Shown here: positions 1 through 51,777 of the stretch, one piece after another
How the letters are laid out: each line of letters starts with the position of its first letter
Numbering within the stretch: the first letter of the stretch is position 1
From: Escherichia phage FritzSarasin
Reading direction: 5' to 3' (one strand)
Sequence record: MZ501069
Length of the DNA: 51,777 nucleotides
The notes under the pieces: generated by a model
Database searches by the model: none
What the model was told of the DNA's origin: nothing
Seen by the model: the letters and a program-made list of their open reading frames with translations, nothing else
Made by a program: the position numbers and the translations under genes

Positions 1-528
1 ATGGCTAAAAATGTTGAGCCTGCTGTAAAGGCATTAAATTTCAAAGAGTTATACAATAAAACTTATGGCGATATTGTCACGCTAAATAACCGCCACAAGT
101 ACACGCCGGAACAGGTTTTTGATATGGCGATCCGCTATTTCACTTGGGCCGAAGAGAATCACATCCAGGCGGCTGAAACTGCTTCCTTTCAGGGTGACGT
201 GTACGAGAGCAGAGTTTACAAGCCTCGCGTTTTCACGGTTAACGGATTCAGCTTGTATCTCGGCGTTACTGAGGCTGCTGTAAGCAAATGGCGTAAAGAG
301 CCTGGATTCTGCGATGTGATGGAGTTTGTTGATAAAGTAATTTACGAGCAAAAATTCCAGCTTGCGGCAAATAACATGATTAACGCTGGATTTATCGGTA
401 AAGAGATCGGAGTGGAGAAGCCAGCAACAGTGAGCGTTGAAGCGAGCGCGGCAGCTAATGCAAGCATTGACGCAGTAACTGCCGATGAGGTGAAAGAGGC
501 TGTGATTGATATTCTGGAGCAACTTTAA
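1..528 (+). CDS. putative terminase small subunit
   Basis: 175-aa ORF at window start; stop overlaps start of large terminase (TAATG at 526-530); its RBS lies at the window end (AGGAGG 51766-51771). Assigned by position only. Confidence 0.5.
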   Translation: MAKNVEPAVKALNFKELYNKTYGDIVTLNNRHKYTPEQVFDMAIRYFTWAEENHIQAAETASFQGDVYESRVYKPRVFTVNGFSLYLGVTEAAVSKWRKEPGFCDVMEFVDKVIYEQKFQLAANNMINAGFIGKEIGVEKPATVSVEASAAANASIDAVTADEVKEAVIDILEQL

Positions 529-2096
529 TGATCATATGGGAAGATTTGACGGCGGCGCAAAAGCGAGCCATTAAAGAAATCAGTGAGCATTCATTCGAAA
601 AGATGATCAGAATCTGGTTCCAATTATTGCAGGGGCAAAAATTCCAGAGCAACTGGCATTTTAGCTTATTGTGCAGTGAGGTAGAGAAGATCATCAATGG
701 AGAGTCGCAGAATGTGATTTTCAACATTACGCCAGGTAGCGGCAAGACTGAGATTTTCTCGATCCACATGTCACCCTACGCGTCATTGAAAAGCCGGAAA
801 GTGAGAAACCTTAACCTTTCGTTTAGTGATGGCCTTGTCCAGCAAAACAGCAACCGGATAAAGGAGATTATCGGTTCTCCTGAGTGGCAAGAGCTATGGC
901 CTGGAAAACTGGCAAAGGCGAGCGCTAAAGATCTGATAGTCACCGAAGGCGGCAAGGTTAAATTGCAGGTTAACTCACGTTCTATTGGCGGCCAGGTAAC
1001 AGGTTTGCGTGGCGGCTATATGGATGATGGTTTTACTGGTATGCTGGTTCTTGACGATCCAGACAAGCCGGATGATATGCTTTCTAAGGTCAAGCGCGAG
1101 GCTATTCACATGCGGTTAAAAAACACAGTGCGATCGCGTCGAATGAAAGACACCACGCCAATTGTTATGGTGCAACAGCGACTACACGTTAATGATTCCA
1201 CCTGGTTCATGCTTAATGGCGGGATGGGTGGTATTGAGTTTAAAGTCGTGAGCATTCCGGCGCTGGTTACGAAAGAATACCGCGAAACGCTTCCTGATTG
1301 GTTGAAGCCTGAATTTGATCGTGATGTGCTGTCAAGTAAGCCAGTGATGATAGATGGCGTCGCTCATTATTCATTTTGGCCTGCGAAGGAAAGCGCGGAT
1401 GAGTTGCTTGCATTGCGCAATGCAGATCCTTACACGTTCGCCAGCCAATACCAACAGCAACCAATCGCGCTTGGCGGGAACGTGTTTAAAACAGAGTGGT
1501 TCCAGTATTACGGCAGCGGCGAAAAGTGCGCACTACCAAAACCGGATCGCTTTGAATACACATTTATTACTGGAGATACCGCGCAGAAGGCCGGAGAGCT
1601 TAACGACTATTCGGTTTTTTGTTATTGGGGGATGTATAAGAATCGCGTTTACTTCATTGATGGCATTCGCGGAAAGTGGGAAGCGCCGGATCTTGAATTA
1701 AATTTTATTGCCTTCGTTAACCAGTGCTGGAAGCGCAATAAGGAGTGTGGCAGCTTGCGACGTATCCACATTGAGGATAAGGCCAGCGGCACGGGTTTGA
1801 TTCAGGGGGCCAAAAAGAAGATCCCGATTGATATAAATCCCGTTCAGCGAAGCAATGACAAGGTAACGCGAGCAATGGACGCCGCGCCAGTGATGAGGGC
1901 CGGACGTGTGGCACTGCCAGAAAATCACCCCATGCTGCCTGAGATACTGGCAGAGGTTGCAGCATTCACTTTTGATGATTCTCATCCCCATGATGATATT
2001 GTCGATAATATAGTTGATGCTGTTAACGTCGAAATGAATTTGGCAGATGATCCGGTAGCAAGAATGAAAAAGCTGGCAGGTCTACGCAATAAATAG
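528..2096 (+). CDS. terminase large subunit
   Basis: 522 aa; Walker A-like GSGKT near N-terminus; size and position ahead of portal typical of TerL. Confidence 0.85.
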   Translation: MIIWEDLTAAQKRAIKEISEHSFEKMIRIWFQLLQGQKFQSNWHFSLLCSEVEKIINGESQNVIFNITPGSGKTEIFSIHMSPYASLKSRKVRNLNLSFSDGLVQQNSNRIKEIIGSPEWQELWPGKLAKASAKDLIVTEGGKVKLQVNSRSIGGQVTGLRGGYMDDGFTGMLVLDDPDKPDDMLSKVKREAIHMRLKNTVRSRRMKDTTPIVMVQQRLHVNDSTWFMLNGGMGGIEFKVVSIPALVTKEYRETLPDWLKPEFDRDVLSSKPVMIDGVAHYSFWPAKESADELLALRNADPYTFASQYQQQPIALGGNVFKTEWFQYYGSGEKCALPKPDRFEYTFITGDTAQKAGELNDYSVFCYWGMYKNRVYFIDGIRGKWEAPDLELNFIAFVNQCWKRNKECGSLRRIHIEDKASGTGLIQGAKKKIPIDINPVQRSNDKVTRAMDAAPVMRAGRVALPENHPMLPEILAEVAAFTFDDSHPHDDIVDNIVDAVNVEMNLADDPVARMKKLAGLRNK

Positions 2097-2112
2097 CACT
2101 AATTGCTAAAAA
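2092..2112 (+). promoter_or_regulatory. conserved promoter-module motif, variant copy (rightward)
   Basis: AATAGCACTAATTGCTAAAAA; followed by TATATAAT and a hairpin; portal ATG 75 nt downstream. Confidence 0.5.
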
Positions 2113-2125
2113 GTTATATAATCAA

Positions 2126-2150
2126 GGCTGGATTTTTCCAGCCTTTTTTA
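2126..2150 (+). terminator. rho-independent terminator-like hairpin
   Basis: GGCTGG-ATTTTT-CCAGCC followed by TTTTTTATT. Confidence 0.55.
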
Positions 2151-2166
2151 TTATGGAGATTTGACT

Positions 2167-3459
2167 ATGAGCGAAAAAACAAGGCTAGTTAAGGCCGATG
2201 GATACAACGAGATTTTCAAGGGTAGCAAGGGTAATGGGCGTGTGGAGTTGCCTTTCTTTATGCAAGGGTTCGAATACACCACGCACGCTGATTTTTACAT
2301 TCGCGACGGCCTAGCAAAAAGAATCATCGACGTTGTTCCAGAGGAAATGGTAACGCCTGGATTTAATATTGATGGCGTGGAAGATGAGGAAAGTTTCAGA
2401 TCTTTGTGGGATGAGAAGCGACTAAACGATAAAATCATTGATGCGCTTTGCTGGTCGCGTCTTTTTGGTGGCGCTGCAATCGTGGCAATCGTTCAGGATG
2501 GCAGGGCATTAAAGTCACCTGTAGCGCCTGGTGCAATCCTTGAAGATGTTCGCGTTTACGATCGCTTTCAGGTTCGCGTAGAAAAGCGCGAAACTAATCC
2601 ACGTAAGGTAAGATATGGCGAGCCGTTAATTTACACCATTTCACCTGGTGCGGACTTGCCAGAATATCAGGTTCACTATTCGCGAGTCTGTATTATCGAC
2701 GGTGAGCGGCTACCAAATCAGCGACGTCAATCAAATGATGGTTGGGGTGAGTCAATCCTGAATAAGCGATTGGTTGAGGCTATTTGTGATTACAACTACT
2801 GCGAAAACTTAGCAACTCAATTGTTGCGACGTAAGCAACAGGCGGTATGGAAGGCTAAAGGTCTTGCTGATCTTTGTGATGATGATGATGGTGTTAGCGC
2901 CGCACGTTTGCGCCTTGCTCAAGTTGATGATGAGGGTGGAGTAGGCCGTGCGATCGGCATTGATGCGGAAGATGAGGAATATGATGTTTTAAACTCTGAT
3001 ATTTCCGGCGTCGATTCATTCCTGGAAAAGAAGATGGATCGCATTGTATCTCTTTCCGGCATCCATGAAATCATCCTCAAAAACAAGAACGTTGGCGGTG
3101 TTAGTGCGAGCCAAAACACGGCGCTTGAAACCTTCTACAAGCTGATCGATAGAAAGAGAAAGGAGGAATACAAACCAATCCTTGAATTTCTGATCCCATT
3201 CCTGATTCAAGAGGAAGAATGGAGTATTCAGTTTGCGCCGTTAAGCGTTCCCAGCGAAAAGGACCAGGCCGAGATCTTGAACAAGAACATTGATTCTTTG
3301 AGCAAGGCTATTGACGGTCAATTCATGGATACAGAGGAGGCGCGCGACACATTGCGAGCCATTGCGCCTAACGTTAAACTAAAAGACGGCAATAACATTA
3401 AATTACCTGAGCAGGACGTAGAGCCGGAGCCAGGAACAACCGAGGGTAGCAATCAATGA
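2167..3459 (+). CDS. portal protein
   Basis: About 430 aa directly after TerL; GGAG RBS 8 nt upstream of ATG 2167 (track ORF starts at TTG 2161); acidic C-terminus. Confidence 0.7.
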   Translation: MSEKTRLVKADGYNEIFKGSKGNGRVELPFFMQGFEYTTHADFYIRDGLAKRIIDVVPEEMVTPGFNIDGVEDEESFRSLWDEKRLNDKIIDALCWSRLFGGAAIVAIVQDGRALKSPVAPGAILEDVRVYDRFQVRVEKRETNPRKVRYGEPLIYTISPGADLPEYQVHYSRVCIIDGERLPNQRRQSNDGWGESILNKRLVEAICDYNYCENLATQLLRRKQQAVWKAKGLADLCDDDDGVSAARLRLAQVDDEGGVGRAIGIDAEDEEYDVLNSDISGVDSFLEKKMDRIVSLSGIHEIILKNKNVGGVSASQNTALETFYKLIDRKRKEEYKPILEFLIPFLIQEEEWSIQFAPLSVPSEKDQAEILNKNIDSLSKAIDGQFMDTEEARDTLRAIAPNVKLKDGNNIKLPEQDVEPEPGTTEGSNQ

Positions 3460-4211
3460 TAGTGAAAGGCGTCGTTAAACAATGGCGCTTTCCTGAAGCA
3501 AGCGAGCGGCAATTGCGCCGCTCAATTCAGGAGGCGATAAGGGATCTTGTTGTGCTGATGCGCAGCAAAACAAAGGGGATGAAATTTGACGCGGACACCG
3601 AAGAAATCAACGCCGCAGAGGATGAGATTAGTAGCTTCGCGTTAAAGCTAATAGCTGGCATCGCCGCATCACTTCCGGCTATCGGCCTTGCTGTTTATAA
3701 ATTCAACGCAAAGCAATTTATTAACGTAGCGAAATCAACGGGAGGTAAGTCAAATTCAGCCGTTATCATCCTTATGGCTATTGGGGCCAATGCGAATGAG
3801 AGTTGGTATAGGACGCTATACGGTCAATGGCATGACATGACGATCGCATCTCTTCAAAAACTATTTGGAAACATCGTGTCTGACTGGTCAACCAATATTA
3901 GATCGGCAAACTTTCGCGGAATGAGAGATAGTCAGGTTAATGAATTGGCTGGTAAGAGATTTGCAGTGTATAGCTCTTGGGGTAAGACAAGGGCTGAAAA
4001 TATCATAGGCGCTTGGAATAGTAGACTCATGCGCCAGCGTCTTTATGATGCAAAAGTAACTCATTATTTTTGGCATGGTATGCTTGATGACAGAGAACGA
4101 TTGCAGCATGTACAATGGGAAGGTAAGCGCATTGCGCTAGATTCTGAACATGATTTTCCTGGTGAGCCTTTCGGTTGTCGTTGTTGGGCCATACCAGATT
4201 GGAACAGTTAA
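3456..4211 (+). CDS. head morphogenesis protein (Mu F / SPP1 gp7-like)
   Basis: 251 aa overlapping portal stop; C-terminal HYFWHGMLDDRER...CRCW motif block typical of F-like minor head proteins. Confidence 0.7.
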   Translation: MIVKGVVKQWRFPEASERQLRRSIQEAIRDLVVLMRSKTKGMKFDADTEEINAAEDEISSFALKLIAGIAASLPAIGLAVYKFNAKQFINVAKSTGGKSNSAVIILMAIGANANESWYRTLYGQWHDMTIASLQKLFGNIVSDWSTNIRSANFRGMRDSQVNELAGKRFAVYSSWGKTRAENIIGAWNSRLMRQRLYDAKVTHYFWHGMLDDRERLQHVQWEGKRIALDSEHDFPGEPFGCRCWAIPDWNS

Positions 4212-4221
4212 GAGGTGTTAA

Positions 4222-5337
4222 ATGAAGGCAAAACAAAGATTTGATAGCGCCAAAGTAAAGGCGCACTTTGATGATAACGGGTTTTTAGTTGATCGCCCTA
4301 TCGTGGCGCGAATTGGTTTACAAGTCTATCAGACTCCTTTCGGTGAGCGCAGAGAATTTCGTCCGGCGTCCGAAGTATTCAAGGCCGACTCACTCGCCAC
4401 CTTCGCAGGGAAGCCAGTCACGGTTGGTCACGTTACGGTAACTCCAGAAAACGCCGAAAAGGTTGTGGTTGGTTCTTGTGCTGGCGCTGGTGTGCCGAAC
4501 GGGATCGGCGTAGAGGTTCCGTTAAGCATTTACTCAAAACGAGCAATCGAAAGCGCGAAGAAGCGAGACACGGCTGAAATTTCAGTTGGTTACACATCGG
4601 TTGATATTGATAAACCAGGCTGGGGAAATAATAAAACTGGTGAGTACGTTTTCGATGAGGATGTTAGCGAAGACTGGAAACCTGACTCTCCTGATTGGGT
4701 TAAGTTTGATGCAATCCAGACTGAAATCAAGGTAAACCACATCGCTTTAGTTTTCCGAGGTCGAGCCGGTATTGCAAAATTAAACCTTGATAGCCAGCAA
4801 GATTTTCCGTATAGTGACGACGTTATTAACAACAAAGAGGATCAAATCATGACTGTAAAAATTAAACTGGATGGCGCTGTAGAATTTGATGTGCCGAAAG
4901 CAGTTGCGGATCACATTGAAACGCTTAAAGCTGATGCCAAAGCACAGAAAGAAAAGGCGGATGGCCTGGAAGCTGAGCGCGATGCGCTGCAAACCAAAGT
5001 AGATGGCATTCAGGATCAGATTGATGCCGCAGTCAAGAAGGCCAAAGAAGATGCCGAGCAATATGCTCAATTAGTGGCAGACGCCAAAGAGTTAGGCATC
5101 AAGTGCGACGGCCTGGATGCGAAAGCAATCAAGGTTGCATACATCAAAGAAGTTATGGGCAATGACGTTTCCGATAAAACTGATGCCTATATCGAAACAG
5201 CTTTCGACATCGCCAAAAACTCTGATAAAATGGCGGCGCAGCGTAAGAGCATTAAGGGTGACTCTTTCGCGAATGAAAAACAGGATGAAGCAGGTTCTAA
5301 GCTGAATCCTAACGCTCGTTTTGAGAAACTGAAATAA
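4222..5337 (+). CDS. putative scaffolding/prohead protein
   Basis: 371 aa; C-terminal half rich in K/E/A/D coiled-coil-like sequence; position between head morphogenesis and capsid genes. Confidence 0.45.
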   Translation: MKAKQRFDSAKVKAHFDDNGFLVDRPIVARIGLQVYQTPFGERREFRPASEVFKADSLATFAGKPVTVGHVTVTPENAEKVVVGSCAGAGVPNGIGVEVPLSIYSKRAIESAKKRDTAEISVGYTSVDIDKPGWGNNKTGEYVFDEDVSEDWKPDSPDWVKFDAIQTEIKVNHIALVFRGRAGIAKLNLDSQQDFPYSDDVINNKEDQIMTVKIKLDGAVEFDVPKAVADHIETLKADAKAQKEKADGLEAERDALQTKVDGIQDQIDAAVKKAKEDAEQYAQLVADAKELGIKCDGLDAKAIKVAYIKEVMGNDVSDKTDAYIETAFDIAKNSDKMAAQRKSIKGDSFANEKQDEAGSKLNPNARFEKLK

Positions 5338-5349
5338 GGAGTAATTAAA

Positions 5350-5859
5350 ATGGCTAAAATTGGAGCAAGTTATTTTGACACTATGGCGCGTGCGCTTCCT
5401 GGTCAGGTATCCGACACGTCAGCATATAACATCGACGGCGCTTGCGTTCTTGACAAGGAAGACGGCATCCCAATCCTGGTTGGCGTGGCTGTTAAGCTAA
5501 AAGGCGTTGACTCAATGGGTAATAAGCTGATCGACGCTATTTCTGGTGGTGGTGATGTTCCTTATGGCGTTGGCGTTCGTTCGCACTTTCAAACTACGGC
5601 TGATAATGGTCGAATGGTTTATGAGGCTGGCGGCGGAATCAACGTTATGACTGAGGGCCGTGTCTGGATGATTGGCGATGATTCCGATAAAAGCAAAAAG
5701 CCAGAATATCGTGAGCCTGTAAAAATTGATGAAAACTCTGGCAAGGTGAAAAGTGCTGGCGCTATCAATACAAACTGGGTTTACACTGGCGATAAAACCA
5801 CTTTTGGAACTGGCAATAATATGTTGACTTTGTTTGAAGTTCAGGTCTTCCCAAGCTAA
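5350..5859 (+). CDS. putative capsid structural/decoration protein (paralog A)
   Basis: 169 aa; shares YNIDG, AGVA and WxxTGD blocks with the next ORF. Confidence 0.5.
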   Translation: MAKIGASYFDTMARALPGQVSDTSAYNIDGACVLDKEDGIPILVGVAVKLKGVDSMGNKLIDAISGGGDVPYGVGVRSHFQTTADNGRMVYEAGGGINVMTEGRVWMIGDDSDKSKKPEYREPVKIDENSGKVKSAGAINTNWVYTGDKTTFGTGNNMLTLFEVQVFPS

Positions 5860-5864
5860 AATCA

Positions 5865-5890
5865 AGGCGCTCGCTTGAGCGCCTTTTTTA
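5865..5890 (+). terminator. rho-independent terminator-like hairpin
   Basis: AGGCGCTC-GCTT-GAGCGCCT followed by TTTTTTATT. Confidence 0.6.
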
Positions 5891-5909
5891 TTATGTAAGG
5901 AGAAATGAA

Positions 5910-6692
5910 ATGGCTAAAGATTATTCATCTGTTATGGGTCTTTCTTGCCCTGGTTGTTTGGTTGATTCTACTCGCTACAATATTGATGGTACTGGCGTTT
6001 GTGGTTCTGAATCGATCATTGCTGGTAAGGTTGTTTTCTTTAAGGAGAGAATCGACGGCTACAACATATTTGTTGACCACAAAGAGGGTGGTGCTGTGGT
6101 TGCGGGTGTTGCGCTAAGAAGCAACATAACAACGACAGTTAACGAGGAAGACGGGTATTCCGACTACAAGGAAGGAGACGCCATCAACATTTTGACAAGA
6201 GGTGTTGTATGGTGTGTAACTCAAACAATTGAATCTCCCCCTGAGCATGGGGATCTTGTTTATGTTAACAATGATGGTTTTGTAGCAAAGAGTGATGGCG
6301 ATGAAATCGTCGATGGCTGGATTTTTACTGGTGACTTCTACAAGTTTGATGAAACAATAAACATAGTCGGAGTCAGAATAACGCCGCTTTATCATAGAAA
6401 ATATCTTCTCACTGGTGCGATCATTGAGGCTGAAAATGGATACATAGAGGGAACAGAGACGATCAATAACGTTCAATTAAAGGTAACAGTTGTTCCAACT
6501 TGGGCTGATGACAAAACGGGTCAGTGGACAATTACAAATCCACAAGATCCAAGTGTTGCCAGTGTTAGCCGCACAGGTCTTGTTGTTCCTACTGGTGTAG
6601 GAGGTAGAGTTAACGTCAACTGGACTGCTAATGATGGTTCTGGAGTTGCTGACCAGTTTGATATTGTATTTACGAAAACCGCTGGCGAATAA
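5910..6692 (+). CDS. putative capsid decoration protein (paralog B) with Ig-like C-terminal extension
   Basis: 260 aa; N-terminal 150 aa paralogous to 5350-5859; C-terminal beta-rich region (VTVVPTWADD...VNVNWTANDG) resembles Ig-like domains. Confidence 0.5.
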   Translation: MAKDYSSVMGLSCPGCLVDSTRYNIDGTGVCGSESIIAGKVVFFKERIDGYNIFVDHKEGGAVVAGVALRSNITTTVNEEDGYSDYKEGDAINILTRGVVWCVTQTIESPPEHGDLVYVNNDGFVAKSDGDEIVDGWIFTGDFYKFDETINIVGVRITPLYHRKYLLTGAIIEAENGYIEGTETINNVQLKVTVVPTWADDKTGQWTITNPQDPSVASVSRTGLVVPTGVGGRVNVNWTANDGSGVADQFDIVFTKTAGE

Positions 6693-6717
6693 CTAATAGC
6701 ATAAAAAAACATTGCAC

Positions 6718-6736
6718 GTTTAACAAAAAGTGCTAT
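6718..6736 (-). promoter_or_regulatory. conserved motif copy, reverse orientation, upstream of capsid gene
   Basis: GTTTAACAAAAAGTGCTAT; pairs with partial AATAGCATAAAAAAAC at 6695-6710 as an inverted repeat. Confidence 0.45.
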
Positions 6737-6742
6737 CATCTA

Positions 6743-6769
6743 GGCCGTTACATTTAACGGCCTTTTTTA
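6743..6769 (+). terminator. rho-independent terminator-like hairpin
   Basis: GGCCGTTA-CATT-TAACGGCC followed by TTTTTTAT. Confidence 0.6.
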
Positions 6770-6782
6770 TGGAGGAAACAAA

Positions 6783-7754
6783 ATGGCTAAAAAATATGAT
6801 GAACTAGATGCTACGATTGTAGCGAATCATTTGCAGATTCAGGGTGTTAAGACCGACGCTTCTGATATGGGTATTTGGACCGCTCAAGAGCTACACAAGA
6901 TCCGCTCTACCGCATACGAGAAAGAGTATCCGGCAGGTTCCGCGCTTCGCGTATTCCCTGTAACAAACGAGCTTTCTGATACTGACAAGACTTTCGAATA
7001 TCAGACTTTTGATAAGGTTGGCTACGCGAAAATTATCGCCGACTACACCGATGATCTGCCGACTGTGGACGCGTTGATGACTTCTGAGTTTGGCAAAGTG
7101 TTCCGCCTGGGTAACGCTTATCTGATCTCCATTGATGAGATTAAAGCAGGTCAGCGAACTGGCAAGAGCCTGTCAACTCGCAAGGCTAACGCTGCGCAAA
7201 ATGCGCATGATCAGTTGATTAACTTCCTGGTGTTCAAAGGTTCCAAGCCTCATAAGATCGTTTCCGTTTTCGATCATCCTAACCTTACGAAAATTGCATC
7301 CAAAGGCTGGATGAGCAATGACGGCAATACCAAGTTCCCGCAGGTAGCAAGCGATGAACTGGAGGCCGCAATCGAAACGATCGAGGAAGTAACCAAAGGT
7401 CAGCACCGCGCGACCAATATCCTGATCCCGCCGTCCATGCGCAAAGTCCTGACGGTTCGAATGGAAAATACCACTGAAAGTTATCTGGAATACTTCCAGA
7501 AGCAAAACGGCGGTATCACTATCGACTCTATCGCAGAGCTTGAGGATATTGACGGCAAAGGTACGAAAGGTTGCTTGGTTTACGAAAAAGATCCAATGAA
7601 CATGAGCATTGAGATTCCAGAAGCGTTTAACATGCTTCCGGCGCAGCCAAAAGACCTACATTTCAAGGTTCCTTGCACTTCCAAGTGTACTGGCCTTACG
7701 ATTTATCGTCCGTTTACGATGGTGCTCATTACCGGCTTGAAAAAAGCTGAGTAA
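6783..7754 (+). CDS. major capsid protein
   Basis: 323 aa; strong RBS GGAGG; position and size typical of a siphovirus major capsid protein. Confidence 0.6.
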   Translation: MAKKYDELDATIVANHLQIQGVKTDASDMGIWTAQELHKIRSTAYEKEYPAGSALRVFPVTNELSDTDKTFEYQTFDKVGYAKIIADYTDDLPTVDALMTSEFGKVFRLGNAYLISIDEIKAGQRTGKSLSTRKANAAQNAHDQLINFLVFKGSKPHKIVSVFDHPNLTKIASKGWMSNDGNTKFPQVASDELEAAIETIEEVTKGQHRATNILIPPSMRKVLTVRMENTTESYLEYFQKQNGGITIDSIAELEDIDGKGTKGCLVYEKDPMNMSIEIPEAFNMLPAQPKDLHFKVPCTSKCTGLTIYRPFTMVLITGLKKAE

Positions 7755-7765
7755 TTAGATAACAT

Positions 7766-7794
7766 GGGGAGCCTTAAGGGTTCCCCTTTTTTTT
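7766..7794 (+). terminator. rho-independent terminator
   Basis: GGGGAGCCTTAAGGGTTCCCC followed by TTTTTTTT. Confidence 0.65.
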
Positions 7795-7812
7795 ATTTAT
7801 GGAGTGCATAAA

Positions 7813-8079
7813 ATGAGCAAAAATTTAAAACTTAAAGTAACTGGCGTTTGCATGATTATTATTGACGGTAAGCGTTATCATCCTGGTGATGAAATTGAAA
7901 TTGAATCTGAACGCATTAATGATTCCGCAATTGAATACCTGATCGCTCGCGGTGATGTGGAAGTTAAAGACAATTCCGAAATTAACGAGCAAATCAAGGC
8001 GAAAGCGGAGAAGAAGCGCAAAAAAGATCCTACCGAGGGCAAGAGCCGCAAAGAGCTAGAGGACGGCGGCGAATATTAA
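7813..8079 (+). CDS. hypothetical protein (head region)
   Basis: ATG 7813 with GGAG 8 nt upstream; 88 aa; K/E-rich C-terminus. Confidence 0.5.
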
Positions 8080-8125
8080 TAATTGGGGCGCTTATGCGCC
8101 CTTTGTCACATCTGGAGAAAACAAA

Positions 8126-8545
8126 ATGGTAGATGAATTTTACACAGACGCTGAAATCATGCAGCAAATCGTAAAGTTAGCGCCGCCAATGCAACAAGTT
8201 GATCCCGATTTAATTGTGGCATGGATTGAGCTTGCTAAAGAGTTTGTTTGCAAAAAGCGGTTTAAAAACTCATACCCGAAAGCGGTTGCGCTTTACACTC
8301 TTCACCTTATGACCTTAGACGGGGCAATGAAACAGGATGGTGAAAGCGTAGAAAGCTATTCCCGCCGCGTCGCCTCGTTCACTCTGACTGGTGAGTTTAG
8401 TCAGACGTTTGATCGAATCTCTTCCGATACAAGCGGAAAGCAGATCCGACAAACGCCGTGGGGCAAAATGTACGAAGTGTTAAACCGTAAGCACGGTGGC
8501 GGTTTTGGCCTTGTAACTGGATTGCGCCGGAGATGTTGCCGATGA
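8126..8545 (+). CDS. putative head-tail connector protein
   Basis: 139 aa with RBS; position between capsid and tail genes. Confidence 0.4.
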
Positions 8546-8913
8546 ACTACAATGAGATTGCAAGAATGGCTACGGCTGGGATTAACTTTTTCAGCGACGC
8601 TAACGGTATGTTTAAGTGCATCACGCAGCAGGGTGGAGTTGAGATTATCGGCGGAGAGGAAGTTACCAAGCCGGAGATTTCAGTGATGATAAAGGGGCTT
8701 GTTAGATCCCCTAGAACTAGAGAGGTTGACGGTGAAACAATCCGAGTAACCGACAAGTTGGGGATATTCACCAATGAAACTGAGATCAAAAATGGTTATC
8801 AGATTGAAATTGATGGCGAACGTTATGTTGTCGTTGAAGCAAGACCAGTCAGGCAGACTAACATCACGGCGGCTTATCGTCCGATATTAAGGAGGATTGC
8901 TGTGCATGGCTGA
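8533..8913 (+). CDS. putative head-tail adaptor protein
   Basis: 126 aa, overlaps previous gene; positional call. Confidence 0.4.
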
Positions 8914-9349
8914 TAACTATAAGATCAGGGAATTTCACGGTGATATAAGCAGGTGGATTGATTCAGTAAGCAGCGGCCTTGTTGATTGCGTTGAAATGTT
9001 CGCGACAAACGTCCACGAGGATCTTGTAAATCGCTCGCCAGTTGATACGGGCCGATATAAAGCCAACTGGCAGATAACAGCAAACAAGCCGCCGCTATAT
9101 GCGCTCAACCAATACGATCGCGATGGTAGTAAAACCATTGCAGAAGGCAAGCGAGCAATATATGCAATCATGCGTGGCGGTGGCGCGGTGCGGTCAATCT
9201 ATTTTTCAAACATGCTCATTTACGCCAACGCGCTTGAATACGGTCATTCAAAACAAGCGCCGTCCGGCGTACTTGGAATCGTGGCGGTAAAGCTGCGATC
9301 TTATATGGCTAAGGCAATAAAGGATTCGAGGGCAAAAAATGCACTATGA
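8906..9349 (+). CDS. putative tail completion protein
   Basis: ATG 8906 preceded by AGGAGG 8891-8896; 147 aa; positional call. Confidence 0.4.
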   Translation: MADNYKIREFHGDISRWIDSVSSGLVDCVEMFATNVHEDLVNRSPVDTGRYKANWQITANKPPLYALNQYDRDGSKTIAEGKRAIYAIMRGGGAVRSIYFSNMLIYANALEYGHSKQAPSGVLGIVAVKLRSYMAKAIKDSRAKNAL

Positions 9350-9740
9350 TTTAATGTTGGCGGCAAGAAAGGCGCTGGCGGCTGAATATGAATCACGATT
9401 TAAGATAGCATATGAAAACGTTGATTTTGTGCCGCCTGGAGATGGTTCTATGTGGTTAAAATTTGACTACATGGAAGCAGACACGGATCGCATATCTCTT
9501 GATAGAAAATGTGTTTCTTATATCGGTTTGGTTCAGGTTGGAATTGTCATTCCTCCTGGCGGCGGCACTGATAAAGCGCGTTTGCTGGCTAAAGAGATTG
9601 CGAGATTTTTCTATGATGGTAGAATGATTGAAACTGGCTATATTAGCGAGGGGGCAAACGTCCACACATTACTAAAAAGTGAAACAGGTTGGTTATTGCC
9701 GATCCGTTTCAGTGTTAGGCTTGATACAAAGGAGGAATAA
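9339..9740 (+). CDS. putative tail terminator protein
   Basis: 133 aa immediately upstream of the major tail gene; positional call. Confidence 0.4.
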   Translation: MHYDLMLAARKALAAEYESRFKIAYENVDFVPPGDGSMWLKFDYMEADTDRISLDRKCVSYIGLVQVGIVIPPGGGTDKARLLAKEIARFFYDGRMIETGYISEGANVHTLLKSETGWLLPIRFSVRLDTKEE

Positions 9741-9742
9741 TC

Positions 9743-10405
9743 ATGCACTTGCCTAATGGTTCTCAAATTTTCATCGGCGTTAATATGGGTGAGCCTATTA
9801 GCGCTACTCAAATCAGCAATGCTGATGATCCTGTTTTTACGACTGCAAACACTCAAAGCATCAAAAAAGGCGCTTATGTTCTTATTGAAACATCTTCTTG
9901 GGGTAAACTTGTTAGTCGCGTGCTTCGAGTTAAGGAAGTTTCAGATAATGCAAGTGTTACTCTTGAAGGTGTTAGCACTAAAGATACAAACGTATTTCCA
10001 GAAGGAGAGAACACAGCAACTTTCCGAGAGGTGAAATCTTGGGTAGAGATTCCTTGCGTACAGGATCTTGCGCAGGACGGCGGCGAACAACAGTATTACA
10101 CTTATCAGTGTTTGGCTGATGACCAGGAGCAGCAGTTACCGACCTATAAGAGCGCCGTTTCTCTTACCTACACTTTCGCGCATGAATATGATAACCCGAT
10201 TTATCCGATCTTGCGCGAGGCTGAGGAATCCGGCGACGTAACCGCTTTGCGTATGTACGTTCCGAAAGCTAAAGAGATGCGTTGCTGGGCTGGCGTATTG
10301 TCATTTAATGACATTCCGCAAACCACTATGAACGAAATGGAAACTGTTTCCCTTTCCGTATCTCTGAAAGGTCGATTTACGTTCTTATCTTCCGACATCA
10401 ATTAA
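9743..10405 (+). CDS. putative major tail protein
   Basis: 220 aa; strong RBS AAGGAGG; immediately before the G/G-T chaperone pair and tape measure, as in lambda-like tails. Confidence 0.55.
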   Translation: MHLPNGSQIFIGVNMGEPISATQISNADDPVFTTANTQSIKKGAYVLIETSSWGKLVSRVLRVKEVSDNASVTLEGVSTKDTNVFPEGENTATFREVKSWVEIPCVQDLAQDGGEQQYYTYQCLADDQEQQLPTYKSAVSLTYTFAHEYDNPIYPILREAEESGDVTALRMYVPKAKEMRCWAGVLSFNDIPQTTMNEMETVSLSVSLKGRFTFLSSDIN

Positions 10406-10410
10406 AACAA

Positions 10411-10431
10411 GGGGCGTTGCGCCCCTTTTTT
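10411..10431 (+). terminator. rho-independent terminator
   Basis: GGGGCG-TTG-CGCCCC followed by TTTTTT. Confidence 0.65.
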
Positions 10432-10471
10432 CATTCCTGTAAAATCAATCTATCAAATAAATCAATTCCAC

Positions 10472-10490
10472 TTTTAACAAAAAGTGCTAT
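10472..10490 (-). promoter_or_regulatory. conserved motif copy, reverse orientation, abutting RBS of chaperone gene
   Basis: TTTTAACAAAAAGTGCTAT directly followed by AAGGAG and ATG 10505. Confidence 0.45.
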
Positions 10491-10504
10491 AAGGAGATCT
10501 TGAG

Positions 10505-10822
10505 ATGGCAAAGATGAAACTAACGTTAGGCCCACTGCCTGATTTTAAGCTACCTGTTTCTTTTGTGCTTCCAAATGGTGATGAGCAAGTTATTGTTTTT
10601 ACCGTGCGCCACAAGAAGGCAAGCGAGATTCACGAACGATACACGGCAGAAAAGCCGATGAGCGACGTAGAAATGATCACCTTCCTTGCTTCCGGTTGGG
10701 ATCTGGAAGATGAATTTAACGAGGAAAACGTTGCTAAATTGCTGGATTATTACCCTTCTGCGTCATTATCGCTGACTGGTCATTATATGAAAGCACTTGC
10801 GGGGCAGCGGGTAAAAAACTAA
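10505..10822 (+). CDS. tail assembly chaperone (lambda G-like)
   Basis: 105 aa immediately upstream of tape measure; ends just after a slippery heptamer. Confidence 0.7.
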   Translation: MAKMKLTLGPLPDFKLPVSFVLPNGDEQVIVFTVRHKKASEIHERYTAEKPMSDVEMITFLASGWDLEDEFNEENVAKLLDYYPSASLSLTGHYMKALAGQRVKN

Positions 10823-11139
10823 AGCGGGCGGTTTACCTGTTTTACCTCAAGCCGCCAACTGACGCACAATTAGAGGCCGTCGGCCTATCCCGTTCAGACT
10901 ACGAAGGGGAGGAGCCGCCGGAGGTAATTTTTGATGAATCAATGTTTCAATCTTGGGATCTGTTTTGCGCTATGCAGACGCAATGGAGATCGACTAGCGG
11001 CAGTGTGTATGGGTTCGACTATAACGTTTTGCCTATGCTTTTTGACATTTACAAGATTGAGGATCGGGAGATGGCGCTAAATGATTTGCGCATCATGGAA
11101 CAAAAGGCGCTAGAAATGATTCATTCAAACAAAACATAA
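10505..11139 (+). CDS. tail assembly chaperone G-T fusion (via -1 frameshift)
   Basis: G frame to 10819, then -1 frame to stop at 11139; about 212 aa fusion; same arrangement as lambda G/GT. Confidence 0.55.
10813..10819 (+). other. programmed -1 ribosomal frameshift site (A AAA AAC)
   Basis: Heptamer A_AAA_AAC in the G frame, 3 nt before the G stop; the -1 frame is open with no stop from 10819 to 11139. Confidence 0.6.
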
Positions 11140-11159
11140 GCGCCGCAAGGCGCTTTTTT
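11139..11159 (+). terminator. terminator-like hairpin
   Basis: AGCGCCGCAAGGCGCT followed by TTTTTT. Confidence 0.5.
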
Positions 11160-11178
11160 AATATCTGGAGGTTTTAAA

Positions 11179-13860
11179 ATGGCTGAGAAATACGCTGGCC
11201 TAACGCTAGGCGTTGACGTGTCGCAGGTCAACAATGCTGTTAAATCATTGCAGCAATTCAAGAAGGCAAACGACGACGCAAAAAAAAGCGTTAATGAATT
11301 TGTTGATTCTGAGGTTGTGGCGCGACAGCAAGCTAAACAGTTTGCCGAAGAACTGGCGCGCCAGAAAGCAGAGTTTAAGAAAATCCAGGAGTCAATTGAT
11401 CCCACAGCGTCAAAGATGGATAAGCTGCGAAAAGCAGCGACACAGCTTGATGCGCTATGGAAAAAAGGCGTTGTTCCTGATGAGACTTTTTTTGAGCTTG
11501 GGGCAATTCTTGAGACACAGCAAAACAAGCTGATCGCAACCAAAAAGGCGATGACAGAGGAAGGCCGCGCGGCGCTTGAGGAATCAAAGAACAAGGCGCG
11601 TGCAGCGGAAGAGGCTAAAAAATTCATCCAGGCTTTGCGTGAGCAGGAAGAAGCAGCCGGAAAAAGCAAGTCTGAATTGCTGGAAATGAAAGCGGCACAG
11701 CTTGGAGTTAGCCAGGAGGCGGCGCCTTACATCGCAAGACTGAAAGAGCAGGAAAAGCAGATTCAAAAACTTGGGATTTCTACAGGCCAATACAATCAAG
11801 CAATGAAGCTATTGCCAATGCAGATCACAGACGTGGTGACTTCACTTGCTTCTGGTATGCCTGTTTGGCTGGTCGCAATCCAGCAGGGCGGACAGATTAA
11901 GGATTCTTTTGGTGGCGCATCCAATGCTTTAAAAGCGTTGCTATCTTTCCTGAATCCGGTAAACGTGGCTTTTGGCTTGCTTTCCGGCACGCTGGCAATT
12001 GCTGCATATAATGCCTACAAAACACAGACAGAGTTTGAGGCAATTAAAAAAACCGTTCAGGAAACAACTGGCTTGACTGGTGATTTTGCCGAAAAGATTG
12101 CTACAGGAATCCAGGAGCTTTCCGACAAGACGGGAGAAAGCGCAGAAGATCTGGCAAAGGCTTACATCACCACGAAAGACGGCGCGAGCGAGGCGATTAA
12201 AAAACTGGTTGACGTTGGCATGACTTATGATGATGCAAAAAAGAAAGTCAACGAGTACAAAGGCGCGTCTAGCTTTGTCAGCTTGAATAACGAAATTGCA
12301 AACCACAAAAACAAAGTCCTTGAGTTGGGCGACTCGTGGTATGAAGTTTTGAAAGCGAAGCGTGATTACGCTTCCCCGTCCGGCGGCCTGTTAGGTAAAG
12401 AGCTTGGCTATGTTAATCCTATGCTTAAGTTTGCACTTAACACTTATGAAGACATTGGAAAGGTCGTAAAAGATGCGAATAAGGACATGGCTGAACGAGC
12501 GGAGCGAATCGACAAAGAAAACCTTGCATTGAACAGAGTGAGAGCAGCGCAGGAGGCTTTAAACAAAGCCATTGAGGATCAGAAGGGTGTGGCGCGTTCG
12601 GCTGATGAAGAACTGAAAAAGCGTGCGGCTGAAAACGTGGAGTTCAGACGCAAAGAGCTTGAGGAGATCAAGAAGCAGGAGCAGAAAAAGAAAGAGGCTA
12701 AAGGCGGAATAGTTCGCGGACCAACTGAGCAGCTTGATAAAGAGTTGTACGTTTTAAAAGCGCAACTGGAAACGCTTAAAGAGCATCGCACTGTTAACGA
12801 TGTTATTTCTCGCCAGCGTAAATCTTTATGGAGCATCGAAAAGCAGATCGAGATCCTAGAGGATGCGCAGAGCAAGCGTAAATTGACCGGAGCGGAACAG
12901 GCGCTACTAAACGAGCAAAAAGCCGTTTTGGAAATGGCAAGGCAAAAGGCTGAATTAGGGGATCAGATTGTTTTGCAGGAGCGCAAAAACAAGCTGGAGC
13001 AAGATAGCATTAAGTTTATCCGTGAAACGCAGGCGGCTATTGATGTGCTTGGCCTTAAGCAACTTGGCTACACTGAAAAGCAGATCGAGCGTGAGCTAGA
13101 GTTACGCAAGCTGCGCACCGACTACGAGGCGCAAGGAGGAAGCGTTAGCGATGAAGTTTTTCAGCAAATGGGGGCGAAACTTAAGCAGTATTATCAGACA
13201 CAGGATGAGGTTCAAGGCAACTGGTTGGCAGGAGCAAAAAACGCATGGGAGCTATTCGCGGAAGATGCAAACAATGCCTATGGCAATGTTCAGCAGATCG
13301 CAAGCGAGGCGTTAAACGGCCTTACAAACCAATTAGCGAATTTTATCGCTACTGGCAAGGCAAACTTTAAAGACTTCTCGACGGCTATCATCAAAATGAT
13401 TATTCAGATGATCACGAAAATGGTTGTCTTTAATGCGTTATCTGGCCTGATGGGTGGTCAAACCTGGACGATGGGGAGCTTGCTTAAGAACATTGGCGGA
13501 TTTGCTGGCGGTGGATACACTGGCGACGGCGGGAAGTATGAGCCAGCCGGAATTGTCCATAAAGGTGAATTTGTCATGACGAAGGAGGCGACGCAGCGTA
13601 TCGGGGTAGGCAACTTGTACCGCATGATGCGAGGCTATGCTAACGGCGGCGTTGTTGGTAGTTCCGGCTATACTGGCGGTGGCGCTGTCACTGGTGGAGC
13701 ACCTCAATTTAACATTGGTGGGATTGATGTTAGCATCAATAACGGCAGCGATCCGAAGGGCATCGAAACTGGCGTTAAGATGATCTTTACTGATATGATT
13801 AAACGTTCCTGTATGCAGGGCGGAGAGGTTTACGAATTTGTTATGAGCAAGCGAGGTTGA
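11179..13860 (+). CDS. tail tape measure protein
   Basis: 893 aa; long coiled-coil-rich region, hydrophobic segments, glycine-rich C-terminus; position after G/G-T. Confidence 0.9.
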   Translation: MAEKYAGLTLGVDVSQVNNAVKSLQQFKKANDDAKKSVNEFVDSEVVARQQAKQFAEELARQKAEFKKIQESIDPTASKMDKLRKAATQLDALWKKGVVPDETFFELGAILETQQNKLIATKKAMTEEGRAALEESKNKARAAEEAKKFIQALREQEEAAGKSKSELLEMKAAQLGVSQEAAPYIARLKEQEKQIQKLGISTGQYNQAMKLLPMQITDVVTSLASGMPVWLVAIQQGGQIKDSFGGASNALKALLSFLNPVNVAFGLLSGTLAIAAYNAYKTQTEFEAIKKTVQETTGLTGDFAEKIATGIQELSDKTGESAEDLAKAYITTKDGASEAIKKLVDVGMTYDDAKKKVNEYKGASSFVSLNNEIANHKNKVLELGDSWYEVLKAKRDYASPSGGLLGKELGYVNPMLKFALNTYEDIGKVVKDANKDMAERAERIDKENLALNRVRAAQEALNKAIEDQKGVARSADEELKKRAAENVEFRRKELEEIKKQEQKKKEAKGGIVRGPTEQLDKELYVLKAQLETLKEHRTVNDVISRQRKSLWSIEKQIEILEDAQSKRKLTGAEQALLNEQKAVLEMARQKAELGDQIVLQERKNKLEQDSIKFIRETQAAIDVLGLKQLGYTEKQIERELELRKLRTDYEAQGGSVSDEVFQQMGAKLKQYYQTQDEVQGNWLAGAKNAWELFAEDANNAYGNVQQIASEALNGLTNQLANFIATGKANFKDFSTAIIKMIIQMITKMVVFNALSGLMGGQTWTMGSLLKNIGGFAGGGYTGDGGKYEPAGIVHKGEFVMTKEATQRIGVGNLYRMMRGYANGGVVGSSGYTGGGAVTGGAPQFNIGGIDVSINNGSDPKGIETGVKMIFTDMIKRSCMQGGEVYEFVMSKRG

Positions 13861-13862
13861 TA

Positions 13863-14213
13863 ATGAAGCTGGATCAGTTTAAGTGGTGTACGCAGGTTCA
13901 GAATGGCGGCGGGGCCATGACGTCATCGAATAACGATCGAGAGATTGCATTCGGTAACGGATACACACAGGTAGCATCTGGAGGTTTTAACACAATCCGG
14001 CGAGAGTTTAGCATTGTTTACGTTGGGCTTGACTACAGAGATGTTGTCAATTTCCTGAATGAGCACAGGCTAAAACCTTTCTTGTGGATCATGCCTGATG
14101 GAAGCCCTGGACTGTTCAGGGTGAAAAGCGGTAGCGTCGGCCTTACTCCACTGTCGCCAACCGTTCAGGAAGTAAAAGCCACTTTTACGGAGCAATTTAC
14201 ATCAATGCAGTAA
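13863..14213 (+). CDS. minor tail protein (lambda M-like)
   Basis: About 117 aa right after tape measure; order M-L-K-I-J. Confidence 0.75.
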   Translation: MKLDQFKWCTQVQNGGGAMTSSNNDREIAFGNGYTQVASGGFNTIRREFSIVYVGLDYRDVVNFLNEHRLKPFLWIMPDGSPGLFRVKSGSVGLTPLSPTVQEVKATFTEQFTSMQ

Positions 14214-14217
14214 TTTA

Positions 14218-14242
14218 AAGCCGCCTTTGTGCGGCTTTTTTA
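14218..14242 (+). terminator. terminator-like hairpin
   Basis: AAAGCCGC-CTTTGT-GCGGCTTT followed by TTTTATT. Confidence 0.5.
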
Positions 14243-14275
14243 TTGATGTTACAATGAGCAAAAAGGAGGTAGAAA

Positions 14276-15037
14276 ATGGCTAATAAAGAATCAGGTAGAG
14301 TTGAATTTGAGAACTGCCTACAAAGTTTGTACCCAGGAGAAATTATAACGCTTGTAGAGATTGACGGGACGAAGTTCGGGGCAAATATTTACCGATTTCA
14401 CAATGAGAACATCTCTTATACTGCCGAAGAATTAATGCAAGCGCAGCAAACCGGAATCTTGCCGCCGAAAGATATTATTTTCCGTGGTGAGGTTTACGGA
14501 GCGCGGCCTTTCGGTGTGAGCGGGATTAACTTCACAAGTAACGGCAGGGCAGATAAGCCTCAGCTTATAGTGTCAAACCTTGACAGCAGGGTTAGCTCCA
14601 TGATCAGAAATTACAATGGCATGATGCAAGCAAAGGTGACTTTCTGGATCACGGCAAGGGAATTTATCGGAGAAGACGGAGCAATCAAAGATGGCGCTTA
14701 CAGAAAATTGGTTTATTACATTGAGCGCCCAAGCCAGTACAATAGAGAGGTGGCGAAATTTGATCTGACATCGCCTTACGATATGGATGGATTAATGATC
14801 CCGCCTCGCATCACTCAAAGCGTTTGCTATTGGGCGCAAAGGGGGTGGTACAGGAGCGGAAAGGGTTGCTCTTATAACGGATCGGCAATGTTCGATAAAG
14901 ACAATAAGCCAGTAACAGATCCATCACAAGACTATTGCGCCGGAACTGTAACGGCTTGCAAATTGAGATTCGGTCAGCAAAACGAGTTGGATTTCGGCGG
15001 TTGCGCGGTGGCGTCACTGCTACGGAGGAATCAATAA
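14276..15037 (+). CDS. minor tail protein (lambda L-like)
   Basis: 253 aa; C-terminal cysteine cluster (C..C..C) as in the Fe-S-binding gpL family. Confidence 0.8.
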   Translation: MANKESGRVEFENCLQSLYPGEIITLVEIDGTKFGANIYRFHNENISYTAEELMQAQQTGILPPKDIIFRGEVYGARPFGVSGINFTSNGRADKPQLIVSNLDSRVSSMIRNYNGMMQAKVTFWITAREFIGEDGAIKDGAYRKLVYYIERPSQYNREVAKFDLTSPYDMDGLMIPPRITQSVCYWAQRGWYRSGKGCSYNGSAMFDKDNKPVTDPSQDYCAGTVTACKLRFGQQNELDFGGCAVASLLRRNQ

Positions 15038-15768
15038 TGATTAGTGCAAAAATTAAACTTGAAATAATGCAGCACGTTAAAGAGGAATACCCTAAAGAGG
15101 CTTGCGGCGTCATAACTCAAAAGTCACGGGTACAGAAATATCACCGCATAACCAACGTGCATGACGATCCAGAAAATCATTTTGAAATGGACGCCGTAGA
15201 ATACGCTGAATCGCTCGACAAAGGCGAATTAGTCGCGGTGGTGCATTCCCATTGCGGGGATGGTGCTAGTACGATACCGAGCGCGCACGACTCATGTATG
15301 TGCGATGAAATGGGTGTGTCGTGGATTATAGTGTCATGGCCCGAAGGTGATATGAGAATTGTCGAGCCGCAGGAGAGGCCGCTTATCGGTCGCCCGTGGT
15401 CGCTTGGGTCGTTCGATTGCTGGGGTCTTATCATGGCGTGGCATAAACAGCACGGAGTAGTATTGAATGACTTCCGAAAGCCTTACGAGTGGTGGAAGTC
15501 AGAATATGGTGAAAATCTTTACCAGGATAATTATTTAAAAGAGGGATTTATTGAAACTAACGAGCCTCCAAAACCTGGCGATATGGTGATTATGCAGCTA
15601 TCATCGCCAGTCTGGAATCATGCGGGGATTTATTTGGGTAACAACCAGCTATTACATCATGCGTTTGGAAAGTTATCTCGCATCGACTTGTATTCTGGAT
15701 GGTATCAGGAGCACACTGTAAAAATTTGCCGACATAAGGATCTGAAATATGACATTGAAAGTAATTAA
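15037..15768 (+). CDS. tail assembly protein (lambda K-like, MPN/JAB + NlpC/P60)
   Basis: ATG 15037 overlaps L stop (TAATG); JAB motif VVHSHCGDGASTIPSAHD; later Cys/His residues consistent with NlpC/P60. Confidence 0.8.
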   Translation: MISAKIKLEIMQHVKEEYPKEACGVITQKSRVQKYHRITNVHDDPENHFEMDAVEYAESLDKGELVAVVHSHCGDGASTIPSAHDSCMCDEMGVSWIIVSWPEGDMRIVEPQERPLIGRPWSLGSFDCWGLIMAWHKQHGVVLNDFRKPYEWWKSEYGENLYQDNYLKEGFIETNEPPKPGDMVIMQLSSPVWNHAGIYLGNNQLLHHAFGKLSRIDLYSGWYQEHTVKICRHKDLKYDIESN

Positions 15769-16348
15769 GTTATCTGGTTCCCTGGGTCGTAGATTTGGCG
15801 TCTTTCACAAAATGGCGGTTGACTCATACCCCGAGGCAATACGCGCGTTATCTTCCCAGGTTGAAGGGTTCAAAGACTACATGCAAAGCGAGGTTGGGTC
15901 GCGTATGCGTTACGCTGTTATTGTTGACGGCAAAGAGATTAGCCAGCATGACGAACGCACTTGGAAATGCGCGAAAGAGGTCAGGATAATTCCAATTCCC
16001 ACGGGGTCGAAGTCAGGAGGGCTGTTCCAATCCATACTTGGTGTTACCATCATGGCGGTGGCAGTGATTGCAAGTGGCGGCGTGGCGGCAATGATGGCTA
16101 GTTCGTTTGCGTCTTCTGCTTTCCTCATGGGTGGTGCTATCGCGCTTGGCGGTGTCATGCAAATGATCTCGCCGCAGCAGGGCGGAATGAAACTGCAAAG
16201 CCAATCAGCAGAAAACAGGCCTTCTTACGCTTTCGGCGGTGCAGTAAATACCACGGCGGCAGGTTATCCGGTTCCTTTGCCATATGGATATAGGACGGTA
16301 GGCGGCGCGATCTGGTCGGCTGGAAGCTACGCAGAAGATAAAGCATAA
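15749..16348 (+). CDS. tail assembly protein (lambda I-like)
   Basis: 199 aa; hydrophobic glycine/alanine-rich C-terminal region; between K and J. Confidence 0.7.
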   Translation: MTLKVIKLSGSLGRRFGVFHKMAVDSYPEAIRALSSQVEGFKDYMQSEVGSRMRYAVIVDGKEISQHDERTWKCAKEVRIIPIPTGSKSGGLFQSILGVTIMAVAVIASGGVAAMMASSFASSAFLMGGAIALGGVMQMISPQQGGMKLQSQSAENRPSYAFGGAVNTTAAGYPVPLPYGYRTVGGAIWSAGSYAEDKA

Positions 16349-16354
16349 AAAAAT

Positions 16355-16377
16355 ACCCGCCTTGCGCGGGTTTTTTT
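16355..16377 (+). terminator. rho-independent terminator
   Basis: ACCCGCC-TTG-CGCGGGT followed by TTTTTTT. Confidence 0.6.
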
Positions 16378-16426
16378 GTGCCTTTATAATGTGCAAACCA
16401 AGAAACAGCACAAAAGGTTAAAAGTC

Positions 16427-19400
16427 ATGGCTAAATATATGATAAGCGGCAGTAAGGGAGGCGGTCAAAAGCCCTACGTGCCAAAAGAGATGGAAGATAA
16501 CCTGATCTCGATAAACAAGATTAAAGTTTTGCTGGCTGTATCTGATGGCGAGTGCGATCCAGATTTTACGTTGCGCGATCTTTATCTTGATGATGTTCCG
16601 GTTATTGCCAGCGATGGCACTGTTAACTACGAGGGAGTTACGGCTGAATATAGACCAGGTACGCAGACGCAAGATTACATCCAGGGTTTTACTGACACAT
16701 CAAGTGAGGTTACAGTTGCCAGAGATATTACCGGAGACAATCCTTATGTTATTTCTGTTACAAATAAAAACCTATCTGCGGTAAGAATAAAGATCCTGAT
16801 GCCAGTAGGCATTAAGCAGGAGGATAACGGCGATCTTGTTGGCGTAAGGGTTGAGTATGCCGTAGATATGGCTGTTGATGGCGGTTCTTATAGCGAGGTT
16901 ATGAGAGATGTAATTGACGGCAAGACAAGATCAGGATACGACCGCAGCAGAAGGATTGATCTTCCTAAGTTTGATGAGCGCGTTTTAATCAGGGTTAAGC
17001 GACTTACCCCAGACAGCACATCTTCAAAGGTGACTGATAAAATCAAACTGCAAAGTTACGCTGAGGTTGTGGATGCAAAATTCCGTTATCCTCTGACTGG
17101 CCTTGTATTTGTAGAATTTGACAGCGAATTGTTTCCTACACAAATCCCTAACATTTCTATAAAAAAGAAATGGAAGATTATTAATGTGCCAAGCAACTAT
17201 GATCCAATATCAAGAGAATATCACGGGTCATGGGATGGGACTTTTAAAAAAGCGTGGTCAAATAATCCTGCATGGGTTCTTTATGATCTGGTGACGAATC
17301 AGCGTTATGGACTTGACCAGCGAGAGTTAGGAATACAGATCGACAAGTGGAGCTTATACGAGGCAGGCGTTTACTGTGATCAGAAAGTTCCAGACGGCAA
17401 GGGCGGTACAGAGCCTCGCTACCTATGCGATGTGGTGATCCAGAATCAGGTTGAGGCTTATCAGCTAATCCGTGACATTTGCTCAATCTTTCGCGGAATG
17501 AGCTTTTGGAATGGAGAGAGCTTATCAATCGTAATTGATAAACCGCGCGATCCATCATACGTGTTTACTAATGAAAACGTCATCAACGGTGATTTTCAGT
17601 ACACAGCAGCAAGCGAAAAAAGCATGTACACGCAATGTAATGTGACGTTTGACGACGAACAAAACATGTATCAGCAGGACGTAGAGGGGGTTTTTGATAC
17701 TGAGGCGGCATTACGATTTGGATACAATCCAACAAGCATTACAGCGATCGGGTGTACACGCAGGAGCGAAGCGAATCGTCGCGGTCGGTGGGTTTTGAAA
17801 ACAAACCTTAGAAGCACTACTGTAAACTTTGCTACCGGACTAGAGGGGATGATTCCATCCATAGGTGATGTGATTGCTATCGCTGATAATTTTCAGAGCA
17901 GCAATATAACGTTAAATCTTTCGGGCCGAGTAATGGAAGTTTCAGGCTTGCAAGTTTTCGTTCCGTTTAAAGTTGATGCGCGCCCTGGTGATTTTATTAT
18001 CATCAATAAGCCGGACGGCAAGCCAGTTAAGCGAACGATCTCAAAGGTGAGCGCAGACGGAAAAACCATTGAGTTAAATATTGGCTTTGGTTTTGATGTT
18101 AAGCCTGATACTGTTTTTGCGATTGACCGTACTGACCTTGCGTTGCAGCAATACGTTGTGACAACTATCAGCAAGGGTGATGACGAAAACGAGTTTACCT
18201 TTTCAATCACGGCTGTGGAGTACGATCCGAACAAATACGACGAGATTGATTATGGCGTAAACATTGATGACAGGCCAACTTCAATTGTTCAGCCTGACGT
18301 GATGGCAGCGCCGGAGAATGTTCAGATCTCATCTTATTCTCGCGTCGTGCAGGGTGTTAGCGTTGAAACTATGGTTGTTTCATGGGATAAGGTTCCTTAC
18401 GCATCGCTTTATGAAATGCAGTGGCGAAAAGGTGATGGTAACTGGCTGAATACGCCGCAGACCGCTAACAAAGAGATAGAGGTAGAAGGAATTTATTCAG
18501 GCAACTACCAAGTAAGGGTTAGATCTGTTTCTGCAAGTGGGAACACCTCCCCGTGGTCAAAGATTGTAACCGCCACCCTGACAGGTAAAGTTGGCGAGCC
18601 AGGAGCGCCGATTAATCTTACAGCTTCTGATAATGAAGTTTTTGGCATTCGTGTCAAATGGGGTATGCCGGAAGGATCAGGAGATACGGCTTACATTGAG
18701 CTTCACCAATCGCCAGATGGAACGGTGGAAAACTCAAGTTTGCTTACGCTGATCCCGTATCCTCAATATGAGTATTGGCATAGTACGTTACCAGCGGGGA
18801 AAGTTGTATGGTATAGAATCCGTAGCGTTGACAGAATAGGAAACGTTTCCGGCTGGACTGACTTTGTTCGTGGCATGGCGTCAGATGATGTTGAATCTGT
18901 TTTAGGCGACATTCTGGACAAGATTTTTGATACCGAAGCTGGTCAAGAAATCAAAGAGAACGCCATAGACAGTGCCAACAAAATCAAAGACCAAGCGCAA
19001 TCAATCATCCAGAACGCTTTGGCAAATGATTCTGATGTTAGAGTTATGAGAAAGGAGAATGGGAAACGGAAAGCTGAATTTAGGCAATCTATACAGATGA
19101 TTGCTGATGAAACAGAGGCAAGGGTAACAGCGTTAACGCAATTAAAAGCAGAATTTGATGAGGAGATAACTAGCGAAGTAACAAGACTTGATCAGGCGAT
19201 CGCAACAGAATCAGAAACGCGAGCAACAGCTATAGAGGAATTAAAATCACAGATTGGTGATGATATACAGGGGCAGTTAACGAGAGTTGAGGAAGCGATT
19301 GCAAGCGAAACAGAGGCGCGCGTTTCTGCCGATACTGCATTAACGGCAAAGTTTGGTGATCTTGAGTCGGCACTTACTGAAAAACTTGATTCATGGGCTG

Positions 19401-19852
19401 GCGTTGATTCCGTTGGTGCTCAATATTCAATGAAGCTGGGCCTAACCTATAACGGTCAGCAGTACAGCGCCGGAATGGTTATGCAGTTAACGCAATCACC
19501 GCAAGGATTAATATCACAGATTCTGTTTGACGCTAACAGATTCGCGATCATGACAAGTTCTAGCGGCGGGGCATATACGCTTCCTTTCGTGGTTGAGAAT
19601 AACCAGGTTTTCATCAATAGCTTACTTGTGAAAGATGGTTCAATAACTAATGCCATGATTGGAAACTTTATTCAGTCAAACAATTTTGTTCAAAATCAGC
19701 AAGGTTGGAGGCTTGATAAAAACGGAACATTTGAAAACTACGGATCAACTCCAGGAGAGGGAGCTACTAAATTCACCAACGAAGGATTGAAGGTAAAAGA
19801 TGCAAACGGAGTATTGAGGGTTGAAGTCGGAAGGATTACCGGAAGCTGGTAA
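16427..19852 (+). CDS. host specificity protein / central tail fibre (lambda J-like)
   Basis: About 1140 aa from ATG 16427 (track start 16376 lies inside the terminator); last gene of the tail module. Confidence 0.85.
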   Translation: MAKYMISGSKGGGQKPYVPKEMEDNLISINKIKVLLAVSDGECDPDFTLRDLYLDDVPVIASDGTVNYEGVTAEYRPGTQTQDYIQGFTDTSSEVTVARDITGDNPYVISVTNKNLSAVRIKILMPVGIKQEDNGDLVGVRVEYAVDMAVDGGSYSEVMRDVIDGKTRSGYDRSRRIDLPKFDERVLIRVKRLTPDSTSSKVTDKIKLQSYAEVVDAKFRYPLTGLVFVEFDSELFPTQIPNISIKKKWKIINVPSNYDPISREYHGSWDGTFKKAWSNNPAWVLYDLVTNQRYGLDQRELGIQIDKWSLYEAGVYCDQKVPDGKGGTEPRYLCDVVIQNQVEAYQLIRDICSIFRGMSFWNGESLSIVIDKPRDPSYVFTNENVINGDFQYTAASEKSMYTQCNVTFDDEQNMYQQDVEGVFDTEAALRFGYNPTSITAIGCTRRSEANRRGRWVLKTNLRSTTVNFATGLEGMIPSIGDVIAIADNFQSSNITLNLSGRVMEVSGLQVFVPFKVDARPGDFIIINKPDGKPVKRTISKVSADGKTIELNIGFGFDVKPDTVFAIDRTDLALQQYVVTTISKGDDENEFTFSITAVEYDPNKYDEIDYGVNIDDRPTSIVQPDVMAAPENVQISSYSRVVQGVSVETMVVSWDKVPYASLYEMQWRKGDGNWLNTPQTANKEIEVEGIYSGNYQVRVRSVSASGNTSPWSKIVTATLTGKVGEPGAPINLTASDNEVFGIRVKWGMPEGSGDTAYIELHQSPDGTVENSSLLTLIPYPQYEYWHSTLPAGKVVWYRIRSVDRIGNVSGWTDFVRGMASDDVESVLGDILDKIFDTEAGQEIKENAIDSANKIKDQAQSIIQNALANDSDVRVMRKENGKRKAEFRQSIQMIADETEARVTALTQLKAEFDEEITSEVTRLDQAIATESETRATAIEELKSQIGDDIQGQLTRVEEAIASETEARVSADTALTAKFGDLESALTEKLDSWAGVDSVGAQYSMKLGLTYNGQQYSAGMVMQLTQSPQGLISQILFDANRFAIMTSSSGGAYTLPFVVENNQVFINSLLVKDGSITNAMIGNFIQSNNFVQNQQGWRLDKNGTFENYGSTPGEGATKFTNEGLKVKDANGVLRVEVGRITGSW

Positions 19853-19875
19853 AAAAAAGGGGGCGTAGCCCCCTT
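19853..19875. terminator. bidirectional terminator
   Basis: AAAAAAAA-GGGGGCGTAGCCCCC-TTTAATT between convergent genes. Confidence 0.6.
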
Positions 19876-19880
19876 TAATT

Positions 19881-20507
19881 TTAATCATAGTGTGATGCAT
19901 TTATAACCAAAACAGATGAAGCGGTGTAAATACCAACAGGTCCAGGGGTTTGTGCAACCTGCCTAGAAAAAGAGTAGATCCCGTTACCATACGCGGCAGC
20001 TTGAGACTCAAAAATCATAAATCCACCTAAAGCCGGATTAGGTACAGAGTTTAACGCTGTTAGTGATGGCATTATTGCGCAAGGGTAGCCCAGGTTAACA
20101 TCAAACGCGATCCCGCTCACACCAACTTGCTTTGCATCAAGCGGCCTCATTTTTCCATGATAAACCATTTCACCATGAGCGTTATAAAACGCTATGCCGT
20201 GACTACCTGGAGGAGTCACCATGTTACTAAAAGCATAAACAATAACCTCCCCTTGATTATCAGATCTATCAATTCTTATTGCGTGCCTTCCACCATTGTT
20301 AAATTGCGTAAATGATATGTATGATTTAGCAGTCAATCTAACAAAGAAAAAACATACCCTATCAACAGGAATTGACGAAGTAAAAACGGTTCCGGTATTA
20401 GCAGATATTACGGCCCGATCAATTAGATTAACTGGAGTGAAATCTGGACTTAACCATAACGATCCGTCTGGTTTTTTTATGCTCATCCCGTACATTATCA
20501 CCCCCAA
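19881..20507 (-). CDS. hypothetical protein (cor-like operon, distal gene)
   Basis: 208 aa; start overlaps stop of upstream ORF by 10 nt. Confidence 0.55.
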   Translation of the reverse strand: MGVIMYGMSIKKPDGSLWLSPDFTPVNLIDRAVISANTGTVFTSSIPVDRVCFFFVRLTAKSYISFTQFNNGGRHAIRIDRSDNQGEVIVYAFSNMVTPPGSHGIAFYNAHGEMVYHGKMRPLDAKQVGVSGIAFDVNLGYPCAIMPSLTALNSVPNPALGGFMIFESQAAAYGNGIYSFSRQVAQTPGPVGIYTASSVLVINASHYD

Positions 20508-20776
20508 AAAGTATATATATATCTTGAATCAGATCCAGAAAGTCCACTCCATGTAACGGTGTCGCCACTTACTCCTAAGCTTGGTGCGCCAGGGTCGCCA
20601 CCGCGCCAGGAATTCATGCCAACATATATTGCTTTCAATGATTTACCTGGCGGCCTGTTTTGGTAAGTCTTGCTACCTGATGGCTGAGTGAATTTATCAA
20701 GAAAGAAAACAGGCGTTAAAAGTCCTGTAACTTCCCTCCCTCGATCGTCATATATTGCATAACCATATTGCGCCAT
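20498..20776 (-). CDS. hypothetical protein (cor-like operon, middle gene)
   Basis: 92 aa; start overlaps lipoprotein stop by 1 nt (TAATG). Confidence 0.5.
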   Translation of the reverse strand: MAQYGYAIYDDRGREVTGLLTPVFFLDKFTQPSGSKTYQNRPPGKSLKAIYVGMNSWRGGDPGAPSLGVSGDTVTWSGLSGSDSRYIYTFWG

Positions 20777-21051
20777 TAATTACACCTCAAATCAATAAAT
20801 TTACTTTCATTTTGCCAGCGGTTGATAAATTTAACTTCTTTATTGTCAACGCTCAACCTGTATTGCTTTTGGCTGAATCTGTTTTCGCGGACTGCATTAA
20901 TTTTGACCTCATGGAATCCGTTAACAGGGAATGTTTTAACGTTAAATTTTGCCGTGCAATCGATCTCTTTGAAGCCGCCAGTAGGCGACGCTGCGCATCC
21001 GGTCAGAGCGGCTACGGTGGCGATAACTGCGATTAATTTTTTCATCTTCAA
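20776..21051 (-). CDS. small lipoprotein, Cor-like superinfection-exclusion candidate
   Basis: 91 aa; signal peptide with lipobox LTGC; Cor-like by size, lipoprotein character and proximity to tail genes; homology not verified. Confidence 0.5.
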   Translation of the reverse strand: MKMKKLIAVIATVAALTGCAASPTGGFKEIDCTAKFNVKTFPVNGFHEVKINAVRENRFSQKQYRLSVDNKEVKFINRWQNESKFIDLRCN

Positions 21052-21100
21052 TACTCCTTAGTTGTCGTTGCCTGTAACTATACACGATCCGACAAGCGGC

Positions 21101-21120
21101 GTTTAGCAAAAAGTGCTACT
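21101..21120 (-). promoter_or_regulatory. conserved promoter-module motif, variant copy (leftward)
   Basis: Minus-strand reading AGTAGCACTTTTTGCTAAAC, about 21 nt, then TATAGT; lipoprotein ATG about 70 nt downstream. Confidence 0.5.
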
Positions 21121-21488
21121 TGTTATTTTTTGTTTTTCGGTGTTATCGAATTTAAGACGGCGTAAATTTAGCTCAAATTTTAGCCAACATGAGAGCGATA
21201 AACAATCAATAAAATAGATATATACATATAAAATCAATAGTTTATTTATTTATGTATGTATATTTGTTTTTTCTTGTTATCTGTGTTTCTTGTGGTTTTG
21301 GTTGTTTGTGGTGATTTTTCTTTCTGAGTATCTGTATGTGCCATCATTCATGTGTATGTATATAATCCGGCGTATCTGAGAGAACAAGGGAACAAGAAAA
21401 ATAACACATATTAATCATTGACTTACATTTCAAATTTGTTTTCTTGCAATCTAAGAACGTTTAGAAAACAGAAAAAACAAAACAACTA

Positions 21489-21516
21489 TTGACTAAATCA
21501 ACCAAATGGCTACAAT
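21489..21516 (+). promoter_or_regulatory. sigma70-type promoter (TTGACT-N16-TACAAT)
   Basis: Near-consensus -35 and -10 about 30 nt upstream of exonuclease ATG. Confidence 0.55.
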
Positions 21517-21546
21517 GCACACACAAAGCAACAAGGAGCATCAAAG

Positions 21547-22602
21547 ATGAGTGATTTTAACGCCTACACTAGCGAAGAAATGAGCAATGAGCTTTATCAT
21601 GATCCTAACGCGTGGACGGCTGAATACGTCAGCGGTTCCAGCTTGGCGGAGATTTACAGCACTTGCCCGGCGTACTGGAAGTACAAGCCTCGCCAGGAAA
21701 CTAAGGCACTTGTTTTCGGTACGCAGTCGCATACCAATTTTGAAAGCAATGAGTTATTCGAAAAAACATATCGCCGCGCACCGTCGCAGGATGATTTTAA
21801 AGATCTGATCACAAGTCAAACGGCGTTAGCCTCAAAGCTGAAATCTTTTGGCCTGAAAGGTACAACGGGTAAGCAATACCCAGAATTGCTGGAAATGCTG
21901 TACAAGTGCGGTGAGGATCTCAATGTATGGTGGCTTATCGAAATGATGGCAGAATGCCAGGCCGCAGCGGACGGCGTGCAGTTAATCGACGCGAAAGATT
22001 ATGATGCCTGTGTAGCGATGCGGCGCGTACTTGAGGCAATACCTGAGCATAATGCTTGCATGAATAGCCCAACCGCGCAGCGTGAAATGTCAATATTCGG
22101 GATCATCAATGGCGTAAAAGTTAAAGTGCGCCTTGATCACGTTGACGTAAACAAGGATGTAAAGGCCACAATCATTAACGGTTACGACGAAAAAGGCCGA
22201 CCGATTTATGAAGAAGTCATCTATCCAGAAGCTGTGATTATCACTGACTATAAAACAACGGTTAGCGCAAATCCGGTTGACTTCCAGCGCCTGGCTTACA
22301 ATCACGGCTATTATCTCAAAATGGCTTTGCAGCATGATTTATTTAAAAAGGCGTATCCAGACGAGGAAAGGCCAGTAATTGTGAGATTGCTTGCTCAAGA
22401 GAAGAAAGAGCCTTACTTGCCGCTCGCATTCCGCATGAACATTGAGCAATTGAAGATCGGGCGTATCCAGTACATGAGCGTGATCAACAAGTTCAACGTT
22501 TGCCAACAGTTAGATGAATGGCCTTCGTATGCAAACGGGCAGCCAGAAATTGATCTTGATACTCCTGATTGGGTGCGCGCTCAATTCAGGCAGTATCTAT
22601 GA
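21547..22602 (+). CDS. putative recombination exonuclease (PD-(D/E)XK type)
   Basis: 351 aa; block VIITDYKTT resembles the D...(D/E)xK nuclease core; first gene of an exo-Erf-SSB module. Confidence 0.5.
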   Translation: MSDFNAYTSEEMSNELYHDPNAWTAEYVSGSSLAEIYSTCPAYWKYKPRQETKALVFGTQSHTNFESNELFEKTYRRAPSQDDFKDLITSQTALASKLKSFGLKGTTGKQYPELLEMLYKCGEDLNVWWLIEMMAECQAAADGVQLIDAKDYDACVAMRRVLEAIPEHNACMNSPTAQREMSIFGIINGVKVKVRLDHVDVNKDVKATIINGYDEKGRPIYEEVIYPEAVIITDYKTTVSANPVDFQRLAYNHGYYLKMALQHDLFKKAYPDEERPVIVRLLAQEKKEPYLPLAFRMNIEQLKIGRIQYMSVINKFNVCQQLDEWPSYANGQPEIDLDTPDWVRAQFRQYL

Positions 22603-22677
22603 CAAACTAAACAAATAGCTAAACTTTTATAATGGTTGGTGATATAATTCGCCAACCAGATAACGGGAGAATGAGAG

Positions 22678-22935
22678 ATGACAGATAAAGACAATGCCAC
22701 ATTATTGCATTTAGAGCGATTCATTGATCGAGTAACCATTGCAATGAAAGAATTTATTAAGCCGATGAACATTAAAGAGTCGGAAGAAATGAAGACTTAC
22801 ATCAAGGACGTGGTTGCATCCATTGACAACGTTATCCTTGTTGCAACGATGAGCAAGGGAAACAAAGAGCGCGAGAGGTTGGTTGCTGAATCAACAGAAG
22901 AATTTATTAAAATGCTTGAAAGCGAGAAGGAATAA
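22678..22935 (+). CDS. hypothetical protein
   Basis: 85 aa with RBS GGGAGAATGAGAG upstream; between exonuclease and Erf. Confidence 0.5.
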   Translation: MTDKDNATLLHLERFIDRVTIAMKEFIKPMNIKESEEMKTYIKDVVASIDNVILVATMSKGNKERERLVAESTEEFIKMLESEKE

Positions 22936-23592
<657 letters not shown>

Positions 23593-23635
23593 TAAACGGG
23601 GCGCTTGCGCCCCTTTTGTCATAGGAGAAAACAAA

Positions 23636-24082
23636 ATGCACGTTATTACAGGTGAGATCCGAAAAGAGCCAAAAGTAAAGCAAATGCCTAACGGTAGCAC
23701 GCTATATGTTGTTGAGCTTTCCGAACGATATAAAGACCGTGAAGGCAATTGGCAGTATACAAACTATGTATTTTTCTTTAACGCGAAAACAGACGGCCTG
23801 AATGGTTGGTATGCTGAGGCGTTCCAGGTAGGCAAGGTTATTTCTGTTTCCTGCGATACCTTGCGAGTTGAAACGCGAGAATACAACGGAAAGATTTACA
23901 GCACCGTGCAGCCTGGCGGATTTGCAAACTTGCTATTTAGCCAGCGTGGGGAAAGCCAGCAACAATATCAGCAGCGCACTCAAGGTGGATGGGGGCAACC
24001 ACAACAGCAACAAATCCCTCAACAGCAACCACAGCAAAGCAATCAGCCGCCGATTGACTTTGATGACGATATACCTTTCTGA
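23636..24082 (+). CDS. ssb: single-stranded DNA-binding protein
   Basis: 148 aa; OB-fold-like N-terminus, Q/G/P-rich linker, acidic tail ending DFDDDIPF. Confidence 0.85.
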   Translation: MHVITGEIRKEPKVKQMPNGSTLYVVELSERYKDREGNWQYTNYVFFFNAKTDGLNGWYAEAFQVGKVISVSCDTLRVETREYNGKIYSTVQPGGFANLLFSQRGESQQQYQQRTQGGWGQPQQQQIPQQQPQQSNQPPIDFDDDIPF

Positions 24083-24083
24083 T

Positions 24084-24113
24084 AAAAAGCCCCGCACATG
24101 CGGGGCTTTTTTT
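24084..24113. terminator. bidirectional terminator
   Basis: AAAAA-GCCCCGCACATGCGGGGC-TTTTTTT between convergent SSB and tail-fibre genes. Confidence 0.65.
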
Positions 24114-26721
24114 AGTCTGTATCTGTTGGATTGTTGATTAATTTCGCTACCGCTTTTCTTAGATCATCTATCTCTTTCTCCATTTTCTCAATTTTCCCCC
24201 CCATGTAGACCATAGCGCAAGCCATATCTGTTAGCATAACATTGCTATCTAGCGCCAATGTGTCATCATTTCTGTCAGTTTCAATCTGACGATCAATGTA
24301 TTCCTCACCATTTTCATCAACTCCAATCACATCCTCAAATACCGGCGAGCCTGGAACTAGCTTTACATATTGTGGATCGATTTTTAACAGATCTTGAGCT
24401 ATCAGGCCAAAACGTTGAACATCAGATCCGTTATATTTAAACATAGCAGGCAACCATTGCATTACGCGATCGTAGCTTTCCTTTCCGTCTGTGTATTTAA
24501 TGTCGTGTTTCAAATCACGATCGGACGTTGGGTTTTTTGCGAAAATAAAAGCACCTCCGCCGAAACCTTGCTCCCATGTAGTAATGTCACCAGCATATGT
24601 AAAATGATAAGCACGATGAAAACGACCATCACCATTTAACTTTAGCGCTACATCAGGCCACGCGGCATTTCCGTTTGATACAACACCAAGCCCAACTCGC
24701 ATATGATAACCGCCAGTTGATAAAGAGCCACCAGAAACAACAGGACTCCAACCAGAGTCATTGTTTGTAACTGAGTTTGCGTAGTATGGCGCCCCCATGT
24801 GATCCCATTCAAGACCCCATGCGCCTTGTACACACTGACCATTAAAACCACGCTGCGCAGTCATGTATCCACCGTAATCATTGTGGAATCTAAACTCTTT
24901 GACGTCAGATCCTTGATTATTAACCAATACTTTTACATGGGCTATATCAGTAGAGCCGCCTCTTACAGCGCCAAATTGCCAGAATCCACCGTACCAGTTG
25001 CCTTGTAGCAAGTTTACCCATCCATAAGCTCCACCATCTCCTGATGCGTTTGTCAGGTAAATATCTTTATCACCTCCTTCGGCAGTTCCGCAGCCAACTC
25101 GCATTGCCTGTTTTGCAGTAATCCACCCGTTAGAGTAAAGCCCACCAGTTCCATTGATTTCAACATGATGTAGACCTGATAACTTTGAGTTTTCATCAAA
25201 TTGCAGGTATCCGTGCTTGTCTCCTTCATTGTTTGCTGTATGTATTGTTGTTTTCCATAATCCGCCTTGCTTTTCAGCGTATACCCGAGAATAACCCCGA
25301 GAAACACCATCATCACCCTTTGCGTGTAAATTCAAGATTCCACTAAGCTCAGCAGCTCCAGCATATTGATGAACAAGATCTAGATCGGAAAATCTTGGTG
25401 TTTGTCTCTCACCCAATCCAAGACCATCCCTAAACAAAAGAATATCGCGGATAACATAATCATTAATCGCATAGAATCCTGTGTTAGTTAAAACCATTGC
25501 CCTTACTTCTGTACATTCAGCGGCAGGATCTGTCGCACCAAACTTAAAAACTGTTGCGTTTTCAACAAAACCATCTGGCGCATAATCTGATGTTGGGACA
25601 ACAACATCAATATTGCTTTCACAGTGAATGCTAACAGGAAATGCGCCGCCTCGAATGTAAACTGCAAACGCCTTTTGTGTTGCTTTCGCTGGCATCAAAA
25701 TAGAATCAATAGTTCTTTCATCTTTCTGATAGATGGTGAAATTACCATAAACGCTATCAACGCCGTCAGACCATCCAGAAGTACGAGCATAGCCAGCAAA
25801 TGACGCTGAATTATAAGGATAATCACCAGTCCTATTACTAGTTGAGATCTGGAAGAAAACGCCTAATTGACTCATATCACCAACGTTCTTTTCTTGGAAG
25901 ATCACAGGGTAATATTTTGCATCTTCCGCACCCGCTGGAGCGTTTACAGTTCTTTCGTATTTCCAGCCCTGATAACCTACAACTGCTTGATGCGCTCTAT
26001 CAGCTTCCATTTCGGCGCGGTTTGCTTGCTGCAATGCGTTGGCTGAATGGTTAGCAGCCTGATCTCGCGCACTTTCTGCGCCTGTTTTAGCCTCAATCGC
26101 CTGATCTTTTAGCGACGATGTATCGCTTTTAATCTGATTCATTTCAACAACAGCTTGATCTTTAGTCTGGTTTACAGTCAGCACACCCTGATCTCGCGCC
26201 GAGTTAATTTCCGCTACCGCTGAATCTTTGATCTGTTGCGTTTGTTGCATGTAGCCTTTTGCTGATTCAGCATGATTAAAAGATTGACCAGCCCATGTTT
26301 GCGCGTTTTGTTCGCTTTGTGCTGCTGATGCCGCATTTCTCACTGTTTCATCACGTAAGTCAATCAGCTTTTGCAGATCAAAGTTCCTGAAAAATTCAAT
26401 TGCTTCCTCTATCTGCGTTTCCTTGCTTTGATAGTAGCGCAGCGTTTCAGCTACATCTTGCGCCAGACCGTCAACAGTGATCGAGTCATGCAGTAAAATG
26501 ATGTAATTGCTTCGCGCAATTTCAGATCCGCCAGTTGTGATGGCGCGGATTTGCGTATCACTAATAACCTCACTGATTACCGCCGCCTGAAAAGGGGCGT
26601 CAATAAAAAATATTGTCGCACCTGGGCGAATCAAGGTTAATTGCTCACGCCATTTTGTGTCGTAACCAGTTACATAACCTTGCGCGTCCATAGACGCTTG
26701 GCCTTGTCTGTAAATTGCCAT
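24112..26721 (-). CDS. tail fibre protein with C-terminal intramolecular chaperone (S74-like) domain
   Basis: 869 aa from ATG at 26721 (AGGAGG RBS); C-terminal block DLKHDIKYTD...RFGLIAQDL...LINNPTDTD resembles self-cleaving chaperone domains. Confidence 0.8.
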   Translation of the reverse strand: MAIYRQGQASMDAQGYVTGYDTKWREQLTLIRPGATIFFIDAPFQAAVISEVISDTQIRAITTGGSEIARSNYIILLHDSITVDGLAQDVAETLRYYQSKETQIEEAIEFFRNFDLQKLIDLRDETVRNAASAAQSEQNAQTWAGQSFNHAESAKGYMQQTQQIKDSAVAEINSARDQGVLTVNQTKDQAVVEMNQIKSDTSSLKDQAIEAKTGAESARDQAANHSANALQQANRAEMEADRAHQAVVGYQGWKYERTVNAPAGAEDAKYYPVIFQEKNVGDMSQLGVFFQISTSNRTGDYPYNSASFAGYARTSGWSDGVDSVYGNFTIYQKDERTIDSILMPAKATQKAFAVYIRGGAFPVSIHCESNIDVVVPTSDYAPDGFVENATVFKFGATDPAAECTEVRAMVLTNTGFYAINDYVIRDILLFRDGLGLGERQTPRFSDLDLVHQYAGAAELSGILNLHAKGDDGVSRGYSRVYAEKQGGLWKTTIHTANNEGDKHGYLQFDENSKLSGLHHVEINGTGGLYSNGWITAKQAMRVGCGTAEGGDKDIYLTNASGDGGAYGWVNLLQGNWYGGFWQFGAVRGGSTDIAHVKVLVNNQGSDVKEFRFHNDYGGYMTAQRGFNGQCVQGAWGLEWDHMGAPYYANSVTNNDSGWSPVVSGGSLSTGGYHMRVGLGVVSNGNAAWPDVALKLNGDGRFHRAYHFTYAGDITTWEQGFGGGAFIFAKNPTSDRDLKHDIKYTDGKESYDRVMQWLPAMFKYNGSDVQRFGLIAQDLLKIDPQYVKLVPGSPVFEDVIGVDENGEEYIDRQIETDRNDDTLALDSNVMLTDMACAMVYMGGKIEKMEKEIDDLRKAVAKLINNPTDTD

Positions 26722-26737
26722 TTGTAAAATCCTCCTA

Positions 26738-26755
26738 AATAGCACTTTTTGCTAA
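26738..26755 (+). promoter_or_regulatory. conserved motif copy abutting RBS of tail-fibre gene (reverse relative to gene)
   Basis: AATAGCACTTTTTGCTAA on the plus strand; on the minus strand it sits directly 5' of AGGAGG and the tail-fibre ATG. Confidence 0.45.
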
Positions 26756-26785
26756 TGACAATGCAGATAATAGCATTTTCAAATG

Positions 26786-26811
26786 CAAAAAAAAACCCCG
26801 CATAAGCGGGG
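26786..26811 (-). terminator. rho-independent terminator (minus strand)
   Basis: On the minus strand CCCCGCTTATGCGGGG followed by a T9 run, downstream of the primase gene. Confidence 0.65.
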
Positions 26812-26827
26812 TAATACTAGCGGAGTT

Positions 26828-27784
26828 TTATAGCAGTGATTCGGGCTTGTAGAGTTTTCTTTCTACGCCCTGTTTAAAATTATCGTTAACAGGCATCATT
26901 ATGTCAAGACCTCTTTCCTCTGCCGCGATTATCACATCACGATCATCCTTCCGGCAGACTACGCGCATTCTTCTTTCTCCTTTATATCTATGCGCAACCA
27001 TTTCAAGATTTGAAGGAGTAAAGCAAGCCCACACCTCTTGACCAGTTGATAAATGAACATGCTGGGAATCAACCCAATCAAGGCACAAATAGATCGTCTT
27101 ATCCGTGCTACCTGTTTTAACAACAGATCCGCGCGTGTAGTCGCGAGCTAAAAACCAATCCTTTCCATCCTCATCAATGAAAAGCACGTTACACATTTCA
27201 TCATCCAGCCCGTCATCATGCACCAGGTGACAAGGTAGCGCGTGAATGTATCGACCATCCTTGACGCCGCAATCATAATGACAATCTTCCGGCGGATATA
27301 TCCCCTCATAAACGCTTAAGGGTGTGCGATCGAATTTTAATGTTTTTGCCATCACTTTTTCGCAGCATTCATGACTTGCCTGTTTCCCGAACGAGTAGCC
27401 AGAAGAACGTGAAGCGCGCTTGTTTGCTCTGATCCTGTAATCTTGTGGCACTTTGCCGAGGAAGCGGCCCAAAATGTTGATGGCCTCGCTGTAAGGTTCG
27501 CCAGTTAATTTCATTAACCAACCGATCCCTGTGTCGTTACCGCATACGTTGCAGATCGCGCCGCCGTCGCCCTCTTCATTTAGCTTATCAGTCCATCTAA
27601 AACGATCCTTACCGCCGCAGTGTGGGCAAGGCTGATGCTTTTTGTTGAAAACATCGCTATGCAGTCCGCAAATGCTTTGTAGTGCTTCACGCCATAACCC
27701 CTTCATATATGGCAAAACATCTTCTTTCTGATAGGTCATAAAGTTTTCAGTATTCATAGCAACCTCAATAAAAAAGCCCAGCAA
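26828..27784 (-). CDS. putative DNA primase (zinc-ribbon type)
   Basis: 318 aa; CPHCGG...CNVCG zinc-ribbon motif near N-terminus; adjacent to helicase region. Confidence 0.55.
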   Translation of the reverse strand: MLGFFIEVAMNTENFMTYQKEDVLPYMKGLWREALQSICGLHSDVFNKKHQPCPHCGGKDRFRWTDKLNEEGDGGAICNVCGNDTGIGWLMKLTGEPYSEAINILGRFLGKVPQDYRIRANKRASRSSGYSFGKQASHECCEKVMAKTLKFDRTPLSVYEGIYPPEDCHYDCGVKDGRYIHALPCHLVHDDGLDDEMCNVLFIDEDGKDWFLARDYTRGSVVKTGSTDKTIYLCLDWVDSQHVHLSTGQEVWACFTPSNLEMVAHRYKGERRMRVVCRKDDRDVIIAAEERGLDIMMPVNDNFKQGVERKLYKPESLL

Positions 27785-27811
27785 ATATTATCATTTCGCT
27801 GGGCCTTATCA

Positions 27812-28288
27812 TTAGCTATTCGTGCTGTTATCACCTTTGTAGAATCGTCCGCCTGGTTCGTAGTCTGAATTTTTGACTACGCGCAACATTTCGTATTTGT
27901 CGCAACGGGTAGTAAGAGGCTTGCCGTTAGAATCAAACCGCAGATCTGGACGACAAAACGAGGCGCGGTATCCTTTGCATCCATTATATTTGTAGTCGTT
28001 ATGCACCTTTTGTGCTCCAGCGGCTGAAATCATACCACGCTTTCGCCATTGGTTAACAACTTGCTGAGATACGCGCAGACGTCGAGCCATAGCAGGAACG
28101 CCGCCGTAATACTCGATCAGAATGTCAAGGCGAGATTTCAGGCTTGCTTTTACCTCATCTCGCAGGATAAGAAATCCGGTTCGGTGTTTTCGTGGCTTTT
28201 TGTCTTTACCTCGTCGCGTTCCGTTGTTACCGTTAATAGTGCGCTTGTCGATCTCACCCGTAGATACTGCAATTCGTGCATCTTTCAT
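27812..28288 (-). CDS. putative HTH DNA-binding protein
   Basis: 158 aa; basic N-terminus and HTH-like segment RRLRVSQQVVNQWRKRGMIS; RBS GAGGTGA. Confidence 0.45.
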   Translation of the reverse strand: MKDARIAVSTGEIDKRTINGNNGTRRGKDKKPRKHRTGFLILRDEVKASLKSRLDILIEYYGGVPAMARRLRVSQQVVNQWRKRGMISAAGAQKVHNDYKYNGCKGYRASFCRPDLRFDSNGKPLTTRCDKYEMLRVVKNSDYEPGGRFYKGDNSTNS

Positions 28289-28299
28289 CTAGTCACCTC

Positions 28300-28319
28300 A
28301 TAGCATTTTTTGTTAAAAC
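28300..28319 (+). promoter_or_regulatory. conserved promoter-module motif copy (rightward)
   Basis: ATAGCATTTTTTGTTAAAAC, 22-nt spacer, TATTAT; helicase ATG 77 nt downstream. Confidence 0.55.
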
Positions 28320-28375
28320 AGTTTATTGTAATGAGTCTATTATATACTCCAAATGGCATTTTTTAAAGGTTTAAG

Positions 28376-30373
28376 ATGATTCCAAATATCGAAAAACAAA
28401 TATCAGCGTTAGGCGAGGCAGTAATAAAAAGCATCCAAGAGCGATTCACGGTTGGCAATATAGTGCCTTATCCTTATCAGTGCGTTGCGTATGCCGAGAT
28501 CGCAAAGCGCATGAAAAACTATGAGCATCCTTTCTTTGTTAAGGCTTCTGTGTCGGCTGGCAAAACATTGATGTTTGCGATGGTTGCTGCGCAATGCCGC
28601 AAAATGGGATTGAAAATGATGGTCCTTGCTCGCCAGGCTGAAATTGTTGATCAGGATTCGGAAGAGATCAGCAATCTTGGCGTGCCAAACTCAATCTATT
28701 GCGCCGGACTGAAAACAAAAAGCGCATACTTTCCGATCGTAGTCGGTTCTGAGGGCACTGTAGTAAACGGATTGTTTAAGTCGTTAGGTGATTATGTTCC
28801 GCACGTTATCGGTATTGATGAATGTCACCAGGTGGATTGGGAGGATCTCGCCGACGCGATAGAAAATAATGAATCTTACCAGCAGATGACCACTAAGAAG
28901 GATTTGCCTGTACTGATTGGAGAAGAACAGCAATTTGATTCCAATGGCGATCCAATGTTCGGAACAGGGCGCACACAGTACACCGTAATAATCATGGAAA
29001 TGATGCGCAGGTGTCGCGAGGCATACGGGCACGAATTGCGAATATTCGGTATGACTGGATCTGAGTTTCGCGGCGTGGTTCCAATACTGGTCGAAGATAA
29101 GAACAAAAAGGGATTCTGGCGTGAGCAGGTGACTAACATAGACACAAACTACTTAATCAAATTTGGTTCGGTAGTGCCAACAAATTTCGGCGACGTAGGC
29201 GACCTGGGGTATGACCTTTCAGAGTTCGAAGCCAGTAGCGAGGATGGCGTTTCAGACTTTGACGCTAAAACATTGCGCAAGATGGAAGAAAAAATCCATC
29301 AAGACGCAACAATGACACAGAAAATCATGGCTAAAGTCCATGAGATATGCAAAGACAGGAACGGAGTTTTAGTTACATGCGCAGGGGAAAGACATTGCAA
29401 GGAGGCCGCCGCCGCACTGCCGCAAGGCGTTGAATACAGGATCATAACTGGCAAAACTGGAGATAATCAGCGTAAAGAGTGGCTGAGGGAGGCATACGAG
29501 GGGAAAGTAAAATACATCTTCCAGGTACAGGCGCTTACCACTGGCGTTAACGTTCCGTTTTGGGATACTTCGGTAATACTGAGAAAGATAGGATCTCTAA
29601 CATTGCTTATCCAGCTTTTGGGGCGCGGTATGCGACTGCTTAAGCAATGGCACATTGAGCAGGGATTCAAGAAAAAAGACCATCTTGTATTGGATTTTGC
29701 CGGTACTATGGATGAGTTAGGGGATTTGTATTTCGATCCAATCCTTGAGCAAGCGCAATTCCAAAAGAGATTTACAAACGGGAAAGAGCCTAAGACTTGT
29801 CCGATATGTGGAACGCTAAACAGCTTTTACGCTCGCCGATGTATGCACGTAGACGATAACGGGAAGAGATGCGAGCATTTTTGGACTTACAGAATTTGCG
29901 AGGACCAGGTAGATCCGAGAACGAAAAAGATAATCAAGCGCGGTTGCGGAACAAAAAACGACGTAGTGGCGAGAGTTTGCCGTTGTTGCGATATTTCTCT
30001 TGTCGATCCTAACGAGAAGTTAAGCGGTAAGCACTACACCAAAAACGATTGGTGCAACGTTAAATCTTTCCGCGTTGATATGACGAAAAACCAGAAAGGA
30101 ATTGTTTTTTGCTATGAGCTTGAGGCCAACGGCGACACGTTCAAGGCATACGAAAGATTTTTCCCTGAGTCAGAAAGCAACATTTGCCGGACGATATGGA
30201 GAAAAATAGCATTGCAGCACATACCGGATCGCAAGATTGCTGGTATGGTGGCGAGCTATAGAAATGCGCGTAAAATAATGTCATACGCTCATCACATCAT
30301 GCCTCCTGTACGCGTAACGCATCGCAAAAACGGCAAAGGTGAGGATAACATTGCAAAACGGGAGTTTGTTTAA
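28376..30373 (+). CDS. SF2 DEAD/DEAH-box-like helicase
   Basis: 665 aa; Walker A ASVSAGKT, motif II IGIDECHQ (DExH); Cys-rich C-terminal region. Confidence 0.8.
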   Translation: MIPNIEKQISALGEAVIKSIQERFTVGNIVPYPYQCVAYAEIAKRMKNYEHPFFVKASVSAGKTLMFAMVAAQCRKMGLKMMVLARQAEIVDQDSEEISNLGVPNSIYCAGLKTKSAYFPIVVGSEGTVVNGLFKSLGDYVPHVIGIDECHQVDWEDLADAIENNESYQQMTTKKDLPVLIGEEQQFDSNGDPMFGTGRTQYTVIIMEMMRRCREAYGHELRIFGMTGSEFRGVVPILVEDKNKKGFWREQVTNIDTNYLIKFGSVVPTNFGDVGDLGYDLSEFEASSEDGVSDFDAKTLRKMEEKIHQDATMTQKIMAKVHEICKDRNGVLVTCAGERHCKEAAAALPQGVEYRIITGKTGDNQRKEWLREAYEGKVKYIFQVQALTTGVNVPFWDTSVILRKIGSLTLLIQLLGRGMRLLKQWHIEQGFKKKDHLVLDFAGTMDELGDLYFDPILEQAQFQKRFTNGKEPKTCPICGTLNSFYARRCMHVDDNGKRCEHFWTYRICEDQVDPRTKKIIKRGCGTKNDVVARVCRCCDISLVDPNEKLSGKHYTKNDWCNVKSFRVDMTKNQKGIVFCYELEANGDTFKAYERFFPESESNICRTIWRKIALQHIPDRKIAGMVASYRNARKIMSYAHHIMPPVRVTHRKNGKGEDNIAKREFV

Positions 30374-30792
30374 TGGCTATAACTGATAAAGGCGATTATC
30401 TTGAGTTTTACGAAAGGGATCCAACCGACACGAGAAGGGAAGTTAATCACCAGATAGATAGTTTTCAGTGGTTGACTTATGCTCATCCTTATTTGCTGGC
30501 GTGGCATACGGTAAACGAGAATGAGAAGTCTAAAGTAACGGCGATGATTGATCAGCAGTCCGGCTTGGTTAAGGGAGTAAGCGATTTCATCATCCTGATT
30601 GGTTTAAACGGAAAATACCCCTTTGCAGCGATTGAGATCAAACGAGTGAATAAATCAGGCAAGGGGAAAGCATCACCAGTCAGCGATGAACAAAAGGCTT
30701 TTTTGCGTCGCGTTCGCAGCTTAGGAGGATTCGCTGCGGTAGCCTACGGATTCAATCAGTTTAAGTTGGCTATTGAATACATGCTTAAATAG
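30373..30792 (+). CDS. VRR-NUC domain nuclease
   Basis: 139 aa; core GVSDFIILIGLNGKYPFAAIEIKR fits the D...E.K pattern; start overlaps helicase stop. Confidence 0.55.
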   Translation: MAITDKGDYLEFYERDPTDTRREVNHQIDSFQWLTYAHPYLLAWHTVNENEKSKVTAMIDQQSGLVKGVSDFIILIGLNGKYPFAAIEIKRVNKSGKGKASPVSDEQKAFLRRVRSLGGFAAVAYGFNQFKLAIEYMLK

Positions 30793-30808
30793 CACTTTTT
30801 GTTAAAAC
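30788..30808 (+). promoter_or_regulatory. conserved promoter-module motif copy (rightward)
   Basis: AATAGCACTTTTTGTTAAAAC, inverted repeat GGCGCGATGGATTGCGCC, CATAAT; contains stop TAG of the upstream gene; Dam ATG 85 nt downstream. Confidence 0.6.
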
Positions 30809-30872
30809 TGGCGCGATGGATTGCGCCATAATTCAATAACACGAGATGGCTTTTAATAGCGGAGAAATGAAA

Positions 30873-31598
30873 ATGGCTAAAGATATTTTAGATAAAGACA
30901 CCCATGACGCATTCGTTAGCTTTGAGCAGTTGGAGAGAGAAACGTTTATAGGGAATGCCCTTGCAACTGGAGGCCATTACCAGGCAGTAAAGCCAAATCA
31001 ATATTATAAGGTAAGCGGAAACCGATACGCTGGAAGCACTACGCCGGACGTTGTGCGCGATATGTGGAGTACGCCTCAAGAGATCGTGGAGTGGATGGAA
31101 TCAGAATTTGGTGAATACGATCTCGACGCGGCAGCAAGCCAGGAAAACGCAGTTTGCGAGAAGTTCTATAGCAAGGAGACAAACTGCTTAAAGCGTTGGT
31201 GGGGTAGCAACAAGCACGTATGGCTTAACCCGCCGTACAGCAACCCAACTCCATTTATCAAGAAAGCAATTGAGCAAATGGAGCACAACAACCAAATTGA
31301 TGTTTTGTTGCCAGCAGACAACTCTACAGCATGGTTTTATGAGGCGCAGAAAAACGCGGCTGAAATCATCTGGATCACTGGTGAGGTTTACGAAGAGGGT
31401 GGAGTAGAATACTCCCGCACCGGAAGAATCGCCTTTGTGTCTGGATTGACTGGCGAGCCTGTGCAGGGCAACAACAAGGGAAGCGTGATTTTTGTCATGC
31501 GCAAACTTAAAGAAGGCGAGGAGCAGAAAACGCGATACGTTAAGATCAGCGATATTTGCCCTTCTGTAACCGAACGTCGCGCACGCAAACGGAGCTAA
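30873..31598 (+). CDS. dam: DNA N6-adenine methyltransferase (Dam-like)
   Basis: About 241 aa from ATG 30873 (GGAG RBS); NPPY catalytic motif and DLDAAAS block. Confidence 0.75.
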   Translation: MAKDILDKDTHDAFVSFEQLERETFIGNALATGGHYQAVKPNQYYKVSGNRYAGSTTPDVVRDMWSTPQEIVEWMESEFGEYDLDAAASQENAVCEKFYSKETNCLKRWWGSNKHVWLNPPYSNPTPFIKKAIEQMEHNNQIDVLLPADNSTAWFYEAQKNAAEIIWITGEVYEEGGVEYSRTGRIAFVSGLTGEPVQGNNKGSVIFVMRKLKEGEEQKTRYVKISDICPSVTERRARKRS

Positions 31599-31602
31599 CA
31601 CG

Positions 31603-31860
31603 ATGGAAAAAGAGAGAAGCGTTTATTTAAATGAAACTGGCGAGTGGTTGTTATTTCGCGCTATGGTGTGCGATGCACTTGATAAAAACCCTAACGTGAA
31701 AAAGATGATTGATTGCGATCCGTGGGAATTTTCAAGCGCATTAGATATGAGCTTTGAGGAGACAAGAAAACTCCCGCTTGAAAAATGGCACGAACAAATC
31801 AGAAATGACATGCAAGAGTTTGTCGATTCGTGGAATTTTCAGCACGGAATGATCCACTAA
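31603..31860 (+). CDS. hypothetical protein
   Basis: 85 aa with GGAG RBS; stop TAA embedded in the next motif copy. Confidence 0.55.
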   Translation: MEKERSVYLNETGEWLLFRAMVCDALDKNPNVKKMIDCDPWEFSSALDMSFEETRKLPLEKWHEQIRNDMQEFVDSWNFQHGMIH

Positions 31861-31879
31861 TAGCACTTTTTGTTAAAAC
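31859..31879 (+). promoter_or_regulatory. conserved promoter-module motif copy (rightward)
   Basis: AATAGCACTTTTTGTTAAAAC, hairpin GCCCGGCCTAGTGTCGGGC, CATAAT; ATG 77 nt downstream. Confidence 0.6.
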
Positions 31880-31935
31880 GCCCGGCCTAGTGTCGGGCAT
31901 AATTATTTCAACGAAGCAAACATGAGGAAATAAAA

Positions 31936-32115
31936 ATGGTGGTATTCGATAAACGCGCTTTTAATCTTGCTCAAGAAGTAGCAAAAGGTTCAGTGGATGG
32001 CGGTTCAAAGGAAGGATTCCAGTTTGATTGGGAGATCGCAATGTTTTTACTGAAAGTTGCATACGGTCACGCACCAATTGAACAAGCGGAGGCATATTAT
32101 AAGCATGAAGGTTGA
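31936..32115 (+). CDS. hypothetical small protein (not in ORF track)
   Basis: 59-aa ORF with GAGGA RBS at the expected distance from the motif copy. Confidence 0.4.
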   Translation: MVVFDKRAFNLAQEVAKGSVDGGSKEGFQFDWEIAMFLLKVAYGHAPIEQAEAYYKHEG

Positions 32116-32347
32116 GCAAGGAAGAGATGCGGTATGGAATCACGCTAAAGAATGCGGTATTGCCGACGATATAAAGAAGATCGCGCAATACTTTGATATT
32201 GCAGATGTGAGCATAATTAGCGGCGACAAGATGACTTTCCTCAAGGAAAGGCCGCGAAAAATGGTAAGAGTTCCAGCAGTTCCAACAAAAATTGATTTCA
32301 AAGAGGCAATGGCTAAAATCCGAGAGCCTCGCAAATATTATAAATGA
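32105..32347 (+). CDS. hypothetical protein
   Basis: 80 aa from ATG 32105 (MKVEQGRD...); overlaps previous small ORF. Confidence 0.4.
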   Translation: MKVEQGRDAVWNHAKECGIADDIKKIAQYFDIADVSIISGDKMTFLKERPRKMVRVPAVPTKIDFKEAMAKIREPRKYYK

Positions 32348-32441
32348 GGATAGTTATCATGTGGCGCTTGTTTGTTCTACCGTTACCCGTTATCATCGCT
32401 GTTACAGTTATGTACCATATAGTGATGAGATAGGTAGCAGA

Positions 32442-33557
32442 ATGAAAAATGTAAAAATTACAGATGAGCAATTCAAGATCGAACGGGCGGCAGGTAAGAC
32501 ATATAAACAGATCGCTCAAGAGTACGGGATGAATGTGAGAAGCGTCGAGCGTCGCGCGGCGCGTCTTGCAAAGCAAGGACAGTTATCGACCATCGGAGCG
32601 CCTGGTTTTGGTGTTCATGGTGAGTCAGTAATGACTGACAAAGAAGGAAATATAATCCTCAAGTGGACCAAAACCAGCAAGGATAAAGAGCAATTAGAGG
32701 CACTGATGCGCGCAGCTATGGAGGCGTTTAGCGAGGAAGTGCCGCGATTAGATCCAGTTCCATTTCAGGAGCGTAATTATAATGAAACGCTTTCATTGTA
32801 TCCGATCTTTGACATGCACTTAGGAGCTATGGCCCATAAGCACGAATGCGGCGAAAATTGGGATACTGCGACGGCAGAGCGCGTTATGAATAACTTTATC
32901 GACTATGCTTTGATGTGCGCGCCGGACAGCGAAAAGGCTGTTATCCTGATTGGTGGCGATATGCTTCATAGCGATGGCCTGGAGGCTGTGACACCTGCAA
33001 GCGGTCACGTACTTGATCAAGATAGCCGATATGCAAAATTGGTTTACGTTGCAATCCGTGCAATGCGTCGCGCAATTAATAAAATGCTGTTAAAGCATAA
33101 ACATGTTGAGGTCCAGATCGTAGAGGGGAATCACGACCAATCAGGAATGATTTGGCTACGCGCAGCAATGGCGGCAGCATATGAGAACGAGCCGCGCGTT
33201 TACGTTGATGTTTCTCCTCGCGTTGTTCACCACACGCAATACGGAAAAACTTTCCTTGCGTACCATCACGGGCACACAGTGCGTAAACCGGAGGCTTTGC
33301 TAATGATGTGCGCGTCAGATTGGCGGGAGGACTTCGGAAACTCAAAAACGATGTATGCGCACGTAGGGCACTGGCATCACCAGACCGTGACAGAAACGTC
33401 GCTTGGCATCGTGGAGGTGCATAGCACCCTGGCGGCAAAAGACGCATACGCCGCGCGAGGTGGCTGGAGATCTCGACGCCGTGCGGCGGTTATCATTTAC
33501 GACAAAGAGCATGGAGAAGTCGGGCGATTTGTTCACTATCCAGAAATGATGAATTGA
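32442..33557 (+). CDS. calcineurin-like metallophosphoesterase with N-terminal HTH-like region
   Basis: 371 aa from ATG 32442; motifs DMHLG, GGDMLHSD, GNHD, HHGH, GHWHH match the metallophosphoesterase series (SbcD/Mre11-like); N-terminal KQIAQEYGMNVRSVERRAARL resembles an HTH. Confidence 0.6.
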   Translation: MKNVKITDEQFKIERAAGKTYKQIAQEYGMNVRSVERRAARLAKQGQLSTIGAPGFGVHGESVMTDKEGNIILKWTKTSKDKEQLEALMRAAMEAFSEEVPRLDPVPFQERNYNETLSLYPIFDMHLGAMAHKHECGENWDTATAERVMNNFIDYALMCAPDSEKAVILIGGDMLHSDGLEAVTPASGHVLDQDSRYAKLVYVAIRAMRRAINKMLLKHKHVEVQIVEGNHDQSGMIWLRAAMAAAYENEPRVYVDVSPRVVHHTQYGKTFLAYHHGHTVRKPEALLMMCASDWREDFGNSKTMYAHVGHWHHQTVTETSLGIVEVHSTLAAKDAYAARGGWRSRRRAAVIIYDKEHGEVGRFVHYPEMMN

Positions 33558-33604
33558 TGAATTTTTATTTAACTCAATGACAAATTAAATCAAAAACTTG
33601 CAAA

Positions 33605-33632
33605 GGGGCGGCGTTTGTCGCCTCTTTTTTTT
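33605..33632 (+). terminator. rho-independent terminator
   Basis: GGCGGCG-TTTGT-CGCCTC followed by TTTTTTTTG. Confidence 0.55.
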
Positions 33633-33704
33633 GTTTAAATTTTTATCATGTGCGTTTATTATGCGGTTAATATATTGACTTTTAATTAATATGGAGCATT
33701 AAAA

Positions 33705-33920
33705 ATGAAAGATTTTATTAACGCAGCTACCGCCGGATCTGGCGGTTCATCTATCGCAAGCGCCGCTACAGGTCAGTTAACCATTGCTATTGCCAGCTTT
33801 GTTTTAATGGCTGCATTCGGTGCGTGGGGCGCTTACCTTCGCTGGCGTGATAGTAAAAAATTCCACGAGGCGATCGAAAAAGGTGATATTCAAAAAGCTA
33901 TTGAAATCAGGGGCAAGTAA
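33705..33920 (+). CDS. putative holin
   Basis: 71 aa; one hydrophobic transmembrane stretch and charged C-terminus; directly precedes endolysin with overlapping TAATG. Confidence 0.6.
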
Positions 33921-34411
33921 TGAGCATCAAGAACAGGGTGGCGGCGGCGGCCTTTGGCGTTGCGGTTGCCTTGACTTCTCCACTTCTTGAAGAGATCGAA
34001 GGGGTAAGATACAAGCCATACAAAGATATTGCGGGAGTATGGACGGTTTGCGCAGGAATCACCGGACCCGATGTTATCCTGGGGAAAACGTACACTAAAA
34101 AAGAGTGTGATGATTTGTTGGCTAAGCATATCCAGGTTGCTAAAAAGGAAGTTGACAAGCAAGTTAAGGTTGACATTCCTGATAGTATGCGTGCAGCAAT
34201 GTACTCATTCACTTACAATGCAGGTGTGGGAGCTTTCAGAAATTCAACAATGCTGAAACTCATCAACCAGGGGAAATTAAAAGATGCTTGCGATCAGCTT
34301 TATCGTTGGACGTATTACCATAACCCCAAAACAGGAAAGCGCGAGAAGTCTAAAGGCTTACTTAACAGGCGCAAGGTCGAATACAAATATTGCACAATGG
34401 ATCTGAAATGA
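33920..34411 (+). CDS. endolysin (lysozyme-like, probable signal-anchor-release type)
   Basis: 163 aa; hydrophobic N-terminal segment [17 protein letters not shown] followed by a lysozyme-like catalytic region; lysis-cassette position. Confidence 0.8.
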
Positions 34412-34803
34412 TGAAGAAATTTTTACTTACACCAATCGCAATGGCGGTGATCTTGTCTGGATGTTCAAGCGTTACGCCACTGACCGGATTAATCGGCAGT
34501 AAGCCGGAAATCACAGCACAGGCTGGCGCGGAGAACGTGAGGCAGACAGTTGGCATTACAGCAAAGCAGGACGCCAGCACAAAACAGGAAACCACAATAA
34601 AGGAATCTGCGGTTGACAAGGTGGACACGTCCAGCAAGAAGGATTTCACAACATCAACCATTCAGGCCAATACCATCAAGGCAGACAAAATTCAGATCGT
34701 GCAGGGTAATAACGGCAGATGGTACGATCCAATAATCATATGCGTGGTTGTGTTAATTGTGCTGATTTGTCTTTACTGGAGAGAAAAGAAAAAGGAGGCT
34801 TAA
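34408..34803 (+). CDS. unimolecular spanin
   Basis: ATG 34408 overlaps endolysin stop; N-terminal lipoprotein signal with lipobox ILSGC and C-terminal transmembrane helix [16 protein letters not shown]. Confidence 0.75.
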
Positions 34804-34819
34804 TGCCTCCTTTATTTTT
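34794..34819. terminator. bidirectional terminator
   Basis: AAAAA-GGAGGCTTAATGCCTCC-TTTATTTTT between convergent spanin and leftward gene. Confidence 0.6.
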
Positions 34820-35042
34820 ATGCGTCGGGCCACATATGAGTTTCGTTTGTTGGCTTGTTCGATTCGTCATACTGCCTTACTTCAATGCTGCAAGTGTCGC
34901 CATACATTTCTGCAATCTTGCGCTCATTTTCAACAGCCGATTGCTCACTCCATCCAAAATCCCTGTCATAAATTGTCGGGATTTCAGCAGAAGATCCGTT
35001 GTCATGATTATATACGCGAACTACTAAAAACTTGCTGGACAT
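34818..35042 (-). CDS. hypothetical protein
   Basis: 74 aa; driven by the leftward motif module at 35103-35123. Confidence 0.55.
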   Translation of the reverse strand: MSSKFLVVRVYNHDNGSSAEIPTIYDRDFGWSEQSAVENERKIAEMYGDTCSIEVRQYDESNKPTNETHMWPDA

Positions 35043-35102
35043 AATTTTACCTTTTGGTTGTTTCGTTTCGATGAAACAAATATACCCGACACTAGGCCGG
35101 GC

Positions 35103-35123
35103 GTTTTAACAAAAAATGCTATT
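35103..35123 (-). promoter_or_regulatory. conserved promoter-module motif copy (leftward)
   Basis: Minus-strand reading AATAGCATTTTTTGTTAAAAC + GCCCGGCCTAGTGTCGGG + TATAT; nearly identical to the inverted copy at 31859. Confidence 0.6.
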
Positions 35124-35239
35124 CCATACGCTTTACCGTAACCAGTAATACACCATCATCATTGCATAAAACATGTTCAGTGGTGCTAAAAGCGCGCATA
35201 TCTGAATAAAGTATCGTAAGTAAAGCATGAATAAAATCC

Positions 35240-35635
35240 TCATGTGATATTGAATTTACGGCGCAGTGCTTCAAGATCTTGTCTATTAGCTTTTGCCTGG
35301 AACAATTCATCATCGCCCATCTCCCCTATTCTAGCCATATCCCTGATCCAGTCGTTGCGCATACCATCCAGGCTATACAATTCGAATCCGAAAGGCCGCT
35401 TTGACGATCCTTTGGACCAGTATTTACCGCAGACCCCATCTATATAGCCAGCCGTCATCATTCTTGCGCAAAATTCCTTAGATGCAAGGCTGGCGAACAT
35501 TCGCGGCGTAAGTCCGGCGGCCCGTGCGAGCCGCTCACATTCTCTATGATGATAGATAAATTTGGCTATGTGCTGCCTGTTAAACCAGTCGTATGACTCA
35601 CACCATTTATACAGATCAAGCAAAAACATAATCAT
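35240..35635 (-). CDS. hypothetical protein, coupled to upstream P-loop ATPase
   Basis: About 131 aa; start overlaps stop of the ATPase gene (ATGA); no recognisable motif. Confidence 0.5.
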   Translation of the reverse strand: MIMFLLDLYKWCESYDWFNRQHIAKFIYHHRECERLARAAGLTPRMFASLASKEFCARMMTAGYIDGVCGKYWSKGSSKRPFGFELYSLDGMRNDWIRDMARIGEMGDDELFQAKANRQDLEALRRKFNIT

Positions 35636-37212
35636 CCCAGCAGTATTGGATTGACAAAAATAACACCATTAATCACACAAACATAATTTCTTTCTTCCAG
35701 CATTGGCAGCAAGTGCCCTTCTATCCTCTTCATTACGCCAGCTTGACCAACGAAAGGTTTTACCTTTCTCGCTGATTCGTACAGGGCGCGAATATTCAGA
35801 ATCCCTTTATTAGCCTTGCCGTGTCTAGTGATCAATTCAATCAATTTGCCCATTTCAGCATCATCACCAGCATAACCAGAAGCATTGGCGGCGCTAATGT
35901 ATGTTTTGCTCAATTCCTGAAACATGATCAGCGCCTCTTGCATTGTTTCCACGTCGATCTCTTTCGACTTCTGCGGGTATCCAGCAGGATTAAACCAGTT
36001 GCGGATAACATGCAGGACGGAAGCAAGCCTGATCACCTGTTTATCCATTTTACCCAGCGCACCGCGTAACATTGTATGAGAATACTTTCCGCCGTCTGCA
36101 AGATGCGGTTCCATATCCTGGCGAGCAATGTTGAGCACTCGCATAGCTGAACGGCTTATTTTCAGCGATATATTTGATTCGCTCATGATGTTATGCACCA
36201 ATTGATAATATTGGGCCTTCAATTCAGGATCCACCGCCTCATAGGTAGAATCACCATTTTCATCAATGAATGAGCGACGGCCTAAGAATGATTCCTCACG
36301 GACCAACAAAAAGCGCTCACTCACACCGATACCGCGCGATCCAGCGTCCATGATTCCGCTTATCGTTTCATCCTGGGCTATAACGCTCATACATCCAAGT
36401 GCGCGAAAACTCATGTTATTGTCAGCATTAGCACGGGCAATTGATACGTGACCATTATCCCACGCCTTAAGCACTAGCTCGCTGTTAGTCTTCCTTTCGC
36501 TATTGGCATAGGTCAAGCCTAACAGGCTGTTAATACTTGTTGCTTCGTCAGATATTACGGCAAAGTTACCTTGCTTGTTGTTGATTTTCGCCAAGCCTTC
36601 TGGAGTGGTATCTGAAACAGGGAAAGTTATATCACACATCTTTTCCAGCTTCTCCTCCAGATCCTCTTTTTCCTGGTATAGAGATTCCATATCAGCGCCT
36701 GATCTTTCGCTTTTCATCTCCTTTGCAAGACCTGCCAACTTTGCCTGTATTTTCTTTCTTTCCTTGCGGCGTTGCTCGTTGATCTTCTCAACTTCCGCAA
36801 TCATCGGAGCAATAGCCATACTGTTGATCGCAGATTTACCAGTTGACGGCGGCTGGCTTGTAACTACGTAAAGCGCAGTCGGCTGATCGGTTCCGTGATA
36901 GTCAACTGTAAAGCGCCCAAGCATAGCGGCAGAAATGCAGCCGATAAAGTGCATGTAAGCCGATGATTCAGGGAATTGAACTGATCGCGCAATGCTGCGT
37001 GATAACTTGCCGACAACATCAATATCATTACCAAGAGAAATTACGGGGTAGCGATCGTGACCGCTATTTACATCCTTTACGTCGCCCCAAAAGCTGGACG
37101 ACTGGCGATAGCCGTTAGCCTGAATTGATACGCGAACTGGCGAAAGGTTCTGGCTTTCAGCCATAGCGATTATTTGCTGTGGAGTTAATTTGTTCGTTTC
37201 TAATGAAAACAT
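35632..37212 (-). CDS. P-loop NTPase of unknown function (DUF3987-like, unverified)
   Basis: 526 aa; Walker A-like PPSTGKS and Walker B-like AVISDEA; charged coiled-coil segment; long C-terminal domain with no recognisable motif. Confidence 0.6.
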   Translation of the reverse strand: MFSLETNKLTPQQIIAMAESQNLSPVRVSIQANGYRQSSSFWGDVKDVNSGHDRYPVISLGNDIDVVGKLSRSIARSVQFPESSAYMHFIGCISAAMLGRFTVDYHGTDQPTALYVVTSQPPSTGKSAINSMAIAPMIAEVEKINEQRRKERKKIQAKLAGLAKEMKSERSGADMESLYQEKEDLEEKLEKMCDITFPVSDTTPEGLAKINNKQGNFAVISDEATSINSLLGLTYANSERKTNSELVLKAWDNGHVSIARANADNNMSFRALGCMSVIAQDETISGIMDAGSRGIGVSERFLLVREESFLGRRSFIDENGDSTYEAVDPELKAQYYQLVHNIMSESNISLKISRSAMRVLNIARQDMEPHLADGGKYSHTMLRGALGKMDKQVIRLASVLHVIRNWFNPAGYPQKSKEIDVETMQEALIMFQELSKTYISAANASGYAGDDAEMGKLIELITRHGKANKGILNIRALYESARKVKPFVGQAGVMKRIEGHLLPMLEERNYVCVINGVIFVNPILLG

Positions 37213-37264
37213 TCGTTAGCTTCTCCTTTGTGGGCCGTAAATTTTAACGGCCCAATACTACCCC

Positions 37265-37285
37265 GTTTTGTCAAAAAGTGCTATT
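37265..37285 (-). promoter_or_regulatory. conserved promoter-module motif, variant with TTGACA (leftward)
   Basis: Minus-strand reading AATAGCACTTTTTGACAAAAC, 22 nt, TAAAAT inside hairpin GGGCCG...CGGCCC; ATPase ATG 74 nt downstream. Confidence 0.55.
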
Positions 37286-37502
37286 TGATCCGCTCTATTG
37301 CAACCAGAAGTCGATCAGGCTGGCGGTCGCTGTAGCATTCTCCTGTAATCCCATCCTTAAACGTAAAGTAAAGCGCCTTATGATATGAAAAACCAATCAG
37401 CCAACCTACCGCCGTTTTTTTGATGGGCCTGACTATATCGCCAGGCTTGAAAGTCTTTGTGGTAGAATTCGTTACTTTGTAACGGTTTTCACTGTTTATC
37501 AC
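37281..37502 (-). CDS. hypothetical small protein (KxGD motif)
   Basis: 73 aa; contains FKPGDIV motif. Confidence 0.5.
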   Translation of the reverse strand: MINSENRYKVTNSTTKTFKPGDIVRPIKKTAVGWLIGFSYHKALYFTFKDGITGECYSDRQPDRLLVAIERIK

Positions 37503-37885
37503 AGATATTTGCCCTCAAACAGATAACAGCCGCCAGCAGAGAATCCGACCTCTTCACGGTACAGGTTCCAGCGGTCGCCGCACTCATCAAAAACATAACC
37601 CGCAACGCTTCCAAGCGGTCGCCCTTTCTCGATCTGGTATCGCTTGCCCTGCTTAAAGTGCTTTTTGCACGGCATGTTATGATCTACAAACGTGCAAAGA
37701 ACGGTTTTTGTGTTAATGGCGCGGTAATCATCTCGGTTTGCTGGAATCCAGCGACTACCCTTAACAAGCGTCTTAACTTGGAACTCTTCCACCTCGATCA
37801 CATCATCACTTCCTGCAATCTTCTGATAAACCGTTTTAAAACGGCCTTTCATCAATACGTTGGTTTCATTACAGATAACATTCAT
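37499..37885 (-). CDS. hypothetical protein
   Basis: 128 aa; driven by motif module at 37939-37959. Confidence 0.55.
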   Translation of the reverse strand: MNVICNETNVLMKGRFKTVYQKIAGSDDVIEVEEFQVKTLVKGSRWIPANRDDYRAINTKTVLCTFVDHNMPCKKHFKQGKRYQIEKGRPLGSVAGYVFDECGDRWNLYREEVGFSAGGCYLFEGKYL

Positions 37886-37938
37886 GATCAGATCTCCTTT
37901 GTTTGTTCGATGTGATTATGCCAGGTTTTTACACCTGG

Positions 37939-37959
37939 CTTTTAACAAAAAGTGCTATT
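37939..37959 (-). promoter_or_regulatory. conserved promoter-module motif copy (leftward)
   Basis: Minus-strand reading AATAGCACTTTTTGTTAAAAG + hairpin CCAGGTGTAAAAACCTGG + CATAAT. Confidence 0.6.
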
Positions 37960-38662
37960 TTGAGTTTGACTCAAAGACGGCGCGAGCAAATCCGCGCGGA
38001 GTGAGGGAGCGGATCATCTTTGTGCGCGATGACTTACCGCCAGTTTTGGCCCAGCCTGGATTATCTTTGTCTTCCTCTTTCGGCAGGATTAAAGCGCGCG
38101 GAGGAATAACAAAGCCGTTGCCAGTCCAGAGGCACGTTTTCTTAAAATAGCGATCCCGTGCCGGAATAATATCAGGGAAGTCGGGATGTTTATCATCTTC
38201 CGGCAGATAGCCAGCGTAATCGCACGGATGGAACGTATAATCAGGCTTTCGCCATAACGTTGACAACTTGCCAACCGGATTTTCGATCATGTAAGGAACA
38301 CCGAAATAATCAGCTATATCAGCCGCGATTCTGCAAGTGTCGGCGGCCTCATCCTGGAACGATGGATTCTCAAGGCGTTTTTTGGCCCAATGGCGAGATC
38401 CGCTATTTGCAAGGTCGGTGCATGGTGGGAAGGCCATAATAAAATCAGGATTGCCCCACTCATTATTGATTGCCTTAACATAAAAAGCATCATCAATCCA
38501 GACGTTAACGTATTCGATATTCTCATGCTGTATGCGCACTGACTGGTAATCACCGTGATCGCCGCCGTCAGCATTAAAGCAAATGCACTTATAGCCATTA
38601 TCAGCCCAATCTTTAACAGCTTTACCAGATCCATCAAATAGGGAGAATATTAAACCTTTATA
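37955..38662 (-). CDS. compact DNA (cytosine-5)-methyltransferase-like protein
   Basis: About 236 aa from ATG 38662 (MYKGLIFSLFDGSGK); motif I FSLFDGSG, PC motif AFPPCTD, ENV-like MIENPVG; shorter than typical C5 methyltransferases. Confidence 0.55.
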   Translation of the reverse strand, partial: YKGLIFSLFDGSGKAVKDWADNGYKCICFNADGGDHGDYQSVRIQHENIEYVNVWIDDAFYVKAINNEWGNPDFIMAFPPCTDLANSGSRHWAKKRLENPSFQDEAADTCRIAADIADYFGVPYMIENPVGKLSTLWRKPDYTFHPCDYAGYLPEDDKHPDFPDIIPARDRYFKKTCLWTGNGFVIPPRALILPKEEDKDNPGWAKTGGKSSRTKMIRSLTPRGFARAVFESNSK

Positions 38663-38675
38663 CATCGTAATTACC

Positions 38676-38900
38676 TCAAAACGGAAAACAGCGCGCACAA
38701 CCATGATCGAAATCGCATCCACAATCATTAACAATCATAGTGGGATCTGCAAATATTGCGCTTGATTCAAGATCCATATCCATATCACCTAAAGCCTCAT
38801 CAAGAGTCTTAATTTTATATGCCACTTCAAGCGCCGCCTCTTTATTTAGTCCGGCATCTTCTGCCATTTGAAGGCGCTCAAAAAAACCGTCCTGACTCAT
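38676..38900 (-). CDS. hypothetical acidic protein with C-terminal cysteine cluster
   Basis: 74 aa; about 16 acidic versus 5 basic residues; ends CGCDFDHGCARCFPF. Confidence 0.5.
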   Translation of the reverse strand: MSQDGFFERLQMAEDAGLNKEAALEVAYKIKTLDEALGDMDMDLESSAIFADPTMIVNDCGCDFDHGCARCFPF

Positions 38901-39013
38901 CGCATAACTCCCTTAATAACAGCCAAGATAATAGCCAGGCCAGCAGCAGTAACCAAAAATCCAACCGCGCCAATAATCGAATAAAAAAAGAAATCAATAG
39001 CTTTATCTATCAT
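38897..39013 (-). CDS. putative small membrane peptide (not in ORF track)
   Basis: 38-aa hydrophobic ORF MIDKAIDFFFYSIIGAVGFLVTAAGLAIILAVIKGVMR with RBS GAGGTGA; stop overlaps next ATG. Confidence 0.3.
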   Translation of the reverse strand: MIDKAIDFFFYSIIGAVGFLVTAAGLAIILAVIKGVMR

Positions 39014-39055
39014 TTTTCACCTCATTTAAAAGGCGGCAAAACGCCGCCAGATTAA

Positions 39056-39283
39056 TTAAAGAGCGCGCCAACTTTGAATATAGAAAGCGTTTTCTTCCAG
39101 TAATTCTTTTACCTGATCTTTATTGTATTTGCGCACCTTACCGCCTGGATGGATACCAATAAGATAGCCGCCTTTGCCCTCGGTGATAGTGATTTGGCTA
39201 ATTCCGCAGGACTTATCAAGTTTTACAGCCACGCGGTGATGAGCGTCAATAGTTGCCATAATGTTTAAAACTTTTGCTTTCAT
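39056..39283 (-). CDS. hypothetical protein
   Basis: 75 aa ORF in leftward operon. Confidence 0.5.
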   Translation of the reverse strand: MKAKVLNIMATIDAHHRVAVKLDKSCGISQITITEGKGGYLIGIHPGGKVRKYNKDQVKELLEENAFYIQSWRAL

Positions 39284-39391
39284 TTAAATATCCTCAATTG
39301 AAATATGAATGACGTGGCGCTCTTTTTCCGTCGCCGCCGTAATGGTCATTTGCAACCGCCACCATCCAAGCGTTTTTGAAAATAAATAGCC

Positions 39392-39604
39392 TCATTTCTT
39401 ATTTTTCAGCTTAAATTTATGACCTGGAACACCAGCGCCAATATACCCATCGTTGTATTCCATTAAATAAAGGTGAAGACCATTATCTGAAATTAAATGA
39501 GGATCTTCTTTGATATTTCCCATTAGCGGGTATTCTTTTCCGCGCGTAAATTTCCAAATTGAGTTATAAGTTTCTACGCATTTAAGTTTTAATTGCTTTG
39601 CCAT
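39392..39604 (-). CDS. hypothetical small protein (FxRGxEY motif)
   Basis: 70 aa; contains WKFTRGKEY. Confidence 0.5.
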   Translation of the reverse strand: MAKQLKLKCVETYNSIWKFTRGKEYPLMGNIKEDPHLISDNGLHLYLMEYNDGYIGAGVPGHKFKLKNKK

Positions 39605-39885
39605 TATGCGATCCCAGTTACGTTAAAACTTACAGCCCTTGTTGCGCTAAATACATAAGCATCAACAGCGCCGCCAAATACACGAATTTTACCCTGGCCG
39701 TACTGCGCATTCATATTTCGCCAAACCGTTCTATTAGAGCAGAATGCGCTACCAGTCTTAATAAGCATATCCATCTCTTTTCTTAGATCGCGATAGTCAA
39801 GCCAGAATCTAAAGGCGCGCTGTTTAATTCGCGCCGCCTTGATTTTTTCTCTTGCGCTATTGAAATCATTCTTTTCGTATGCCAT
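39604..39885 (-). CDS. hypothetical protein
   Basis: 93 aa; start overlaps upstream stop. Confidence 0.5.
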   Translation of the reverse strand: MAYEKNDFNSAREKIKAARIKQRAFRFWLDYRDLRKEMDMLIKTGSAFCSNRTVWRNMNAQYGQGKIRVFGGAVDAYVFSATRAVSFNVTGIA

Positions 39886-40082
39886 TAAATGATCTCCATG
39901 TATGTTTCAAAGCCATTTAACTTGAACAGGCCGTTTTCACATTTGCGCACGTTCCAAGTTAGCCCTGAGTGGTACGCCTCCATATCATCAAGGTCAATGG
40001 TGATTTCAGCACCTTTCTTAAATAAACCTTTTTCGTGAGACTTGTCGCGCTTAACAACTTTAACATCAACCTGATTTTCCAT
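39885..40082 (-). CDS. hypothetical small protein (FKKGAE motif)
   Basis: 65 aa; internal repeat GLFKKGAE / GLFKLNGFE. Confidence 0.5.
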   Translation of the reverse strand: MENQVDVKVVKRDKSHEKGLFKKGAEITIDLDDMEAYHSGLTWNVRKCENGLFKLNGFETYMEII

Positions 40083-40137
40083 CTTTAAATCCTCGTTTGT
40101 TGTCGATGCGGTAAATATACCAACTTACCGCATACGA

Positions 40138-40158
40138 CTTTTAACAAAAAGTGCTTTT
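40138..40158 (-). promoter_or_regulatory. conserved promoter-module motif, variant copy (leftward)
   Basis: Minus-strand reading AAAAGCACTTTTTGTTAAAAG + hairpin GCGGTAAGTTGGTATATTTACCGC (TATATT in loop). Confidence 0.55.
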
Positions 40159-40565
40159 TATTCCGTGGTGTCGATAGTGATTGGCCGCAACTCCTGGAGC
40201 GTCACACGATGATCGCGAATAATTGATTCTTTATCTTTCAGGCCATTGTAGCAATTTTGCGCTCTCTCTTTAAATCGGCCTGCATAACAAAGGGTGGCCC
40301 GTCCATTCTCGCGATTCGTTGCAATTACGCGGTAAATAGGCCGTAATTCCTCTTCAAATACTGGTCGGAAAGCGTAACTTTCAAAGCCAGTGCCATAGAA
40401 TCGGTTATCATCGTCACGCGAGATGTAAAGAGGTTCGCGATAATCATCAAGAACATACTCATCGCCATATTTTTCATCGCGCAATACGGCGTATTCAGCG
40501 CCTTTTGTGAAAGTCCATGCGTGACTGGTGTTTTCGCCAATGAATTTAAGAGACTGCGATACCAT
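40158..40565 (-). CDS. hypothetical protein (FTKGAEY motif)
   Basis: 135 aa; contains WTFTKGAEY. Confidence 0.55.
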   Translation of the reverse strand: MVSQSLKFIGENTSHAWTFTKGAEYAVLRDEKYGDEYVLDDYREPLYISRDDDNRFYGTGFESYAFRPVFEEELRPIYRVIATNRENGRATLCYAGRFKERAQNCYNGLKDKESIIRDHRVTLQELRPITIDTTE

Positions 40566-40579
40566 TTTTTGATCTCCTG

Positions 40580-40807
40580 TTAGTAAGTGATTGAAGAAAT
40601 ATCATCAAAGCCCTGGAATTCCGCATTCCATACCAGGAAGTTTGAGAGATTCTCACAACGATACCAGCCGCCGCTCAATTCCATGTATGTAGCATAACCG
40701 CCAGGGATAGCCTTAACAGCGTAGCGCTTATGGTTGCGAGTGATGAAAATCGCAAAACGTTTGTCGTTTGTCTGGTCGATTGCTTTCTGGTTGGCGACTA
40801 CTGACAT
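40580..40807 (-). CDS. hypothetical protein
   Basis: 75 aa; driven by motif module at 40864-40885. Confidence 0.55.
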   Translation of the reverse strand: MSVVANQKAIDQTNDKRFAIFITRNHKRYAVKAIPGGYATYMELSGGWYRCENLSNFLVWNAEFQGFDDISSITY

Positions 40808-40863
40808 TTTGAAAATCCTCTGTTTCGTTTCGATGCGCTTACTATACCAATCAGCAGCGCATC

Positions 40864-40885
40864 GTTTTTAACAAAAAGTGCTATT
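40864..40885 (-). promoter_or_regulatory. conserved promoter-module motif copy (leftward)
   Basis: Minus-strand reading AATAGCACTTTTTGTTAAAAAC + hairpin GATGCGCT...AGCGCATC with TATAGT. Confidence 0.6.
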
Positions 40886-41148
40886 TAGTCCAGGAATTCG
40901 ATTTCACGCTCTCCAGTTAACGGATCCACAAGCCAGAATCCGAGCGCTTCGCCGTGAACACCGCCATAGAATCCAAGAGCCGTCAGATCTTCACCTTTAA
41001 CGAATACCAGGTTTCCGCTACGGCTTACGTGAGACACGTTAACGATAACCGGAAATGTGCGATCCTTAAATGCTGGCCGCAGGGCGTAACACCCGTTATT
41101 GAGCAAACGTGCTTTGCGCTTAACTGGAATAGGTGCATTAATTTTCAT
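40885..41148 (-). CDS. hypothetical protein (FVKGEDL motif)
   Basis: 87 aa. Confidence 0.55.
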   Translation of the reverse strand: MKINAPIPVKRKARLLNNGCYALRPAFKDRTFPVIVNVSHVSRSGNLVFVKGEDLTALGFYGGVHGEALGFWLVDPLTGEREIEFLD

Positions 41149-41160
41149 GGTTATTACTCC

Positions 41161-41586
41161 TTATCGTAAAGATTTAAAGACGTATAGTTTATTGCGGTAA
41201 CTATATATCCGCATTGTTATTTCTCGCAGTGCAATATATTCCTTCCTGTTTTCCGGCAGACTGGCGAGCAATAACAGGCAGTATTTATAAGCGCGGTCAA
41301 GATTCCTTTCCGTGCCCCTGCAATATCCCTTGTTGCGCCTAGAGCGGTACAGCCATAACAATTTCTTGAACATTTCAGATACGCCCATACAGATCACAGA
41401 CTTCGTTGATAAAACAGCGTTGAGACTCTTTATCCTGTTTCTCAAACATCGCACGGCACTCATAGCGGTGATTATGCACGATGACAACAACCATATTTCA
41501 GGCGCTGACGGGTGACGCGCGGAAGCGTCGCAGATTGAAACATCCATACCCATCTCATGTGCTTTCTTGATCACATCCAACATTTT
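41161..41586 (-). CDS. hypothetical protein
   Basis: About 141 aa from ATG 41586 (RBS AGGAG); unusual composition, coding status less certain. Confidence 0.4.
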   Translation of the reverse strand, partial: KMLDVIKKAHEMGMDVSICDASARHPSAPEIWLLSSCIITAMSAVRCLRNRIKSLNAVLSTKSVICMGVSEMFKKLLWLYRSRRNKGYCRGTERNLDRAYKYCLLLLASLPENRKEYIALREITMRIYSYRNKLYVFKSLR

Positions 41587-41837
41587 TTCTTCTCCTGCAA
41601 TAAGCAAACATCATTGATAAAATCAGCACGGCCCTTAATGTTGCTGATGTGGAACGTCTTTTCAGCGTACAGGCCATCACCTTCAATCACGATCATTACG
41701 CGAGTCGGTTTATTCACGGGCGCACACGAAAAGAGTGGTCGCGCCGGAAGAAATTTAGTAGCCACATCCAGGTTAGCCCTGGCGGCCCTGCAAAACGCCT
41801 CCGCCAGATCCAAATCATTTTCGGTAATCACCGCCAT
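41571..41837 (-). CDS. hypothetical protein
   Basis: 88 aa; start overlaps upstream stop. Confidence 0.45.
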   Translation of the reverse strand: MAVITENDLDLAEAFCRAARANLDVATKFLPARPLFSCAPVNKPTRVMIVIEGDGLYAEKTFHISNIKGRADFINDVCLLQEKKKCWM

Positions 41838-42109
41838 TACTTCTTGATCTCCTCACTGATAAATTTCAGCACCTGACGCAAGAAAACCTCGTTGTTGATG
41901 GTCGCTGGCAATTCTTCTTTCACTTCTTGCGGCAGATAGATATTGCCGTGCCAGGTCAAGCAATCGTAGTTGATACGATAAGAGCAAAGCCACTCGCAAT
42001 CGTTATCTGCTTCCCAAATGCAGAGTTGCAGAACATCGCCAAAATCTTCAACAGTCAGATCCAGACCGTGACGCTTAGCGAAGTTGAAAGTGGTTTTGCT
42101 GATGTTCAT
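41837..42109 (-). CDS. hypothetical protein
   Basis: 90 aa; first gene of leftward unit from the 42168 module. Confidence 0.55.
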   Translation of the reverse strand: MNISKTTFNFAKRHGLDLTVEDFGDVLQLCIWEADNDCEWLCSYRINYDCLTWHGNIYLPQEVKEELPATINNEVFLRQVLKFISEEIKK

Positions 42110-42167
42110 TGCTATCTCCTGAGCGGTTCGTTTCGATGTGTGTAATGTACCCGATCAGACGGCCTGA

Positions 42168-42188
42168 GTTTTAACAAAAAGTGCTATT
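42168..42188 (-). promoter_or_regulatory. conserved promoter-module motif copy (leftward)
   Basis: Minus-strand reading AATAGCACTTTTTGTTAAAAC, about 22 nt, TACATT; ATG about 80 nt downstream. Confidence 0.55.
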
Positions 42189-42742
42189 TGACGGTTAGCG
42201 CCAGGATTGTGATCGAAATAATCAAAAGTAATCATTCGTAATCAAATCAAGTCAAAATGATGATTGCCTTTGCAAATTTGATGAGAAAAGTAATCACGTT
42301 TAATCATTGGTTGCAGGGGAGATAGTGAAACCTTCCCCTCTTGCCTCACTTTTTTGCCTGGCTGTCAGTGGTTGTTGTCTTTTGTTCACCCCTGTTACCG
42401 ATTTCAGGCGGCGTGTTTCCGCGCGGTTTTCCGGTGTAGCGAAAACGGAAAAAACAAAGAAAATCCTTTATAATACATTGAAAATAAAGATTATTTATTT
42501 ATATATATCTATAATGTTTTCTTTTTGTTCTCACTGTTACAGTGCTTTTTGTTGGTTATGGTGTGGTTGTGTGTGGGCATATATGGATAGTTGCGCGCGC
42601 GGCGGATTGCATATGTATATATACTTTTTCCGGCGGATTGCGTTAACAGCGTGAACAGAAAAATAACAGCCGTGAAATCAATAACTTGCGCATGATTTTG
42701 TAGTTTTTTGATATTGGTAACGTTTTGAATACAACAAAAACA

Positions 42743-42770
42743 TTGACACGCACCAAATAGCTTTTATAAT
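42743..42770 (+). promoter_or_regulatory. consensus sigma70 promoter (TTGACA-N16-TATAAT)
   Basis: Perfect -35 and -10 hexamers about 30 nt upstream of ATG 42802. Confidence 0.65.
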
Positions 42771-42801
42771 GCGCCAACAGTCAACAACTGGAGGAAAGGA
42801 A

Positions 42802-43266
42802 ATGGAACAGAAGACCACTAAGGACTATTGCGATTGGCTTCGCGAGCTTGGTCGCCGCCTGGCTAGTGGCGATATTGAAGAGTATAAAATGTCACTAATT
42901 GACCTGGCCGGAATGTTAAGCGGTGACGACTGCTACAAGATCACGCGCAGTTCATCCTACAGCCGGACCATTATCAACCGCGTTCCAGAAGTAAGGGCCG
43001 CAGGTCGGGTAAGTATCAAGGTCGAGGAAACGGAAGATGATAAATTTTACGTTTTCCGCATGGTGCGCGAATCGAAAAGGAAAATCATCACACCCGAAGA
43101 ATTGCCAGCCATAAAGGCAAGGGCGATCAAAAAGTTTGCCGATCGCTTACTGGCAGCAATCCCGAACATCGTGGACCTGGAGGGTGATAAACTGGCTGGA
43201 GCTTGTGAGGGCGTAAGCCGCTACCAGGATATGATTCGCGAAATCATCAAAGAGGAGGAGCAATAA
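42802..43266 (+). CDS. hypothetical early protein
   Basis: 154 aa from ATG 42802 (RBS GGAGGAAAGG); track start 42769 lies inside the -10. Confidence 0.55.
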   Translation: MEQKTTKDYCDWLRELGRRLASGDIEEYKMSLIDLAGMLSGDDCYKITRSSSYSRTIINRVPEVRAAGRVSIKVEETEDDKFYVFRMVRESKRKIITPEELPAIKARAIKKFADRLLAAIPNIVDLEGDKLAGACEGVSRYQDMIREIIKEEEQ

Positions 43267-43526
43267 TGAAAAAGGCATTAATCGGCGTTTTGGCGGCAAT
43301 GACACTCCTGACCGGATGCGAAAAGGCATCAGAATCAACGGTTGTCGTAGGCGTGGAGTCAGATTTCAAAGTCGGTCGCCTGTTCACTGTTGACGGATGC
43401 ACAGCATACAGATTCTATGATAACGGTCGCGCGATCTATTACACCAATTGCAAAGGCGCAACGGATAGCACGTACAACAGCGGAAAGAACGTAATGCACC
43501 AGCAAGTCACAACAGATATTAAATAG
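43266..43526 (+). CDS. putative lipoprotein
   Basis: 86 aa; signal peptide with lipobox LLTGC; stop TAG embedded in the next motif copy. Confidence 0.6.
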   Translation: MKKALIGVLAAMTLLTGCEKASESTVVVGVESDFKVGRLFTVDGCTAYRFYDNGRAIYYTNCKGATDSTYNSGKNVMHQQVTTDIK

Positions 43527-43542
43527 CACTTTTTGTTAAAAC
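43522..43542 (+). promoter_or_regulatory. conserved promoter-module motif copy (rightward)
   Basis: AATAGCACTTTTTGTTAAAAC + hairpin GCCAGGCGCAAAGCCTGGC + CATAAT; ATG 77 nt downstream. Confidence 0.6.
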
Positions 43543-43598
43543 GCCAGGCGCAAAGCCTGGCATAATAGCCTCATCGAAACGAGATTGAGGAAACAAAA

Positions 43599-43784
43599 AT
43601 GGCACGTCGCATCACCAAAGACCTTAAAGTCCTGAACAAAGAAAACGTAGTTAAAATCCTAGTTATCTGGGGCTACAACGAAGAAACAGCAAAGCAGAAG
43701 GTAGAGGCGGGTTATGACCTGGCTGTAAAAGCAATGCCAAACGACGACGCCAAAGGCATTGCAAACTATGTAGCTTTCTTTTAA
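43599..43784 (+). CDS. hypothetical small protein
   Basis: 61 aa with RBS GAGG. Confidence 0.5.
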   Translation: MARRITKDLKVLNKENVVKILVIWGYNEETAKQKVEAGYDLAVKAMPNDDAKGIANYVAFF

Positions 43785-43799
43785 TTAGCAGGTGAATAA

Positions 43800-43985
43800 A
43801 TGAAAACGAAATTAGTCCATAAATCAGAAATCAAGATCGGCGATACTGTGATTCACAACGGAGAGCTTAGAACGGTTGGCAAAGAGTCAATAAGCCACGA
43901 TGAATTTATGGGGATCTTGTTGTTCGGTGACTCTTATCGTCTTGGTTACAAGATGGTTGAGCTTGTGGAAGAAGTGAAATTCTAA
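43800..43985 (+). CDS. hypothetical small protein
   Basis: 61 aa; stop TAA embedded in the next motif copy. Confidence 0.5.
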   Translation: MKTKLVHKSEIKIGDTVIHNGELRTVGKESISHDEFMGILLFGDSYRLGYKMVELVEEVKF

Positions 43986-44005
43986 ATAGCACTTTTTGTT
44001 AAAAC
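43985..44005 (+). promoter_or_regulatory. conserved promoter-module motif copy (rightward)
   Basis: AATAGCACTTTTTGTTAAAAC then CCAGGCATAAT. Confidence 0.55.
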
Positions 44006-44084
44006 TCAAAAACGATAACCAGGCATAATAAATCACATAGGGCGGCACGGCGTCGCCCAGTTAAACCAATCAGGAGAAAGCACC

Positions 44085-44978
44085 ATGTTAAAACTTGCTG
44101 ACATTAAATTCCCGATCACCTTCGAATCTCGTGGTGTTGGTCATTACGTTTTTACCGATGAGAAAACATGCCATAACGTTTGGTTGCACAGCGATAAGTT
44201 AAGCCCATCAACAATGGAGATTCAGCACTTTATTGATGCGCATAATCAGCACTACAACTCAATCCGTGACTACGGCTACGCAATGCCAGGCTACACATGC
44301 TTGCACTACAAGCCATATAAGGGCCAGGTGTTACCAGTGCGCTCACCGGAACGTGCAGAGATTCCGATGGTCCACATGAAAACCTGCGACTACAAAAAGC
44401 TGTGGTGCTTAAGTGTGGACAATATCAAGTATCCGATCACGTTCTACACGGTTGGTAATTCAACGATTCGCTTCACATCGCGCGACAATGGCGTTTATAG
44501 CGATGGTACGAAATCAGAGTTGAAAGTTGATTTCTTTGTCAACGGTCACAACAAATTCAATCCGCACAACGAAGAGGATAAAGTGTACTACGTGGAAGAC
44601 ATTACAAAACACTTGTTTGGAGAAACTCCATTCGGCGGCGGAAAGACGTCAATTCAAAAAATCATTGGCGAGGAGATCCACAAAGCGGCTGCCGAAATGA
44701 AAGCGCCTGGAGGCTGGCGTATTGATAAGAGCGCCTTTGCAAATCAAGAAATCGTAACGCAGGGCGCGATTGAAGATATGCCAGTTGCAGCCACGCTAAA
44801 AGGAGTCCGGCTTGATGATGGTGTGTGGTTTGAAGTAACGGCCACACCAAAGACGATCGAGATTCATGATGATGTTGTTATCCTCCTGCTTCACTACGGC
44901 GGCACTAAAAATCGGACTGTTGCAGGTGAGATCAGCATCAAGCGCGGAACGATGGTTAAGTGGAAGGTGAAGATTTGA
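44085..44978 (+). CDS. hypothetical protein with internal tandem repeat
   Basis: 297 aa; N-terminal repeats IKFPITFESRGVGHYVFTDEKT and IKYPITFYTVGNSTIRFTSRDNG. Confidence 0.6.
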   Translation: MLKLADIKFPITFESRGVGHYVFTDEKTCHNVWLHSDKLSPSTMEIQHFIDAHNQHYNSIRDYGYAMPGYTCLHYKPYKGQVLPVRSPERAEIPMVHMKTCDYKKLWCLSVDNIKYPITFYTVGNSTIRFTSRDNGVYSDGTKSELKVDFFVNGHNKFNPHNEEDKVYYVEDITKHLFGETPFGGGKTSIQKIIGEEIHKAAAEMKAPGGWRIDKSAFANQEIVTQGAIEDMPVAATLKGVRLDDGVWFEVTATPKTIEIHDDVVILLLHYGGTKNRTVAGEISIKRGTMVKWKVKI

Positions 44979-45054
44979 GTTTGTTCACTGCGGCGCACGT
45001 CGCCGCATGGATCGGATTGTTTGCCTACCTGTTTAGCTTTTATTGAGGTGAGAG

Positions 45055-45207
45055 ATGGCTACCTGGATTTTGCTGATTCTTATGATTGATGGCGGCGTTG
45101 ACCATATCGAAATGAATAGCCAGCAATCTTGCATTGAGGCACGAGAACAGATCAAGAACGACAACAGGTTTTATGCGTACACTCACACGCTATGTATTAA
45201 GAAATAG
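45055..45207 (+). CDS. putative small membrane peptide (not in ORF track)
   Basis: 50-aa ORF with RBS GAGGTGAGAG; hydrophobic N-terminus; stop TAG embedded in the next motif. Confidence 0.35.
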   Translation: MATWILLILMIDGGVDHIEMNSQQSCIEAREQIKNDNRFYAYTHTLCIKK

Positions 45208-45223
45208 CACTTTTTGTTAAAAC
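45203..45223 (+). promoter_or_regulatory. conserved promoter-module motif copy (rightward)
   Basis: AATAGCACTTTTTGTTAAAAC + GGGGCCAGG TATAAT GGCC; ATG 74 nt downstream. Confidence 0.6.
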
Positions 45224-45276
45224 TCAAATGTGGGGCCAGGTATAATGGCCTCACTTTCAACGAAGGAGATAAAACG

Positions 45277-45507
45277 ATGTACATTAAAAAGAAGATGAAA
45301 TGCGTTTCCGTTAACTATGCTTGCTCTGGTATGTTCAAGCCTGGCGAAATCTATACAGCGCAAAAACTGAAATCATCAACCGGATCTTTTTACGTGAGCA
45401 ATAGTAAGGGGCATCGCATGTTCCTGAACGGCGGCGAAGGCACTAAGGTTATGGCACACGCTATGGTAATGGCTGAATTTGAGGAAGTGAAAGATGAAAA
45501 CAAATAA
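45277..45507 (+). CDS. hypothetical small protein (FKPGEIY motif)
   Basis: 76 aa from ATG 45277 (RBS AAGGAG); track start 45214 lies inside the promoter module. Confidence 0.5.
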   Translation: MYIKKKMKCVSVNYACSGMFKPGEIYTAQKLKSSTGSFYVSNSKGHRMFLNGGEGTKVMAHAMVMAEFEEVKDENK

Positions 45508-45715
45508 TCGCGTCAAGCACAGGTTTACTGATAACCACGGCGACGCGATTGATGTATACAAGTTCGGCGATCGCGTGTTTATTGATGGCACGTTTGAAGG
45601 TGGGCGCAGGCCGGATTTTAGGTCGATACTTACCGTTGACCAAGTGCGCAAGCTGGCAGATAAGTTAAATGATCTGGCAGATGAAATAGAATACAAGCAA
45701 ATCCATTTTAATTGA
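45494..45715 (+). CDS. hypothetical small protein
   Basis: 73 aa; overlaps upstream gene. Confidence 0.5.
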   Translation: MKTNNRVKHRFTDNHGDAIDVYKFGDRVFIDGTFEGGRRPDFRSILTVDQVRKLADKLNDLADEIEYKQIHFN

Positions 45716-45726
45716 TAGGTTTGATA

Positions 45727-46269
45727 ATGAAAAAATACACTTTCGAACTGTGGGGCAAAAAGTACGAATTAATCACCAGCAAGCCGATTGTTATCGTTGA
45801 CCTGGACGGCACACTATCGGACGGATCGCATCGTTTGCATTTGCTGCCAACTGAAAACTTGCACCTTACGGAATCGTGGCGCGAGTTTAACAGGGCCGCC
45901 GCCGGAGATTCACCTATTAAAAGCACTATCGCGGTTATTAACGGTTTATGGGTGTCGGGATTTGCCATCGTCATCTTGACCGGACGCAGCGACGAGGTTC
46001 GCTATGAAACCTGCAAATGGTTGAATGAGAACGGCGTGAAGTTTGACGAAATCATCATGCGCCGCCAGGAGGACAACCGAAAGGATACGGTTATCAAAGA
46101 AGAAGCCTTGCGCGCTATTGGCCTGGACAACATTGTTTGCGCCTTTGACGATTCGCCGAACGTGGTTAAGCACTTCCGCAGCCTGGCAATCACAACCTAT
46201 CAGGTCACGGAATACGACAAGCCGCACGCTCACCTGCAATCTCACGGCGTGGAGGAGTTGCAGAAATGA
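45727..46269 (+). CDS. HAD-superfamily phosphatase (nucleotidase / polynucleotide 3-phosphatase-like)
   Basis: About 180 aa; HAD motif I IVIVDLDGTLSDG, motif II ILTGR, C-terminal FDDS. Confidence 0.6.
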   Translation: MKKYTFELWGKKYELITSKPIVIVDLDGTLSDGSHRLHLLPTENLHLTESWREFNRAAAGDSPIKSTIAVINGLWVSGFAIVILTGRSDEVRYETCKWLNENGVKFDEIIMRRQEDNRKDTVIKEEALRAIGLDNIVCAFDDSPNVVKHFRSLAITTYQVTEYDKPHAHLQSHGVEELQK

Positions 46270-46475
46270 TCCTGAATGTAGCATATGCTAACCCTCGCGG
46301 CTGCAATATATACGGCTTTAAGGTTGGCGCGATGGTCAACGCCAGGATAAACGAAAAAGGCGTATTAGTTGTCAAGTCCCCTAAAACTGGCATGGATATG
46401 CGCATCAAGGAGAACGGCGGAAGATTGTTTATCAGGTCAATATCTGGTCAAACGCTCGCAACGTTCACAAAATAG
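46266..46475 (+). CDS. hypothetical small protein
   Basis: 69 aa; stop TAG embedded in the next motif copy. Confidence 0.5.
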   Translation: MILNVAYANPRGCNIYGFKVGAMVNARINEKGVLVVKSPKTGMDMRIKENGGRLFIRSISGQTLATFTK

Positions 46476-46491
46476 CACTTTTTGCAAAAAC
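46471..46491 (+). promoter_or_regulatory. conserved promoter-module motif copy (rightward)
   Basis: AATAGCACTTTTTGCAAAAAC + hairpin GGGCTTGCGGTATAGTAAGCCC. Confidence 0.6.
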
Positions 46492-46546
46492 AGATTATCG
46501 GGCTTGCGGTATAGTAAGCCCATCGACAACGAAAGAGGAAGCGGCG

Positions 46547-46846
46547 ATGTTAGTACGCAATGCGATTTATAAATTCACAAACGAGATGGGGGTTCACCTT
46601 TACCACGTAAACCATCAAGGCAACACCTCAATCGCGATGTATCGCGACGCTCGCGGGAAGTGTAGGCCTTCTCTGCGTGGCAGAATTTCTCCTGCGTTCT
46701 TCATGTTTAGATGGTATGCAACAGAACAAAGCAACCATAACCATTGGAATAAAGTATTGATTGCAGGAGGCCGAATTGTTGCCAGTCACGTAGTCGATCC
46801 TTGCAAACTAACCAGTCGCCAGCTTCGCAAAATGGCGCGCAAATAG
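46547..46846 (+). CDS. hypothetical protein
   Basis: 99 aa; flanked by near-identical modules at 46471 and 46842. Confidence 0.5.
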   Translation: MLVRNAIYKFTNEMGVHLYHVNHQGNTSIAMYRDARGKCRPSLRGRISPAFFMFRWYATEQSNHNHWNKVLIAGGRIVASHVVDPCKLTSRQLRKMARK

Positions 46847-46861
46847 CACTTTTTGTTAAAA
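46842..46861 (+). promoter_or_regulatory. conserved promoter-module motif copy (rightward)
   Basis: AATAGCACTTTTTGTTAAAA + hairpin CGGCTTGCGGTATAGTAAGCCC. Confidence 0.6.
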
Positions 46862-46917
46862 TCAACTTTACGGCTTGCGGTATAGTAAGCCCATCAACAA
46901 CAAACGAGGATTAAATC

Positions 46918-47181
46918 ATGGCTAACAAGATCGAGTTTTTTAAAGCGGTAGACATTATCGACGGCGCGCCTAGCTTCTTTGCCATCCATTCTATTGACGG
47001 CAAGGATATTGGGTACAACGTTATCCGTCGAGATGGAATCTCAAAACTTAGTGATCTGGTAGGTCATGTTGTGGCAAACGGTAAATGTGCATGGCCCGAT
47101 TCACCGCGAGAGCCACGCCGCCGCGACATGGTAGAGCCTGTTCTGCTTTACACTCTGTTAGTAGAAGGAGAAAATAAATGA
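46918..47181 (+). CDS. hypothetical protein
   Basis: 87 aa with RBS GAGGA. Confidence 0.5.
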   Translation: MANKIEFFKAVDIIDGAPSFFAIHSIDGKDIGYNVIRRDGISKLSDLVGHVVANGKCAWPDSPREPRRRDMVEPVLLYTLLVEGENK

Positions 47182-47363
47182 TTTGGTTACTTGCTTTTTT
47201 GGTTGTTTTTCTTTACATTTCAGGCTTATTCACGTTCCGCGCGTTGGTGAAATATTCTGACACGACAGACAAGGACGATAAAATCGTTCTCGCTTTCTGG
47301 TTTGTTTGGGTGTGGTTAGCAATTTACGAGATCATCAGAGACAAACAGAAATTTGAGTGGTGA
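47178..47363 (+). CDS. putative small membrane protein
   Basis: 61 aa with two hydrophobic helices. Confidence 0.45.
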   Translation: MIWLLAFLVVFLYISGLFTFRALVKYSDTTDKDDKIVLAFWFVWVWLAIYEIIRDKQKFEW

Positions 47364-47423
47364 TTCTTGCTATGGCGCATTCATGCAGTGCGCCATGTTG
47401 AGAAAACCTAAAGGGGGGGGGGA

Positions 47424-47576
47424 ATGATGCGTAACTTTGAAAAAATCATTACCAAAAAGAAGCTTCGCGGGTACGATGAGCATGTGGAGCTTGTGAAAAA
47501 GCAACGCAAGAAGCGCAACGAAGACAAGAAGCGCGGGAAAAAATTTAATGCGATTTTTCGCTATGGAGGAAACTAA
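47424..47576 (+). CDS. putative small basic protein (not in ORF track)
   Basis: 50-aa K/R-rich ORF directly after a G10 homopolymer; stop abuts next ATG. Confidence 0.3.
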   Translation: MMRNFEKIITKKKLRGYDEHVELVKKQRKKRNEDKKRGKKFNAIFRYGGN

Positions 47577-47768
47577 ATGCAATTGCCACCATTTAACGAA
47601 AAAAGCGAAGAGATTGCCAAAACTGCATGTCACCTTCGAGAGCTTGCCGACATGATAGAGCGCGGTCAGGTTATGATTGTCAATATGACTATCAAAAGCG
47701 AGAATAGAAATTTCAAGGTTTTAAGCGAGACAACAGAAATTACCGTCTTGAAAGCAAGGGGAGAGTAA
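47577..47768 (+). CDS. hypothetical small protein
   Basis: 63 aa with RBS GGAGGA. Confidence 0.45.
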   Translation: MQLPPFNEKSEEIAKTACHLRELADMIERGQVMIVNMTIKSENRNFKVLSETTEITVLKARGE

Positions 47769-47770
47769 TC

Positions 47771-48361
47771 ATGAAACGAGACATTATCATCCTTAATGGG
47801 CCTCCAGGTTGCGGGAAGGACACTATTGCAGCTTACCTAACGGGCCATCGTTACCCAGCGGTTAAGGCATCGTTCAAGCAACCTATGTTCGACATTGCTT
47901 TTTCTATGCTTGGCCCGACTCGATACGATGAATTTATGGATCTGTACAACGACCGAGAGCAAAAAGAAAAGCCTCAAGTTATCTTAGGCGGCAAGTCACC
48001 TCGACAATTCATGATCTGGATTAGCGAGGATGTAATGAAGCCAGTTTTTGGGGATCACTATTTCGGGCGTCGAATGGTTGAAGAGATTCACGAGATGTAC
48101 CGAGATTTGGCGGTTGTGATCAGTGATGGCGGATTCCCCGAAGAAATCAAGCCGCTTGTTAAGGAAGGGCATGAAGTGCATATTTGCCGATTGCATCGCG
48201 ACGGCTTCACGTTTGCTGGCGATTCGAGAGACTACATTGACCTGAGCGGTTATCACTATCGAATCCATCACTATGACTTCCAATTGCAGGACGGCAAGCC
48301 GGAAATGGCTGTAAACGAGATCGTCAATACGGTCAAATGGAAGCACACACAGATTAAATAG
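47771..48361 (+). CDS. P-loop kinase, dNMP-kinase-like
   Basis: 196 aa; N-terminal P-loop ILNGPPGCGKDT; later VISDGG and HICRLHR blocks resemble phage dNMP kinases (from memory). Confidence 0.55.
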   Translation: MKRDIIILNGPPGCGKDTIAAYLTGHRYPAVKASFKQPMFDIAFSMLGPTRYDEFMDLYNDREQKEKPQVILGGKSPRQFMIWISEDVMKPVFGDHYFGRRMVEEIHEMYRDLAVVISDGGFPEEIKPLVKEGHEVHICRLHRDGFTFAGDSRDYIDLSGYHYRIHHYDFQLQDGKPEMAVNEIVNTVKWKHTQIK

Positions 48362-48376
48362 CACGAATTGCTAAAC
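48357..48376 (+). promoter_or_regulatory. conserved promoter-module motif, variant copy (rightward)
   Basis: AATAGCACGAATTGCTAAAC + hairpin GCGGGGTTATCTGCCCCGC + TATAAT; ATG 75 nt downstream. Confidence 0.55.
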
Positions 48377-48431
48377 GCGGGGTTATCTGCCCCGCTATAA
48401 TGCGCACATCAACAAGCAAGAGGAAATTACA

Positions 48432-48812
48432 ATGGTTAACATCCGAAAAATCCGCGTCGGCACTAAATTCTTAGTTACTTATGCAATTCCCGATAGCGGA
48501 ATGAAGAAGGGCCAGATTGTTAAGGTTGATAGCAAAAGGTTCGGAATCCCTGGTATCAATGGCTATCTAATCAATAAAGATCTTGGATTCGACGGCTTCG
48601 CTATCCGTGCGCTTGAGGGTATTGTTGCCACTCTTAAGCGAATCACTAATCATCGCGGTTGTCCAATCAAGACGATTAAAGCGCCAATAAATTACGGCAA
48701 ACTGGATAATCGTCGAATCCGCCGCCTGGCGCGTAACGCGTTAAAATTCCGTGGCGTAGGCGATGATTTCTACTATGGATACAAGAGGATTGCGCGCAAT
48801 GCTGGGAAATAA
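48432..48812 (+). CDS. hypothetical protein
   Basis: 126 aa; basic. Confidence 0.55.
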   Translation: MVNIRKIRVGTKFLVTYAIPDSGMKKGQIVKVDSKRFGIPGINGYLINKDLGFDGFAIRALEGIVATLKRITNHRGCPIKTIKAPINYGKLDNRRIRRLARNALKFRGVGDDFYYGYKRIARNAGK

Positions 48813-48911
48813 CAATAACGCAACGAATCCTAAGCCACCTTTTGATTTTCATTCCGCAATGATTGCGGTATTATCAATGCTACTTTTTCTTTATAGCATG
48901 AGGGCGCTACT

Positions 48912-49160
48912 ATGGTTTTTAACGCATTGAAACGACTGTTTAAGCCGGAATACCGGATCGTATTTTGCCGCGACTGTTCTACTTATCATGTGCAGCGACG
49001 CAGCTTAGGCGGCAATTGGCACTATGTTACAGACGACTTTTTCGGCATCATTGCCACTGAATTTAAGTATTACAGTGATGCTTATATGTACGTCAAGAAT
49101 CGCCACCGCTTACGCAAGTGTCGTTTTTCCGTGCTGATTCACGTTAATGATTGTTACTGA
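48912..49160 (+). CDS. hypothetical protein
   Basis: 82 aa ORF. Confidence 0.45.
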   Translation: MVFNALKRLFKPEYRIVFCRDCSTYHVQRRSLGGNWHYVTDDFFGIIATEFKYYSDAYMYVKNRHRLRKCRFSVLIHVNDCY

Positions 49161-49167
49161 GGTGAAA

Positions 49168-49350
49168 ATGAAAACTGGCATTATTATTCTTTTTCTGATC
49201 CTTTTCGGCAGCTATTTAACCATTAACTATGAGGGCATTATGGCCTTTTGGGGCAACTTGATGATGTTTACCGCTGGTTCGATTGCTGGCTACTCTGACG
49301 GGAAAAAGGATGGCGTTCGCAAGATGCTGATGGGGCTTAAACAAAAATAA
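49168..49350 (+). CDS. putative small membrane protein
   Basis: 60 aa from ATG 49168 (RBS GAGGTGAAA); two hydrophobic segments. Confidence 0.4.
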   Translation: MKTGIIILFLILFGSYLTINYEGIMAFWGNLMMFTAGSIAGYSDGKKDGVRKMLMGLKQK

Positions 49351-49361
49351 GGGGATCTGAA

Positions 49362-49652
49362 ATGGCAAACAAAACTTACCGCAAACTACTGGTTAACGCT
49401 TTTGAAAATATCGCGCAGTGTAACAAGTGGAACGACTCTAAACACTCGCCAATCACAATGAAGCGCGCCGGATTCAAAAATGCTCGTTCATGGGCGCGAG
49501 CTTTCGCAGCTTGCTATATGCCGGATGGTGGACTAGGAGCGATGAACGAGTTTTTGATCAACATGATAGAGGAAGCTGCGCGAGAGGATCGACCGCTGAC
49601 ACAGCGAGATTTTGATGATTTCGCGCGCGATGAGCTTTACTATCTGAGCTAA
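49362..49652 (+). CDS. hypothetical protein
   Basis: 96 aa; stop TAA embedded in the next motif copy. Confidence 0.5.
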   Translation: MANKTYRKLLVNAFENIAQCNKWNDSKHSPITMKRAGFKNARSWARAFAACYMPDGGLGAMNEFLINMIEEAAREDRPLTQRDFDDFARDELYYLS

Positions 49653-49671
49653 TAGCACTTTTTGTTAAAAC
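49651..49671 (+). promoter_or_regulatory. conserved promoter-module motif copy (rightward)
   Basis: AATAGCACTTTTTGTTAAAAC + hairpin GGGCATTTGGTAAAGTGCCC; ATG 77 nt downstream. Confidence 0.6.
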
Positions 49672-49727
49672 TTCCGCAAGGGCATTTGGTAAAGTGCCCT
49701 TATTGAAGCGAAACAGAGGAAAGCGCA

Positions 49728-49940
49728 ATGAAAATCAAAATCACCAAAATCGACACTATCAACGGCGACGGATCAATCACTCTTGAGCAATGCGGTTTGG
49801 TTGTTGGTGATGTGCTGGAAGTTGACGGACATTTCAGCGACGGATCTTATTGTGTTATTGCGCCGCGTAACAGCGAGTTTATCAAGGCTGGCGACAATAT
49901 TAGTGTTAACCATGACGAATGCGAGGTAGTAGAAGAATGA
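49728..49940 (+). CDS. hypothetical small protein
   Basis: 70 aa with RBS GAGGAAAG. Confidence 0.5.
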   Translation: MKIKITKIDTINGDGSITLEQCGLVVGDVLEVDGHFSDGSYCVIAPRNSEFIKAGDNISVNHDECEVVEE

Positions 49941-50200
49941 TCACGATTAACCTGTCAGAGCAGCAAGCGCGCATTATGTTGTCGGCCTTCGGTTGGCGAG
50001 ACAATGACGGTTTACAGGCCACAGTTAAAATTTATGAGCCAGTGGCGCGTGAAGTTTTCAGCCAGCTAGAACACGCATTTGATCCTGCTGGGACTGAGCA
50101 AGCGGAAACTGCCGCATGGTTCGGAGAGAACGGATACAGAGATCAGCAAGTCGAAAACTGGAAGCGCATAAACGAGACTATGGAGGAATCAGGTTTATGA
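49937..50200 (+). CDS. hypothetical protein
   Basis: 87 aa from ATG 49937 (RBS GAGGTAG); overlaps upstream stop. Confidence 0.5.
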   Translation: MITINLSEQQARIMLSAFGWRDNDGLQATVKIYEPVAREVFSQLEHAFDPAGTEQAETAAWFGENGYRDQQVENWKRINETMEESGL

Positions 50201-50511
50201 TTTACATTCACTACTACCAAATCGGAACTAACGAGAACAAAAAAGAGCATCGTTTCATCCACGATGATTTGGACAAGGCAAAGGCCCAGCAACAGGTTTT
50301 AGGCGGCGTCATTCAGGCTTTTGAGCCTGTAGAAGATATTGAGTACCGCGAGAATTTAAAAGATGTTGTTATTGATGAGATCTCTTGCTTGATTGATGAT
50401 ATGACAAATCACGGCCCTGGTTCCCCGTGGGAAGATGCAGGATCTGTAACGTGGGATAAGGCAAAAGTTAAGACGCTAAACAACTTTCGAGAGATTCTCG
50501 ACGGTTTTTAA
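50197..50511 (+). CDS. hypothetical protein
   Basis: 104 aa from ATG 50197 (RBS GGAGGA); overlaps upstream stop. Confidence 0.5.
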   Translation: MIYIHYYQIGTNENKKEHRFIHDDLDKAKAQQQVLGGVIQAFEPVEDIEYRENLKDVVIDEISCLIDDMTNHGPGSPWEDAGSVTWDKAKVKTLNNFREILDGF

Positions 50512-50581
50512 TTAAAAACGCATAGCCGTTAGAGCGCCTCAATCGCATTCTAACGAGCTATTTTTCTGGTAAGGTGATTTA

Positions 50582-50710
50582 ATGGATGAGTACAAACAAC
50601 CTTCGCAGTGGTGCAAAGAGAAGCAAGAAGAGGCACTGGAGCGCGGAGATGTGGAAGAAGCTATGAACTATTTCAAACTTGCGGAAGAATGGAAGGGGAG
50701 AGGATACTGA
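50582..50710 (+). CDS. putative micro-ORF (not in ORF track)
   Basis: 42-aa ORF with RBS AAGGTGA; stop overlaps next ATG. Confidence 0.3.
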   Translation: MDEYKQPSQWCKEKQEEALERGDVEEAMNYFKLAEEWKGRGY

Positions 50711-50940
50711 TGTTCGGCATGAATGAGGCGCAATTCAACGCAGCTAAACGCCAGGCTAAAAAGTGCGGCGAGGCGATGAAAGCGGATGTGGAAAAGCGCG
50801 GGAAGTATGTTGATGAAGTAATGAAGGGCATCATTGCAGAACACTACCAGCCAATCGCGCCAATGTTGACGATCACTCAATTCATTTGGCTATGTGGTTA
50901 CTTGCGTGGACGTTGGGGGAACGCTTTCGACAGGGAATGA
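50710..50940 (+). CDS. hypothetical protein
   Basis: 76 aa from ATG 50710 (RBS GGGGAGAGGA). Confidence 0.45.
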   Translation: MFGMNEAQFNAAKRQAKKCGEAMKADVEKRGKYVDEVMKGIIAEHYQPIAPMLTITQFIWLCGYLRGRWGNAFDRE

Positions 50941-51102
50941 TTGACAACTCTTTCCTGATTGGTTAGCATGGCGTCGTTTACATAAGAGCGGCTTAGTCCG
51001 AACGCGTGACGCGATAGTCACACAACAACGGCGATATGCAGGAGGTTTTTGCAACGCAAAATAATCCATAAGACGTATCGCCTTTTTTAATGGAGATCCA
51101 AA

Positions 51103-51336
51103 ATGATTAAATACAAATTAACAGTTTCTTTCCGTGATACCGTTATTCATCCTTTCTACAATAGCTTTGTTAACAGCTTTACGGTAGAGGCGACAGAGGA
51201 TCAGCTGGACGGTGACGAAACTTGCATTTCTATTGGAAATGTTGCCTACCCGATTCACAACATTACCAGCATTAAGCGTGAGGTTGTCGCTGATGAATTA
51301 CAAAGTGAAGATGACGATCCGGCGAATGGGGCGTAA
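51103..51336 (+). CDS. hypothetical protein
   Basis: 77 aa with RBS GGAGA. Confidence 0.45.
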   Translation: MIKYKLTVSFRDTVIHPFYNSFVNSFTVEATEDQLDGDETCISIGNVAYPIHNITSIKREVVADELQSEDDDPANGA

Positions 51337-51474
51337 TTGCCAATCATGCAAACAGGAATATGAATGCGTAGTTGATGCTCTTGATGAACTGGAAGCAGTA
51401 GCAAAAGCAAAAGAGCAATCGGGCGCTAATCCTGAAACACATCAATTTTCAATTAATCTTGTGAGGGCTTTACA

Positions 51475-51699
51475 ATGATCGCATTATCTTTCTGCATTGG
51501 TTTTATCATGGCTATCATTATCTTTTCCGTTGTCATGCGCTTTGTTTATAAGTTCGTGATTAATAAAGGTTGGTACGCTTCTGCCATCTGGAGCGAAAAA
51601 CAAAAGAAATGGCTTGTTCGTGGTCAATACCTGACAATCGGTAGCAAGATCCTAAATTCCATTCGAGCCAAAGATGGAAAAGTAAAATATACAGCTTAA
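51475..51699 (+). CDS. putative membrane protein
   Basis: 74 aa; N-terminal hydrophobic helix; followed by terminator. Confidence 0.45.
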   Translation: MIALSFCIGFIMAIIIFSVVMRFVYKFVINKGWYASAIWSEKQKKWLVRGQYLTIGSKILNSIRAKDGKVKYTA

Positions 51700-51704
51700 A
51701 AATT

Positions 51705-51728
51705 ACCCGCCGCACGGCGGGTTTTTTA
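51705..51728 (+). terminator. rho-independent terminator
   Basis: ACCCGCCGCACGGCGGGT followed by TTTTTTATT; then TGGTATAAT and AGGAGG feed the terminase gene at position 1. Confidence 0.65.
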
Positions 51729-51777
51729 TTGCCCGTTGTCTGGTATAATCAGGCATCTAACCAAAGGAGGATTAATA

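What the first reader, a model, noticed from the sequence alone, without database searches (positions are those of the whole stretch)
19881..21051. Cor-like lipoprotein in a three-gene translationally coupled leftward operon
The 91-aa lipoprotein (lipobox LTGC) is followed by two ORFs of 92 and 208 aa whose starts overlap the preceding stops, all on the strand opposite to the tail genes and driven by a motif module at 21101. In related phages a Cor-like lipoprotein blocks the phage receptor to exclude superinfection. The two coupled partners have no assigned role and may take part in exclusion or fibre assembly.
Basis: partly seen in the sequence, partly recalled or inferred. Interest (0 to 1): 0.5.

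Follow-up and report, generated by a model that had tools for sequence, protein, structure and literature searches.

The report
Phage receptor-recognition and self-exclusion gene cassette
This three-gene operon is the receptor module of a T1-like coliphage, almost certainly BASEL phage Bas04: a small lipoprotein predicted to block the host receptor from inside, a small helper protein, and the tail-tip receptor-binding protein; the receptor is the vitamin B12 transporter BtuB, not FhuA, and the locus is already described.

Summary
A leftward operon at 19881-21045 encodes a lipoprotein (89 aa, lipobox LTG|C), a 92-aa protein and a 204-aa protein. The genes are tightly coupled, preceded by a genome-wide promoter-like module, and end at a bidirectional terminator shared with gpJ.

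The interpretation needs correction. The window is almost certainly Escherichia phage FritzSarasin (Bas04). Its terminal receptor was shown experimentally to be BtuB, not FhuA.

The locus is the known receptor-specificity cassette that lies directly downstream of gpJ in small siphoviruses.
- **Lipoprotein:** a distant Cor relative, with the same three cysteines as T1 Cor (phrog_1119, E 1e-7). By analogy with T5/BF23 Llp and Rtp45 it probably blocks BtuB from the periplasm.
- **92-aa protein:** always travels with the RBP. Its role (adaptor or assembly factor) is not established.

A same-genus FhuA phage (Bas05) differs in exactly this segment (19867-20991).

The locus is already described in the BASEL papers and a 2026 preprint. 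Interest is low. What remains open is the role of the 92-aa protein, the exclusion mechanism, and homologues of the pair in Stx phages.

The parts
21077..21118 (-). Promoter-like module: TAGCACTTTTTG (21107-21118), a 24-nt spacer, then TATAGT (21077-21082), followed by the leader caacgacaac
   Evidence: The 12-mer has 16 exact copies in the window against 0.01 expected. Aligned copies share the architecture motif, roughly 20-nt spacer, -10-like hexamer, leader, RBS. The same module lies upstream of the lipoprotein genes of Bas06 and Bas05. The canonical sigma-70 scan found no minus-strand site here.
21054..21059 (-). Shine-Dalgarno AAGGAG, 8 nt upstream of ATG 21045
   Evidence: Read from the sequence.
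20776..21045 (-). Lipoprotein, 89 aa precursor (mature about 73 aa): signal peptide plus lipobox LTG|C (Cys17), Ala at +2, and conserved Cys30 and Cys88. Predicted superinfection-exclusion factor directed at BtuB; distant Cor/Llp relative.
20498..20776 (-). 92-aa accessory protein (bas04_0024). It has no signal peptide or transmembrane segment. Its start overlaps the lipoprotein stop (TAATG).
   Evidence: phrog_557 at E 3.9e-20. It lies immediately upstream of the 204-aa homologue in every locus inspected (Bas06, JenP2, 933W, Cyrano); the two tblastn hit lists are about the same size, 277 and 296 phage records. The N-terminal 38 residues are nearly invariant. Maximum Kyte-Doolittle(19) hydropathy is 0.55. 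dN/dS is 0.135.
19881..20495 (-). 204-aa receptor-binding protein (predicted to bind BtuB). All-beta, with no signal peptide.
19856..19876 (.). Bidirectional intrinsic terminator shared by gpJ (+) and the operon (-)
   Evidence: A 9-bp stem with 6 GC pairs and T-runs on both strands.
19867..20991 (.). Exchangeable receptor-specificity cassette: mature lipoprotein, 92-aa gene and 204-aa gene
   Evidence: blastn against the same-genus FhuA phage Bas05 shows homology ending at 19866 and resuming at 20992. Positions 1-19227 are 95.3% identical. Homology to the BtuB phage Bas06 is continuous across this segment.
16427..19852 (+). gpJ-like central tail fibre / tail tip protein (1141 aa from ATG 16427), the presumed attachment site of the RBP
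   Evidence: The extreme C-terminus is conserved across BtuB, FhuA and LptD phages.

Best explanation
The operon is the BtuB-type receptor-specificity cassette of a Warwickvirus (Drexlerviridae), almost certainly phage FritzSarasin, Bas04. One transcript starts at the phage's standard promoter module and ends at the terminator shared with gpJ. It yields three proteins.

1. **Lipoprotein.** It is exported, lipidated at Cys17 and, with Ala at +2, sorted to the inner leaflet of the outer membrane. There it is predicted to bind the periplasmic face of the TonB-dependent transporter BtuB and lock it in a state that cannot bind the phage. That would exclude superinfection and keep progeny from being lost on cell debris. 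This step is inferred by analogy with T5 Llp-FhuA, BF23 Llp-BtuB and Rtp45-LptD.

2. **92-aa protein.** A cytoplasmic protein that always accompanies the RBP. It most likely acts as an adaptor or assembly partner at the gpJ tip. This is the weakest step.

3. **204-aa protein.** An all-beta protein that docks non-covalently on the gpJ tip and binds the extracellular face of BtuB, triggering irreversible adsorption. Fold and genetics support this; binding has not been shown.

**Shown:** gene structure, homology, fold similarity, cassette boundaries, and BtuB dependence of the phage (from the literature).

**Inferred:** which protein contacts what, and when each is made.
For: **Identity and receptor.** The window is 51777 bp, the genome size of Bas04, whose closest relative is tonnikala. 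A 100%-identical protein is named bas04_0024 and comes from a 51777-bp contig. Bas04 and Bas06 both use BtuB (BASEL S5 Table). RB-TnSeq hits for Bas04 are btuB, sdaC and dcrB.

**Locus type.** The literature describes RBP plus exclusion genes directly downstream of gpJ.

**Genetics.** Bas05, a same-genus FhuA phage, is 95% identical over all head and tail genes. In the virion genes it differs only in the gpJ C-terminal part, this cassette and the lateral fibre. The gpJ C-terminus does not track the receptor. The BtuB specificity must therefore lie in the cassette, and the lipoprotein cannot be a virion adhesin.

**Design.** Oekolampad has the same layout, gpJ followed by a convergent operon of exclusion lipoprotein then RBP. 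Rtp45 was shown to bind LptD from the periplasm.

**Lipoprotein.** It has the Cor cysteine pattern, and the Llp/Cor disulphide is a family hallmark. BF23 Llp blocks BtuB.
Against: - No experiment on these three proteins exists. RBP-BtuB binding rests on AF3 models, and the ipTM for Bas04 is only 0.47.
- The RBP shows no significant sequence similarity to the Oekolampad RBP (hhalign E 0.29).
- In phage Cyrano the pair sits among accessory genes, not tail genes. In 933W it lies next to the moron lom. Both fit a non-structural role.
- A 2026 paper assumes the T1 homologues belong to the exclusion mechanism.
- An exclusion protein would also co-vary with the receptor.
- Putting an RBP (needed late) and an exclusion factor (needed early) on one promoter of the type used mainly for non-structural genes is unexplained.
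Confidence: 0.8

Rival explanations
1. One reading: a Cor lipoprotein that blocks FhuA, with two partners of unknown role that may help exclusion.
For: The three proteins fall in the same PHROGs (1119, 557, 425) as the T1 cor cassette, which is found in FhuA phages.
Against: The phage uses BtuB. Near-identical loci occur in warwickviruses that are not FhuA-dependent. The FhuA phage Bas05 of the same genus carries a non-homologous cassette in the same place. Identity to T1 Cor outside the signal peptide is marginal.
Confidence: 0.04
2. All three proteins form an exclusion or host-modifying cassette acting in the infected cell (the 'membrane-associated' and 'outer membrane' proteins of current annotation). 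The true RBP is then the gpJ C-terminus.
For: PHROG and RefSeq names, and the KanT1 paper's assumption. The pair lies in non-tail contexts in Cyrano and next to lom in 933W. The operon uses the promoter type of non-structural genes. Receptor co-variation would also be expected for exclusion proteins.
Confidence: 0.1
3. The 92-aa protein, not the 204-aa protein, is the receptor-contacting subunit, or the two form an obligate heterodimeric adhesin. The 204-aa protein would then mainly be the connector to gpJ.
For: The 92-aa protein has a nearly invariant N-terminal half and a variable C-terminal half. The preprint finds receptor-predictive k-mers in accessory proteins as well. The LptD-type cassette lacks this gene, so it is specific to the TonB-dependent-transporter-type cassettes.
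Against: The 204-aa protein is the one that shares a fold and terminal motifs with the solved RBP. It is the less conserved of the two between Bas04 and Bas06 (65.7% against 72.5% identity), as expected of the receptor-contacting part.
Confidence: 0.15

Closest known systems
BtuB-type RBP locus of Drexlerviridae and Dhillonvirus (for example Bas06 KarlJaspers bas06_0024-0026; Maffei et al. 2021; preprint 10.64898/2026.04.02.716166)
   Same: Same three genes in the same order and orientation, convergent with gpJ, with a conserved promoter module. Identities are 56%, 72% and 66%. Both phages use BtuB.
   Different: Nothing essential. The window is itself a member (Bas04) of this described set.
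Oekolampad (Bas18) and Rtp LptD module: RBP (bas18_0025 / Rtp44) plus exclusion lipoprotein (bas18_0026 / Rtp45), PDB 9rpt (PMC12685063)
   Different: The receptor is LptD, which is not a TonB-dependent transporter. The RBP is 321 aa and there is no 92-aa partner gene. There is no significant sequence similarity. The exclusion mechanism there is steric loop displacement.
T1 / N15 / phi80 / HK022 'cor cassette' (T1 ST32, ST31 and cor ST30; Bas05 bas05_0023-0025)
   Same: Same three PHROG families, same position after gpJ, same small-then-large gene order for the pair, and the same Cor cysteine pattern.
   Different: The receptor is FhuA. The pair is co-directional with gpJ and cor is a separate convergent gene, whereas here all three form one leftward operon. 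Pairwise similarity is only marginal.
T5 pb5/Llp and BF23 Hrs/Llp
   Same: An RBP gene lies next to a small exclusion lipoprotein with an intramolecular disulphide. Llp binds the periplasmic face of a TonB-dependent transporter, and BF23 Llp blocks BtuB.

Membership tests
Cor/Llp-type superinfection-exclusion lipoproteins | Signal peptide with lipobox, and a small mature protein (about 60-75 aa) | tested here: met
   MKKLIAVIATVAALTG|C; the mature protein is 73 aa with Ala at +2.
Cor/Llp-type superinfection-exclusion lipoproteins | Conserved cysteine pair (intramolecular disulphide) near the N- and C-termini of the mature protein | tested here: met
   C30 and C88 are invariant in 13 homologues and align with the cysteines of T1 and Bas05 Cor. 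Llp has a Cys11-Cys58 disulphide. The bond itself was not verified.
Cor/Llp-type superinfection-exclusion lipoproteins | Profile-level sequence membership in the Cor family | tested here: inconclusive
   phrog_1119 gives E 1.2e-7 over the full length, against 3.3e-30 for T1 Cor. BLASTP to T1 Cor aligns only the signal peptide region. There is no Pfam family hit.
Cor/Llp-type superinfection-exclusion lipoproteins | Llp-like fold | tested here: inconclusive
Cor/Llp-type superinfection-exclusion lipoproteins | Expression blocks the cognate receptor and excludes phages that use it | not testable with these tools
   Needs expression and plating assays.
Cor sensu stricto (FhuA-inactivating) | The encoding phage depends on FhuA and the protein inactivates FhuA | tested here: not met
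   The phage is BtuB-dependent. Relatives with this locus are not FhuA-dependent.
gpJ-downstream RBP locus of small siphoviruses (Maffei et al. 2021) | [quoted passage not shown] | tested here: met
   gpJ ends at 19852 and the cassette spans 19881-21045.
gpJ-downstream RBP locus of small siphoviruses (Maffei et al. 2021) | The allele of the locus matches the terminal receptor and is exchanged as a cassette | tested here: met
   Bas04 and Bas06 (both BtuB) share the cassette. Bas05 (FhuA, same genus) has a non-homologous one between identical flanks.
gpJ-downstream RBP locus of small siphoviruses (Maffei et al. 2021) | The RBP resembles an experimentally validated RBP of this locus | tested here: met
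gpJ-downstream RBP locus of small siphoviruses (Maffei et al. 2021) | The RBP is a virion component that binds the receptor | not testable with these tools
   Only AF3 models from the preprint exist (ipTM 0.47 for Bas04, 0.82 for Bas06).
T1/N15/phi80 cor cassette (gp22-gp23-cor) | Homologues of all three proteins are present | tested here: met
   The same PHROGs 557, 425 and 1119 are matched by the T1 proteins ST32, ST31 and ST30.
T1/N15/phi80 cor cassette (gp22-gp23-cor) | The pair is co-transcribed with gpJ and cor is a separate convergent gene | tested here: not met
   Here the pair is inverted and lies downstream of the lipoprotein gene in one operon.

The most novel reading that the evidence does not exclude
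The BtuB-, FhuA- and LptD-specific RBPs of small siphoviruses, described as unrelated families, may be one ancient fold family. They would share gpJ-docking termini: an N-terminal 'YG..I....G' hairpin and a C-terminal 'LVI...Y' strand.

In the cassettes for TonB-dependent transporters, the adhesin would be a two-protein unit, the 92-aa protein plus the RBP.

The same pair, 44-50% identical, in 933W-type Stx-converting podophages would then mean that these phages use BtuB or a related TonB-dependent transporter as a receptor. That would be in addition to, or instead of, the reported BamA.
Probability: 0.2. Interest if true: 0.55.

Novelty: already known. Interest (0 to 1): 0.22.

Why it matters
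The cassette determines which outer-membrane protein the phage uses and which phages an infected cell excludes. That makes it the part to swap when engineering host range, and the part to read when predicting receptors from genomes. For this phage the receptor (BtuB) and the locus are already published, so the finding adds little. Three things stay open: there is no biochemical proof of BtuB binding, no mechanism for blocking BtuB in Drexlerviridae, and no known role for the 92-aa partner, which is also carried by Shiga-toxin phages.

Tried and rejected
- **Pfam:** no family for any of the three proteins.
- **PDB sequence searches:** single sequences and profiles gave nothing significant.
- **Lipoprotein fold:** Foldseek against the PDB found nothing.
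- **hhalign of the BtuB-type families against the Oekolampad RBP and exclusion lipoprotein:** not significant, or the signal peptide only.
- **BLASTP to the T1 ST31, ST32 and Cor proteins:** marginal.
- **'Split RBP' idea** (92 aa plus 204 aa equals the 321-aa single-chain LptD RBP): rejected. The 204-aa protein alone carries both the N-terminal and the C-terminal motifs of the Oekolampad RBP, and the 92-aa protein matches no part of it.
- **Internal homology between the 92-aa and 204-aa proteins:** only a 21-residue hairpin motif, probability 22%.
- **Canonical sigma-70 scan:** no minus-strand promoter upstream of the operon. The repeated module has a 21-23 nt gap between the -35-like and -10-like hexamers, so it is not a textbook promoter.
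- **gpJ C-terminus as specificity determinant:** rejected, because its identity profile does not track the receptor.
- **Literature link between 933W and BtuB:** none found.

Full report
**What is in the sequence**

Between the gpJ-like tail-tip gene (ATG 16427 to 19852, + strand) and the exonuclease VIII gene (21547, + strand) lie three minus-strand ORFs.

- The first ORF is a lipoprotein. The ORF lister starts it at TTG 21051 (91 aa). However, AAGGAG (21054-21059) lies 8 nt before ATG 21045, and relatives annotate 89 aa. The signal peptide and lipobox read MKKLIAVIATVAALTG|C, with Ala at +2.
- Its TAA stop overlaps the ATG of the 92-aa ORF (TAATG).
- The 92-aa stop is followed after 2 nt by the ATG (20495) of a 204-aa protein. 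All 14 database homologues begin MYGM, so the 208-aa TTG form is an artefact.
- A 9-bp GC-rich hairpin at 19856-19876 scores as a terminator on both strands.
- Sixty-seven nt upstream of the first ATG is TAGCACTTTTTG, followed 24 nt later by TATAGT. This 12-mer occurs 16 times in the window (0.01 expected), each time in the same arrangement of motif, spacer, -10-like hexamer, leader and RBS.
- Comparison with the Bas06 orthologues gives dN/dS of 0.09-0.14 with saturated synonymous sites.

**Which phage, and which receptor**

The region is 99.4% identical to phage tonnikala, and 65 phage records (nearly all Escherichia phages, those checked being Warwickvirus or related Tempevirinae) carry the whole locus.

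The BASEL S5 Table lists Bas04 FritzSarasin as a Warwickvirus whose closest relative is tonnikala and whose genome is 51777 bp. That is exactly the window length. Its terminal receptor is BtuB. A protein 100% identical to the 92-aa ORF is named bas04_0024 and comes from a 51777-bp contig.

A 2026 preprint reports RB-TnSeq hits for Bas04 in btuB, sdaC and dcrB, and lists an RBP for it. Lewis et al. 2023 state that their warwickviruses are not FhuA-dependent. Two of these, JLBYU16 and JLBYU19, have this locus at 95-98% identity.

**What the locus is**

BASEL (2021, 2025), van den Berg et al. (2022) and the 2026 preprint all describe the region directly downstream of gpJ in Drexlerviridae, Dhillonvirus and Queuovirinae as encoding the RBP and a cognate exclusion protein. 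Alleles match the receptor.

Bas06 KarlJaspers, also a BtuB phage, has the same three genes in the same order. Identities are 56%, 72% and 66%, and it has the same promoter module.

Bas05 PeterMerian belongs to the same genus but uses FhuA. It carries the T1-type arrangement instead: gpJ, then a 103-aa gene and a 197-aa gene on the same strand, and a convergent 75-aa cor.

blastn of the window against Bas05 shows 95.3% identity over 1-19227, which covers all head and tail genes. The gpJ C-terminal part is diverged. There is no homology over 19867-20991, and homology resumes inside the lipoprotein signal peptide. The exchanged unit is thus the mature lipoprotein plus the two partner genes. The promoter, 5' UTR and signal peptide act as a shared flank.

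The gpJ C-terminus of Bas04 is no closer to that of Bas06 (BtuB) than to that of Bas05 (FhuA). Specificity must therefore lie in the cassette. Because the lipoprotein is exported in the host, the virion adhesin has to be one or both of the other two proteins.

**The 204-aa protein**

- It has no signal peptide or transmembrane segment, so the database name 'membrane associated protein' (phrog_425) is not supported by the sequence.
- AlphaFold2 on 15 sequences gives a confident all-beta model (pLDDT 88.8, pTM 0.85).
- That RBP is experimentally validated. It is encoded in the same design, gpJ followed by a convergent operon of exclusion lipoprotein then RBP.
- Sequence similarity is not significant. 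The two do share an N-terminal hairpin motif (MYGMSIKKPDGS in the window; MGAGILIDYNDGR in Oekolampad), an internal 'GI..(Y/T)N' motif, and a C-terminal ending (VLVINASHYD; LLVIPNMY). The FhuA-type protein shows the same features.
- The N-terminal 20 residues are the most conserved part of the protein but have low pLDDT. This fits a segment that becomes ordered only on a partner.
- The preprint's AF3 BtuB-RBP models are 'sound', with ipTM 0.82 for Bas06 and JK16 but only 0.47 for Bas04.

I take this protein to be the BtuB-binding RBP, at roughly 0.8.

**The lipoprotein**

It matches the Cor PHROG weakly: E 1.2e-7, against 4e-11 for Bas06 and 3e-30 for T1 Cor. BLASTP to T1 Cor aligns only the signal peptide region.

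The alignment nevertheless places its three invariant cysteines (C17, C30, C88) and a C-terminal 'NF....C' motif on those of T1 and Bas05 Cor. Llp and Cor share such an intramolecular disulphide.

There is mechanistic precedent. [quoted passage not shown] BF23 Llp blocks BtuB. Rtp45 binds LptD from the periplasm. BtuB is a TonB-dependent transporter like FhuA, so an Llp-like reverse-allosteric block is the most likely mechanism. This is an inference, at about 0.65-0.7.

**The 92-aa protein**

- It has no export signal and matches phrog_557.
- It lies immediately upstream of the RBP homologue in every locus I inspected: Bas06, JenP2 (Nonagvirus), 933W and Cyrano. The tblastn hit lists of the two proteins are about the same size, 277 and 296 phage records, and both include Dhillonvirus and about 100 Stx-converting phages. 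The T1-type cassette has the same small-then-large pair.
- The lipoprotein occurs in only 89 records. The pair is therefore a unit that does not depend on the lipoprotein.
- Its N-terminal 38 residues are nearly invariant and its C-terminal half is variable.
- The LptD-type cassette lacks it.
- I considered that the 92-aa and 204-aa proteins might be a split version of the 321-aa LptD RBP. I rejected this, because the 204-aa protein already carries both terminal motifs and the 92-aa protein matches nothing in the Oekolampad RBP.

Its role remains open: adaptor to gpJ, assembly factor or co-adhesin.

**Counter-evidence and rivals**

- In phage Cyrano the pair lies among accessory genes, and in 933W it precedes the moron lom.
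- The KanT1 paper assumes that the T1 homologues act in exclusion.
- An exclusion protein would also co-vary with the receptor.
- The promoter module is otherwise found mostly in front of non-structural genes. Putting the RBP and the exclusion factor on one promoter is unexplained.

These points keep an 'all-exclusion cassette' reading at about 0.1. The FhuA/Cor reading is at about 0.04.

**Novelty and verdict**

The locus type, its link to the receptor, and even this phage's receptor and predicted RBP are published.

- the fold link between the BtuB-type RBP and the solved LptD-type RBP, although the preprint calls these families unrelated;
- the exact cassette junctions;
- the Cor-type cysteine pattern in the BtuB-type lipoprotein;
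- the note that 933W-type Stx phages carry the same pair.

Noticed in passing
window, 16 sites: 6724, 10478, 21107, 37272, 37946, 40872, 42175 (- strand); 26740, 30790, 31861, 43524, 43987, 45205, 46473, 46844, 49653 (+ strand): There is a genome-wide module: 'aaaTAGCACTTTTTGttaaaac', a spacer of about 20 nt that is often an inverted repeat (for example gccaggcgcaaagcctggc at 43545), a -10-like (c/t)ATAAT or TATAGT, the leader 'catcgaaacgaaac', and an RBS. It has 16 exact copies against 0.01 expected. The gap between the -35-like and -10-like hexamers is 21-23 nt, too long for a textbook sigma-70 promoter. Two copies (6724, 10478) lie antisense within the structural gene block. It could be a regulator binding site rather than a -35 element.
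   Followed up: partly
L004 (phage 933W) 6720-7621; about 100 Stx-converting phage records: 933W-type Stx podophages carry the same small-plus-large pair (L0126 and L0127; 50% and 44% identical to the window proteins). It lies downstream of tail genes and next to lom, with no lipoprotein. No paper in the library mentions both 933W and BtuB. The reported receptor of these phages is BamA (from my own knowledge).
   Followed up: partly
L009 (phage Cyrano, 108 kb) 5998-6896: The same pair (93 aa plus 201 aa) sits among P1 TciA/TciB-like, DUF4942 and Ea-type accessory genes, far from any annotated tail gene. This context does not fit a simple RBP role.
   Followed up: no
window 20495-20420 and 20776-20700; L007 9620-9540; L008 20050-20440: An N-terminal 'M(A)xYGxx(I/L)xxxxG' hairpin motif is shared by the 92-aa protein, the 204-aa protein (again at residues 99-112), both FhuA-type proteins of Bas05, and the solved Oekolampad RBP. 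A C-terminal 'h-h-h-I-x-x-x-Y' ending is shared by the three large proteins. These may be the docking elements for gpJ.
   Followed up: partly
window 21103-21387 (- strand): Relatives (Kalemo, MikeNSara) annotate three tiny CDS (29-44 aa) here. In the window the first one (21103-21237) contains the promoter module, and the region 21240-21400 is A/C-rich low-complexity sequence. These are probably over-called genes.
   Followed up: no
window 19228-19336 (gpJ C-terminal part): The gpJ of Bas04 is 1141 aa, while Bas05 (FhuA) and Bas06 (BtuB) both have 1192 aa. The window has a 109-bp segment without homology where Bas05 has 262 bp. This indel does not track the receptor.
   Followed up: partly
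window 16376-16426: The ORF lister starts gpJ at TTG 16376 (1158 aa). Annotated relatives, and the sequence MAKYMISGS, point to ATG 16427 (1141 aa).
   Followed up: no
whole window (host factors, from preprint supplement): RB-TnSeq for Bas04 and for MikeNSara also selects sdaC and dcrB besides btuB. This is the same trio known for the classical BtuB phage C1 (from my own knowledge) and probably reflects a step after adsorption.
   Followed up: no

What the first reader, a model, noticed from the sequence alone, without database searches (positions are those of the whole stretch)
21052..21546. AT-rich divergent regulatory hub I: candidate origin or early control region
A roughly 500-bp non-coding stretch between the leftward lipoprotein operon and the rightward recombination module. 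It contains runs such as ATATATACATATA and TTTATTTATTTATGTATGTATAT, GT-rich repeats (TGTGGTTTTGGTTGTTTGTGGTG) and a near-consensus promoter (TTGACT-N16-TACAAT, 21489-21516). Non-coding regions this long are unusual in a compact phage genome.
Basis: seen in the sequence. Interest (0 to 1): 0.55.

Follow-up and report, generated by a model that had tools for sequence, protein, structure and literature searches.

The report
Duplicated early-promoter, origin-like control module
This 500-bp gap in a T1-like coliphage is a conserved non-coding control region, one of two related copies per genome, combining a strong early promoter with short repeats around the most easily melted DNA in the genome, which makes it the best current candidate for the still-unmapped T1-family replication origin.

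Summary
Window 21046-21546 is non-coding, the GC minimum of the genome, and its longest ORF-free stretch. The window is a Warwickvirus (Drexlerviridae), 99.9% identical to phage tonnikala.

The gap is conserved in position and layout in all 16 Drexlerviridae compared, including T1. It is more conserved than third codon positions of the adjacent exonuclease gene.

Its parts are:
- a leftward promoter for the cor lipoprotein operon, built on the family's 19-21-nt direct repeat (DR);
- an invariant rightward sigma70 promoter (TTGACT-N16-TACAAT) for exo-erf-ssb;
- about 370 bp between them, with phased short repeats (TGTTnTC/GAnAACA) in both orientations, two IHF-consensus sites, and an AT core that is the least stable 100 bp of the genome.

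New finding: a paralogous copy lies at about 42360-42780 (nhmmer E 1.8e-33), upstream of the only other matching sigma70 promoter. The repeat sequence differs between lineages but is shared by both copies within a genome, which implies a phage-encoded binding protein.

I could not decide between origin and early-transcription control. I favour an origin-plus-promoter module (confidence 0.4) over pure transcriptional control (0.35). Small ORFs, known RNAs, DnaA boxes and P4-type membership were tested and rejected.

The parts
20776..21045 (-). Cor-like lipoprotein gene (context, left flank). It is the first gene of the leftward three-gene operon.
   Evidence: ORF. Annotated as Cor superinfection exclusion protein or hypothetical protein in relatives. 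Lipobox LTGC is seen in the translation.
21054..21059 (-). Ribosome-binding site AAGGAG of cor.
   Evidence: Read from the sequence. CTCCTT is conserved in the alignment.
21077..21082 (-). -10-like hexamer TATAGT of the leftward DR-class promoter. The inferred transcription start is near 21070.
   Evidence: It lies 18 nt after the DR. In 17 of 21 DR copies a -10-like hexamer lies exactly 19 nt after the DR, and in 2 copies 18 nt. The block AACTATACACGATC is conserved in relatives that carry cor.
21101..21119 (-). Copy of the genome-wide direct repeat (DR) GTAGCACTTTTTGCTAAAC, the upstream element of the cor promoter.
   Evidence: 24 matches to ATAGCACNNNTTGNTAAAA in the window against 2.8 expected. 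This is the element reported for phage TLS in PMC11447400.
21120..21148 (+). Left repeat cluster S1-S3, with TGTT at 21121, 21131 and 21141 (10-bp phasing): TTGTTAT, TTGTTTTTC, GTGTTATCG.
   Evidence: The positions are conserved in Tempevirinae and the motif varies by lineage.
21150..21180 (.). Conserved block ATTTAAGACGGCGTAAATTTAGCTCAAA, shared with module II (GATTTCAGGCGGCGTG).
   Evidence: Alignments; direct repeat D3.
21197..21263 (.). AT-rich core and candidate DNA-unwinding element. It includes ATATATACATATA (21218-21230) and TTTATTTATTTATGTATGTATAT (21241-21263).
   Evidence: Least stable 100-bp window of the genome starts at 21198, and the second least stable 50-bp window at 21214. 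GC minimum. Three of the four genomic TATACATA/TATGTATA sites lie in region I: two in this core and one at 21355-21362 in the box listed below. Conserved in 16 phages.
21232..21244 (+). IHF core-consensus site A, AATCAATAGTTTA (pattern WATCAANNNNTTR).
   Evidence: Only 6 matches to the pattern in the whole window on both strands. The match is exact in Warwickvirus, Hanrivervirus and JohannLBurckhardt.
21264..21290 (+). Repeat cluster S4-S6 immediately right of the core, with TGTT at 21265, 21275 and 21284.
21291..21313 (+). GT-rich tract TGTGGTTTTGGTTGTTTGTGGTG. The core GGTGATT is conserved, and module II has a counterpart.
21353..21375 (.). Second AT box plus GC clamp, TGTATGTATATAAT-CCGGCGTA. 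It is conserved in both modules and across lineages.
   Evidence: (D3, D6). The scan also sees a GTGCCA-N17-TATAAT promoter-like site here, but it is not conserved as a promoter.
21380..21406 (-). Inverted repeat cluster S7-S9, GAGAACA / GGAACA / ATAACA (reverse complement of TGTTCTC, TGTTCC, TGTTAT).
   Evidence: These are the best-conserved repeat positions: GTGAACA in F115, PMBT35 and W011D, and GAAAC in RCIP0096.
21413..21425 (+). IHF core-consensus site B, AATCATTGACTTA. It has one mismatch here.
   Evidence: Exact match in Hanrivervirus, KLB26, PMBT35 and W011D, and exact in window module II at 42676.
21435..21487 (.). Promoter-proximal conserved blocks: TTTGTTTTC (S10), GAACGTTT (21455-21462) and the A-rich tract AGAAAACAGAAAAAACAAAACAAC, which is UP-element-like.
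21489..21516 (+). Sigma70 early promoter P_exo, TTGACT-N16-TACAAT. The inferred transcription start is near 21523.
   Evidence: Both hexamers (TTGACT and TAnAAT) are conserved in all 16 Drexlerviridae aligned, including T1. Predicted as P51 in phage TLS. One of only two matches to TTGAC[AT]-N16-TA[CT]AAT in the window.
21533..22602 (+). RBS AAGGAG (21533-21538) and the exoVIII/RecE-like gene (21547-22602), followed by an 85-aa ORF, Erf and SSB (context, right flank).
42360..42780 (+). Paralogous module II. It has the same order of blocks and ends in the promoter TTGACA-N16-TATAAT (42743-42770), upstream of the rightward early operon.
   Evidence: nhmmer profile of region I hits 42451-42772 with E 1.8e-33. 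Pairwise alignment. Module II was also found in JakobBernoulli, KLB26 and RCIP0096, and weakly in T1.
42169..42187 (-). DR element at the left edge of region II, forming a leftward promoter like the one at 21101-21119.

Best explanation
The gap is one of two paralogous cis-acting modules of about 400 bp that every Drexlerviridae genome carries. Each module joins a host-sigma70 early promoter to an upstream platform where proteins assemble on the DNA.

Shown:
- The rightward promoter TTGACT-N16-TACAAT reads into exo-erf-ssb.
- A leftward DR-class promoter reads into the cor operon.
- Between them lie phased 6-8-bp repeats in both orientations, two IHF-consensus sites, and the most easily melted DNA of the genome.
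- The repeat sequence is lineage-specific but shared by both modules of a genome.

Inferred:
- A phage-encoded sequence-specific protein binds the repeats and IHF bends the DNA.
- Negative supercoiling from the two divergent promoters helps to open the AT core.
- There the phage replication proteins (a DUF3987/MCM-like SF6 helicase with a C-terminal winged helix, and a P4-alpha-like primase) would start replication.

On this reading the module is a transcription-activated replication origin. The second module at about 42.5 kb would be either a second origin or a P4-crr-like partner. The same bound protein would probably also set the timing of the early promoter.
For: Conservation:
- A gap of 370-530 bp sits upstream of exo in Warwickvirus, Hanrivervirus, Changchunvirus, Tlsvirus, Henuseptimavirus, Klebsiella phages and T1. 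It persists even where cor is absent.
- Identity to Hanrivervirus is 70-72%, against 53-57% at third codon positions of exo. Matches per length are 0.685 against 0.374±0.04 for shuffled sequence.
- The element is non-coding.

Physical properties:
- GC minimum of the genome.
- Least stable 100-bp and 200-bp windows.

Repeats:
- TTGTT/AACAA occurs 11 times in 400 bp, against about 1.8 expected from the genome-wide count.
- TGTT[ACT]TC and its reverse complement occur 5 times in 400 bp, against about 0.3 expected from the genome-wide count.
- Spacing is 10 bp at 21121/31/41 and 21265/75/84. The left-hand repeats and the right-hand repeats have opposite orientation.

Lineage specificity shared by both modules:
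- T1: all 6 genomic TGTAACA/TGTTACA heptamers lie in regions I and II.
- RCIP0096: GTTTC[CG] occurs 8 and 5 times.
- KLB26: TGTTCA[CT].
- L027: TGTTACC three times at 10-11-bp spacing plus inverted copies.
- L026: 6 of 9 GGGCGAA heptamers lie in one gap directly upstream of the DUF3987 helicase operon.

Paralogy: nhmmer E 1.8e-33.

IHF core sites: 2 of the 6 in the genome are in the modules.

Replication genes:
- The primase is homologous to P4 alpha residues 20-263.
- The DUF3987 model (pLDDT 88) matches MCM and has a C-terminal winged helix, in line with PMC4889955.

Precedent: the annotated P4 ori and crr are two distant clusters of 8-bp repeats at 10/11-bp spacing in both orientations.

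Literature: no origin is known for T1-like phages.
Against: - There is no initiation data of any kind.
- No initiator was identified. T1 and contig L025 have 99.6% identical DUF3987 helicases and 96.8-98.4% identical regulator, primase and SF2 helicase, yet their repeat zones in region II differ (they share only TTACAC). None of these proteins is therefore an obvious reader of the lineage-specific repeats.
- The repeats are short, T-rich and degenerate, so part of the enrichment is compositional.
- Each module is colinear with, and at a fixed distance from, a sigma70 promoter. In T1 region II two repeats overlap the -10 and +20 positions, which looks like an operator.
- There are no DnaA boxes and no GATC cluster.
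- Cumulative GC skew has local minima at both modules, but also at the third divergent point near 28.3 kb, which has no module. The skew simply follows gene orientation.
- Predicted curvature is unremarkable: a local maximum of about 3 sd, not in the top ten, from my own unvalidated implementation.
Confidence: 0.4

Rival explanations
1. Pure transcriptional control. The module is an extended upstream control region of the two main early sigma70 promoters. A phage-encoded factor binds the repeats and, with IHF-mediated bending, either boosts early transcription right after injection or shuts it off at the early-to-middle switch. This would resemble phi29 p4/p6 at its central control region, or Mu repressor plus IHF at Pe/Pc. 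The AT core would be only promoter-upstream flexible or curved DNA.
For: - The module occurs exactly where the two matching sigma70 promoters occur and nowhere else.
- TLS has only three predicted sigma70 promoters, and two of them (P01, P51) sit at the positions of TLS's region II and region I.
- The paralogy runs through to the -10 hexamer.
- The distance from AT core to promoter is kept in both modules, whereas the distance to the leftward promoter is not.
- T1 region II has repeats over the -10 and at +20.
- The A-rich tract next to the -35 looks like an UP element.
- All other genes use DR-class promoters, which implies a programmed early-to-middle switch.
Against: - About 300 bp of conserved sequence, including a highly meltable core 230-330 bp upstream of the start site, is far more than known bacterial promoter control regions need.
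- Most repeats lie too far upstream to occlude RNA polymerase.
- No repressor or activator was identified. The Cro/YdaS-like regulator is 97% identical between T1 and L025 although their repeats differ.
Confidence: 0.35
2. No specific protein platform. The region is AT-rich spacer DNA kept for generic reasons, such as promoter-upstream curvature, H-NS or Fis binding, or room for two divergent promoters. The short repeats would be compositional or slippage products, homogenised between the two copies by gene conversion.
For: - The repeats are short and T-rich.
- TTGTT also occurs inside the DR.
- AT-rich sequences align easily, with a shuffled baseline of 0.36-0.37.
- The phage encodes its own recombination system (exo-erf), so conversion between copies is plausible.
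Against: - Block-by-block colinearity is kept across subfamilies and between paralogs that are only 54-57% identical overall.
- Conservation exceeds that of synonymous-like sites of the neighbouring gene.
- Repeat identity changes while repeat positions are kept.
- Motif classes do not follow the host genus.
Confidence: 0.1
3. The region encodes something: either small proteins, as some GenBank records annotate three minus-strand ORFs here, or a non-coding RNA.
For: - PHANOTATE-style annotations in NorthRox, Kalemo and others call ORFs of 29-44 aa.
- The plus-strand fold has z = -1.98.
Against: - All five candidate ORFs are broken by stops or frameshifts outside Warwickvirus, while the DNA stays conserved.
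- There is no Rfam match at E ≤ 1.
- Consensus folds are only -6.4 and -4.8 kcal/mol over 404 columns. The 'compensated' pairs join repeats 270 nt apart, so they reflect concerted repeat change rather than a helix.
- The minus-strand fold has z = -0.89.
- No terminator is predicted inside the gap.
Confidence: 0.05
4. The region is a packaging (pac) or recombination site.
For: - Region II lies about 230 bp from position 1 of the T1 record, which is the pac end (terminal repeat 1-2800).
- Several relatives' records start or end next to region II.
Against: - Region I is 21 kb from that end.
- The pac-side segment of region II (TAATCA repeats, 42200-42330) is not part of the shared module.
- T1-type headful packaging uses one pac site (established knowledge of the family; PMC11447400).
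Confidence: 0.05

Closest known systems
Satellite phage P4 ori plus crr (type 1 repeats bound by the alpha primase-helicase)
   Same: - Two distant clusters of short (8-bp) repeats at 10/11-bp spacing, in both orientations, in AT-rich non-coding DNA.
- The window's primase is homologous to the alpha primase domain (tblastn E 2.5e-14).
- Some relatives use the heptamer TGTTCAC, which is the P4 repeat minus one base.
   Different: - The exact octamer TGTTCACC is at chance level in the window: 2 copies, one of them in region II.
- No homolog of the alpha helicase or of its C-terminal origin-binding domain (Pox_D5) was found.
- The helicase here is a separate DUF3987/SF6 protein.
- Each module here carries its own sigma70 promoter.
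Iteron-plus-DUE origins such as lambda ori and plasmid oriV (pSC101, R6K)
   Same: - Direct repeats at helical phasing next to an AT-rich unwinding region.
- An IHF site between the repeats and the AT-rich region.
- Nearby transcription that could activate the origin.
   Different: - The repeats are much shorter and more degenerate (6-8 bp against 17-22 bp).
- No cognate initiator gene lies adjacent or was identified.
- There are no DnaA boxes.
- There are two copies per genome.
Phage early-promoter control regions (phi29 A2b/A2c/A3 with p4 and p6; Mu Pe/Pc operators with IHF)
   Same: - Divergent promoters separated by multiple binding sites and a bend.
- Control of the early-to-later switch.
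- In phi29 the same DNA-binding protein (p6) serves both replication and transcription.
   Different: - Those regions are 200 bp or less and are not duplicated.
- No homolog of p4, p6 or Mu c was detected among the window proteins that were scanned.
- The comparison rests on my own knowledge of those systems and was not tested here.
Phage TLS predicted promoters P51 and P01, and the 21-nt direct repeats (PMC11447400)
   Same: - P51 sits at the same position, upstream of TLS's exodeoxyribonuclease gp51, as P_exo does here.
- P01 sits upstream of TLS's first early gene, as the module II promoter does here.
- The DR at 21101-21119 is a copy of their repeat.
   Different: - That paper reports no iterons anywhere in the genome and no origin.
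- In the parts I read and searched, it does not describe the conserved upstream module or its duplication.
- It leaves the function of the DR open.

Membership tests
Sigma70-dependent promoter | -35 and -10 hexamers close to TTGACA and TATAAT with a 16-18-nt spacer | tested here: met
   TTGACT (5/6), N16, TACAAT (5/6) at 21489-21516.
Sigma70-dependent promoter | Conserved among relatives and correctly placed upstream of a gene with an RBS | tested here: met
   Both hexamers are conserved in 16 phages including T1. The RBS lies 17 nt and the ATG 31 nt after the -10.
Sigma70-dependent promoter | Transcription actually starts there | not testable with these tools
   No RNA data were available, and no T1-family transcriptome was found in the library.
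Drexlerviridae 19-21-nt direct repeat (DR) element | Match to aaATAGCACnnnTTGnTAAAA, oriented with transcription, upstream of a start codon | tested here: met
   GTAGCACTTTTTGCTAAAC (2 mismatches) on the minus strand, 56-74 nt upstream of the cor ATG.
Iteron-type replication origin | Three or more similar repeats at helical phasing | tested here: inconclusive
   TGTT cores lie at 21121/31/41 and 21265/75/84, with inverted copies at 21383/91/403. The units are only 6-8 bp and degenerate.
Iteron-type replication origin | Adjacent AT-rich DNA-unwinding element | tested here: met
   The least stable 100-bp and 200-bp windows of the genome start at 21198 and 21166. GC is 26.7%.
Iteron-type replication origin | A cognate initiator that binds the repeats | tested here: inconclusive
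   Candidates exist: the winged helix of DUF3987 and a Cro-like helix-turn-helix protein. The T1 against L025 comparison does not link either to the lineage-specific repeats. Binding itself cannot be tested here.
Iteron-type replication origin | Replication initiates there (marker frequency, 2D gels, autonomous replication) | not testable with these tools
   No data were available. Papers on the family state that the origin is unknown.
oriC-like, DnaA-dependent origin | Cluster of DnaA boxes (TTATCCACA) and GATC sites | tested here: not met
   There is no perfect DnaA box anywhere in the window, and GATC is not enriched in the region.
P4 ori/crr | Type 1 repeat TGTTCACC in multiple copies | tested here: not met
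   Two copies in the whole window (1.4 expected), none in region I and one in region II.
P4 ori/crr | Alpha-type protein with a C-terminal origin-binding domain (Pox_D5) | tested here: not met
   Only the primase domain of alpha has a homolog in the window.
IHF binding site | Core consensus WATCAANNNNTTR | tested here: met
   Exact at 21232-21244. One mismatch at 21413-21425, but exact there in four other lineages and in module II. Binding was not tested.
Known structured RNA (Rfam) | Covariance-model match | tested here: not met
   No match at E ≤ 1 in 20500-22000 on either strand.
Small protein-coding genes | Reading frame kept open in relatives | tested here: not met
   Stops and frameshifts appear in all lineages outside Warwickvirus.

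The most novel reading that the evidence does not exclude
The two modules would together form the long-sought replication origin system of T1-family phages. In this reading it is a bipartite arrangement of the ori/crr type, or two origins. It would be read by a fast-evolving, still unidentified phage specificity factor, and fired by divergent early transcription, with the same complex timing early gene shut-off.
Probability: 0.3. Interest if true: 0.65.

Novelty: new member of a known kind. Interest (0 to 1): 0.5.

Why it matters
T1 is one of the seven classic T phages and a notorious laboratory contaminant, yet papers on the family still state that no origin or iterons can be found.

This analysis turns that open question into two short, precisely bounded targets: 21120-21410 and about 42360-42740. 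They can be deleted, cloned, or checked by marker-frequency sequencing.

It also suggests a simple transcription plan for the family:
- a few sigma70 early promoters, two of them carrying this module;
- about twenty DR-class promoters for everything else.

Finally, it flags spurious small-ORF annotations in public records.

Tried and rejected
- **Rfam.** A search of 20500-22000 gave nothing.
- **RNA structure.** Consensus folding on both strands gave negligible energy. The apparent covariation is between distant repeats, not within a helix.
- **Small ORFs.** The ORFs annotated by others are not conserved.
- **DnaA boxes and GATC clusters.** Absent or not enriched.
- **GC skew.** It follows gene orientation only. 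There are local minima at both modules but also at 28 kb.
- **DNA curvature.** My own wedge-model script gave only a moderate local bend at 21128, so I gave this no weight.
- **P4 membership.** The octamer is at chance level and there is no homolog of the alpha origin-binding domain.
- **Search for the repeat-binding protein.**
  - Pfam and PHROGs scans of 37 proteins gave only unknown-function families for the early genes. The queries were early proteins, replication and recombination proteins, and flanking proteins of the window, plus T1, L025 and P4 counterparts.
  - The first early gene is DUF7174, near-neutral in charge (pI 5.7, K+R 28 against D+E 29), which gives no hint of DNA binding.
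  - The covariation test, T1 against L025, argues against DUF3987, the Cro-like regulator, the primase and the SF2 helicase as readers of the lineage-specific repeats.
- **PDB sequence search.** Nothing useful for DUF3987.
- **Literature.** Searches for a T1 origin, a transcriptome or earlier descriptions of this region found none. The T1 genome paper is not held.
Full report
**Identity of the window.**
The window is a complete T1-like siphophage genome of Drexlerviridae, Tempevirinae, genus Warwickvirus. The 701 bp around the finding are 99.9% identical to Escherichia phage tonnikala.

The finding lies between a leftward three-gene operon and the rightward recombination operon:
- The leftward operon begins with a Cor-like lipoprotein gene (20776-21045; its real start is the ATG at 21045).
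- The rightward operon is exoVIII/RecE-like (21547-22602), an 85-aa ORF, Erf and SSB.

The gap 21046-21546 stands out in four ways:
- It is the GC minimum of the genome, 26.7% against 44.8% overall.
- It is the longest stretch without any ORF of 50 aa or more on either strand: 431 bp, the next being 161 bp.
- It contains the least stable 100-bp and 200-bp duplex windows, about 4.7 sd from the mean.
- TTGAC[AT]-N16-TA[CT]AAT occurs only twice in the window, against 0.03 expected.

**Conservation.**
- The gap alone finds 154 phage records, and 136 of them cover at least 80% of it. Identity is above 92% within Warwickvirus and about 74% to Hanrivervirus.
- A gap of 370-530 bp precedes exo in every lineage I fetched, including T1 itself (29851-30377). 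It is present even where cor is missing, as in F115 and RCIP0096.
- Identity to Hanrivervirus is 70-72%, while third codon positions of the adjacent exo gene are only 53-57% identical.
- Matches per length are 0.685 against 0.374±0.04 for shuffled partners.
- The small minus-strand ORFs that some GenBank records annotate here are broken by stops and frameshifts outside Warwickvirus.
- No Rfam family matches, and consensus RNA folds are negligible.

The element is therefore conserved non-coding DNA.

**Anatomy, from left to right.**
1. *Leftward DR-class promoter.* A minus-strand copy of the family's 19-21-nt direct repeat sits at 21101-21119. The window has 24 copies against 2.8 expected, and the element was reported for TLS with unknown function. 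TATAGT follows 18 nt later. Across the genome a -10-like hexamer lies exactly 19 nt after the DR in 17 of 21 copies. This is a DR-class promoter for cor.
2. *Left repeat cluster.* Three TGTT-core repeats lie exactly 10 bp apart, at 21121, 21131 and 21141.
3. *AT core (21197-21263).* It contains an exact IHF core consensus at 21232-21244.
4. *Second repeat cluster.* Three more repeats lie at 21265, 21275 and 21284, followed by a GT-rich tract.
5. *AT box plus GC clamp.* The box TGTATGTATATAAT-CCGGCGTA lies at 21353-21375.
6. *Inverted repeats.* Three repeats in the opposite orientation occupy 21380-21406.
7. *Second IHF-like site (21413-21425).* It has one mismatch here and is exact in four other lineages.
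8. *Promoter-proximal tract.* An A-rich tract runs up to the promoter.
9. *The sigma70 promoter (21489-21516).* Both hexamers are conserved in all 16 phages aligned, including T1. It sits upstream of exo, as TLS's predicted 'P51' does; P51 is one of only three sigma70 promoters predicted for TLS.

**A second copy.**
The other large intergenic region, about 42110-42800, contains a colinear paralog of the module.
- A profile built from region I of 15 Tempevirinae hits 42451-42772 over nearly its full length with E 1.8e-33, and nothing else in the genome at E < 0.005.
- This copy ends in the only other matching promoter, TTGACA-N16-TATAAT at 42743-42770. Like TLS's P01, it sits upstream of the first early gene.
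- It also has a leftward DR at its left edge.
- Module II is present in JakobBernoulli (E 2.7e-21), KLB26 (1.1e-19) and RCIP0096 (3.2e-12), and weakly in T1.

The duplication is therefore old and family-wide.

**The repeats change by lineage but are shared by both modules.**

| Lineage | Repeat | Source |
|---|---|---|
| Warwickvirus, Hanrivervirus | TGTT[AC]TC | |
| KLB26, PMBT35, W011D, F115 | TGTTCA[CT] | |
| RCIP0096 | GTTTC[CG], 8 copies in module I and 5 in II | |
| T1 | TGTAACA/TGTTACA; all six genomic copies lie in regions I and II | |

Contigs fetched through the helicase add three more types:
- L027 has TGTTACC three times at 10-11-bp spacing, plus inverted copies.
- L025 has TTGTCTA and TGTGAC types.
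- L026 has GGGCGAA, with 6 of 9 copies in one gap directly upstream of the DUF3987 helicase operon. That gap also carries two IHF-consensus sites and an AT core.

Motif class does not follow host genus. Kept positions with changing sequence, shared between paralogs that are only about 55% identical, point to a phage-encoded sequence-specific binding protein. This is an inference; no binding was tested.

**Who might bind, and what for.**
The phage encodes three candidates:
- a primase homologous to the primase domain of P4 alpha;
- a DUF3987 protein whose model (pLDDT 88) matches MCM helicases and ends in a winged helix. This agrees with the published view that DUF3987 proteins are SF6 replicative helicases;
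- a Cro/YdaS-like regulator.

P4's annotated ori and crr are a precedent for two distant clusters of 8-bp repeats at 10/11-bp spacing. Membership of that family fails, however. The P4 octamer is at chance level here, and the alpha origin-binding domain has no homolog.

A direct test also came out negative. T1 and contig L025 have 99.6% identical DUF3987 proteins and 96.8-98.4% identical regulator, primase and SF2 helicase. Yet their repeat zones differ, sharing only TTACAC. The genes that do diverge next to region II are of unknown function. The binder is therefore unidentified.

**Origin or early control?**

For an origin:
- phased repeats in both orientations around the most meltable DNA in the genome;
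- IHF-consensus sites;
- a position between divergent promoters, which would feed negative supercoiling into the core;
- in L026, a position directly upstream of the helicase operon;
- the absence of any other origin candidate in the family.

For pure transcriptional control:
- the module is always attached, at a fixed distance, to one of the few sigma70 promoters;
- the paralogy runs through the -10 hexamer;
- in T1 region II two repeats sit over the -10 and at +20, like operators.

GC skew does not help, because it follows gene orientation and also dips at the module-free divergent point near 28 kb. I put the origin-plus-promoter reading at 0.4 and pure transcriptional control at 0.35. The two are not exclusive.

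**Verdict.**
The finding is real and functional. It had not been described in the literature I could search. It belongs to a known kind: an iteron/AT-rich control region at a divergent promoter. Its main value is that it gives precise, testable targets for the unmapped origin and the early transcription switch of T1-family phages.

Noticed in passing
window, 24 sites (e.g. 30789-30807 +, 43523-43541 +, 40866-40884 -): The family's direct repeat ATAGCACTTTTTGTTAAAA behaves as a promoter element. A -10-like hexamer (CATAAT, TATAGT or TATAAT) lies exactly 19 nt after it in 17 of 21 copies, and 18 nt after it in 2 copies. The mean best -10 score is 4.8 against 3.6 at random positions. T1 has the same repeat, also 24 matches. 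The TLS paper leaves its function open.
   Followed up: partly
window 42110-42800: This second large intergenic region holds the paralogous module II. To its left is a segment unique to region II, with five TAATCA repeats (about 42200-42330). In T1 coordinates that side lies next to position 1 of the record, the pac end and terminal repeat. The segment may therefore be pac-related.
   Followed up: partly
window 35632-37212 (-): The gene annotated 'putative helicase' is a DUF3987 protein. Its AlphaFold model (pLDDT 88) matches MCM subunits by Foldseek and ends in a winged helix (residues about 450-520). It lies in the leftward operon that starts at region II.
   Followed up: yes
window 26828-27757 (-): The primase has the Zn-ribbon of primase-helicases and is homologous to residues 20-263 of P4 alpha (tblastn E 2.5e-14). 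It lacks the helicase and origin-binding parts of alpha. No primase CDS is listed on either side of the start of the tonnikala record, where the gene would lie, so it appears to be split and unannotated there.
   Followed up: partly
L002 1654-1984 and L003 1654-1984 (equivalent to window 21103-21433): GenBank records NorthRox, Kalemo and several others annotate three or four tiny hypothetical proteins inside this gap. These ORFs are not conserved beyond the genus and are probably over-calls.
   Followed up: yes
phage collection hits H69-H79 (e.g. MG065657.1): Eighteen records named 'Campylobacter phage' (47-50 kb, host Campylobacter jejuni) match this Escherichia-phage non-coding region at about 75% over 95% of its length. 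They look like Hanrivervirus-type T1-like phages, which suggests mislabelling or contamination.
   Followed up: no
L026 8773-9768 (Logan contig ERR5982104_284): This phage contig has a DUF3987 helicase 53% identical to the window's and a different gene order: helicase, primase, SF2 helicase, exo, AAA_24 and SSB in one cluster. It has a single similar module directly upstream of the helicase operon. That module has six GGGCGAA repeats, two exact IHF-consensus sites, an AT core, a DR and a sigma70-like promoter.
   Followed up: partly
L009 (Escherichia phage MatMar): MatMar is classified as Warwickvirus, but its region I and exo gene are as far from the window (68% and 76% identity) as Hanrivervirus is. 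This suggests a mosaic junction at or near the module.
   Followed up: no
L025 2212-2898 compared with T1 (L019 48675-48836 plus 1-538): Two phages with near-identical replication proteins have a conserved AT core but largely replaced repeat zones in region II. The genes immediately flanking the region are also replaced or only 53% identical. This looks like a local swap of a specificity cassette.
   Followed up: partly

What the first reader, a model, noticed from the sequence alone, without database searches (positions are those of the whole stretch)
24112..26721. Tail fibre gene lies 4 kb from the tail module, on the opposite strand
The 869-aa fibre with a C-terminal self-cleaving chaperone-like domain lies between the recombination and replication genes on the minus strand, next to primase, rather than beside the J-like gene. 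It has a reverse-oriented motif copy against its RBS. A displaced receptor-binding gene with its own control is a likely hotspot for host-range exchange.
Basis: partly seen in the sequence, partly recalled or inferred. Interest (0 to 1): 0.4.

Follow-up and report, generated by a model that had tools for sequence, protein, structure and literature searches.

The report
Standard T1-family lateral tail fibre gene

Summary
An 869-aa minus-strand gene (26721 to 24115) lies between SSB and primase, 4.26 kb from the J-like gene. It has a C-terminal Peptidase_S74 domain and an exact reverse-oriented copy of a repeated 14-mer one base from its Shine-Dalgarno.

The window is a Warwickvirus (Drexlerviridae). 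The gene is 99.6% identical to the annotated tail fibre of phage NorthRox. The same placement occurs in T1 itself and in eight genera sampled, so the displacement is a family trait.

- Congeneric atuna is 93-100% identical in both flanks but unalignable across the fibre core.
- Cross-genus egaa has a roughly 75% backbone but is about 90-100% identical across most of the fibre core.
- Sub-gene modules are 84-86% nucleotide-identical to T5-like L-shaped tail fibre genes.

Maffei et al. 2021 already described exactly this for Drexlerviridae. The porin-binding protein is probably the separate cor-linked locus beside J.

The gene appears to be its own transcription unit: an upstream terminator, an extended -10 element conserved across genera, and a bidirectional terminator downstream.

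The repeat is the known T1-like 21-nt direct repeat, whose function is unknown. Its reversed copy at the fibre ribosome-binding site is conserved in T1. This is a small unexplained detail.

Verdict: real, correctly interpreted, already known, low interest.

The parts
24115..26721 (-). Lateral tail fibre coding sequence, 869 aa (stop codon at 24112-24114)
   Evidence: It is 99.6% nucleotide-identical to the NorthRox 'tail fiber protein' and 99.1% identical to the vB_Eco_mar001J1 stf gene.
26374..26721 (-). N-terminal virion-anchor domain (aa 1-116), the only part conserved family-wide
   Evidence: tblastn finds it in 875 phage records, 874 of them covering at least 80% of the query. PDB depolymerases 7LZJ, 7VYV and 7VZ3 match aa 1-184 at E about 1e-46. 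Identity to T1 ST26 is 44% over aa 1-244.
25987..26373 (-). Ala/Gln-rich, presumably coiled-coil shaft (aa 117-245) of variable length
   Evidence: The sequence is shown. Tonnikala lacks 129 nt here. Egaa lacks aa 155-221.
25435..25974 (-). Central module A (aa 250-429)
   Evidence: tblastn matches it on its own to fibres of T5-like, rV5-like and Aeromonas phages. It is 84.1% nucleotide-identical to the L-shaped-fibre-position gene of Citrobacter phage CitS1, an Epseptimavirus. It is absent from the atuna fibre.
24526..25434 (-). Distal module B (aa 430-732), the presumed receptor-binding region
   Evidence: It is 30-50% amino-acid identical to the distal part of T5-like L-shaped tail fibres and matches phrog_5481. 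BFVD fold hits are all phage tail fibres. No relative was found in the PDB.
24115..24525 (-). Peptidase_S74 intramolecular chaperone domain (aa 733-869); predicted self-cleavage before Ser733
   Evidence: PF13884 covers aa 733-787. S733, D734, R735, D736 and K738 are at least 90% conserved in the homologue alignment. A C-terminal helix is predicted at aa 826-863. The region is 85-86% nucleotide-identical to T5-like ltfA genes.
26728..26733 (-). Shine-Dalgarno AGGAGG, 6 nt before the ATG
26738..26751 (+). Exact copy of the T1-like direct repeat core (AATAGCACTTTTTG), reversed relative to the fibre gene
   Evidence: It is conserved in all Warwickvirus genomes checked, in IsaakIselin and in T1. 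Unlike the other copies, it has no -10 hexamer at the usual +24/25 spacing.
26767..26775 (-). Extended -10 promoter-like element TGCTATTAT, the putative promoter of the fibre gene
   Evidence: A TGn plus -10-like hexamer lies 11-13 nt after the terminator T-run in 12 of 14 genomes from 10 lineages, and 28 nt after it in T1, even where the surrounding sequence differs.
26786..26812 (-). Intrinsic terminator ending the regulator-primase transcript (7-bp GC stem followed by T9)
24084..24111 (.). Bidirectional intrinsic terminator shared by the convergent SSB and fibre genes
   Evidence: -21.2 and -22.9 kcal/mol, z-scores -6.2 and -6.8. T1 is annotated with terminators on both strands at the same place.

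Best explanation
The gene encodes the lateral (side) tail fibre of a Warwickvirus, a T1-like siphovirus of the family Drexlerviridae.

**Domain layout.**
- The conserved N-terminal roughly 116 aa attach the trimer to the tail.
- A coiled-coil shaft of variable length follows.
- Next come two exchangeable distal modules related to T5-type L-shaped tail fibres. By analogy these probably bind a surface glycan (O-antigen or LPS) as a reversible primary receptor.
- A C-terminal Peptidase_S74 intramolecular chaperone folds the trimer. It is then probably cut off before Ser733 by a Ser733/Lys738 dyad.

**Location.** Its position between the recombination module and primase, convergent with SSB, is the ancestral arrangement of most of the family, T1 included.

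**Expression.** The gene is a self-contained transcription unit. The primase terminator is followed within about 11 nt by an extended -10 sigma-70 promoter, and a bidirectional terminator closes the unit.

**Mosaicism.** The conserved 5' anchor and the conserved 3' S74 and terminator sequences act as homology arms. Distal cassettes are therefore swapped among Drexlerviridae genera, T5-like phages and prophages, which makes this locus the family's host-range hotspot.

**Shown here:** gene, domains, synteny, mosaic pattern and conserved regulatory elements.

**Inferred:** receptor class, autocleavage, promoter activity and recombination mechanism.
For: **Identity and annotation.** The gene is 99.6% identical to the NorthRox tail fibre, and NorthRox is classified in Warwickvirus.

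**Synteny.** The order SSB | fibre (opposite strand) | primase | regulator | helicase is found in NorthRox, atuna, tonnikala, egaa, PaulSarasin and T1. Primase also sits directly upstream of the fibre gene in DanielBernoulli, PeterMerian, IsaakIselin and Jk06.

**Anchor.** It occurs in 875 phage records and in the solved Klebsiella phage depolymerases 7LZJ and 7VYV.

**S74 domain and dyad.**

**Mosaicism.**
- Most megablast hits share only nt 1 to about 310-350 of the gene.
- Atuna's flanks are 93-100% identical, against 22-55% across the core in a forced alignment. Identity recovers to 74-75% in the S74 region and to at least 91% from 24200.
- Egaa is about 90-100% identical across most of the fibre core, against a backbone of about 63-86%.
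- By protein comparison, atuna lacks module A, and T1 shares only aa 1-244.
- Module A is 84% and the S74 region 85-86% nucleotide-identical to Epseptimavirus fibre genes.
- Prophage and lambda-Stf-type relatives of the core exist.

**Transcription unit.**

**Literature.**
- Maffei 2021 (PMC8594841, S1C Fig) describes conserved, syntenic flanks with only the 5' end of the fibre gene shared.
- Cho 2025 (PMC12090712) shows that a Drexlerviridae tail fibre uses O-antigen and sets host range. The fibre anchor of this window matches that phage's annotated tail fibre protein at 58% amino-acid identity (H127).
Against: - No receptor can be assigned.
- The two AlphaFold monomer models were of low confidence (pLDDT 60 and 68; pTM 0.30 and 0.38). 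They gave no significant PDB match, with TM-scores of at most 0.16.
- The solved T5 pb1 structures were not detected by sequence. The only weak hit was to the L-shaped tail fibre chain 8hqz_d (DT57C-type by length), at E = 0.004 and over the chaperone region only.
- Promoter activity is inferred from conservation alone. No transcription-start data for the family were found.
- The T1 fibre has no S74 motif, so the chaperone is not universal at this locus.
- The role of the reversed repeat is unexplained.
Confidence: 0.9

Rival explanations
1. The gene was recently displaced or acquired in this particular phage (a translocation or moron-like insertion), so its location is unusual.
For: It is separated from J by 4.26 kb and lies on the opposite strand. 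In the Drexlerviridae genus Sauletekiovirus (phage AAS23), the fibre gene follows the membrane-associated gene that lies next to J in T1, on the same strand. This shows that the lambda-like arrangement exists within the family.
Against: The arrangement is identical in T1 (Tunavirinae), in five Tempevirinae genera and in Rogunavirus Jk06. The upstream control region is identical across Warwickvirus genomes, whichever fibre allele follows it.
Confidence: 0.02
2. The protein is an enzymatic tailspike or depolymerase rather than a binding fibre.
For: The N-terminal 184 aa match the solved Klebsiella phage capsule depolymerases 7LZJ, 7VYV and 7VZ3 at E about 1e-46.
Against: The similarity stops at the anchor and coiled coil. 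No hydrolase, lyase or beta-helix family is found in Pfam. The core is homologous to the distal parts of T5-like L-shaped fibres and to PHROG 'tail fiber' families.
Confidence: 0.05
3. This fibre is the terminal (porin) receptor-binding protein that alone fixes host range.
For: It is the largest variable adhesin-like gene in the genome.
Against: A separate locus lies directly beside J. It comprises a Cor-like lipoprotein (20776-21051), a 92-aa protein and a 208-aa protein (19881-20507), matching phrog_1119, phrog_557 and phrog_425. In Drexlerviridae, allelic variants of that locus match the porin receptor (PMC8594841). K-12 hosts lacking O-antigen support relatives that carry very different fibres (host fields).
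Confidence: 0.05
4. The reversed repeat copy has no role in fibre expression. It is either a decayed divergent promoter or a passenger sequence, and the fibre is expressed mainly by read-through or from the extended -10 alone.
For: The copy lacks the TTAAAA part of the repeat and lacks a -10 hexamer at the canonical +24/25 spacing. It is absent from egaa, vB_EcoP_06 (upstream region not printed, but it shows the same 46-nt ext-10-to-ATG spacing as egaa), PaulSarasin, PMBT35, DanielBernoulli, Jk06, Alina and AAS23, which all still carry the extended -10. The 5' UTR shows no significant RNA structure (z = -1.2).
Against: The same reversed copy abuts the fibre ribosome-binding site in T1, IsaakIselin and all Warwickvirus genomes checked, even though T1 shows no detectable nucleotide similarity to the window at the fibre locus and only about 65-70% where it aligns elsewhere. 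Two other reversed late-region copies are also conserved in position between T1 and this window.
Confidence: 0.5

Closest known systems
Lateral tail fibre of T1 (ST26) and of BASEL Drexlerviridae (e.g. Bas09 PaulSarasin 'lateral tail fiber protein')
   Same: The locus, strand and neighbours are the same. The N-terminal anchor is homologous: 44% identity to T1 over aa 1-244 and 62% to PaulSarasin over aa 1-222. A terminator-promoter cassette lies upstream in both.
   Different: The distal two-thirds is unrelated to T1, which has no S74 motif. PaulSarasin and egaa carry four extra downstream genes that are absent here.
L-shaped tail fibre of T5-like phages (pb1 / LtfA; Demerecviridae, Markadamsvirinae)
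   Same: The architecture is the same: shaft, distal binding region and an S74 chaperone. Identity is 30-50% at the amino-acid level over aa 426-735, and 84-86% at the nucleotide level for module A and the S74 region against Epseptimavirus genes.
   Different: The N-terminal attachment domain and the genome context differ. The solved pb1 structures were not detectable by sequence. The glycan specificity is unknown.
Capsule depolymerase tailspikes of Klebsiella phages (PDB 7LZJ, 7VYV, 7VZ3)
   Same: The N-terminal anchor and the start of the coiled coil match (aa 1-184, E about 1e-46).
   Different: Their C-terminal catalytic part has no counterpart here.
Endosialidase-type intramolecular chaperone (Peptidase_S74)
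   Same: The Pfam match is full-length, and the Ser-x4-Lys motif sits at the domain start.
   Different: Cleavage has not been demonstrated for this protein.
21-nt direct repeat of T1-like phages (aaATAGCACnnnTTGnTAAAA; German et al. 2024, PMC11447400)
   Same: The core sequence is the same. There are about 20 intergenic copies in the window, most of them facing the downstream gene.
   Different: The published description says the repeats lie in the direction of transcription. The fibre copy is reversed, lacks the TAAAA end and lacks a correctly spaced -10.

Membership tests
Drexlerviridae lateral tail fibre | Homologous N-terminal anchor domain | tested here: met
   875 phage records match aa 1-116. 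Identity is 44% to T1, 62% to PaulSarasin and 58% to atuna.
Drexlerviridae lateral tail fibre | Locus between the recombination/SSB genes and primase, on the strand opposite to the structural genes | tested here: met
   for the window. for the relatives.
Drexlerviridae lateral tail fibre | Protein is a fibre on the virion tail | not testable with these tools
   This needs virion proteomics or electron microscopy.
Peptidase_S74 intramolecular chaperone | Pfam PF13884 match above the gathering score, at the C-terminus | tested here: met
   34.5 bits against a cut-off of 22. The match covers aa 733-787 and profile positions 1-58 of 58.
Peptidase_S74 intramolecular chaperone | Catalytic Ser and Lys five residues apart at the cleavage site | tested here: met
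   S733-D-R-D-L-K738. Both residues are at least 90% conserved among 25 homologues. That this spacing is the catalytic dyad comes from prior knowledge of endosialidase and T5 pb1.
Peptidase_S74 intramolecular chaperone | Autoproteolytic release after trimer folding | not testable with these tools
   This needs protein chemistry.
T5-type L-shaped tail fibre (pb1/LtfA) distal region | Sequence homology of the distal region to annotated LTF proteins | tested here: met
   tblastn gives 30-50% identity over query residues 177-486, including EscoHU1 'L-shaped tail fiber protein A' at E = 1e-31.
T5-type L-shaped tail fibre (pb1/LtfA) distal region | Same fold as the solved pb1 receptor-binding domain | tested here: inconclusive
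   The monomer models were of low confidence and gave no significant PDB match. BFVD hits were to tail fibres only, with TM-scores of 0.2-0.5.
T5-type L-shaped tail fibre (pb1/LtfA) distal region | Attachment through the T5 collar protein and its N-terminal domain | tested here: not met
   The N-terminus is the Drexlerviridae anchor, not the T5 type. The relation to T5 fibres is therefore at the level of modules only.
T1-like 21-nt direct repeat | Match to the consensus aaATAGCACnnnTTGnTAAAA | tested here: inconclusive
   The core AAATAGCACTTTTTG is exact, but the 3' part reads CTAATG instead of nTAAAA.
T1-like 21-nt direct repeat | Oriented in the direction of local transcription, upstream of a gene | tested here: not met
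   The fibre copy is reversed relative to both neighbouring genes (fibre and primase), which are both on the minus strand.

The most novel reading that the evidence does not exclude
The asymmetric T1-family direct repeat may be a protein-recognised promoter element at about -51 to -32 of early and middle promoters. In reversed orientation, placed between a late promoter and the ribosome-binding site, the same site may act as an operator or roadblock (stoperator-like), or as a competing RNA polymerase docking site.

Such reversed copies occur at three late genes: the fibre at 26738-26751, the tail gene at 10505 and the capsid gene at 6783. All three positions are conserved in T1.

If this reading is right, one recognition event would switch on early genes and hold back the virion genes, including the host-range fibre. 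This would answer the open question posed in the TLS paper about what the repeat does.
Probability: 0.12. Interest if true: 0.5.

Novelty: already known. Interest (0 to 1): 0.15.

Why it matters
The practical value is limited. The result confirms that in this phage, as in its family, the conserved anchor, the S74 domain and the terminators frame a plug-in cassette. That framing is what one would exploit to re-target T1-like phages.

It also separates the glycan-binding fibre locus from the porin-binding locus beside J. The two should not be confused when predicting host range.

The one point that goes beyond the literature is positional conservation. Reversed copies of the family's enigmatic 21-nt repeat sit at the starts of late genes in both T1 and this phage. 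This gives a concrete handle for testing how these phages, which lack their own RNA polymerase, time late transcription.

Tried and rejected
**1. Fold assignment of the central and distal region.** Two AlphaFold2 runs were made, on aa 250-869 and aa 430-735, each with an alignment of 25 sequences. They gave pLDDT 60 and 68 and pTM 0.30 and 0.38. Foldseek against the PDB gave nothing below E = 1e-3, with TM-scores of at most 0.16; the top hits (sialidases, beta-propeller lectins) were noise. BFVD returned only other tail fibres. A monomer model of an intertwined trimer is not adequate, so no receptor-binding fold can be named.

**2. Sequence search of the PDB.** I searched with the whole protein, with the profile and with aa 430-869. 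Only the N-terminal depolymerase anchors were found, plus a weak S74 hit to 8hqz_d.

**3. The reversed repeat as an antisense promoter into primase.** I rejected this as the simple reading, because neither the window nor T1 has a -10 hexamer at the family's fixed +24/25 spacing.

**4. A structured 5' UTR or riboswitch-like leader.** The fold is not better than shuffled sequence (z = -1.2).

**5. A canonical -35/-10 promoter for the fibre.** The scan found none between the terminator and the ATG. The only conserved element there is the extended -10.

**6. Literature on transcription start sites in Drexlerviridae.** None was found.

**7. Terminator scan.** The scan missed the terminator between SSB and the fibre gene because its A/T arms extend the stem. 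Folding shows the terminator clearly.
Full report
**What is there.** The window is essentially a whole genome of a T1-like siphovirus. Structural genes run on the + strand up to a lambda-J-like tail tip gene ending at 19852, which carries PF09327, PF24801 and PF13550. The gene in question is on the minus strand. The ORF listing gives a GTG start at 26745. The real start is ATG 26721, because AGGAGG lies 6 nt upstream and all homologues begin MAIY/MALY. This gives 869 aa, with the stop at 24112-24114. The gene is convergent with SSB (ending at 24082) and follows primase (26828-27784). On the other side lie the exonuclease VIII-like, Erf and SSB genes. The gap to J is 4.26 kb. Every factual element of the finding is therefore confirmed, including the C-terminal Peptidase_S74 domain (PF13884, aa 733-787, 34.5 bits against a cut-off of 22) and the motif SDRDLK, which gives Ser733/Lys738.

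**Identity.** The gene is 99.6% identical to the annotated tail fibre of Escherichia phage NorthRox and 99.1% to the stf gene of vB_Eco_mar001J1. It is 99.9% identical to the tonnikala gene apart from a 129-nt in-frame deletion in tonnikala. NorthRox, tonnikala and atuna are Drexlerviridae, Tempevirinae, Warwickvirus.

**The position is canonical, not displaced.** The order J, receptor-binding/cor locus, exonuclease VIII, Erf, SSB, then the fibre on the opposite strand, then primase, regulator and helicase is found in these phages:
- NorthRox, atuna and tonnikala
- egaa (Hanrivervirus)
- PaulSarasin (Changchunvirus)
- T1 itself, where the fibre is ST26 and terminators are annotated on both strands between ST27 and ST26

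Primase also lies directly upstream of the fibre gene in DanielBernoulli (Tlsvirus), PeterMerian, IsaakIselin (Henuseptimavirus) and Jk06 (Rogunavirinae). Two exceptions were seen. In Webervirus Alina, SSB lies upstream on the same strand. In Sauletekiovirus AAS23, the fibre gene follows the membrane-associated gene that lies next to J in T1, as in lambdoid phages. The arrangement is thus an old trait shared by several subfamilies.

**Architecture of the protein.**
- **aa 1 to about 116: anchor.** tblastn finds it in 875 phage records: 397 Klebsiella, 322 Escherichia and others. It is also the N-terminus of the solved Klebsiella phage depolymerases 7LZJ, 7VYV and 7VZ3 (E about 1e-46 over aa 1-184).
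- **aa about 117-245: shaft.** This Ala/Gln-rich segment varies in length. It is 43 aa shorter in tonnikala, and aa 155-221 are missing in egaa.
- **aa 250-429 (module A) and aa 430-732 (module B).** These behave as separate units. Module A alone matches fibres of T5-like, rV5-like and Aeromonas phages. Module B matches the distal part of T5-like L-shaped tail fibres at 30-50% identity.
- **aa 733-869: S74 intramolecular chaperone.** The Ser and Lys are at least 90% conserved in 25 homologues, and a long C-terminal helix is predicted.

No Pfam family other than S74 is detected. PHROGs give only 'tail fiber protein' families.

Most of the 69 megablast hits share only the first 310-350 nt of the gene. 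Within Warwickvirus, the fibre genes are 1974, 2211, 2304, 2400, 2481, 2610 and 2742 nt long, all behind a virtually identical upstream region.
- **Atuna (same genus).** A sliding comparison gives 93-100% identity through the regulator and primase. Identity falls to 91%, then 64%, 77% and 51% in the first 400 nt of the fibre, and to 22-55% (forced alignment) from 26300 to 24600. It recovers to 74-75% in the S74 region and is at least 91% from 24200 into SSB. BLAST finds no alignment between 24550 and 26374.
- **Egaa (different genus).** Here the pattern is reversed. The backbone is about 63-86% identical, and the fibre is 84-92% in the anchor, about 90-100% across most of the core (26000-25100, falling to 70-89% in 25000-24600) and 95-97% in the S74 region.
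- **Protein comparison.** Atuna shares aa 1-245 at 58% and aa 430-869 at 45%, and lacks module A. T1 shares only aa 1-244.
- **Across families.** Module A (nt 752-1266) is 84.1% nucleotide-identical to the gene in the L-shaped-fibre position of Citrobacter phage CitS1. The S74 region is 85-86% identical to Klebsiella phage 150049 and to EscoHU1 ltfA. CitS1 and 150049 are Epseptimavirus (Demerecviridae); EscoHU1 is a 123-kb phage whose matching gene is annotated L-shaped tail fiber protein A.
- **Prophages.** The core also has E. coli prophage relatives (814 aa, 43% identity) and a relative carrying a lambda-Stf-type N-terminus.
- **Gene content.** Egaa and PaulSarasin have four extra genes between the fibre and SSB.

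The hotspot interpretation is therefore supported. The junctions fall just inside the conserved anchor and inside or just after the S74 domain. This fits homologous exchange using those conserved ends. That mechanism, possibly helped by the adjacent phage recombination genes, is an inference.

**This is already published.** Maffei et al. [quoted passage not shown] Their S1C Fig shows that the flanking recombination and primase/helicase genes are conserved and syntenic, while only the 5' end of the largest fibre gene is shared. They propose that these fibres bind O-antigen as a dispensable primary receptor. They also report that the terminal porin receptor is set by a separate locus directly downstream of gpJ, together with a superinfection exclusion gene. 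That locus exists here on the minus strand: a Cor-like lipoprotein at 20776-21051, a 92-aa protein and a 208-aa protein, matching phrog_1119, phrog_557 and phrog_425. Cho et al. 2025 (PMC12090712) showed experimentally that two residues of a Drexlerviridae tail fibre change O-serotype host range. The anchor of this window's fibre matches that phage's annotated tail fibre protein at 58%.

**Own control.**
- **Upstream terminator.** Primase ends in a strong intrinsic terminator, a 7-bp GC stem followed by T9.
- **Promoter-like element.** Eleven nt after the T-run lies TGCTATTAT (26775-26767, minus strand), an extended -10 element. A TGn plus -10-like hexamer (mostly 5 of 6 matches) occupies the same place, 11-13 nt after the terminator T-run, in 12 of the 14 genomes from 10 lineages. 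T1 has one 28 nt after it. This includes Webervirus and Sauletekiovirus, where the upstream gene is different. DanielBernoulli instead has a TTGCAT-17-CATAAT promoter.
- **Downstream terminator.** A bidirectional terminator is shared with SSB (z = -6.2 and -6.8).

The gene therefore looks like an autonomous terminator-promoter-gene-terminator unit. This matches the 'transcripton' idea attributed to the T1 genome paper (quoted in PMC11447400). Promoter activity itself is inferred, not shown.

**The motif.** AATAGCACTTTTTG occurs 18 times at up to 1 mismatch, against 0.07 expected. It is the core of the 21-nt direct repeat aaATAGCACnnnTTGnTAAAA reported for TLS, T1, Rtp and Rogue1. Its function is listed there as an open question (PMC11447400). 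In this window, 18 of the copies with an intact core have a -10-like hexamer starting exactly 24-25 nt after the TTG. Several of these have a GC-rich hairpin in the spacer. The repeat therefore spans about -51 to -32 of a promoter family that faces early and middle genes, as well as the cor/receptor-binding operon (copy at 21107-21120). It sits one base from the Shine-Dalgarno, lacks the TAAAA end and has no -10 at the canonical spacing.

The control region belongs to the conserved backbone, not to the swapped cassette. It is identical in Warwickvirus genomes that carry different fibres.

The reversed copy is also present at the fibre ribosome-binding site in IsaakIselin and in T1 (AAATAGCACGAATTGCTAAGC, reversed). 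It is absent in egaa, PaulSarasin, PMBT35, DanielBernoulli, Jk06, Alina and AAS23. Two further reversed copies are conserved in position between this window and T1. One lies before the capsid gene (6724-6737). The other abuts the ribosome-binding site of the gene after the major tail protein (10478-10491). The repeat of the helicase promoter likewise abuts the ribosome-binding site of the divergent regulator gene in both phages. What the reversed copies do is unknown. An operator or roadblock role is possible but untested, and the 5' UTR shows no significant RNA fold.

**What did not work.** Structure prediction of the core as a monomer gave low-confidence models with no meaningful PDB match. 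Matches in the viral structure library were all tail fibres, including T5-like L-shaped fibres and T4-like gp37, but with low TM-scores. No receptor-binding fold or receptor can be named.

**Verdict.** The finding is a correct observation with a correct interpretation. The gene is nevertheless the standard, previously annotated lateral tail fibre of a known phage genus, in the family's standard position, and its hotspot behaviour is already described. Novelty: already known. Interest: low. The positional conservation of the reversed direct repeat at late-gene starts is the only item that goes slightly beyond the literature I could read.

Noticed in passing
window, sense copies at 28299, 30788, 31859, 43522, 43985, 45203, 46471, 46842, 49651 (+) and 21120, 35123, 37285, 37959, 40158, 40885, 42188 (-): The T1-like direct repeat has a -10-like hexamer starting exactly 24-25 nt after its TTG in nearly every copy. 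Several copies have a GC-rich hairpin in the spacer. The repeat therefore behaves as the -51 to -32 part of a promoter family. Its function is listed as unknown in the TLS paper (PMC11447400).
   Followed up: partly
window 6724-6737 (-) and 10478-10491 (-); T1 record positions 15086 (-) and 18850 (-): Two copies of the repeat in the late region point against the structural genes. One lies just upstream of the major capsid gene (6783). The other abuts the ribosome-binding site of the gene after the major tail protein (10505). Both positions are conserved in T1. The 10491 copy has a correctly spaced -10 and would fire antisense into the major tail gene; the 6737 copy is weaker (TATTAG at +25, lacking the final T).
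   Followed up: partly
window 19881-21051 (-), promoter repeat at 21107-21120: The presumed terminal receptor-binding/superinfection-exclusion operon beside J comprises a Cor-like lipoprotein, a 92-aa protein and a 208-aa protein. It is on the minus strand and is driven by a repeat-type promoter. In T1, egaa and PaulSarasin the two larger genes are co-oriented with J, so the module is inverted in Warwickvirus.
   Followed up: partly
window 22675-22929: An 85-aa ORF (22678-22935) between the exonuclease VIII-like gene and Erf is present here and in tonnikala. An ORF occupies the same slot in egaa. It is missing from NorthRox and atuna, where the alignment breaks exactly at this point. This is a second small indel or mosaic point near the fibre locus.
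   Followed up: no
window 26071-26183 (fibre shaft): Tonnikala has an in-frame 129-nt deletion here, with a roughly 16-nt overlap of the flanking alignments that suggests a deletion between short direct repeats. Egaa lacks aa 155-221. Shaft length is therefore polymorphic.
   Followed up: partly
window 26769-26782 (+): A second, degenerate repeat-like sequence (AATAGCATTTTCAA) lies 31 nt from the exact copy and overlaps the extended -10 of the fibre gene on the opposite strand.
   Followed up: no
L019 (Pantoea phage AAS23) and L018 (Klebsiella phage Alina): Not all Drexlerviridae share the T1 arrangement. In AAS23 the fibre gene follows, on the same strand, the membrane-associated gene that lies next to J in T1. 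In Alina, SSB lies upstream on the same strand. Both still have the terminator plus extended -10 cassette.
   Followed up: partly
GenBank records MG065636, MG065671, MG065687, MG065657 and others ('Campylobacter phage' A16a, A120, A136, C4): About 20 records labelled as Campylobacter jejuni phages, 47-50 kb long, carry this coliphage-type fibre anchor at up to 96% identity. They look like T1-like coliphage genomes deposited under a Campylobacter label.
   Followed up: no
window 16376-19852: the ORF listing starts the J-like ORF at TTG 16376. The 3426-nt homologues in NorthRox, atuna and tonnikala imply the ATG at 16427, giving a protein that begins MAKYMISGSKGGG.
   Followed up: no

What the first reader, a model, noticed from the sequence alone, without database searches (positions are those of the whole stretch)
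30788..49654. Stop codons of upstream genes are built into the motif
In at least 11 cases the upstream gene ends on the TAG or TAA inside the motif start (AAA-TAG-CAC or TAA-TAG-CAC): 2096, 30792, 31860, 43526, 43985, 45207, 46475, 46846, 48361, 49652 and others. Each cassette is therefore an ORF ending exactly where the next promoter module starts. That arrangement would be kept if cassettes are exchanged by recombination within the motif.
Basis: seen in the sequence. Interest (0 to 1): 0.55.

Follow-up and report, generated by a model that had tools for sequence, protein, structure and literature searches.

The report
Stop-codon-bearing promoter cassettes shuffle T1-like genes
In this T1-like coliphage, most early genes end on a stop codon that is part of a repeated ~80-base promoter-like unit in front of the next gene, and comparison with sister phages shows that whole gene cassettes are gained, lost and swapped by crossovers inside these units, as is already known for T4-like phages.

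Summary
The window is a near-complete Warwickvirus genome (Drexlerviridae, T1-like). It carries 21 copies of aaATAGCACnnnTTGnnAAAA. In 14 copies (15 with a doubtful ORF) a co-directional upstream gene ends inside TAAATAG. The TAG belongs to the motif: six copies with no upstream gene keep it, and all 9 TAG stops among ~89 genes are motif TAGs (0 of 75 elsewhere).

The motif is the published 21-nt direct repeat of TLS/T1-like phages, whose function is listed as unknown. Here it heads a fixed unit: core, N18 usually holding a hairpin, an extended -10-like element, a conserved leader, SD and ATG. This matches the PeSL cassettes of T4-like phages.

Comparison with 14 sister genomes supports cassette exchange:
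- 15 of 50 breakpoints fall in modules covering about 6% of the region (p = 2e-7).
- 10 of 16 module junctions are hit, against 12 of 42 other gene junctions (p = 0.02).
- Five cassette polymorphisms leave chimeric modules, with crossovers in the core, the hairpin/-10 region or the leader.

Most breakpoints still lie elsewhere (homing endonuclease insertions, microhomology deletions). Promoter activity is inferred, not shown. Verdict: a new member of a known kind.

The parts
2091..2112 (+). Motif copy (TAA variant, AAATAGCACTAATTGCTAAAAA). The large terminase gene 528..2096 ends on its TAG. It is followed by a terminator hairpin, not by the usual -10/leader.
6717..6738 (-). Orphan motif copy, antisense to the flanking + strand structural genes and next to a terminator. 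No upstream gene, yet the TAG is retained.
   Evidence: homologous position in T1 (15085-)
10471..10492 (-). Orphan motif copy, antisense, between the major tail gene terminator and the next gene. TAG retained.
   Evidence: T1 18849-
21049..21121 (-). Module in front of gene 20776..21051, at the edge of the 495-nt divergent intergenic region. No upstream gene, TAG retained.
26737..26758 (+). Orphan motif copy, antisense to the flanking - strand genes. Its CAC is the reverse complement of the GTG start of ORF 24112..26745.
28298..28378 (+). Module in front of the helicase gene 28376..30373 (TAGCAT variant). Divergent region, so no upstream gene.
30787..30875 (+). Module. The VRR-NUC gene 30373..30792 ends on its TAG and the Dam gene follows. 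Phage BEK12A has a 455-bp gene inserted just after the -10 element (30836-30850).
31858..31938 (+). Module. Gene 31603..31860 ends on TAA, followed in frame by the motif TAG.
35040..35124 (-). Module in front of gene 34818..35042. The short ORF 35119..35313 ends on its TAG. Tonnikala lacks 34820-35116, with one deletion end inside the core.
37210..37286 (-). Module (TTGACA variant). Gene 37281..37502 ends on its TAG and the helicase gene 35632..37212 follows.
37883..37960 (-). Module. The Dcm gene (37955..) ends on its TAG. A replacement carrying an endonuclease gene in JK16/BEK12A ends in its leader (37892).
40080..40160 (-). Module H>G (AAG variant). Gene 40158..40565 ends on TAA at -4. The stretch CGCATCGA at 40103-40110 is one partner of the crossover that removes cassette H.
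40805..40887 (-). Module I>H. Gene 40885..41148 ends on TAA at -4. The stretch CGCATCGA at 40830-40837 is the other partner of the H crossover.
40158..40807 (-). Cassette H (two genes). Present in the window and tonnikala (also atuna and SECphi27), replaced by the 487-bp cassette U in nine relatives, and absent in four.
42107..42189 (-). Module in front of gene 41837..42109, in a divergent region with no upstream gene. Phage tunus has an extra 368-bp cassette 'a' here, with the crossover in the leader.
43521..43601 (+). Module. Gene 43266..43526 ends on its TAG. This is the left boundary of cassette K.
43599..43985 (+). Cassette K (two genes). Absent in JK16 and BEK12A, where the junction lies inside the 22-nt core.
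43983..44087 (+). Module. Gene 43800..43985 ends on TAA at -4. Relatives have a 360-bp gene inserted between the -10 region and the start codon (44051-44067).
45202..45279 (+). Module. Gene 45055..45207 ends on its TAG. Relatives show all four combinations of the TTT/GAA triplet with two different downstream genes, and the 230-bp deletion 44972-45201 ends here.
46470..46549 (+). Module M>N. Gene 46266..46475 ends on its TAG. It shares the hairpin/-10 stretch GGCTTGCGGTATAGTAAGCCCATC with the next module.
46547..46846 (+). Cassette N (one gene). Present only in the window and MikeNSara. Several genomes without it carry a chimera of the two flanking modules.
46841..46920 (+). Module N>O. Gene 46547..46846 ends on its TAG.
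48356..48434 (+). Module (GAA variant, ATAGCACGAATTGCTAAA). The dNMP kinase-like gene 47771..48361 ends on its TAG.
49650..49730 (+). Module. Gene 49362..49652 ends on TAA, followed in frame by the motif TAG.
21547..22602 (+). PDDEXK (DUF3799) exonuclease-like gene. Together with the next entry it is the phage's own candidate recombination system.
   Evidence: E = 3.6e-13; T1 homologue annotated as exonuclease VIII
22939..23592 (+). ERF-family single-strand annealing protein gene.
   Evidence: E = 7e-20; T1 Erf-like protein

Best explanation
The repeated unit is a composite regulatory cassette of about 80 nt. It is built like the PeSLs (promoter-early stem-loops) of T4-like phages.

Its parts, in order:
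1. The Drexlerviridae 21-nt repeat aaATAGCACnnnTTGnnAAAA, which by position would span -52 to -31.
2. An 18-nt spacer.
3. An extended -10-like element (G at -14, then TATAAT-like).
4. A G+C-rich hairpin in the spacer or around the -10.
5. A conserved leader beginning ATCGAAACGAAAC at the predicted start site.
6. A Shine-Dalgarno sequence and the start codon.

The TAG is a conserved base triplet of the DNA motif itself. Genes in this tightly packed genome end on it, or on a TAA made from the A-rich bases just before it. As a result no spacer is left, and every gene unit carries its own stop.

The modules are the only sequence shared between otherwise unrelated cassettes. Short-homology recombination between two modules (8 to about 50 nt of identity) deletes, inserts or swaps the genes between them. 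The phage's own ERF annealing protein and PDDEXK exonuclease probably catalyse this, or host functions may. Each event leaves one intact chimeric module, so stop codon, promoter-like element and ribosome-binding site are all preserved.

Shown here: the anatomy, the stop-codon overlap, the cassette polymorphisms and the chimeric junctions.
Inferred: promoter activity, the role of the hairpins, the enzymes involved, and the direction (gain or loss) of each event.
For: Anatomy:
- 21 copies with fixed spacing to a -10-like hexamer.
- Median TAG-to-ATG distance is 75 nt, and 17 of 21 copies are co-oriented with the downstream gene.
- Hairpins have z < -2 in 13 of 21 copies.

The TAG is intrinsic to the motif:
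- It is kept in 6 window copies and 6 T1 copies that have no upstream gene.
- All 9 TAG stops in the genome are motif TAGs, against 0 of 75 elsewhere.

Recombination:
- Cassette strings of 15 genomes show whole-cassette polymorphisms bounded by modules.
- The I>G module of the four genomes without H equals the 5' part of window module 40883 plus the 3' part of module 40156, joined in the shared CGCATCGA. The resulting 727-bp deletion has ambiguous ends, as expected between direct repeats.
- U gain and K loss have junctions in the core. N has its junction in the shared hairpin/-10. Cassette 'a' has its junction in the leader.
- Module 45205 shows all four gametes.
- 15 of 50 breakpoints lie in modules that cover about 6% of the region, p = 1.7e-7.
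- 10 of 16 module junctions are hit against 12 of 42 other junctions, p = 0.02.

Other support:
- ERF and PDDEXK genes are present.
- The PeSL definition and model match this arrangement (PMC2839356).
- The same module in the T4-like phage KP15 was annotated independently as a putative promoter.
Against: - No transcription data exist for any T1-like phage in the searched literature.
- TTGnnA lies 22 nt from the -10-like hexamer, too far for a sigma-70 -35 element. The consensus scan calls only one of the modules.
- Four copies sit beside terminators with no gene downstream, three of them antisense. A simple mRNA promoter does not explain these.
- 70% of breakpoints are not at modules.
- The junction test is only modestly significant, and module junctions are wider targets than other junctions.
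- The relatives share ancestry, so each polymorphism may reflect a single event.
- Breakpoints defined by BLAST are good to about +/-10 nt.
Confidence: 0.7

Rival explanations
1. Compaction and selection only. The stop overlap is a by-product of deletion bias in a headful-packaged genome that removes every dispensable base between a stop codon and a constrained motif. Breakpoints cluster at modules because only rearrangements that keep whole transcription units survive, not because modules recombine preferentially.
For: - Genes are tightly packed everywhere in the genome, with many overlapping stop/start junctions.
- Precise whole-gene deletions also occur at non-module junctions through 7-9-nt microhomology such as GCCATTA.
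- Enrichment over other gene junctions is only 4-fold, p = 0.02.
Against: - Junctions lie inside stretches that are identical between the two parental modules and produce exact chimeras. That is the signature of homology-guided exchange.
- Compaction alone predicts the three reading frames to be used equally. Instead about 28 gene ends are in frame with the TAG, against 8 and 1-3 in the other two frames.
Confidence: 0.15
2. The 21-nt core is not part of a host-RNA-polymerase promoter. It is the binding site of a dedicated phage or host protein: an activator centred near -41.5 that defines a delayed-early or middle class, or a repressor or 'stoperator'-like site. The TAG is then a recognition base. 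Cassette exchange at modules would still occur, as a side effect of the shared sequence.
For: - The core is asymmetric and more conserved than a -35/UP region needs to be.
- It spans -52 to -31 if the -10 assignment is right, which is an inference.
- There is no usable -35 element.
- The genome also has perfect consensus sigma-70 promoters at 42743 and 50941, which could be the immediate-early class.
- Orphan and antisense copies are conserved between the window and T1.
- The TLS authors raise stoperator, enhancer and UP-element readings and leave the question open (PMC11447400).
- The KP15 authors call the same module a putative middle promoter.
Against: - No candidate binding protein has been identified. 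The only annotated regulator is a Cro/YdaS-like HTH protein at 27812..28288, with a match below the Pfam threshold.
- The modules precede genes expected to be early, such as small ORFans.
- T1-like phages have no known MotA/AsiA-type system (own knowledge, not tested here).
Confidence: 0.3
3. Site-specific cassette system resembling an integron. The motif, whose GTTAAAAC superficially recalls the attC core GTTRRRY, together with the hairpin, would be the recombination site of a dedicated recombinase or nuclease that moves ORF cassettes.
For: - Cassettes are short ORFs, each followed by a conserved site with a hairpin.
- Insertions are flanked by direct repeats of the core (L003 486-bp insertion with a 20-nt repeat).
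Against: - Crossovers fall at different places in the module: core, hairpin/-10 and leader. This indicates homology-driven, not site-specific, exchange.
- No integrase or tyrosine/serine recombinase is annotated in any of the 14 relatives or in T1.
- The HNH endonuclease genes of relatives sit at non-module sites.
Confidence: 0.03

Closest known systems
PeSLs (promoter-early stem-loops) of T4-like phages RB49/phi1, and of T4/PST and KVP40/nt-1 (Arbiol et al. 2010, PMC2839356; Comeau et al. 2014, PMC4122927)
   Same: - The order of parts is the same: stop codon of the upstream gene in an A/T-rich stretch, promoter-like hexamers, a stem-loop between the hexamers or over the -10, a Shine-Dalgarno sequence and a start codon.
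- The units are concentrated among small ORFans.
- Indels between sister phages are bounded by the units and leave a single chimeric unit.
- The leader of the phi1 PeSL upstream of ORF053 (CATCAAGACGAGA) resembles the leader here (CATCGAAACGAGA).
- The T4-like phage KP15 carries near-identical modules.
   Different: - The host family here is Drexlerviridae (siphoviruses of about 50 kb).
- The 5' element is a sharply conserved 21-nt repeat in place of a consensus -35 with a 17-nt spacer.
- The TAG is part of that repeat.
- Promoter and terminator activity and mini-circles were shown experimentally for PeSLs, but not for these modules.
The 21-nt intergenic direct repeat of phage TLS and other T1-like phages (German, Kropinski, Misra and co-workers 2024, PMC11447400)
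   Same: - Same sequence (aaATAGCACnnnTTGnTAAAA).
- Same copy number (21 in TLS, 21 here).
- Same orientation with transcription, and the same distance of about 76 nt to start codons.
- The T, G and A triplet variants are seen here too.
   Different: - That paper treats only the 21-mer and leaves its function open (stoperator, enhancer site or UP element).
- In the sections read, it mentions neither the stop-codon overlap, the fixed -10/hairpin/leader downstream, nor a role in cassette exchange.
Boundary or linker sequences at gene junctions of mosaic lambdoid phages (own knowledge, not checked here)
   Same: Short conserved sequences at gene boundaries serve as crossover points between otherwise unrelated modules.
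   Different: Those are heterogeneous and not a single multi-copy promoter-like unit. The phages here are virulent.
Integron gene cassettes with attC sites
   Same: Small promoterless or single-ORF cassettes, each ending in a structured conserved site, arrayed head to tail.
   Different: No integrase is present. Crossovers here are homology-driven and spread over the module, and each cassette brings its own promoter-like element.

Membership tests
Drexlerviridae 21-nt direct repeat (TLS DR) | Consensus aaATAGCACnnnTTGnTAAAA in many copies per genome | tested here: met
   21 copies at up to 1 mismatch. 18 matches to the 19-mer against 0.05 expected.
Drexlerviridae 21-nt direct repeat (TLS DR) | Intergenic, in the direction of transcription, about 76 nt upstream of a start codon | tested here: met
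   17 of 21 copies are co-oriented with a downstream gene. TAG-to-ATG distance is 67-98 nt, median 75. Four copies are orphan or antisense.
Drexlerviridae 21-nt direct repeat (TLS DR) | Genome belongs to the T1-like phages | tested here: met
   95-98% identity to Warwickvirus genomes. The same motif is found in T1. In IMG/VR the motif is multi-copy in contigs that are mostly 46-53 kb long.
PeSL (T4-like mobile regulatory cassette) | Stop codon of the upstream gene lies in the A/T-rich 5' end of the unit | tested here: met
   14-15 of 15 co-directional upstream genes end within TAAATAG.
PeSL (T4-like mobile regulatory cassette) | Sigma-70 consensus -35 and -10 hexamers at canonical spacing | tested here: not met
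   The -10-like hexamer with G at -14 is conserved. However TTGnnA lies 22 nt upstream, and the consensus scan finds only 1 module.
PeSL (T4-like mobile regulatory cassette) | Stable stem-loop between the hexamers or over the -10 | tested here: met
   13 of 21 copies have z < -2 against shuffles, mean z -2.4. Stems lie in the spacer or enclose the -10. The T1 record annotates them as terminators.
PeSL (T4-like mobile regulatory cassette) | Shine-Dalgarno sequence and start codon at the 3' end | tested here: met
PeSL (T4-like mobile regulatory cassette) | Indels and replacements between sister phages are bounded by the units and leave chimeric units | tested here: met
   Cassettes H, U, a, K and N. 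Enrichment statistics.
PeSL (T4-like mobile regulatory cassette) | Demonstrated promoter and terminator activity; excised mini-circles | not testable with these tools
   Needs reporter assays, 5'/3'-end mapping and outward-facing PCR.
PeSL (T4-like mobile regulatory cassette) | Resident in a T4-like myovirus genome | tested here: not met
   The window is a Drexlerviridae siphovirus. Near-identical modules do occur in the T4-like phage KP15.
Integron attC cassette system | Integrase present and crossover at one fixed position of the core site | tested here: not met
   No recombinase is annotated in the relatives or T1. Crossovers occur at three different parts of the module.
Sigma-54 promoter (TGGCAC-N5-TTGC) | GG and GC separated by exactly 10 nt | tested here: not met
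   In TAGCAC-N3-TTG(C/T)T the separation is 8 nt, the first dinucleotide is AG, and most copies have TTGTT.

The most novel reading that the evidence does not exclude
The ATAGCAC...leader module may be a promoter cassette that itself moves between unrelated families of virulent enterobacterial phages. It occurs in many copies in Drexlerviridae, in at least two copies in the T4-like Slopekvirus KP15, and in one copy in a 149-kb contig. In this reading it works as an integrase-free gene-cassette system: any ORF placed between two modules automatically acquires a stop codon, a promoter, a leader and a ribosome-binding site. The cassette could then be excised as a mini-circle and re-inserted at any other module, in the same or another phage. 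The sharply conserved core would be read by a still unidentified factor rather than by sigma-70 region 4.
Probability: 0.2. Interest if true: 0.75.

Novelty: new member of a known kind. Interest (0 to 1): 0.5.

Why it matters
The 2024 re-annotation of phage TLS lists the function of the 21-base intergenic repeat among the open questions for T1-like phages. This analysis gives a concrete, testable answer. The repeat is the 5' end of a PeSL-like regulatory cassette. That cassette supplies the stop codon of the upstream gene and serves as a crossover point for gene-cassette gain, loss and replacement.

Three consequences follow:
- A mechanism so far documented only in T4-like myoviruses would extend to a second, very common family of virulent coliphages.
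- It would explain how the ORFan-rich early regions of these phages, which probably include host-takeover and anti-defence genes, turn over while remaining expressed.
- It points to sites where foreign genes could be inserted into T1-like phages without disturbing expression.

Tried and rejected
- **Standard sigma-70 consensus scan.** It does not recognise the modules. The simple reading 'TTGTTA is the -35' was therefore dropped, because the spacing is 22 nt.
- **Sigma-54 resemblance (TAGCAC..TTGC).** Rejected on spacing and sequence.
- **Integron or site-specific reading.** Rejected because the crossover positions vary and no recombinase is present.
- **First BLAST chains.** They mis-assigned short motif HSPs in L003, L005, L008, L009 and L012. 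This was repaired by recursive alignment, and for L008 by hand using the cassette map.
- **Literature searches.** Searches for the motif sequence, for Drexlerviridae transcription start sites and for T1 transcriptomes gave only the TLS paper. No experimental promoter data were found.
- **The 50-aa ORF of cassette U.** It is present in relatives but not in the window, and is shared at 46-62% identity with T4-like phages and with several other large-genome phages (112-152 kb). The similarity is too old to show module-mediated transfer.
- **IMG/VR single hits in 60-71-kb contigs (L043, L057, L073).** These are chance matches inside coding sequence with no -10 or leader.
- **Longest-ORF heuristic.** It picks some spurious read-through frames (offsets 29-560). 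These were not counted as gene ends.

Full report
**Identity of the window.** The 51.8-kb window is an essentially complete genome of a T1-like coliphage. It is 95-98% identical, with gaps, to Escherichia phages tonnikala, vB_EcoS-95, tonijn, tunus and others. These belong to Drexlerviridae, Tempevirinae, Warwickvirus. The window starts at the small terminase gene. The finding's span, 30.8-49.7 kb, covers the replication and ORFan-rich early regions.

**The observation.** The pattern TAGCACTTTTTGTTAAAAC has 18 matches at up to 3 mismatches, against 0.05 expected. With the looser pattern TAGCACnnnTTGnnAAA at up to 1 mismatch there are 21 copies.

- Nine genes end on the motif TAG: 2096, 30792, 43526, 45207, 46475, 46846 and 48361 on the + strand, and 37281 and 37955 on the - strand.
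- Two genes end on a TAA directly in front of and in frame with it: 31860 and 49652.
- Three genes end on a TAA one base in front (TAAATAG or TAAAAAG): 43985, 40885 and 40158.
- A fifteenth case, ORF 35119..35313, is doubtful.

No co-directional upstream gene stops 5-12 nt before the TAG.

Six copies have no upstream gene, because they lie in divergent regions or are antisense orphans. All six still carry the TAG. In an approximate set of 89 genes, the 14 motif-adjacent genes use 9 TAG and 5 TAA. The other 75 use 44 TAA, 31 TGA and no TAG. The TAG is therefore a base triplet of the motif that genes use as a stop. It is not a stop codon that happens to sit near a motif.

Phage T1, from another subfamily, has about 26 copies with the same anatomy and the same overlap. 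One T1 gene ends on the TAA inside TTGCTAAAA. Another ends on a TAA in the nnn triplet, where the TAG has mutated to CAG. Pooled over distinct gene ends in the window, 14 relatives and T1, about 28 are in frame with the TAG, 8 are in the -4/-1 frame and 1-3 are in the third frame. Pure compaction would not produce that skew.

**Anatomy of the unit.** Aligning the 17 gene-associated copies on the TAG gives this consensus: AAATAGCACTTTTTGTTAAAAC, 18 variable nt, G-G-(T/C)ATAAT-like, about 6 nt, cAtcgAaAcgaAa, GAGGA, ATG. The TAG-to-ATG distance has a median of 75 nt.

The variable stretch usually forms a G+C-rich hairpin, either within the spacer or enclosing the -10-like hexamer. Thirteen of 21 copies have z < -2 against shuffles. 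The T1 GenBank record annotates these hairpins as rho-independent terminators.

If the hexamer is a -10 element, three things follow by inference. The conserved leader starts at the predicted +1. The 21-22-nt core spans -52 to -31, centred near -41.5. The TTGnnA sits 22 nt from the -10, too far for a sigma-70 -35 element. In line with this, a consensus scan does not call these sites, although it does find two perfect sigma-70 promoters at 42743 and 50941. Promoter function is therefore plausible but unproven, and the class of promoter is open.

**What is already known.** The 21-mer is published. The 2024 re-annotation of phage TLS describes 21 copies of aaATAGCACnnnTTGnTAAAA, 18 of them intergenic, oriented with transcription and about 76 nt upstream of start codons. 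The repeat is also present in T1, Rtp and Rogue1. The authors consider stoperator, enhancer-site and UP-element readings, and list its function as an open question (PMC11447400). A full-text search found no other paper that combines the motif with Drexlerviridae, and no transcription-start data for T1-like phages.

The overall architecture matches the PeSLs of T4-like phages. In PeSLs the stop codon of the upstream gene lies in an A/T-rich stretch. It is followed by a sigma-70-like promoter, a stem-loop between the hexamers or over the -10, a Shine-Dalgarno sequence and a start codon. PeSLs sit in front of ORFans, and recombination between them produces indels and mini-circles (PMC2839356). 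The 2014 follow-up covers T4-like phages only.

**Test of the recombination idea.** I fetched the homologous 23-25-kb region of 14 Warwickvirus genomes and aligned each to the window.

Fifty distinct breakpoint clusters were found. Fifteen lie in the 16 modules of the region, which make up about 6% of the sequence (binomial p = 1.7e-7). Against the stricter null of gene junctions, 10 of 16 module junctions are hit, compared with 12 of 42 other junctions (one-sided Fisher p = 0.02). Module junctions are wider targets, so this test is only moderate evidence.

Stronger evidence comes from cutting all 15 genomes at their motifs and clustering the pieces. Whole cassettes bounded by modules are polymorphic.
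- Between cassettes I and G there is H (708 bp, in the window and tonnikala), U (487 bp, in nine genomes) or nothing (four genomes).
- Cassette 'a' (368 bp) occurs only in tunus.
- Cassette N (352 bp) occurs only in the window and MikeNSara.
- Cassette K (444 bp) is missing in JK16 and BEK12A.

The junctions are chimeric modules.
- **H.** In the four genomes without H or U, the I>G module is identical to window module 40883 through ...GTATAGTAAGCGCATCGA. From CGCATCGACAACAAACG... onwards it is identical to window module 40156. The crossover therefore lies in the shared 8-nt CGCATCGA (window 40830-40837 and 40103-40110). The 727-bp deletion aligns ambiguously, as expected between direct repeats.
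- **U.** It is flanked by direct repeats of the 19-nt core, so the crossover was in the core.
- **K.** The upstream gene end of module 43524 is joined to the spacer of module 43987 inside the 22-nt core.
- **N.** Several genomes that lack N carry the 5' half of module 46473 joined to the leader of module 46844. The junction lies within the shared GGCTTGCGGTATAGTAAGCCCATC.
- **a.** The crossover lies in the leader CATCGAAACGAACCGC.
- **Module 45205.** The nnn triplet (TTT or GAA) and the downstream gene (ATGTACATT... or ATGGAAAGT...) occur in all four combinations. This requires exchange within the roughly 50 shared nucleotides between them.

Single-gene insertions in BEK12A (455 bp at 30836) and in tunus and relatives (360 bp at 44051) sit immediately after the -10 region of a module.

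**What does not fit the simple picture.** Thirty-five of the 50 breakpoints are not at modules. They fall into three groups.
- HNH homing-endonuclease insertions in relatives: near 35252-35278, 37492-37892, and within dcm at 38311-38669.
- Divergent allelic patches.
- Precise gene deletions through 7-21 nt of microhomology, for example GCCATTA. This is the reverse complement of the TAATGGC stop/start overlap.

Short-homology recombination is thus general in this region. The modules are simply its longest and most frequent substrates.

The phage encodes an ERF-family annealing protein (22939-23592, E = 7e-20) and a PDDEXK exonuclease-like protein (21547-22602). Such systems are known to act on short homologies (own knowledge). 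Their involvement here is an inference.

**Wider distribution.** An exact-pattern scan of IMG/VR finds the motif in many copies, mostly in contigs of 46-53 kb. Three single hits in 60-71-kb contigs are chance matches inside genes. Two others are complete modules. One is in Klebsiella phage KP15, a T4-like Slopekvirus of 174 kb. There the sequence is TAATAGCACTTTTTGTTAAAAC-N18-TATAGT, with a hairpin and the leader CATCGAAAC. The depositors annotated it as a 'putative middle promoter', and a second variant copy lies about 350 nt away. The other is in a 149-kb contig. The phi1 PeSL in front of ORF053 has a canonical -35 element but a similar leader. The module family is therefore not confined to Drexlerviridae. 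This keeps open the idea that the cassette itself moves between phage families.

**Verdict.** The recombining unit is the whole module. Module exchange accounts for a substantial minority of the rearrangements. The stop-in-motif arrangement is explained first of all by the TAG being part of the motif.

The system is best filed as a PeSL-like mobile regulatory cassette in a new phage family. Its 5' element is the already published, functionally unassigned T1-like repeat. It fails one PeSL criterion, the canonical -35 at 17 nt. Its promoter, terminator and mini-circle properties remain untested.

Noticed in passing
window 6717-6738 (-), 10471-10492 (-), 26737-26758 (+), 2091-2112 (+): Four motif copies lie next to rho-independent terminator hairpins in the structural and primase regions. 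Three are antisense to the flanking genes and have no ORF downstream. Equivalent antisense copies exist in T1 (15085-, 18849-, 34903+), so they look conserved and functional. They might make short antisense RNAs or act as protein-binding sites.
   Followed up: partly
whole window: TAG is used as a stop codon only at the motif (9 of 9). The other 75 genes use TAA (44) or TGA (31) and never TAG.
   Followed up: yes
window 39445-39599, 39607-39879, 47569-47765; 43323-45421: Whole-gene deletions in relatives at non-module junctions use 7-9 nt of microhomology at translationally coupled junctions (GCCATTA, the reverse complement of TAATGGC). JLBYU19 has a 2.1-kb deletion with a 17-nt overlap inside two genes.
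   Followed up: partly
window 35252-35278, 37492-37892, 38311-38669 (sites in relatives L001, L012, L013, L014): Relatives carry HNH/EndY homing-endonuclease genes inserted at these sites, one of them inside the dcm methylase gene. The window lacks them. They account for several non-module breakpoints.
   Followed up: partly
window 47405-47423: A run of ten G residues (AAAGGGGGGGGGGAATG) forms the ribosome-binding region of gene 47424..47576. Such a homopolymer could vary in length or be a sequencing problem.
   Followed up: no
window 21052-21546: A 495-nt A/T-rich divergent intergenic region holds several sigma-70-like promoters (for example TTGACT-N17-TACAAT) and short TGTATGTATATA-type repeats. 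It may be a control or origin region.
   Followed up: no
window 42743-42770 and 50941-50969: Two consensus or near-consensus sigma-70 promoters (TTGACA-16-TATAAT, 12 of 12 matches; TTGACA-17-TAGCAT) coexist with the motif modules. This suggests two promoter classes, and perhaps two temporal classes.
   Followed up: no
L137 (Klebsiella phage KP15, GU295964) 1350-1460 and 1700-1800; L023 1030-1180: Complete T1-type modules (core, hairpin, -10, CATCGAAAC leader) occur in a T4-like Slopekvirus, where they are annotated as putative middle promoters, and in a 149-kb viral contig. Only the module is shared with Drexlerviridae, not the flanking genes.
   Followed up: partly
L006 12867-13019 (cassette U of relatives; absent from the window): A 50-aa ORF (MVTLITWEHENSQ...) is found in Drexlerviridae and Kagunavirus, in T4-like phages such as Phi1 (ORF053, 62% identity), and in several large-genome phages of 112-152 kb. 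It is a very widely shared small early gene. One record labels it an anti-RM protein.
   Followed up: partly
window 26743-26745: The GTG start of the 877-aa ORF 24112..26745 is the reverse complement of the motif's CAC.
   Followed up: no
L016 (T1) 46085-46624: The T1 HNH endonuclease gene ST8 reads straight through a whole module (motif at 46157-) and ends at the start of the next gene. An endonuclease ORF has evidently been inserted upstream of, and fused across, a module.
   Followed up: no
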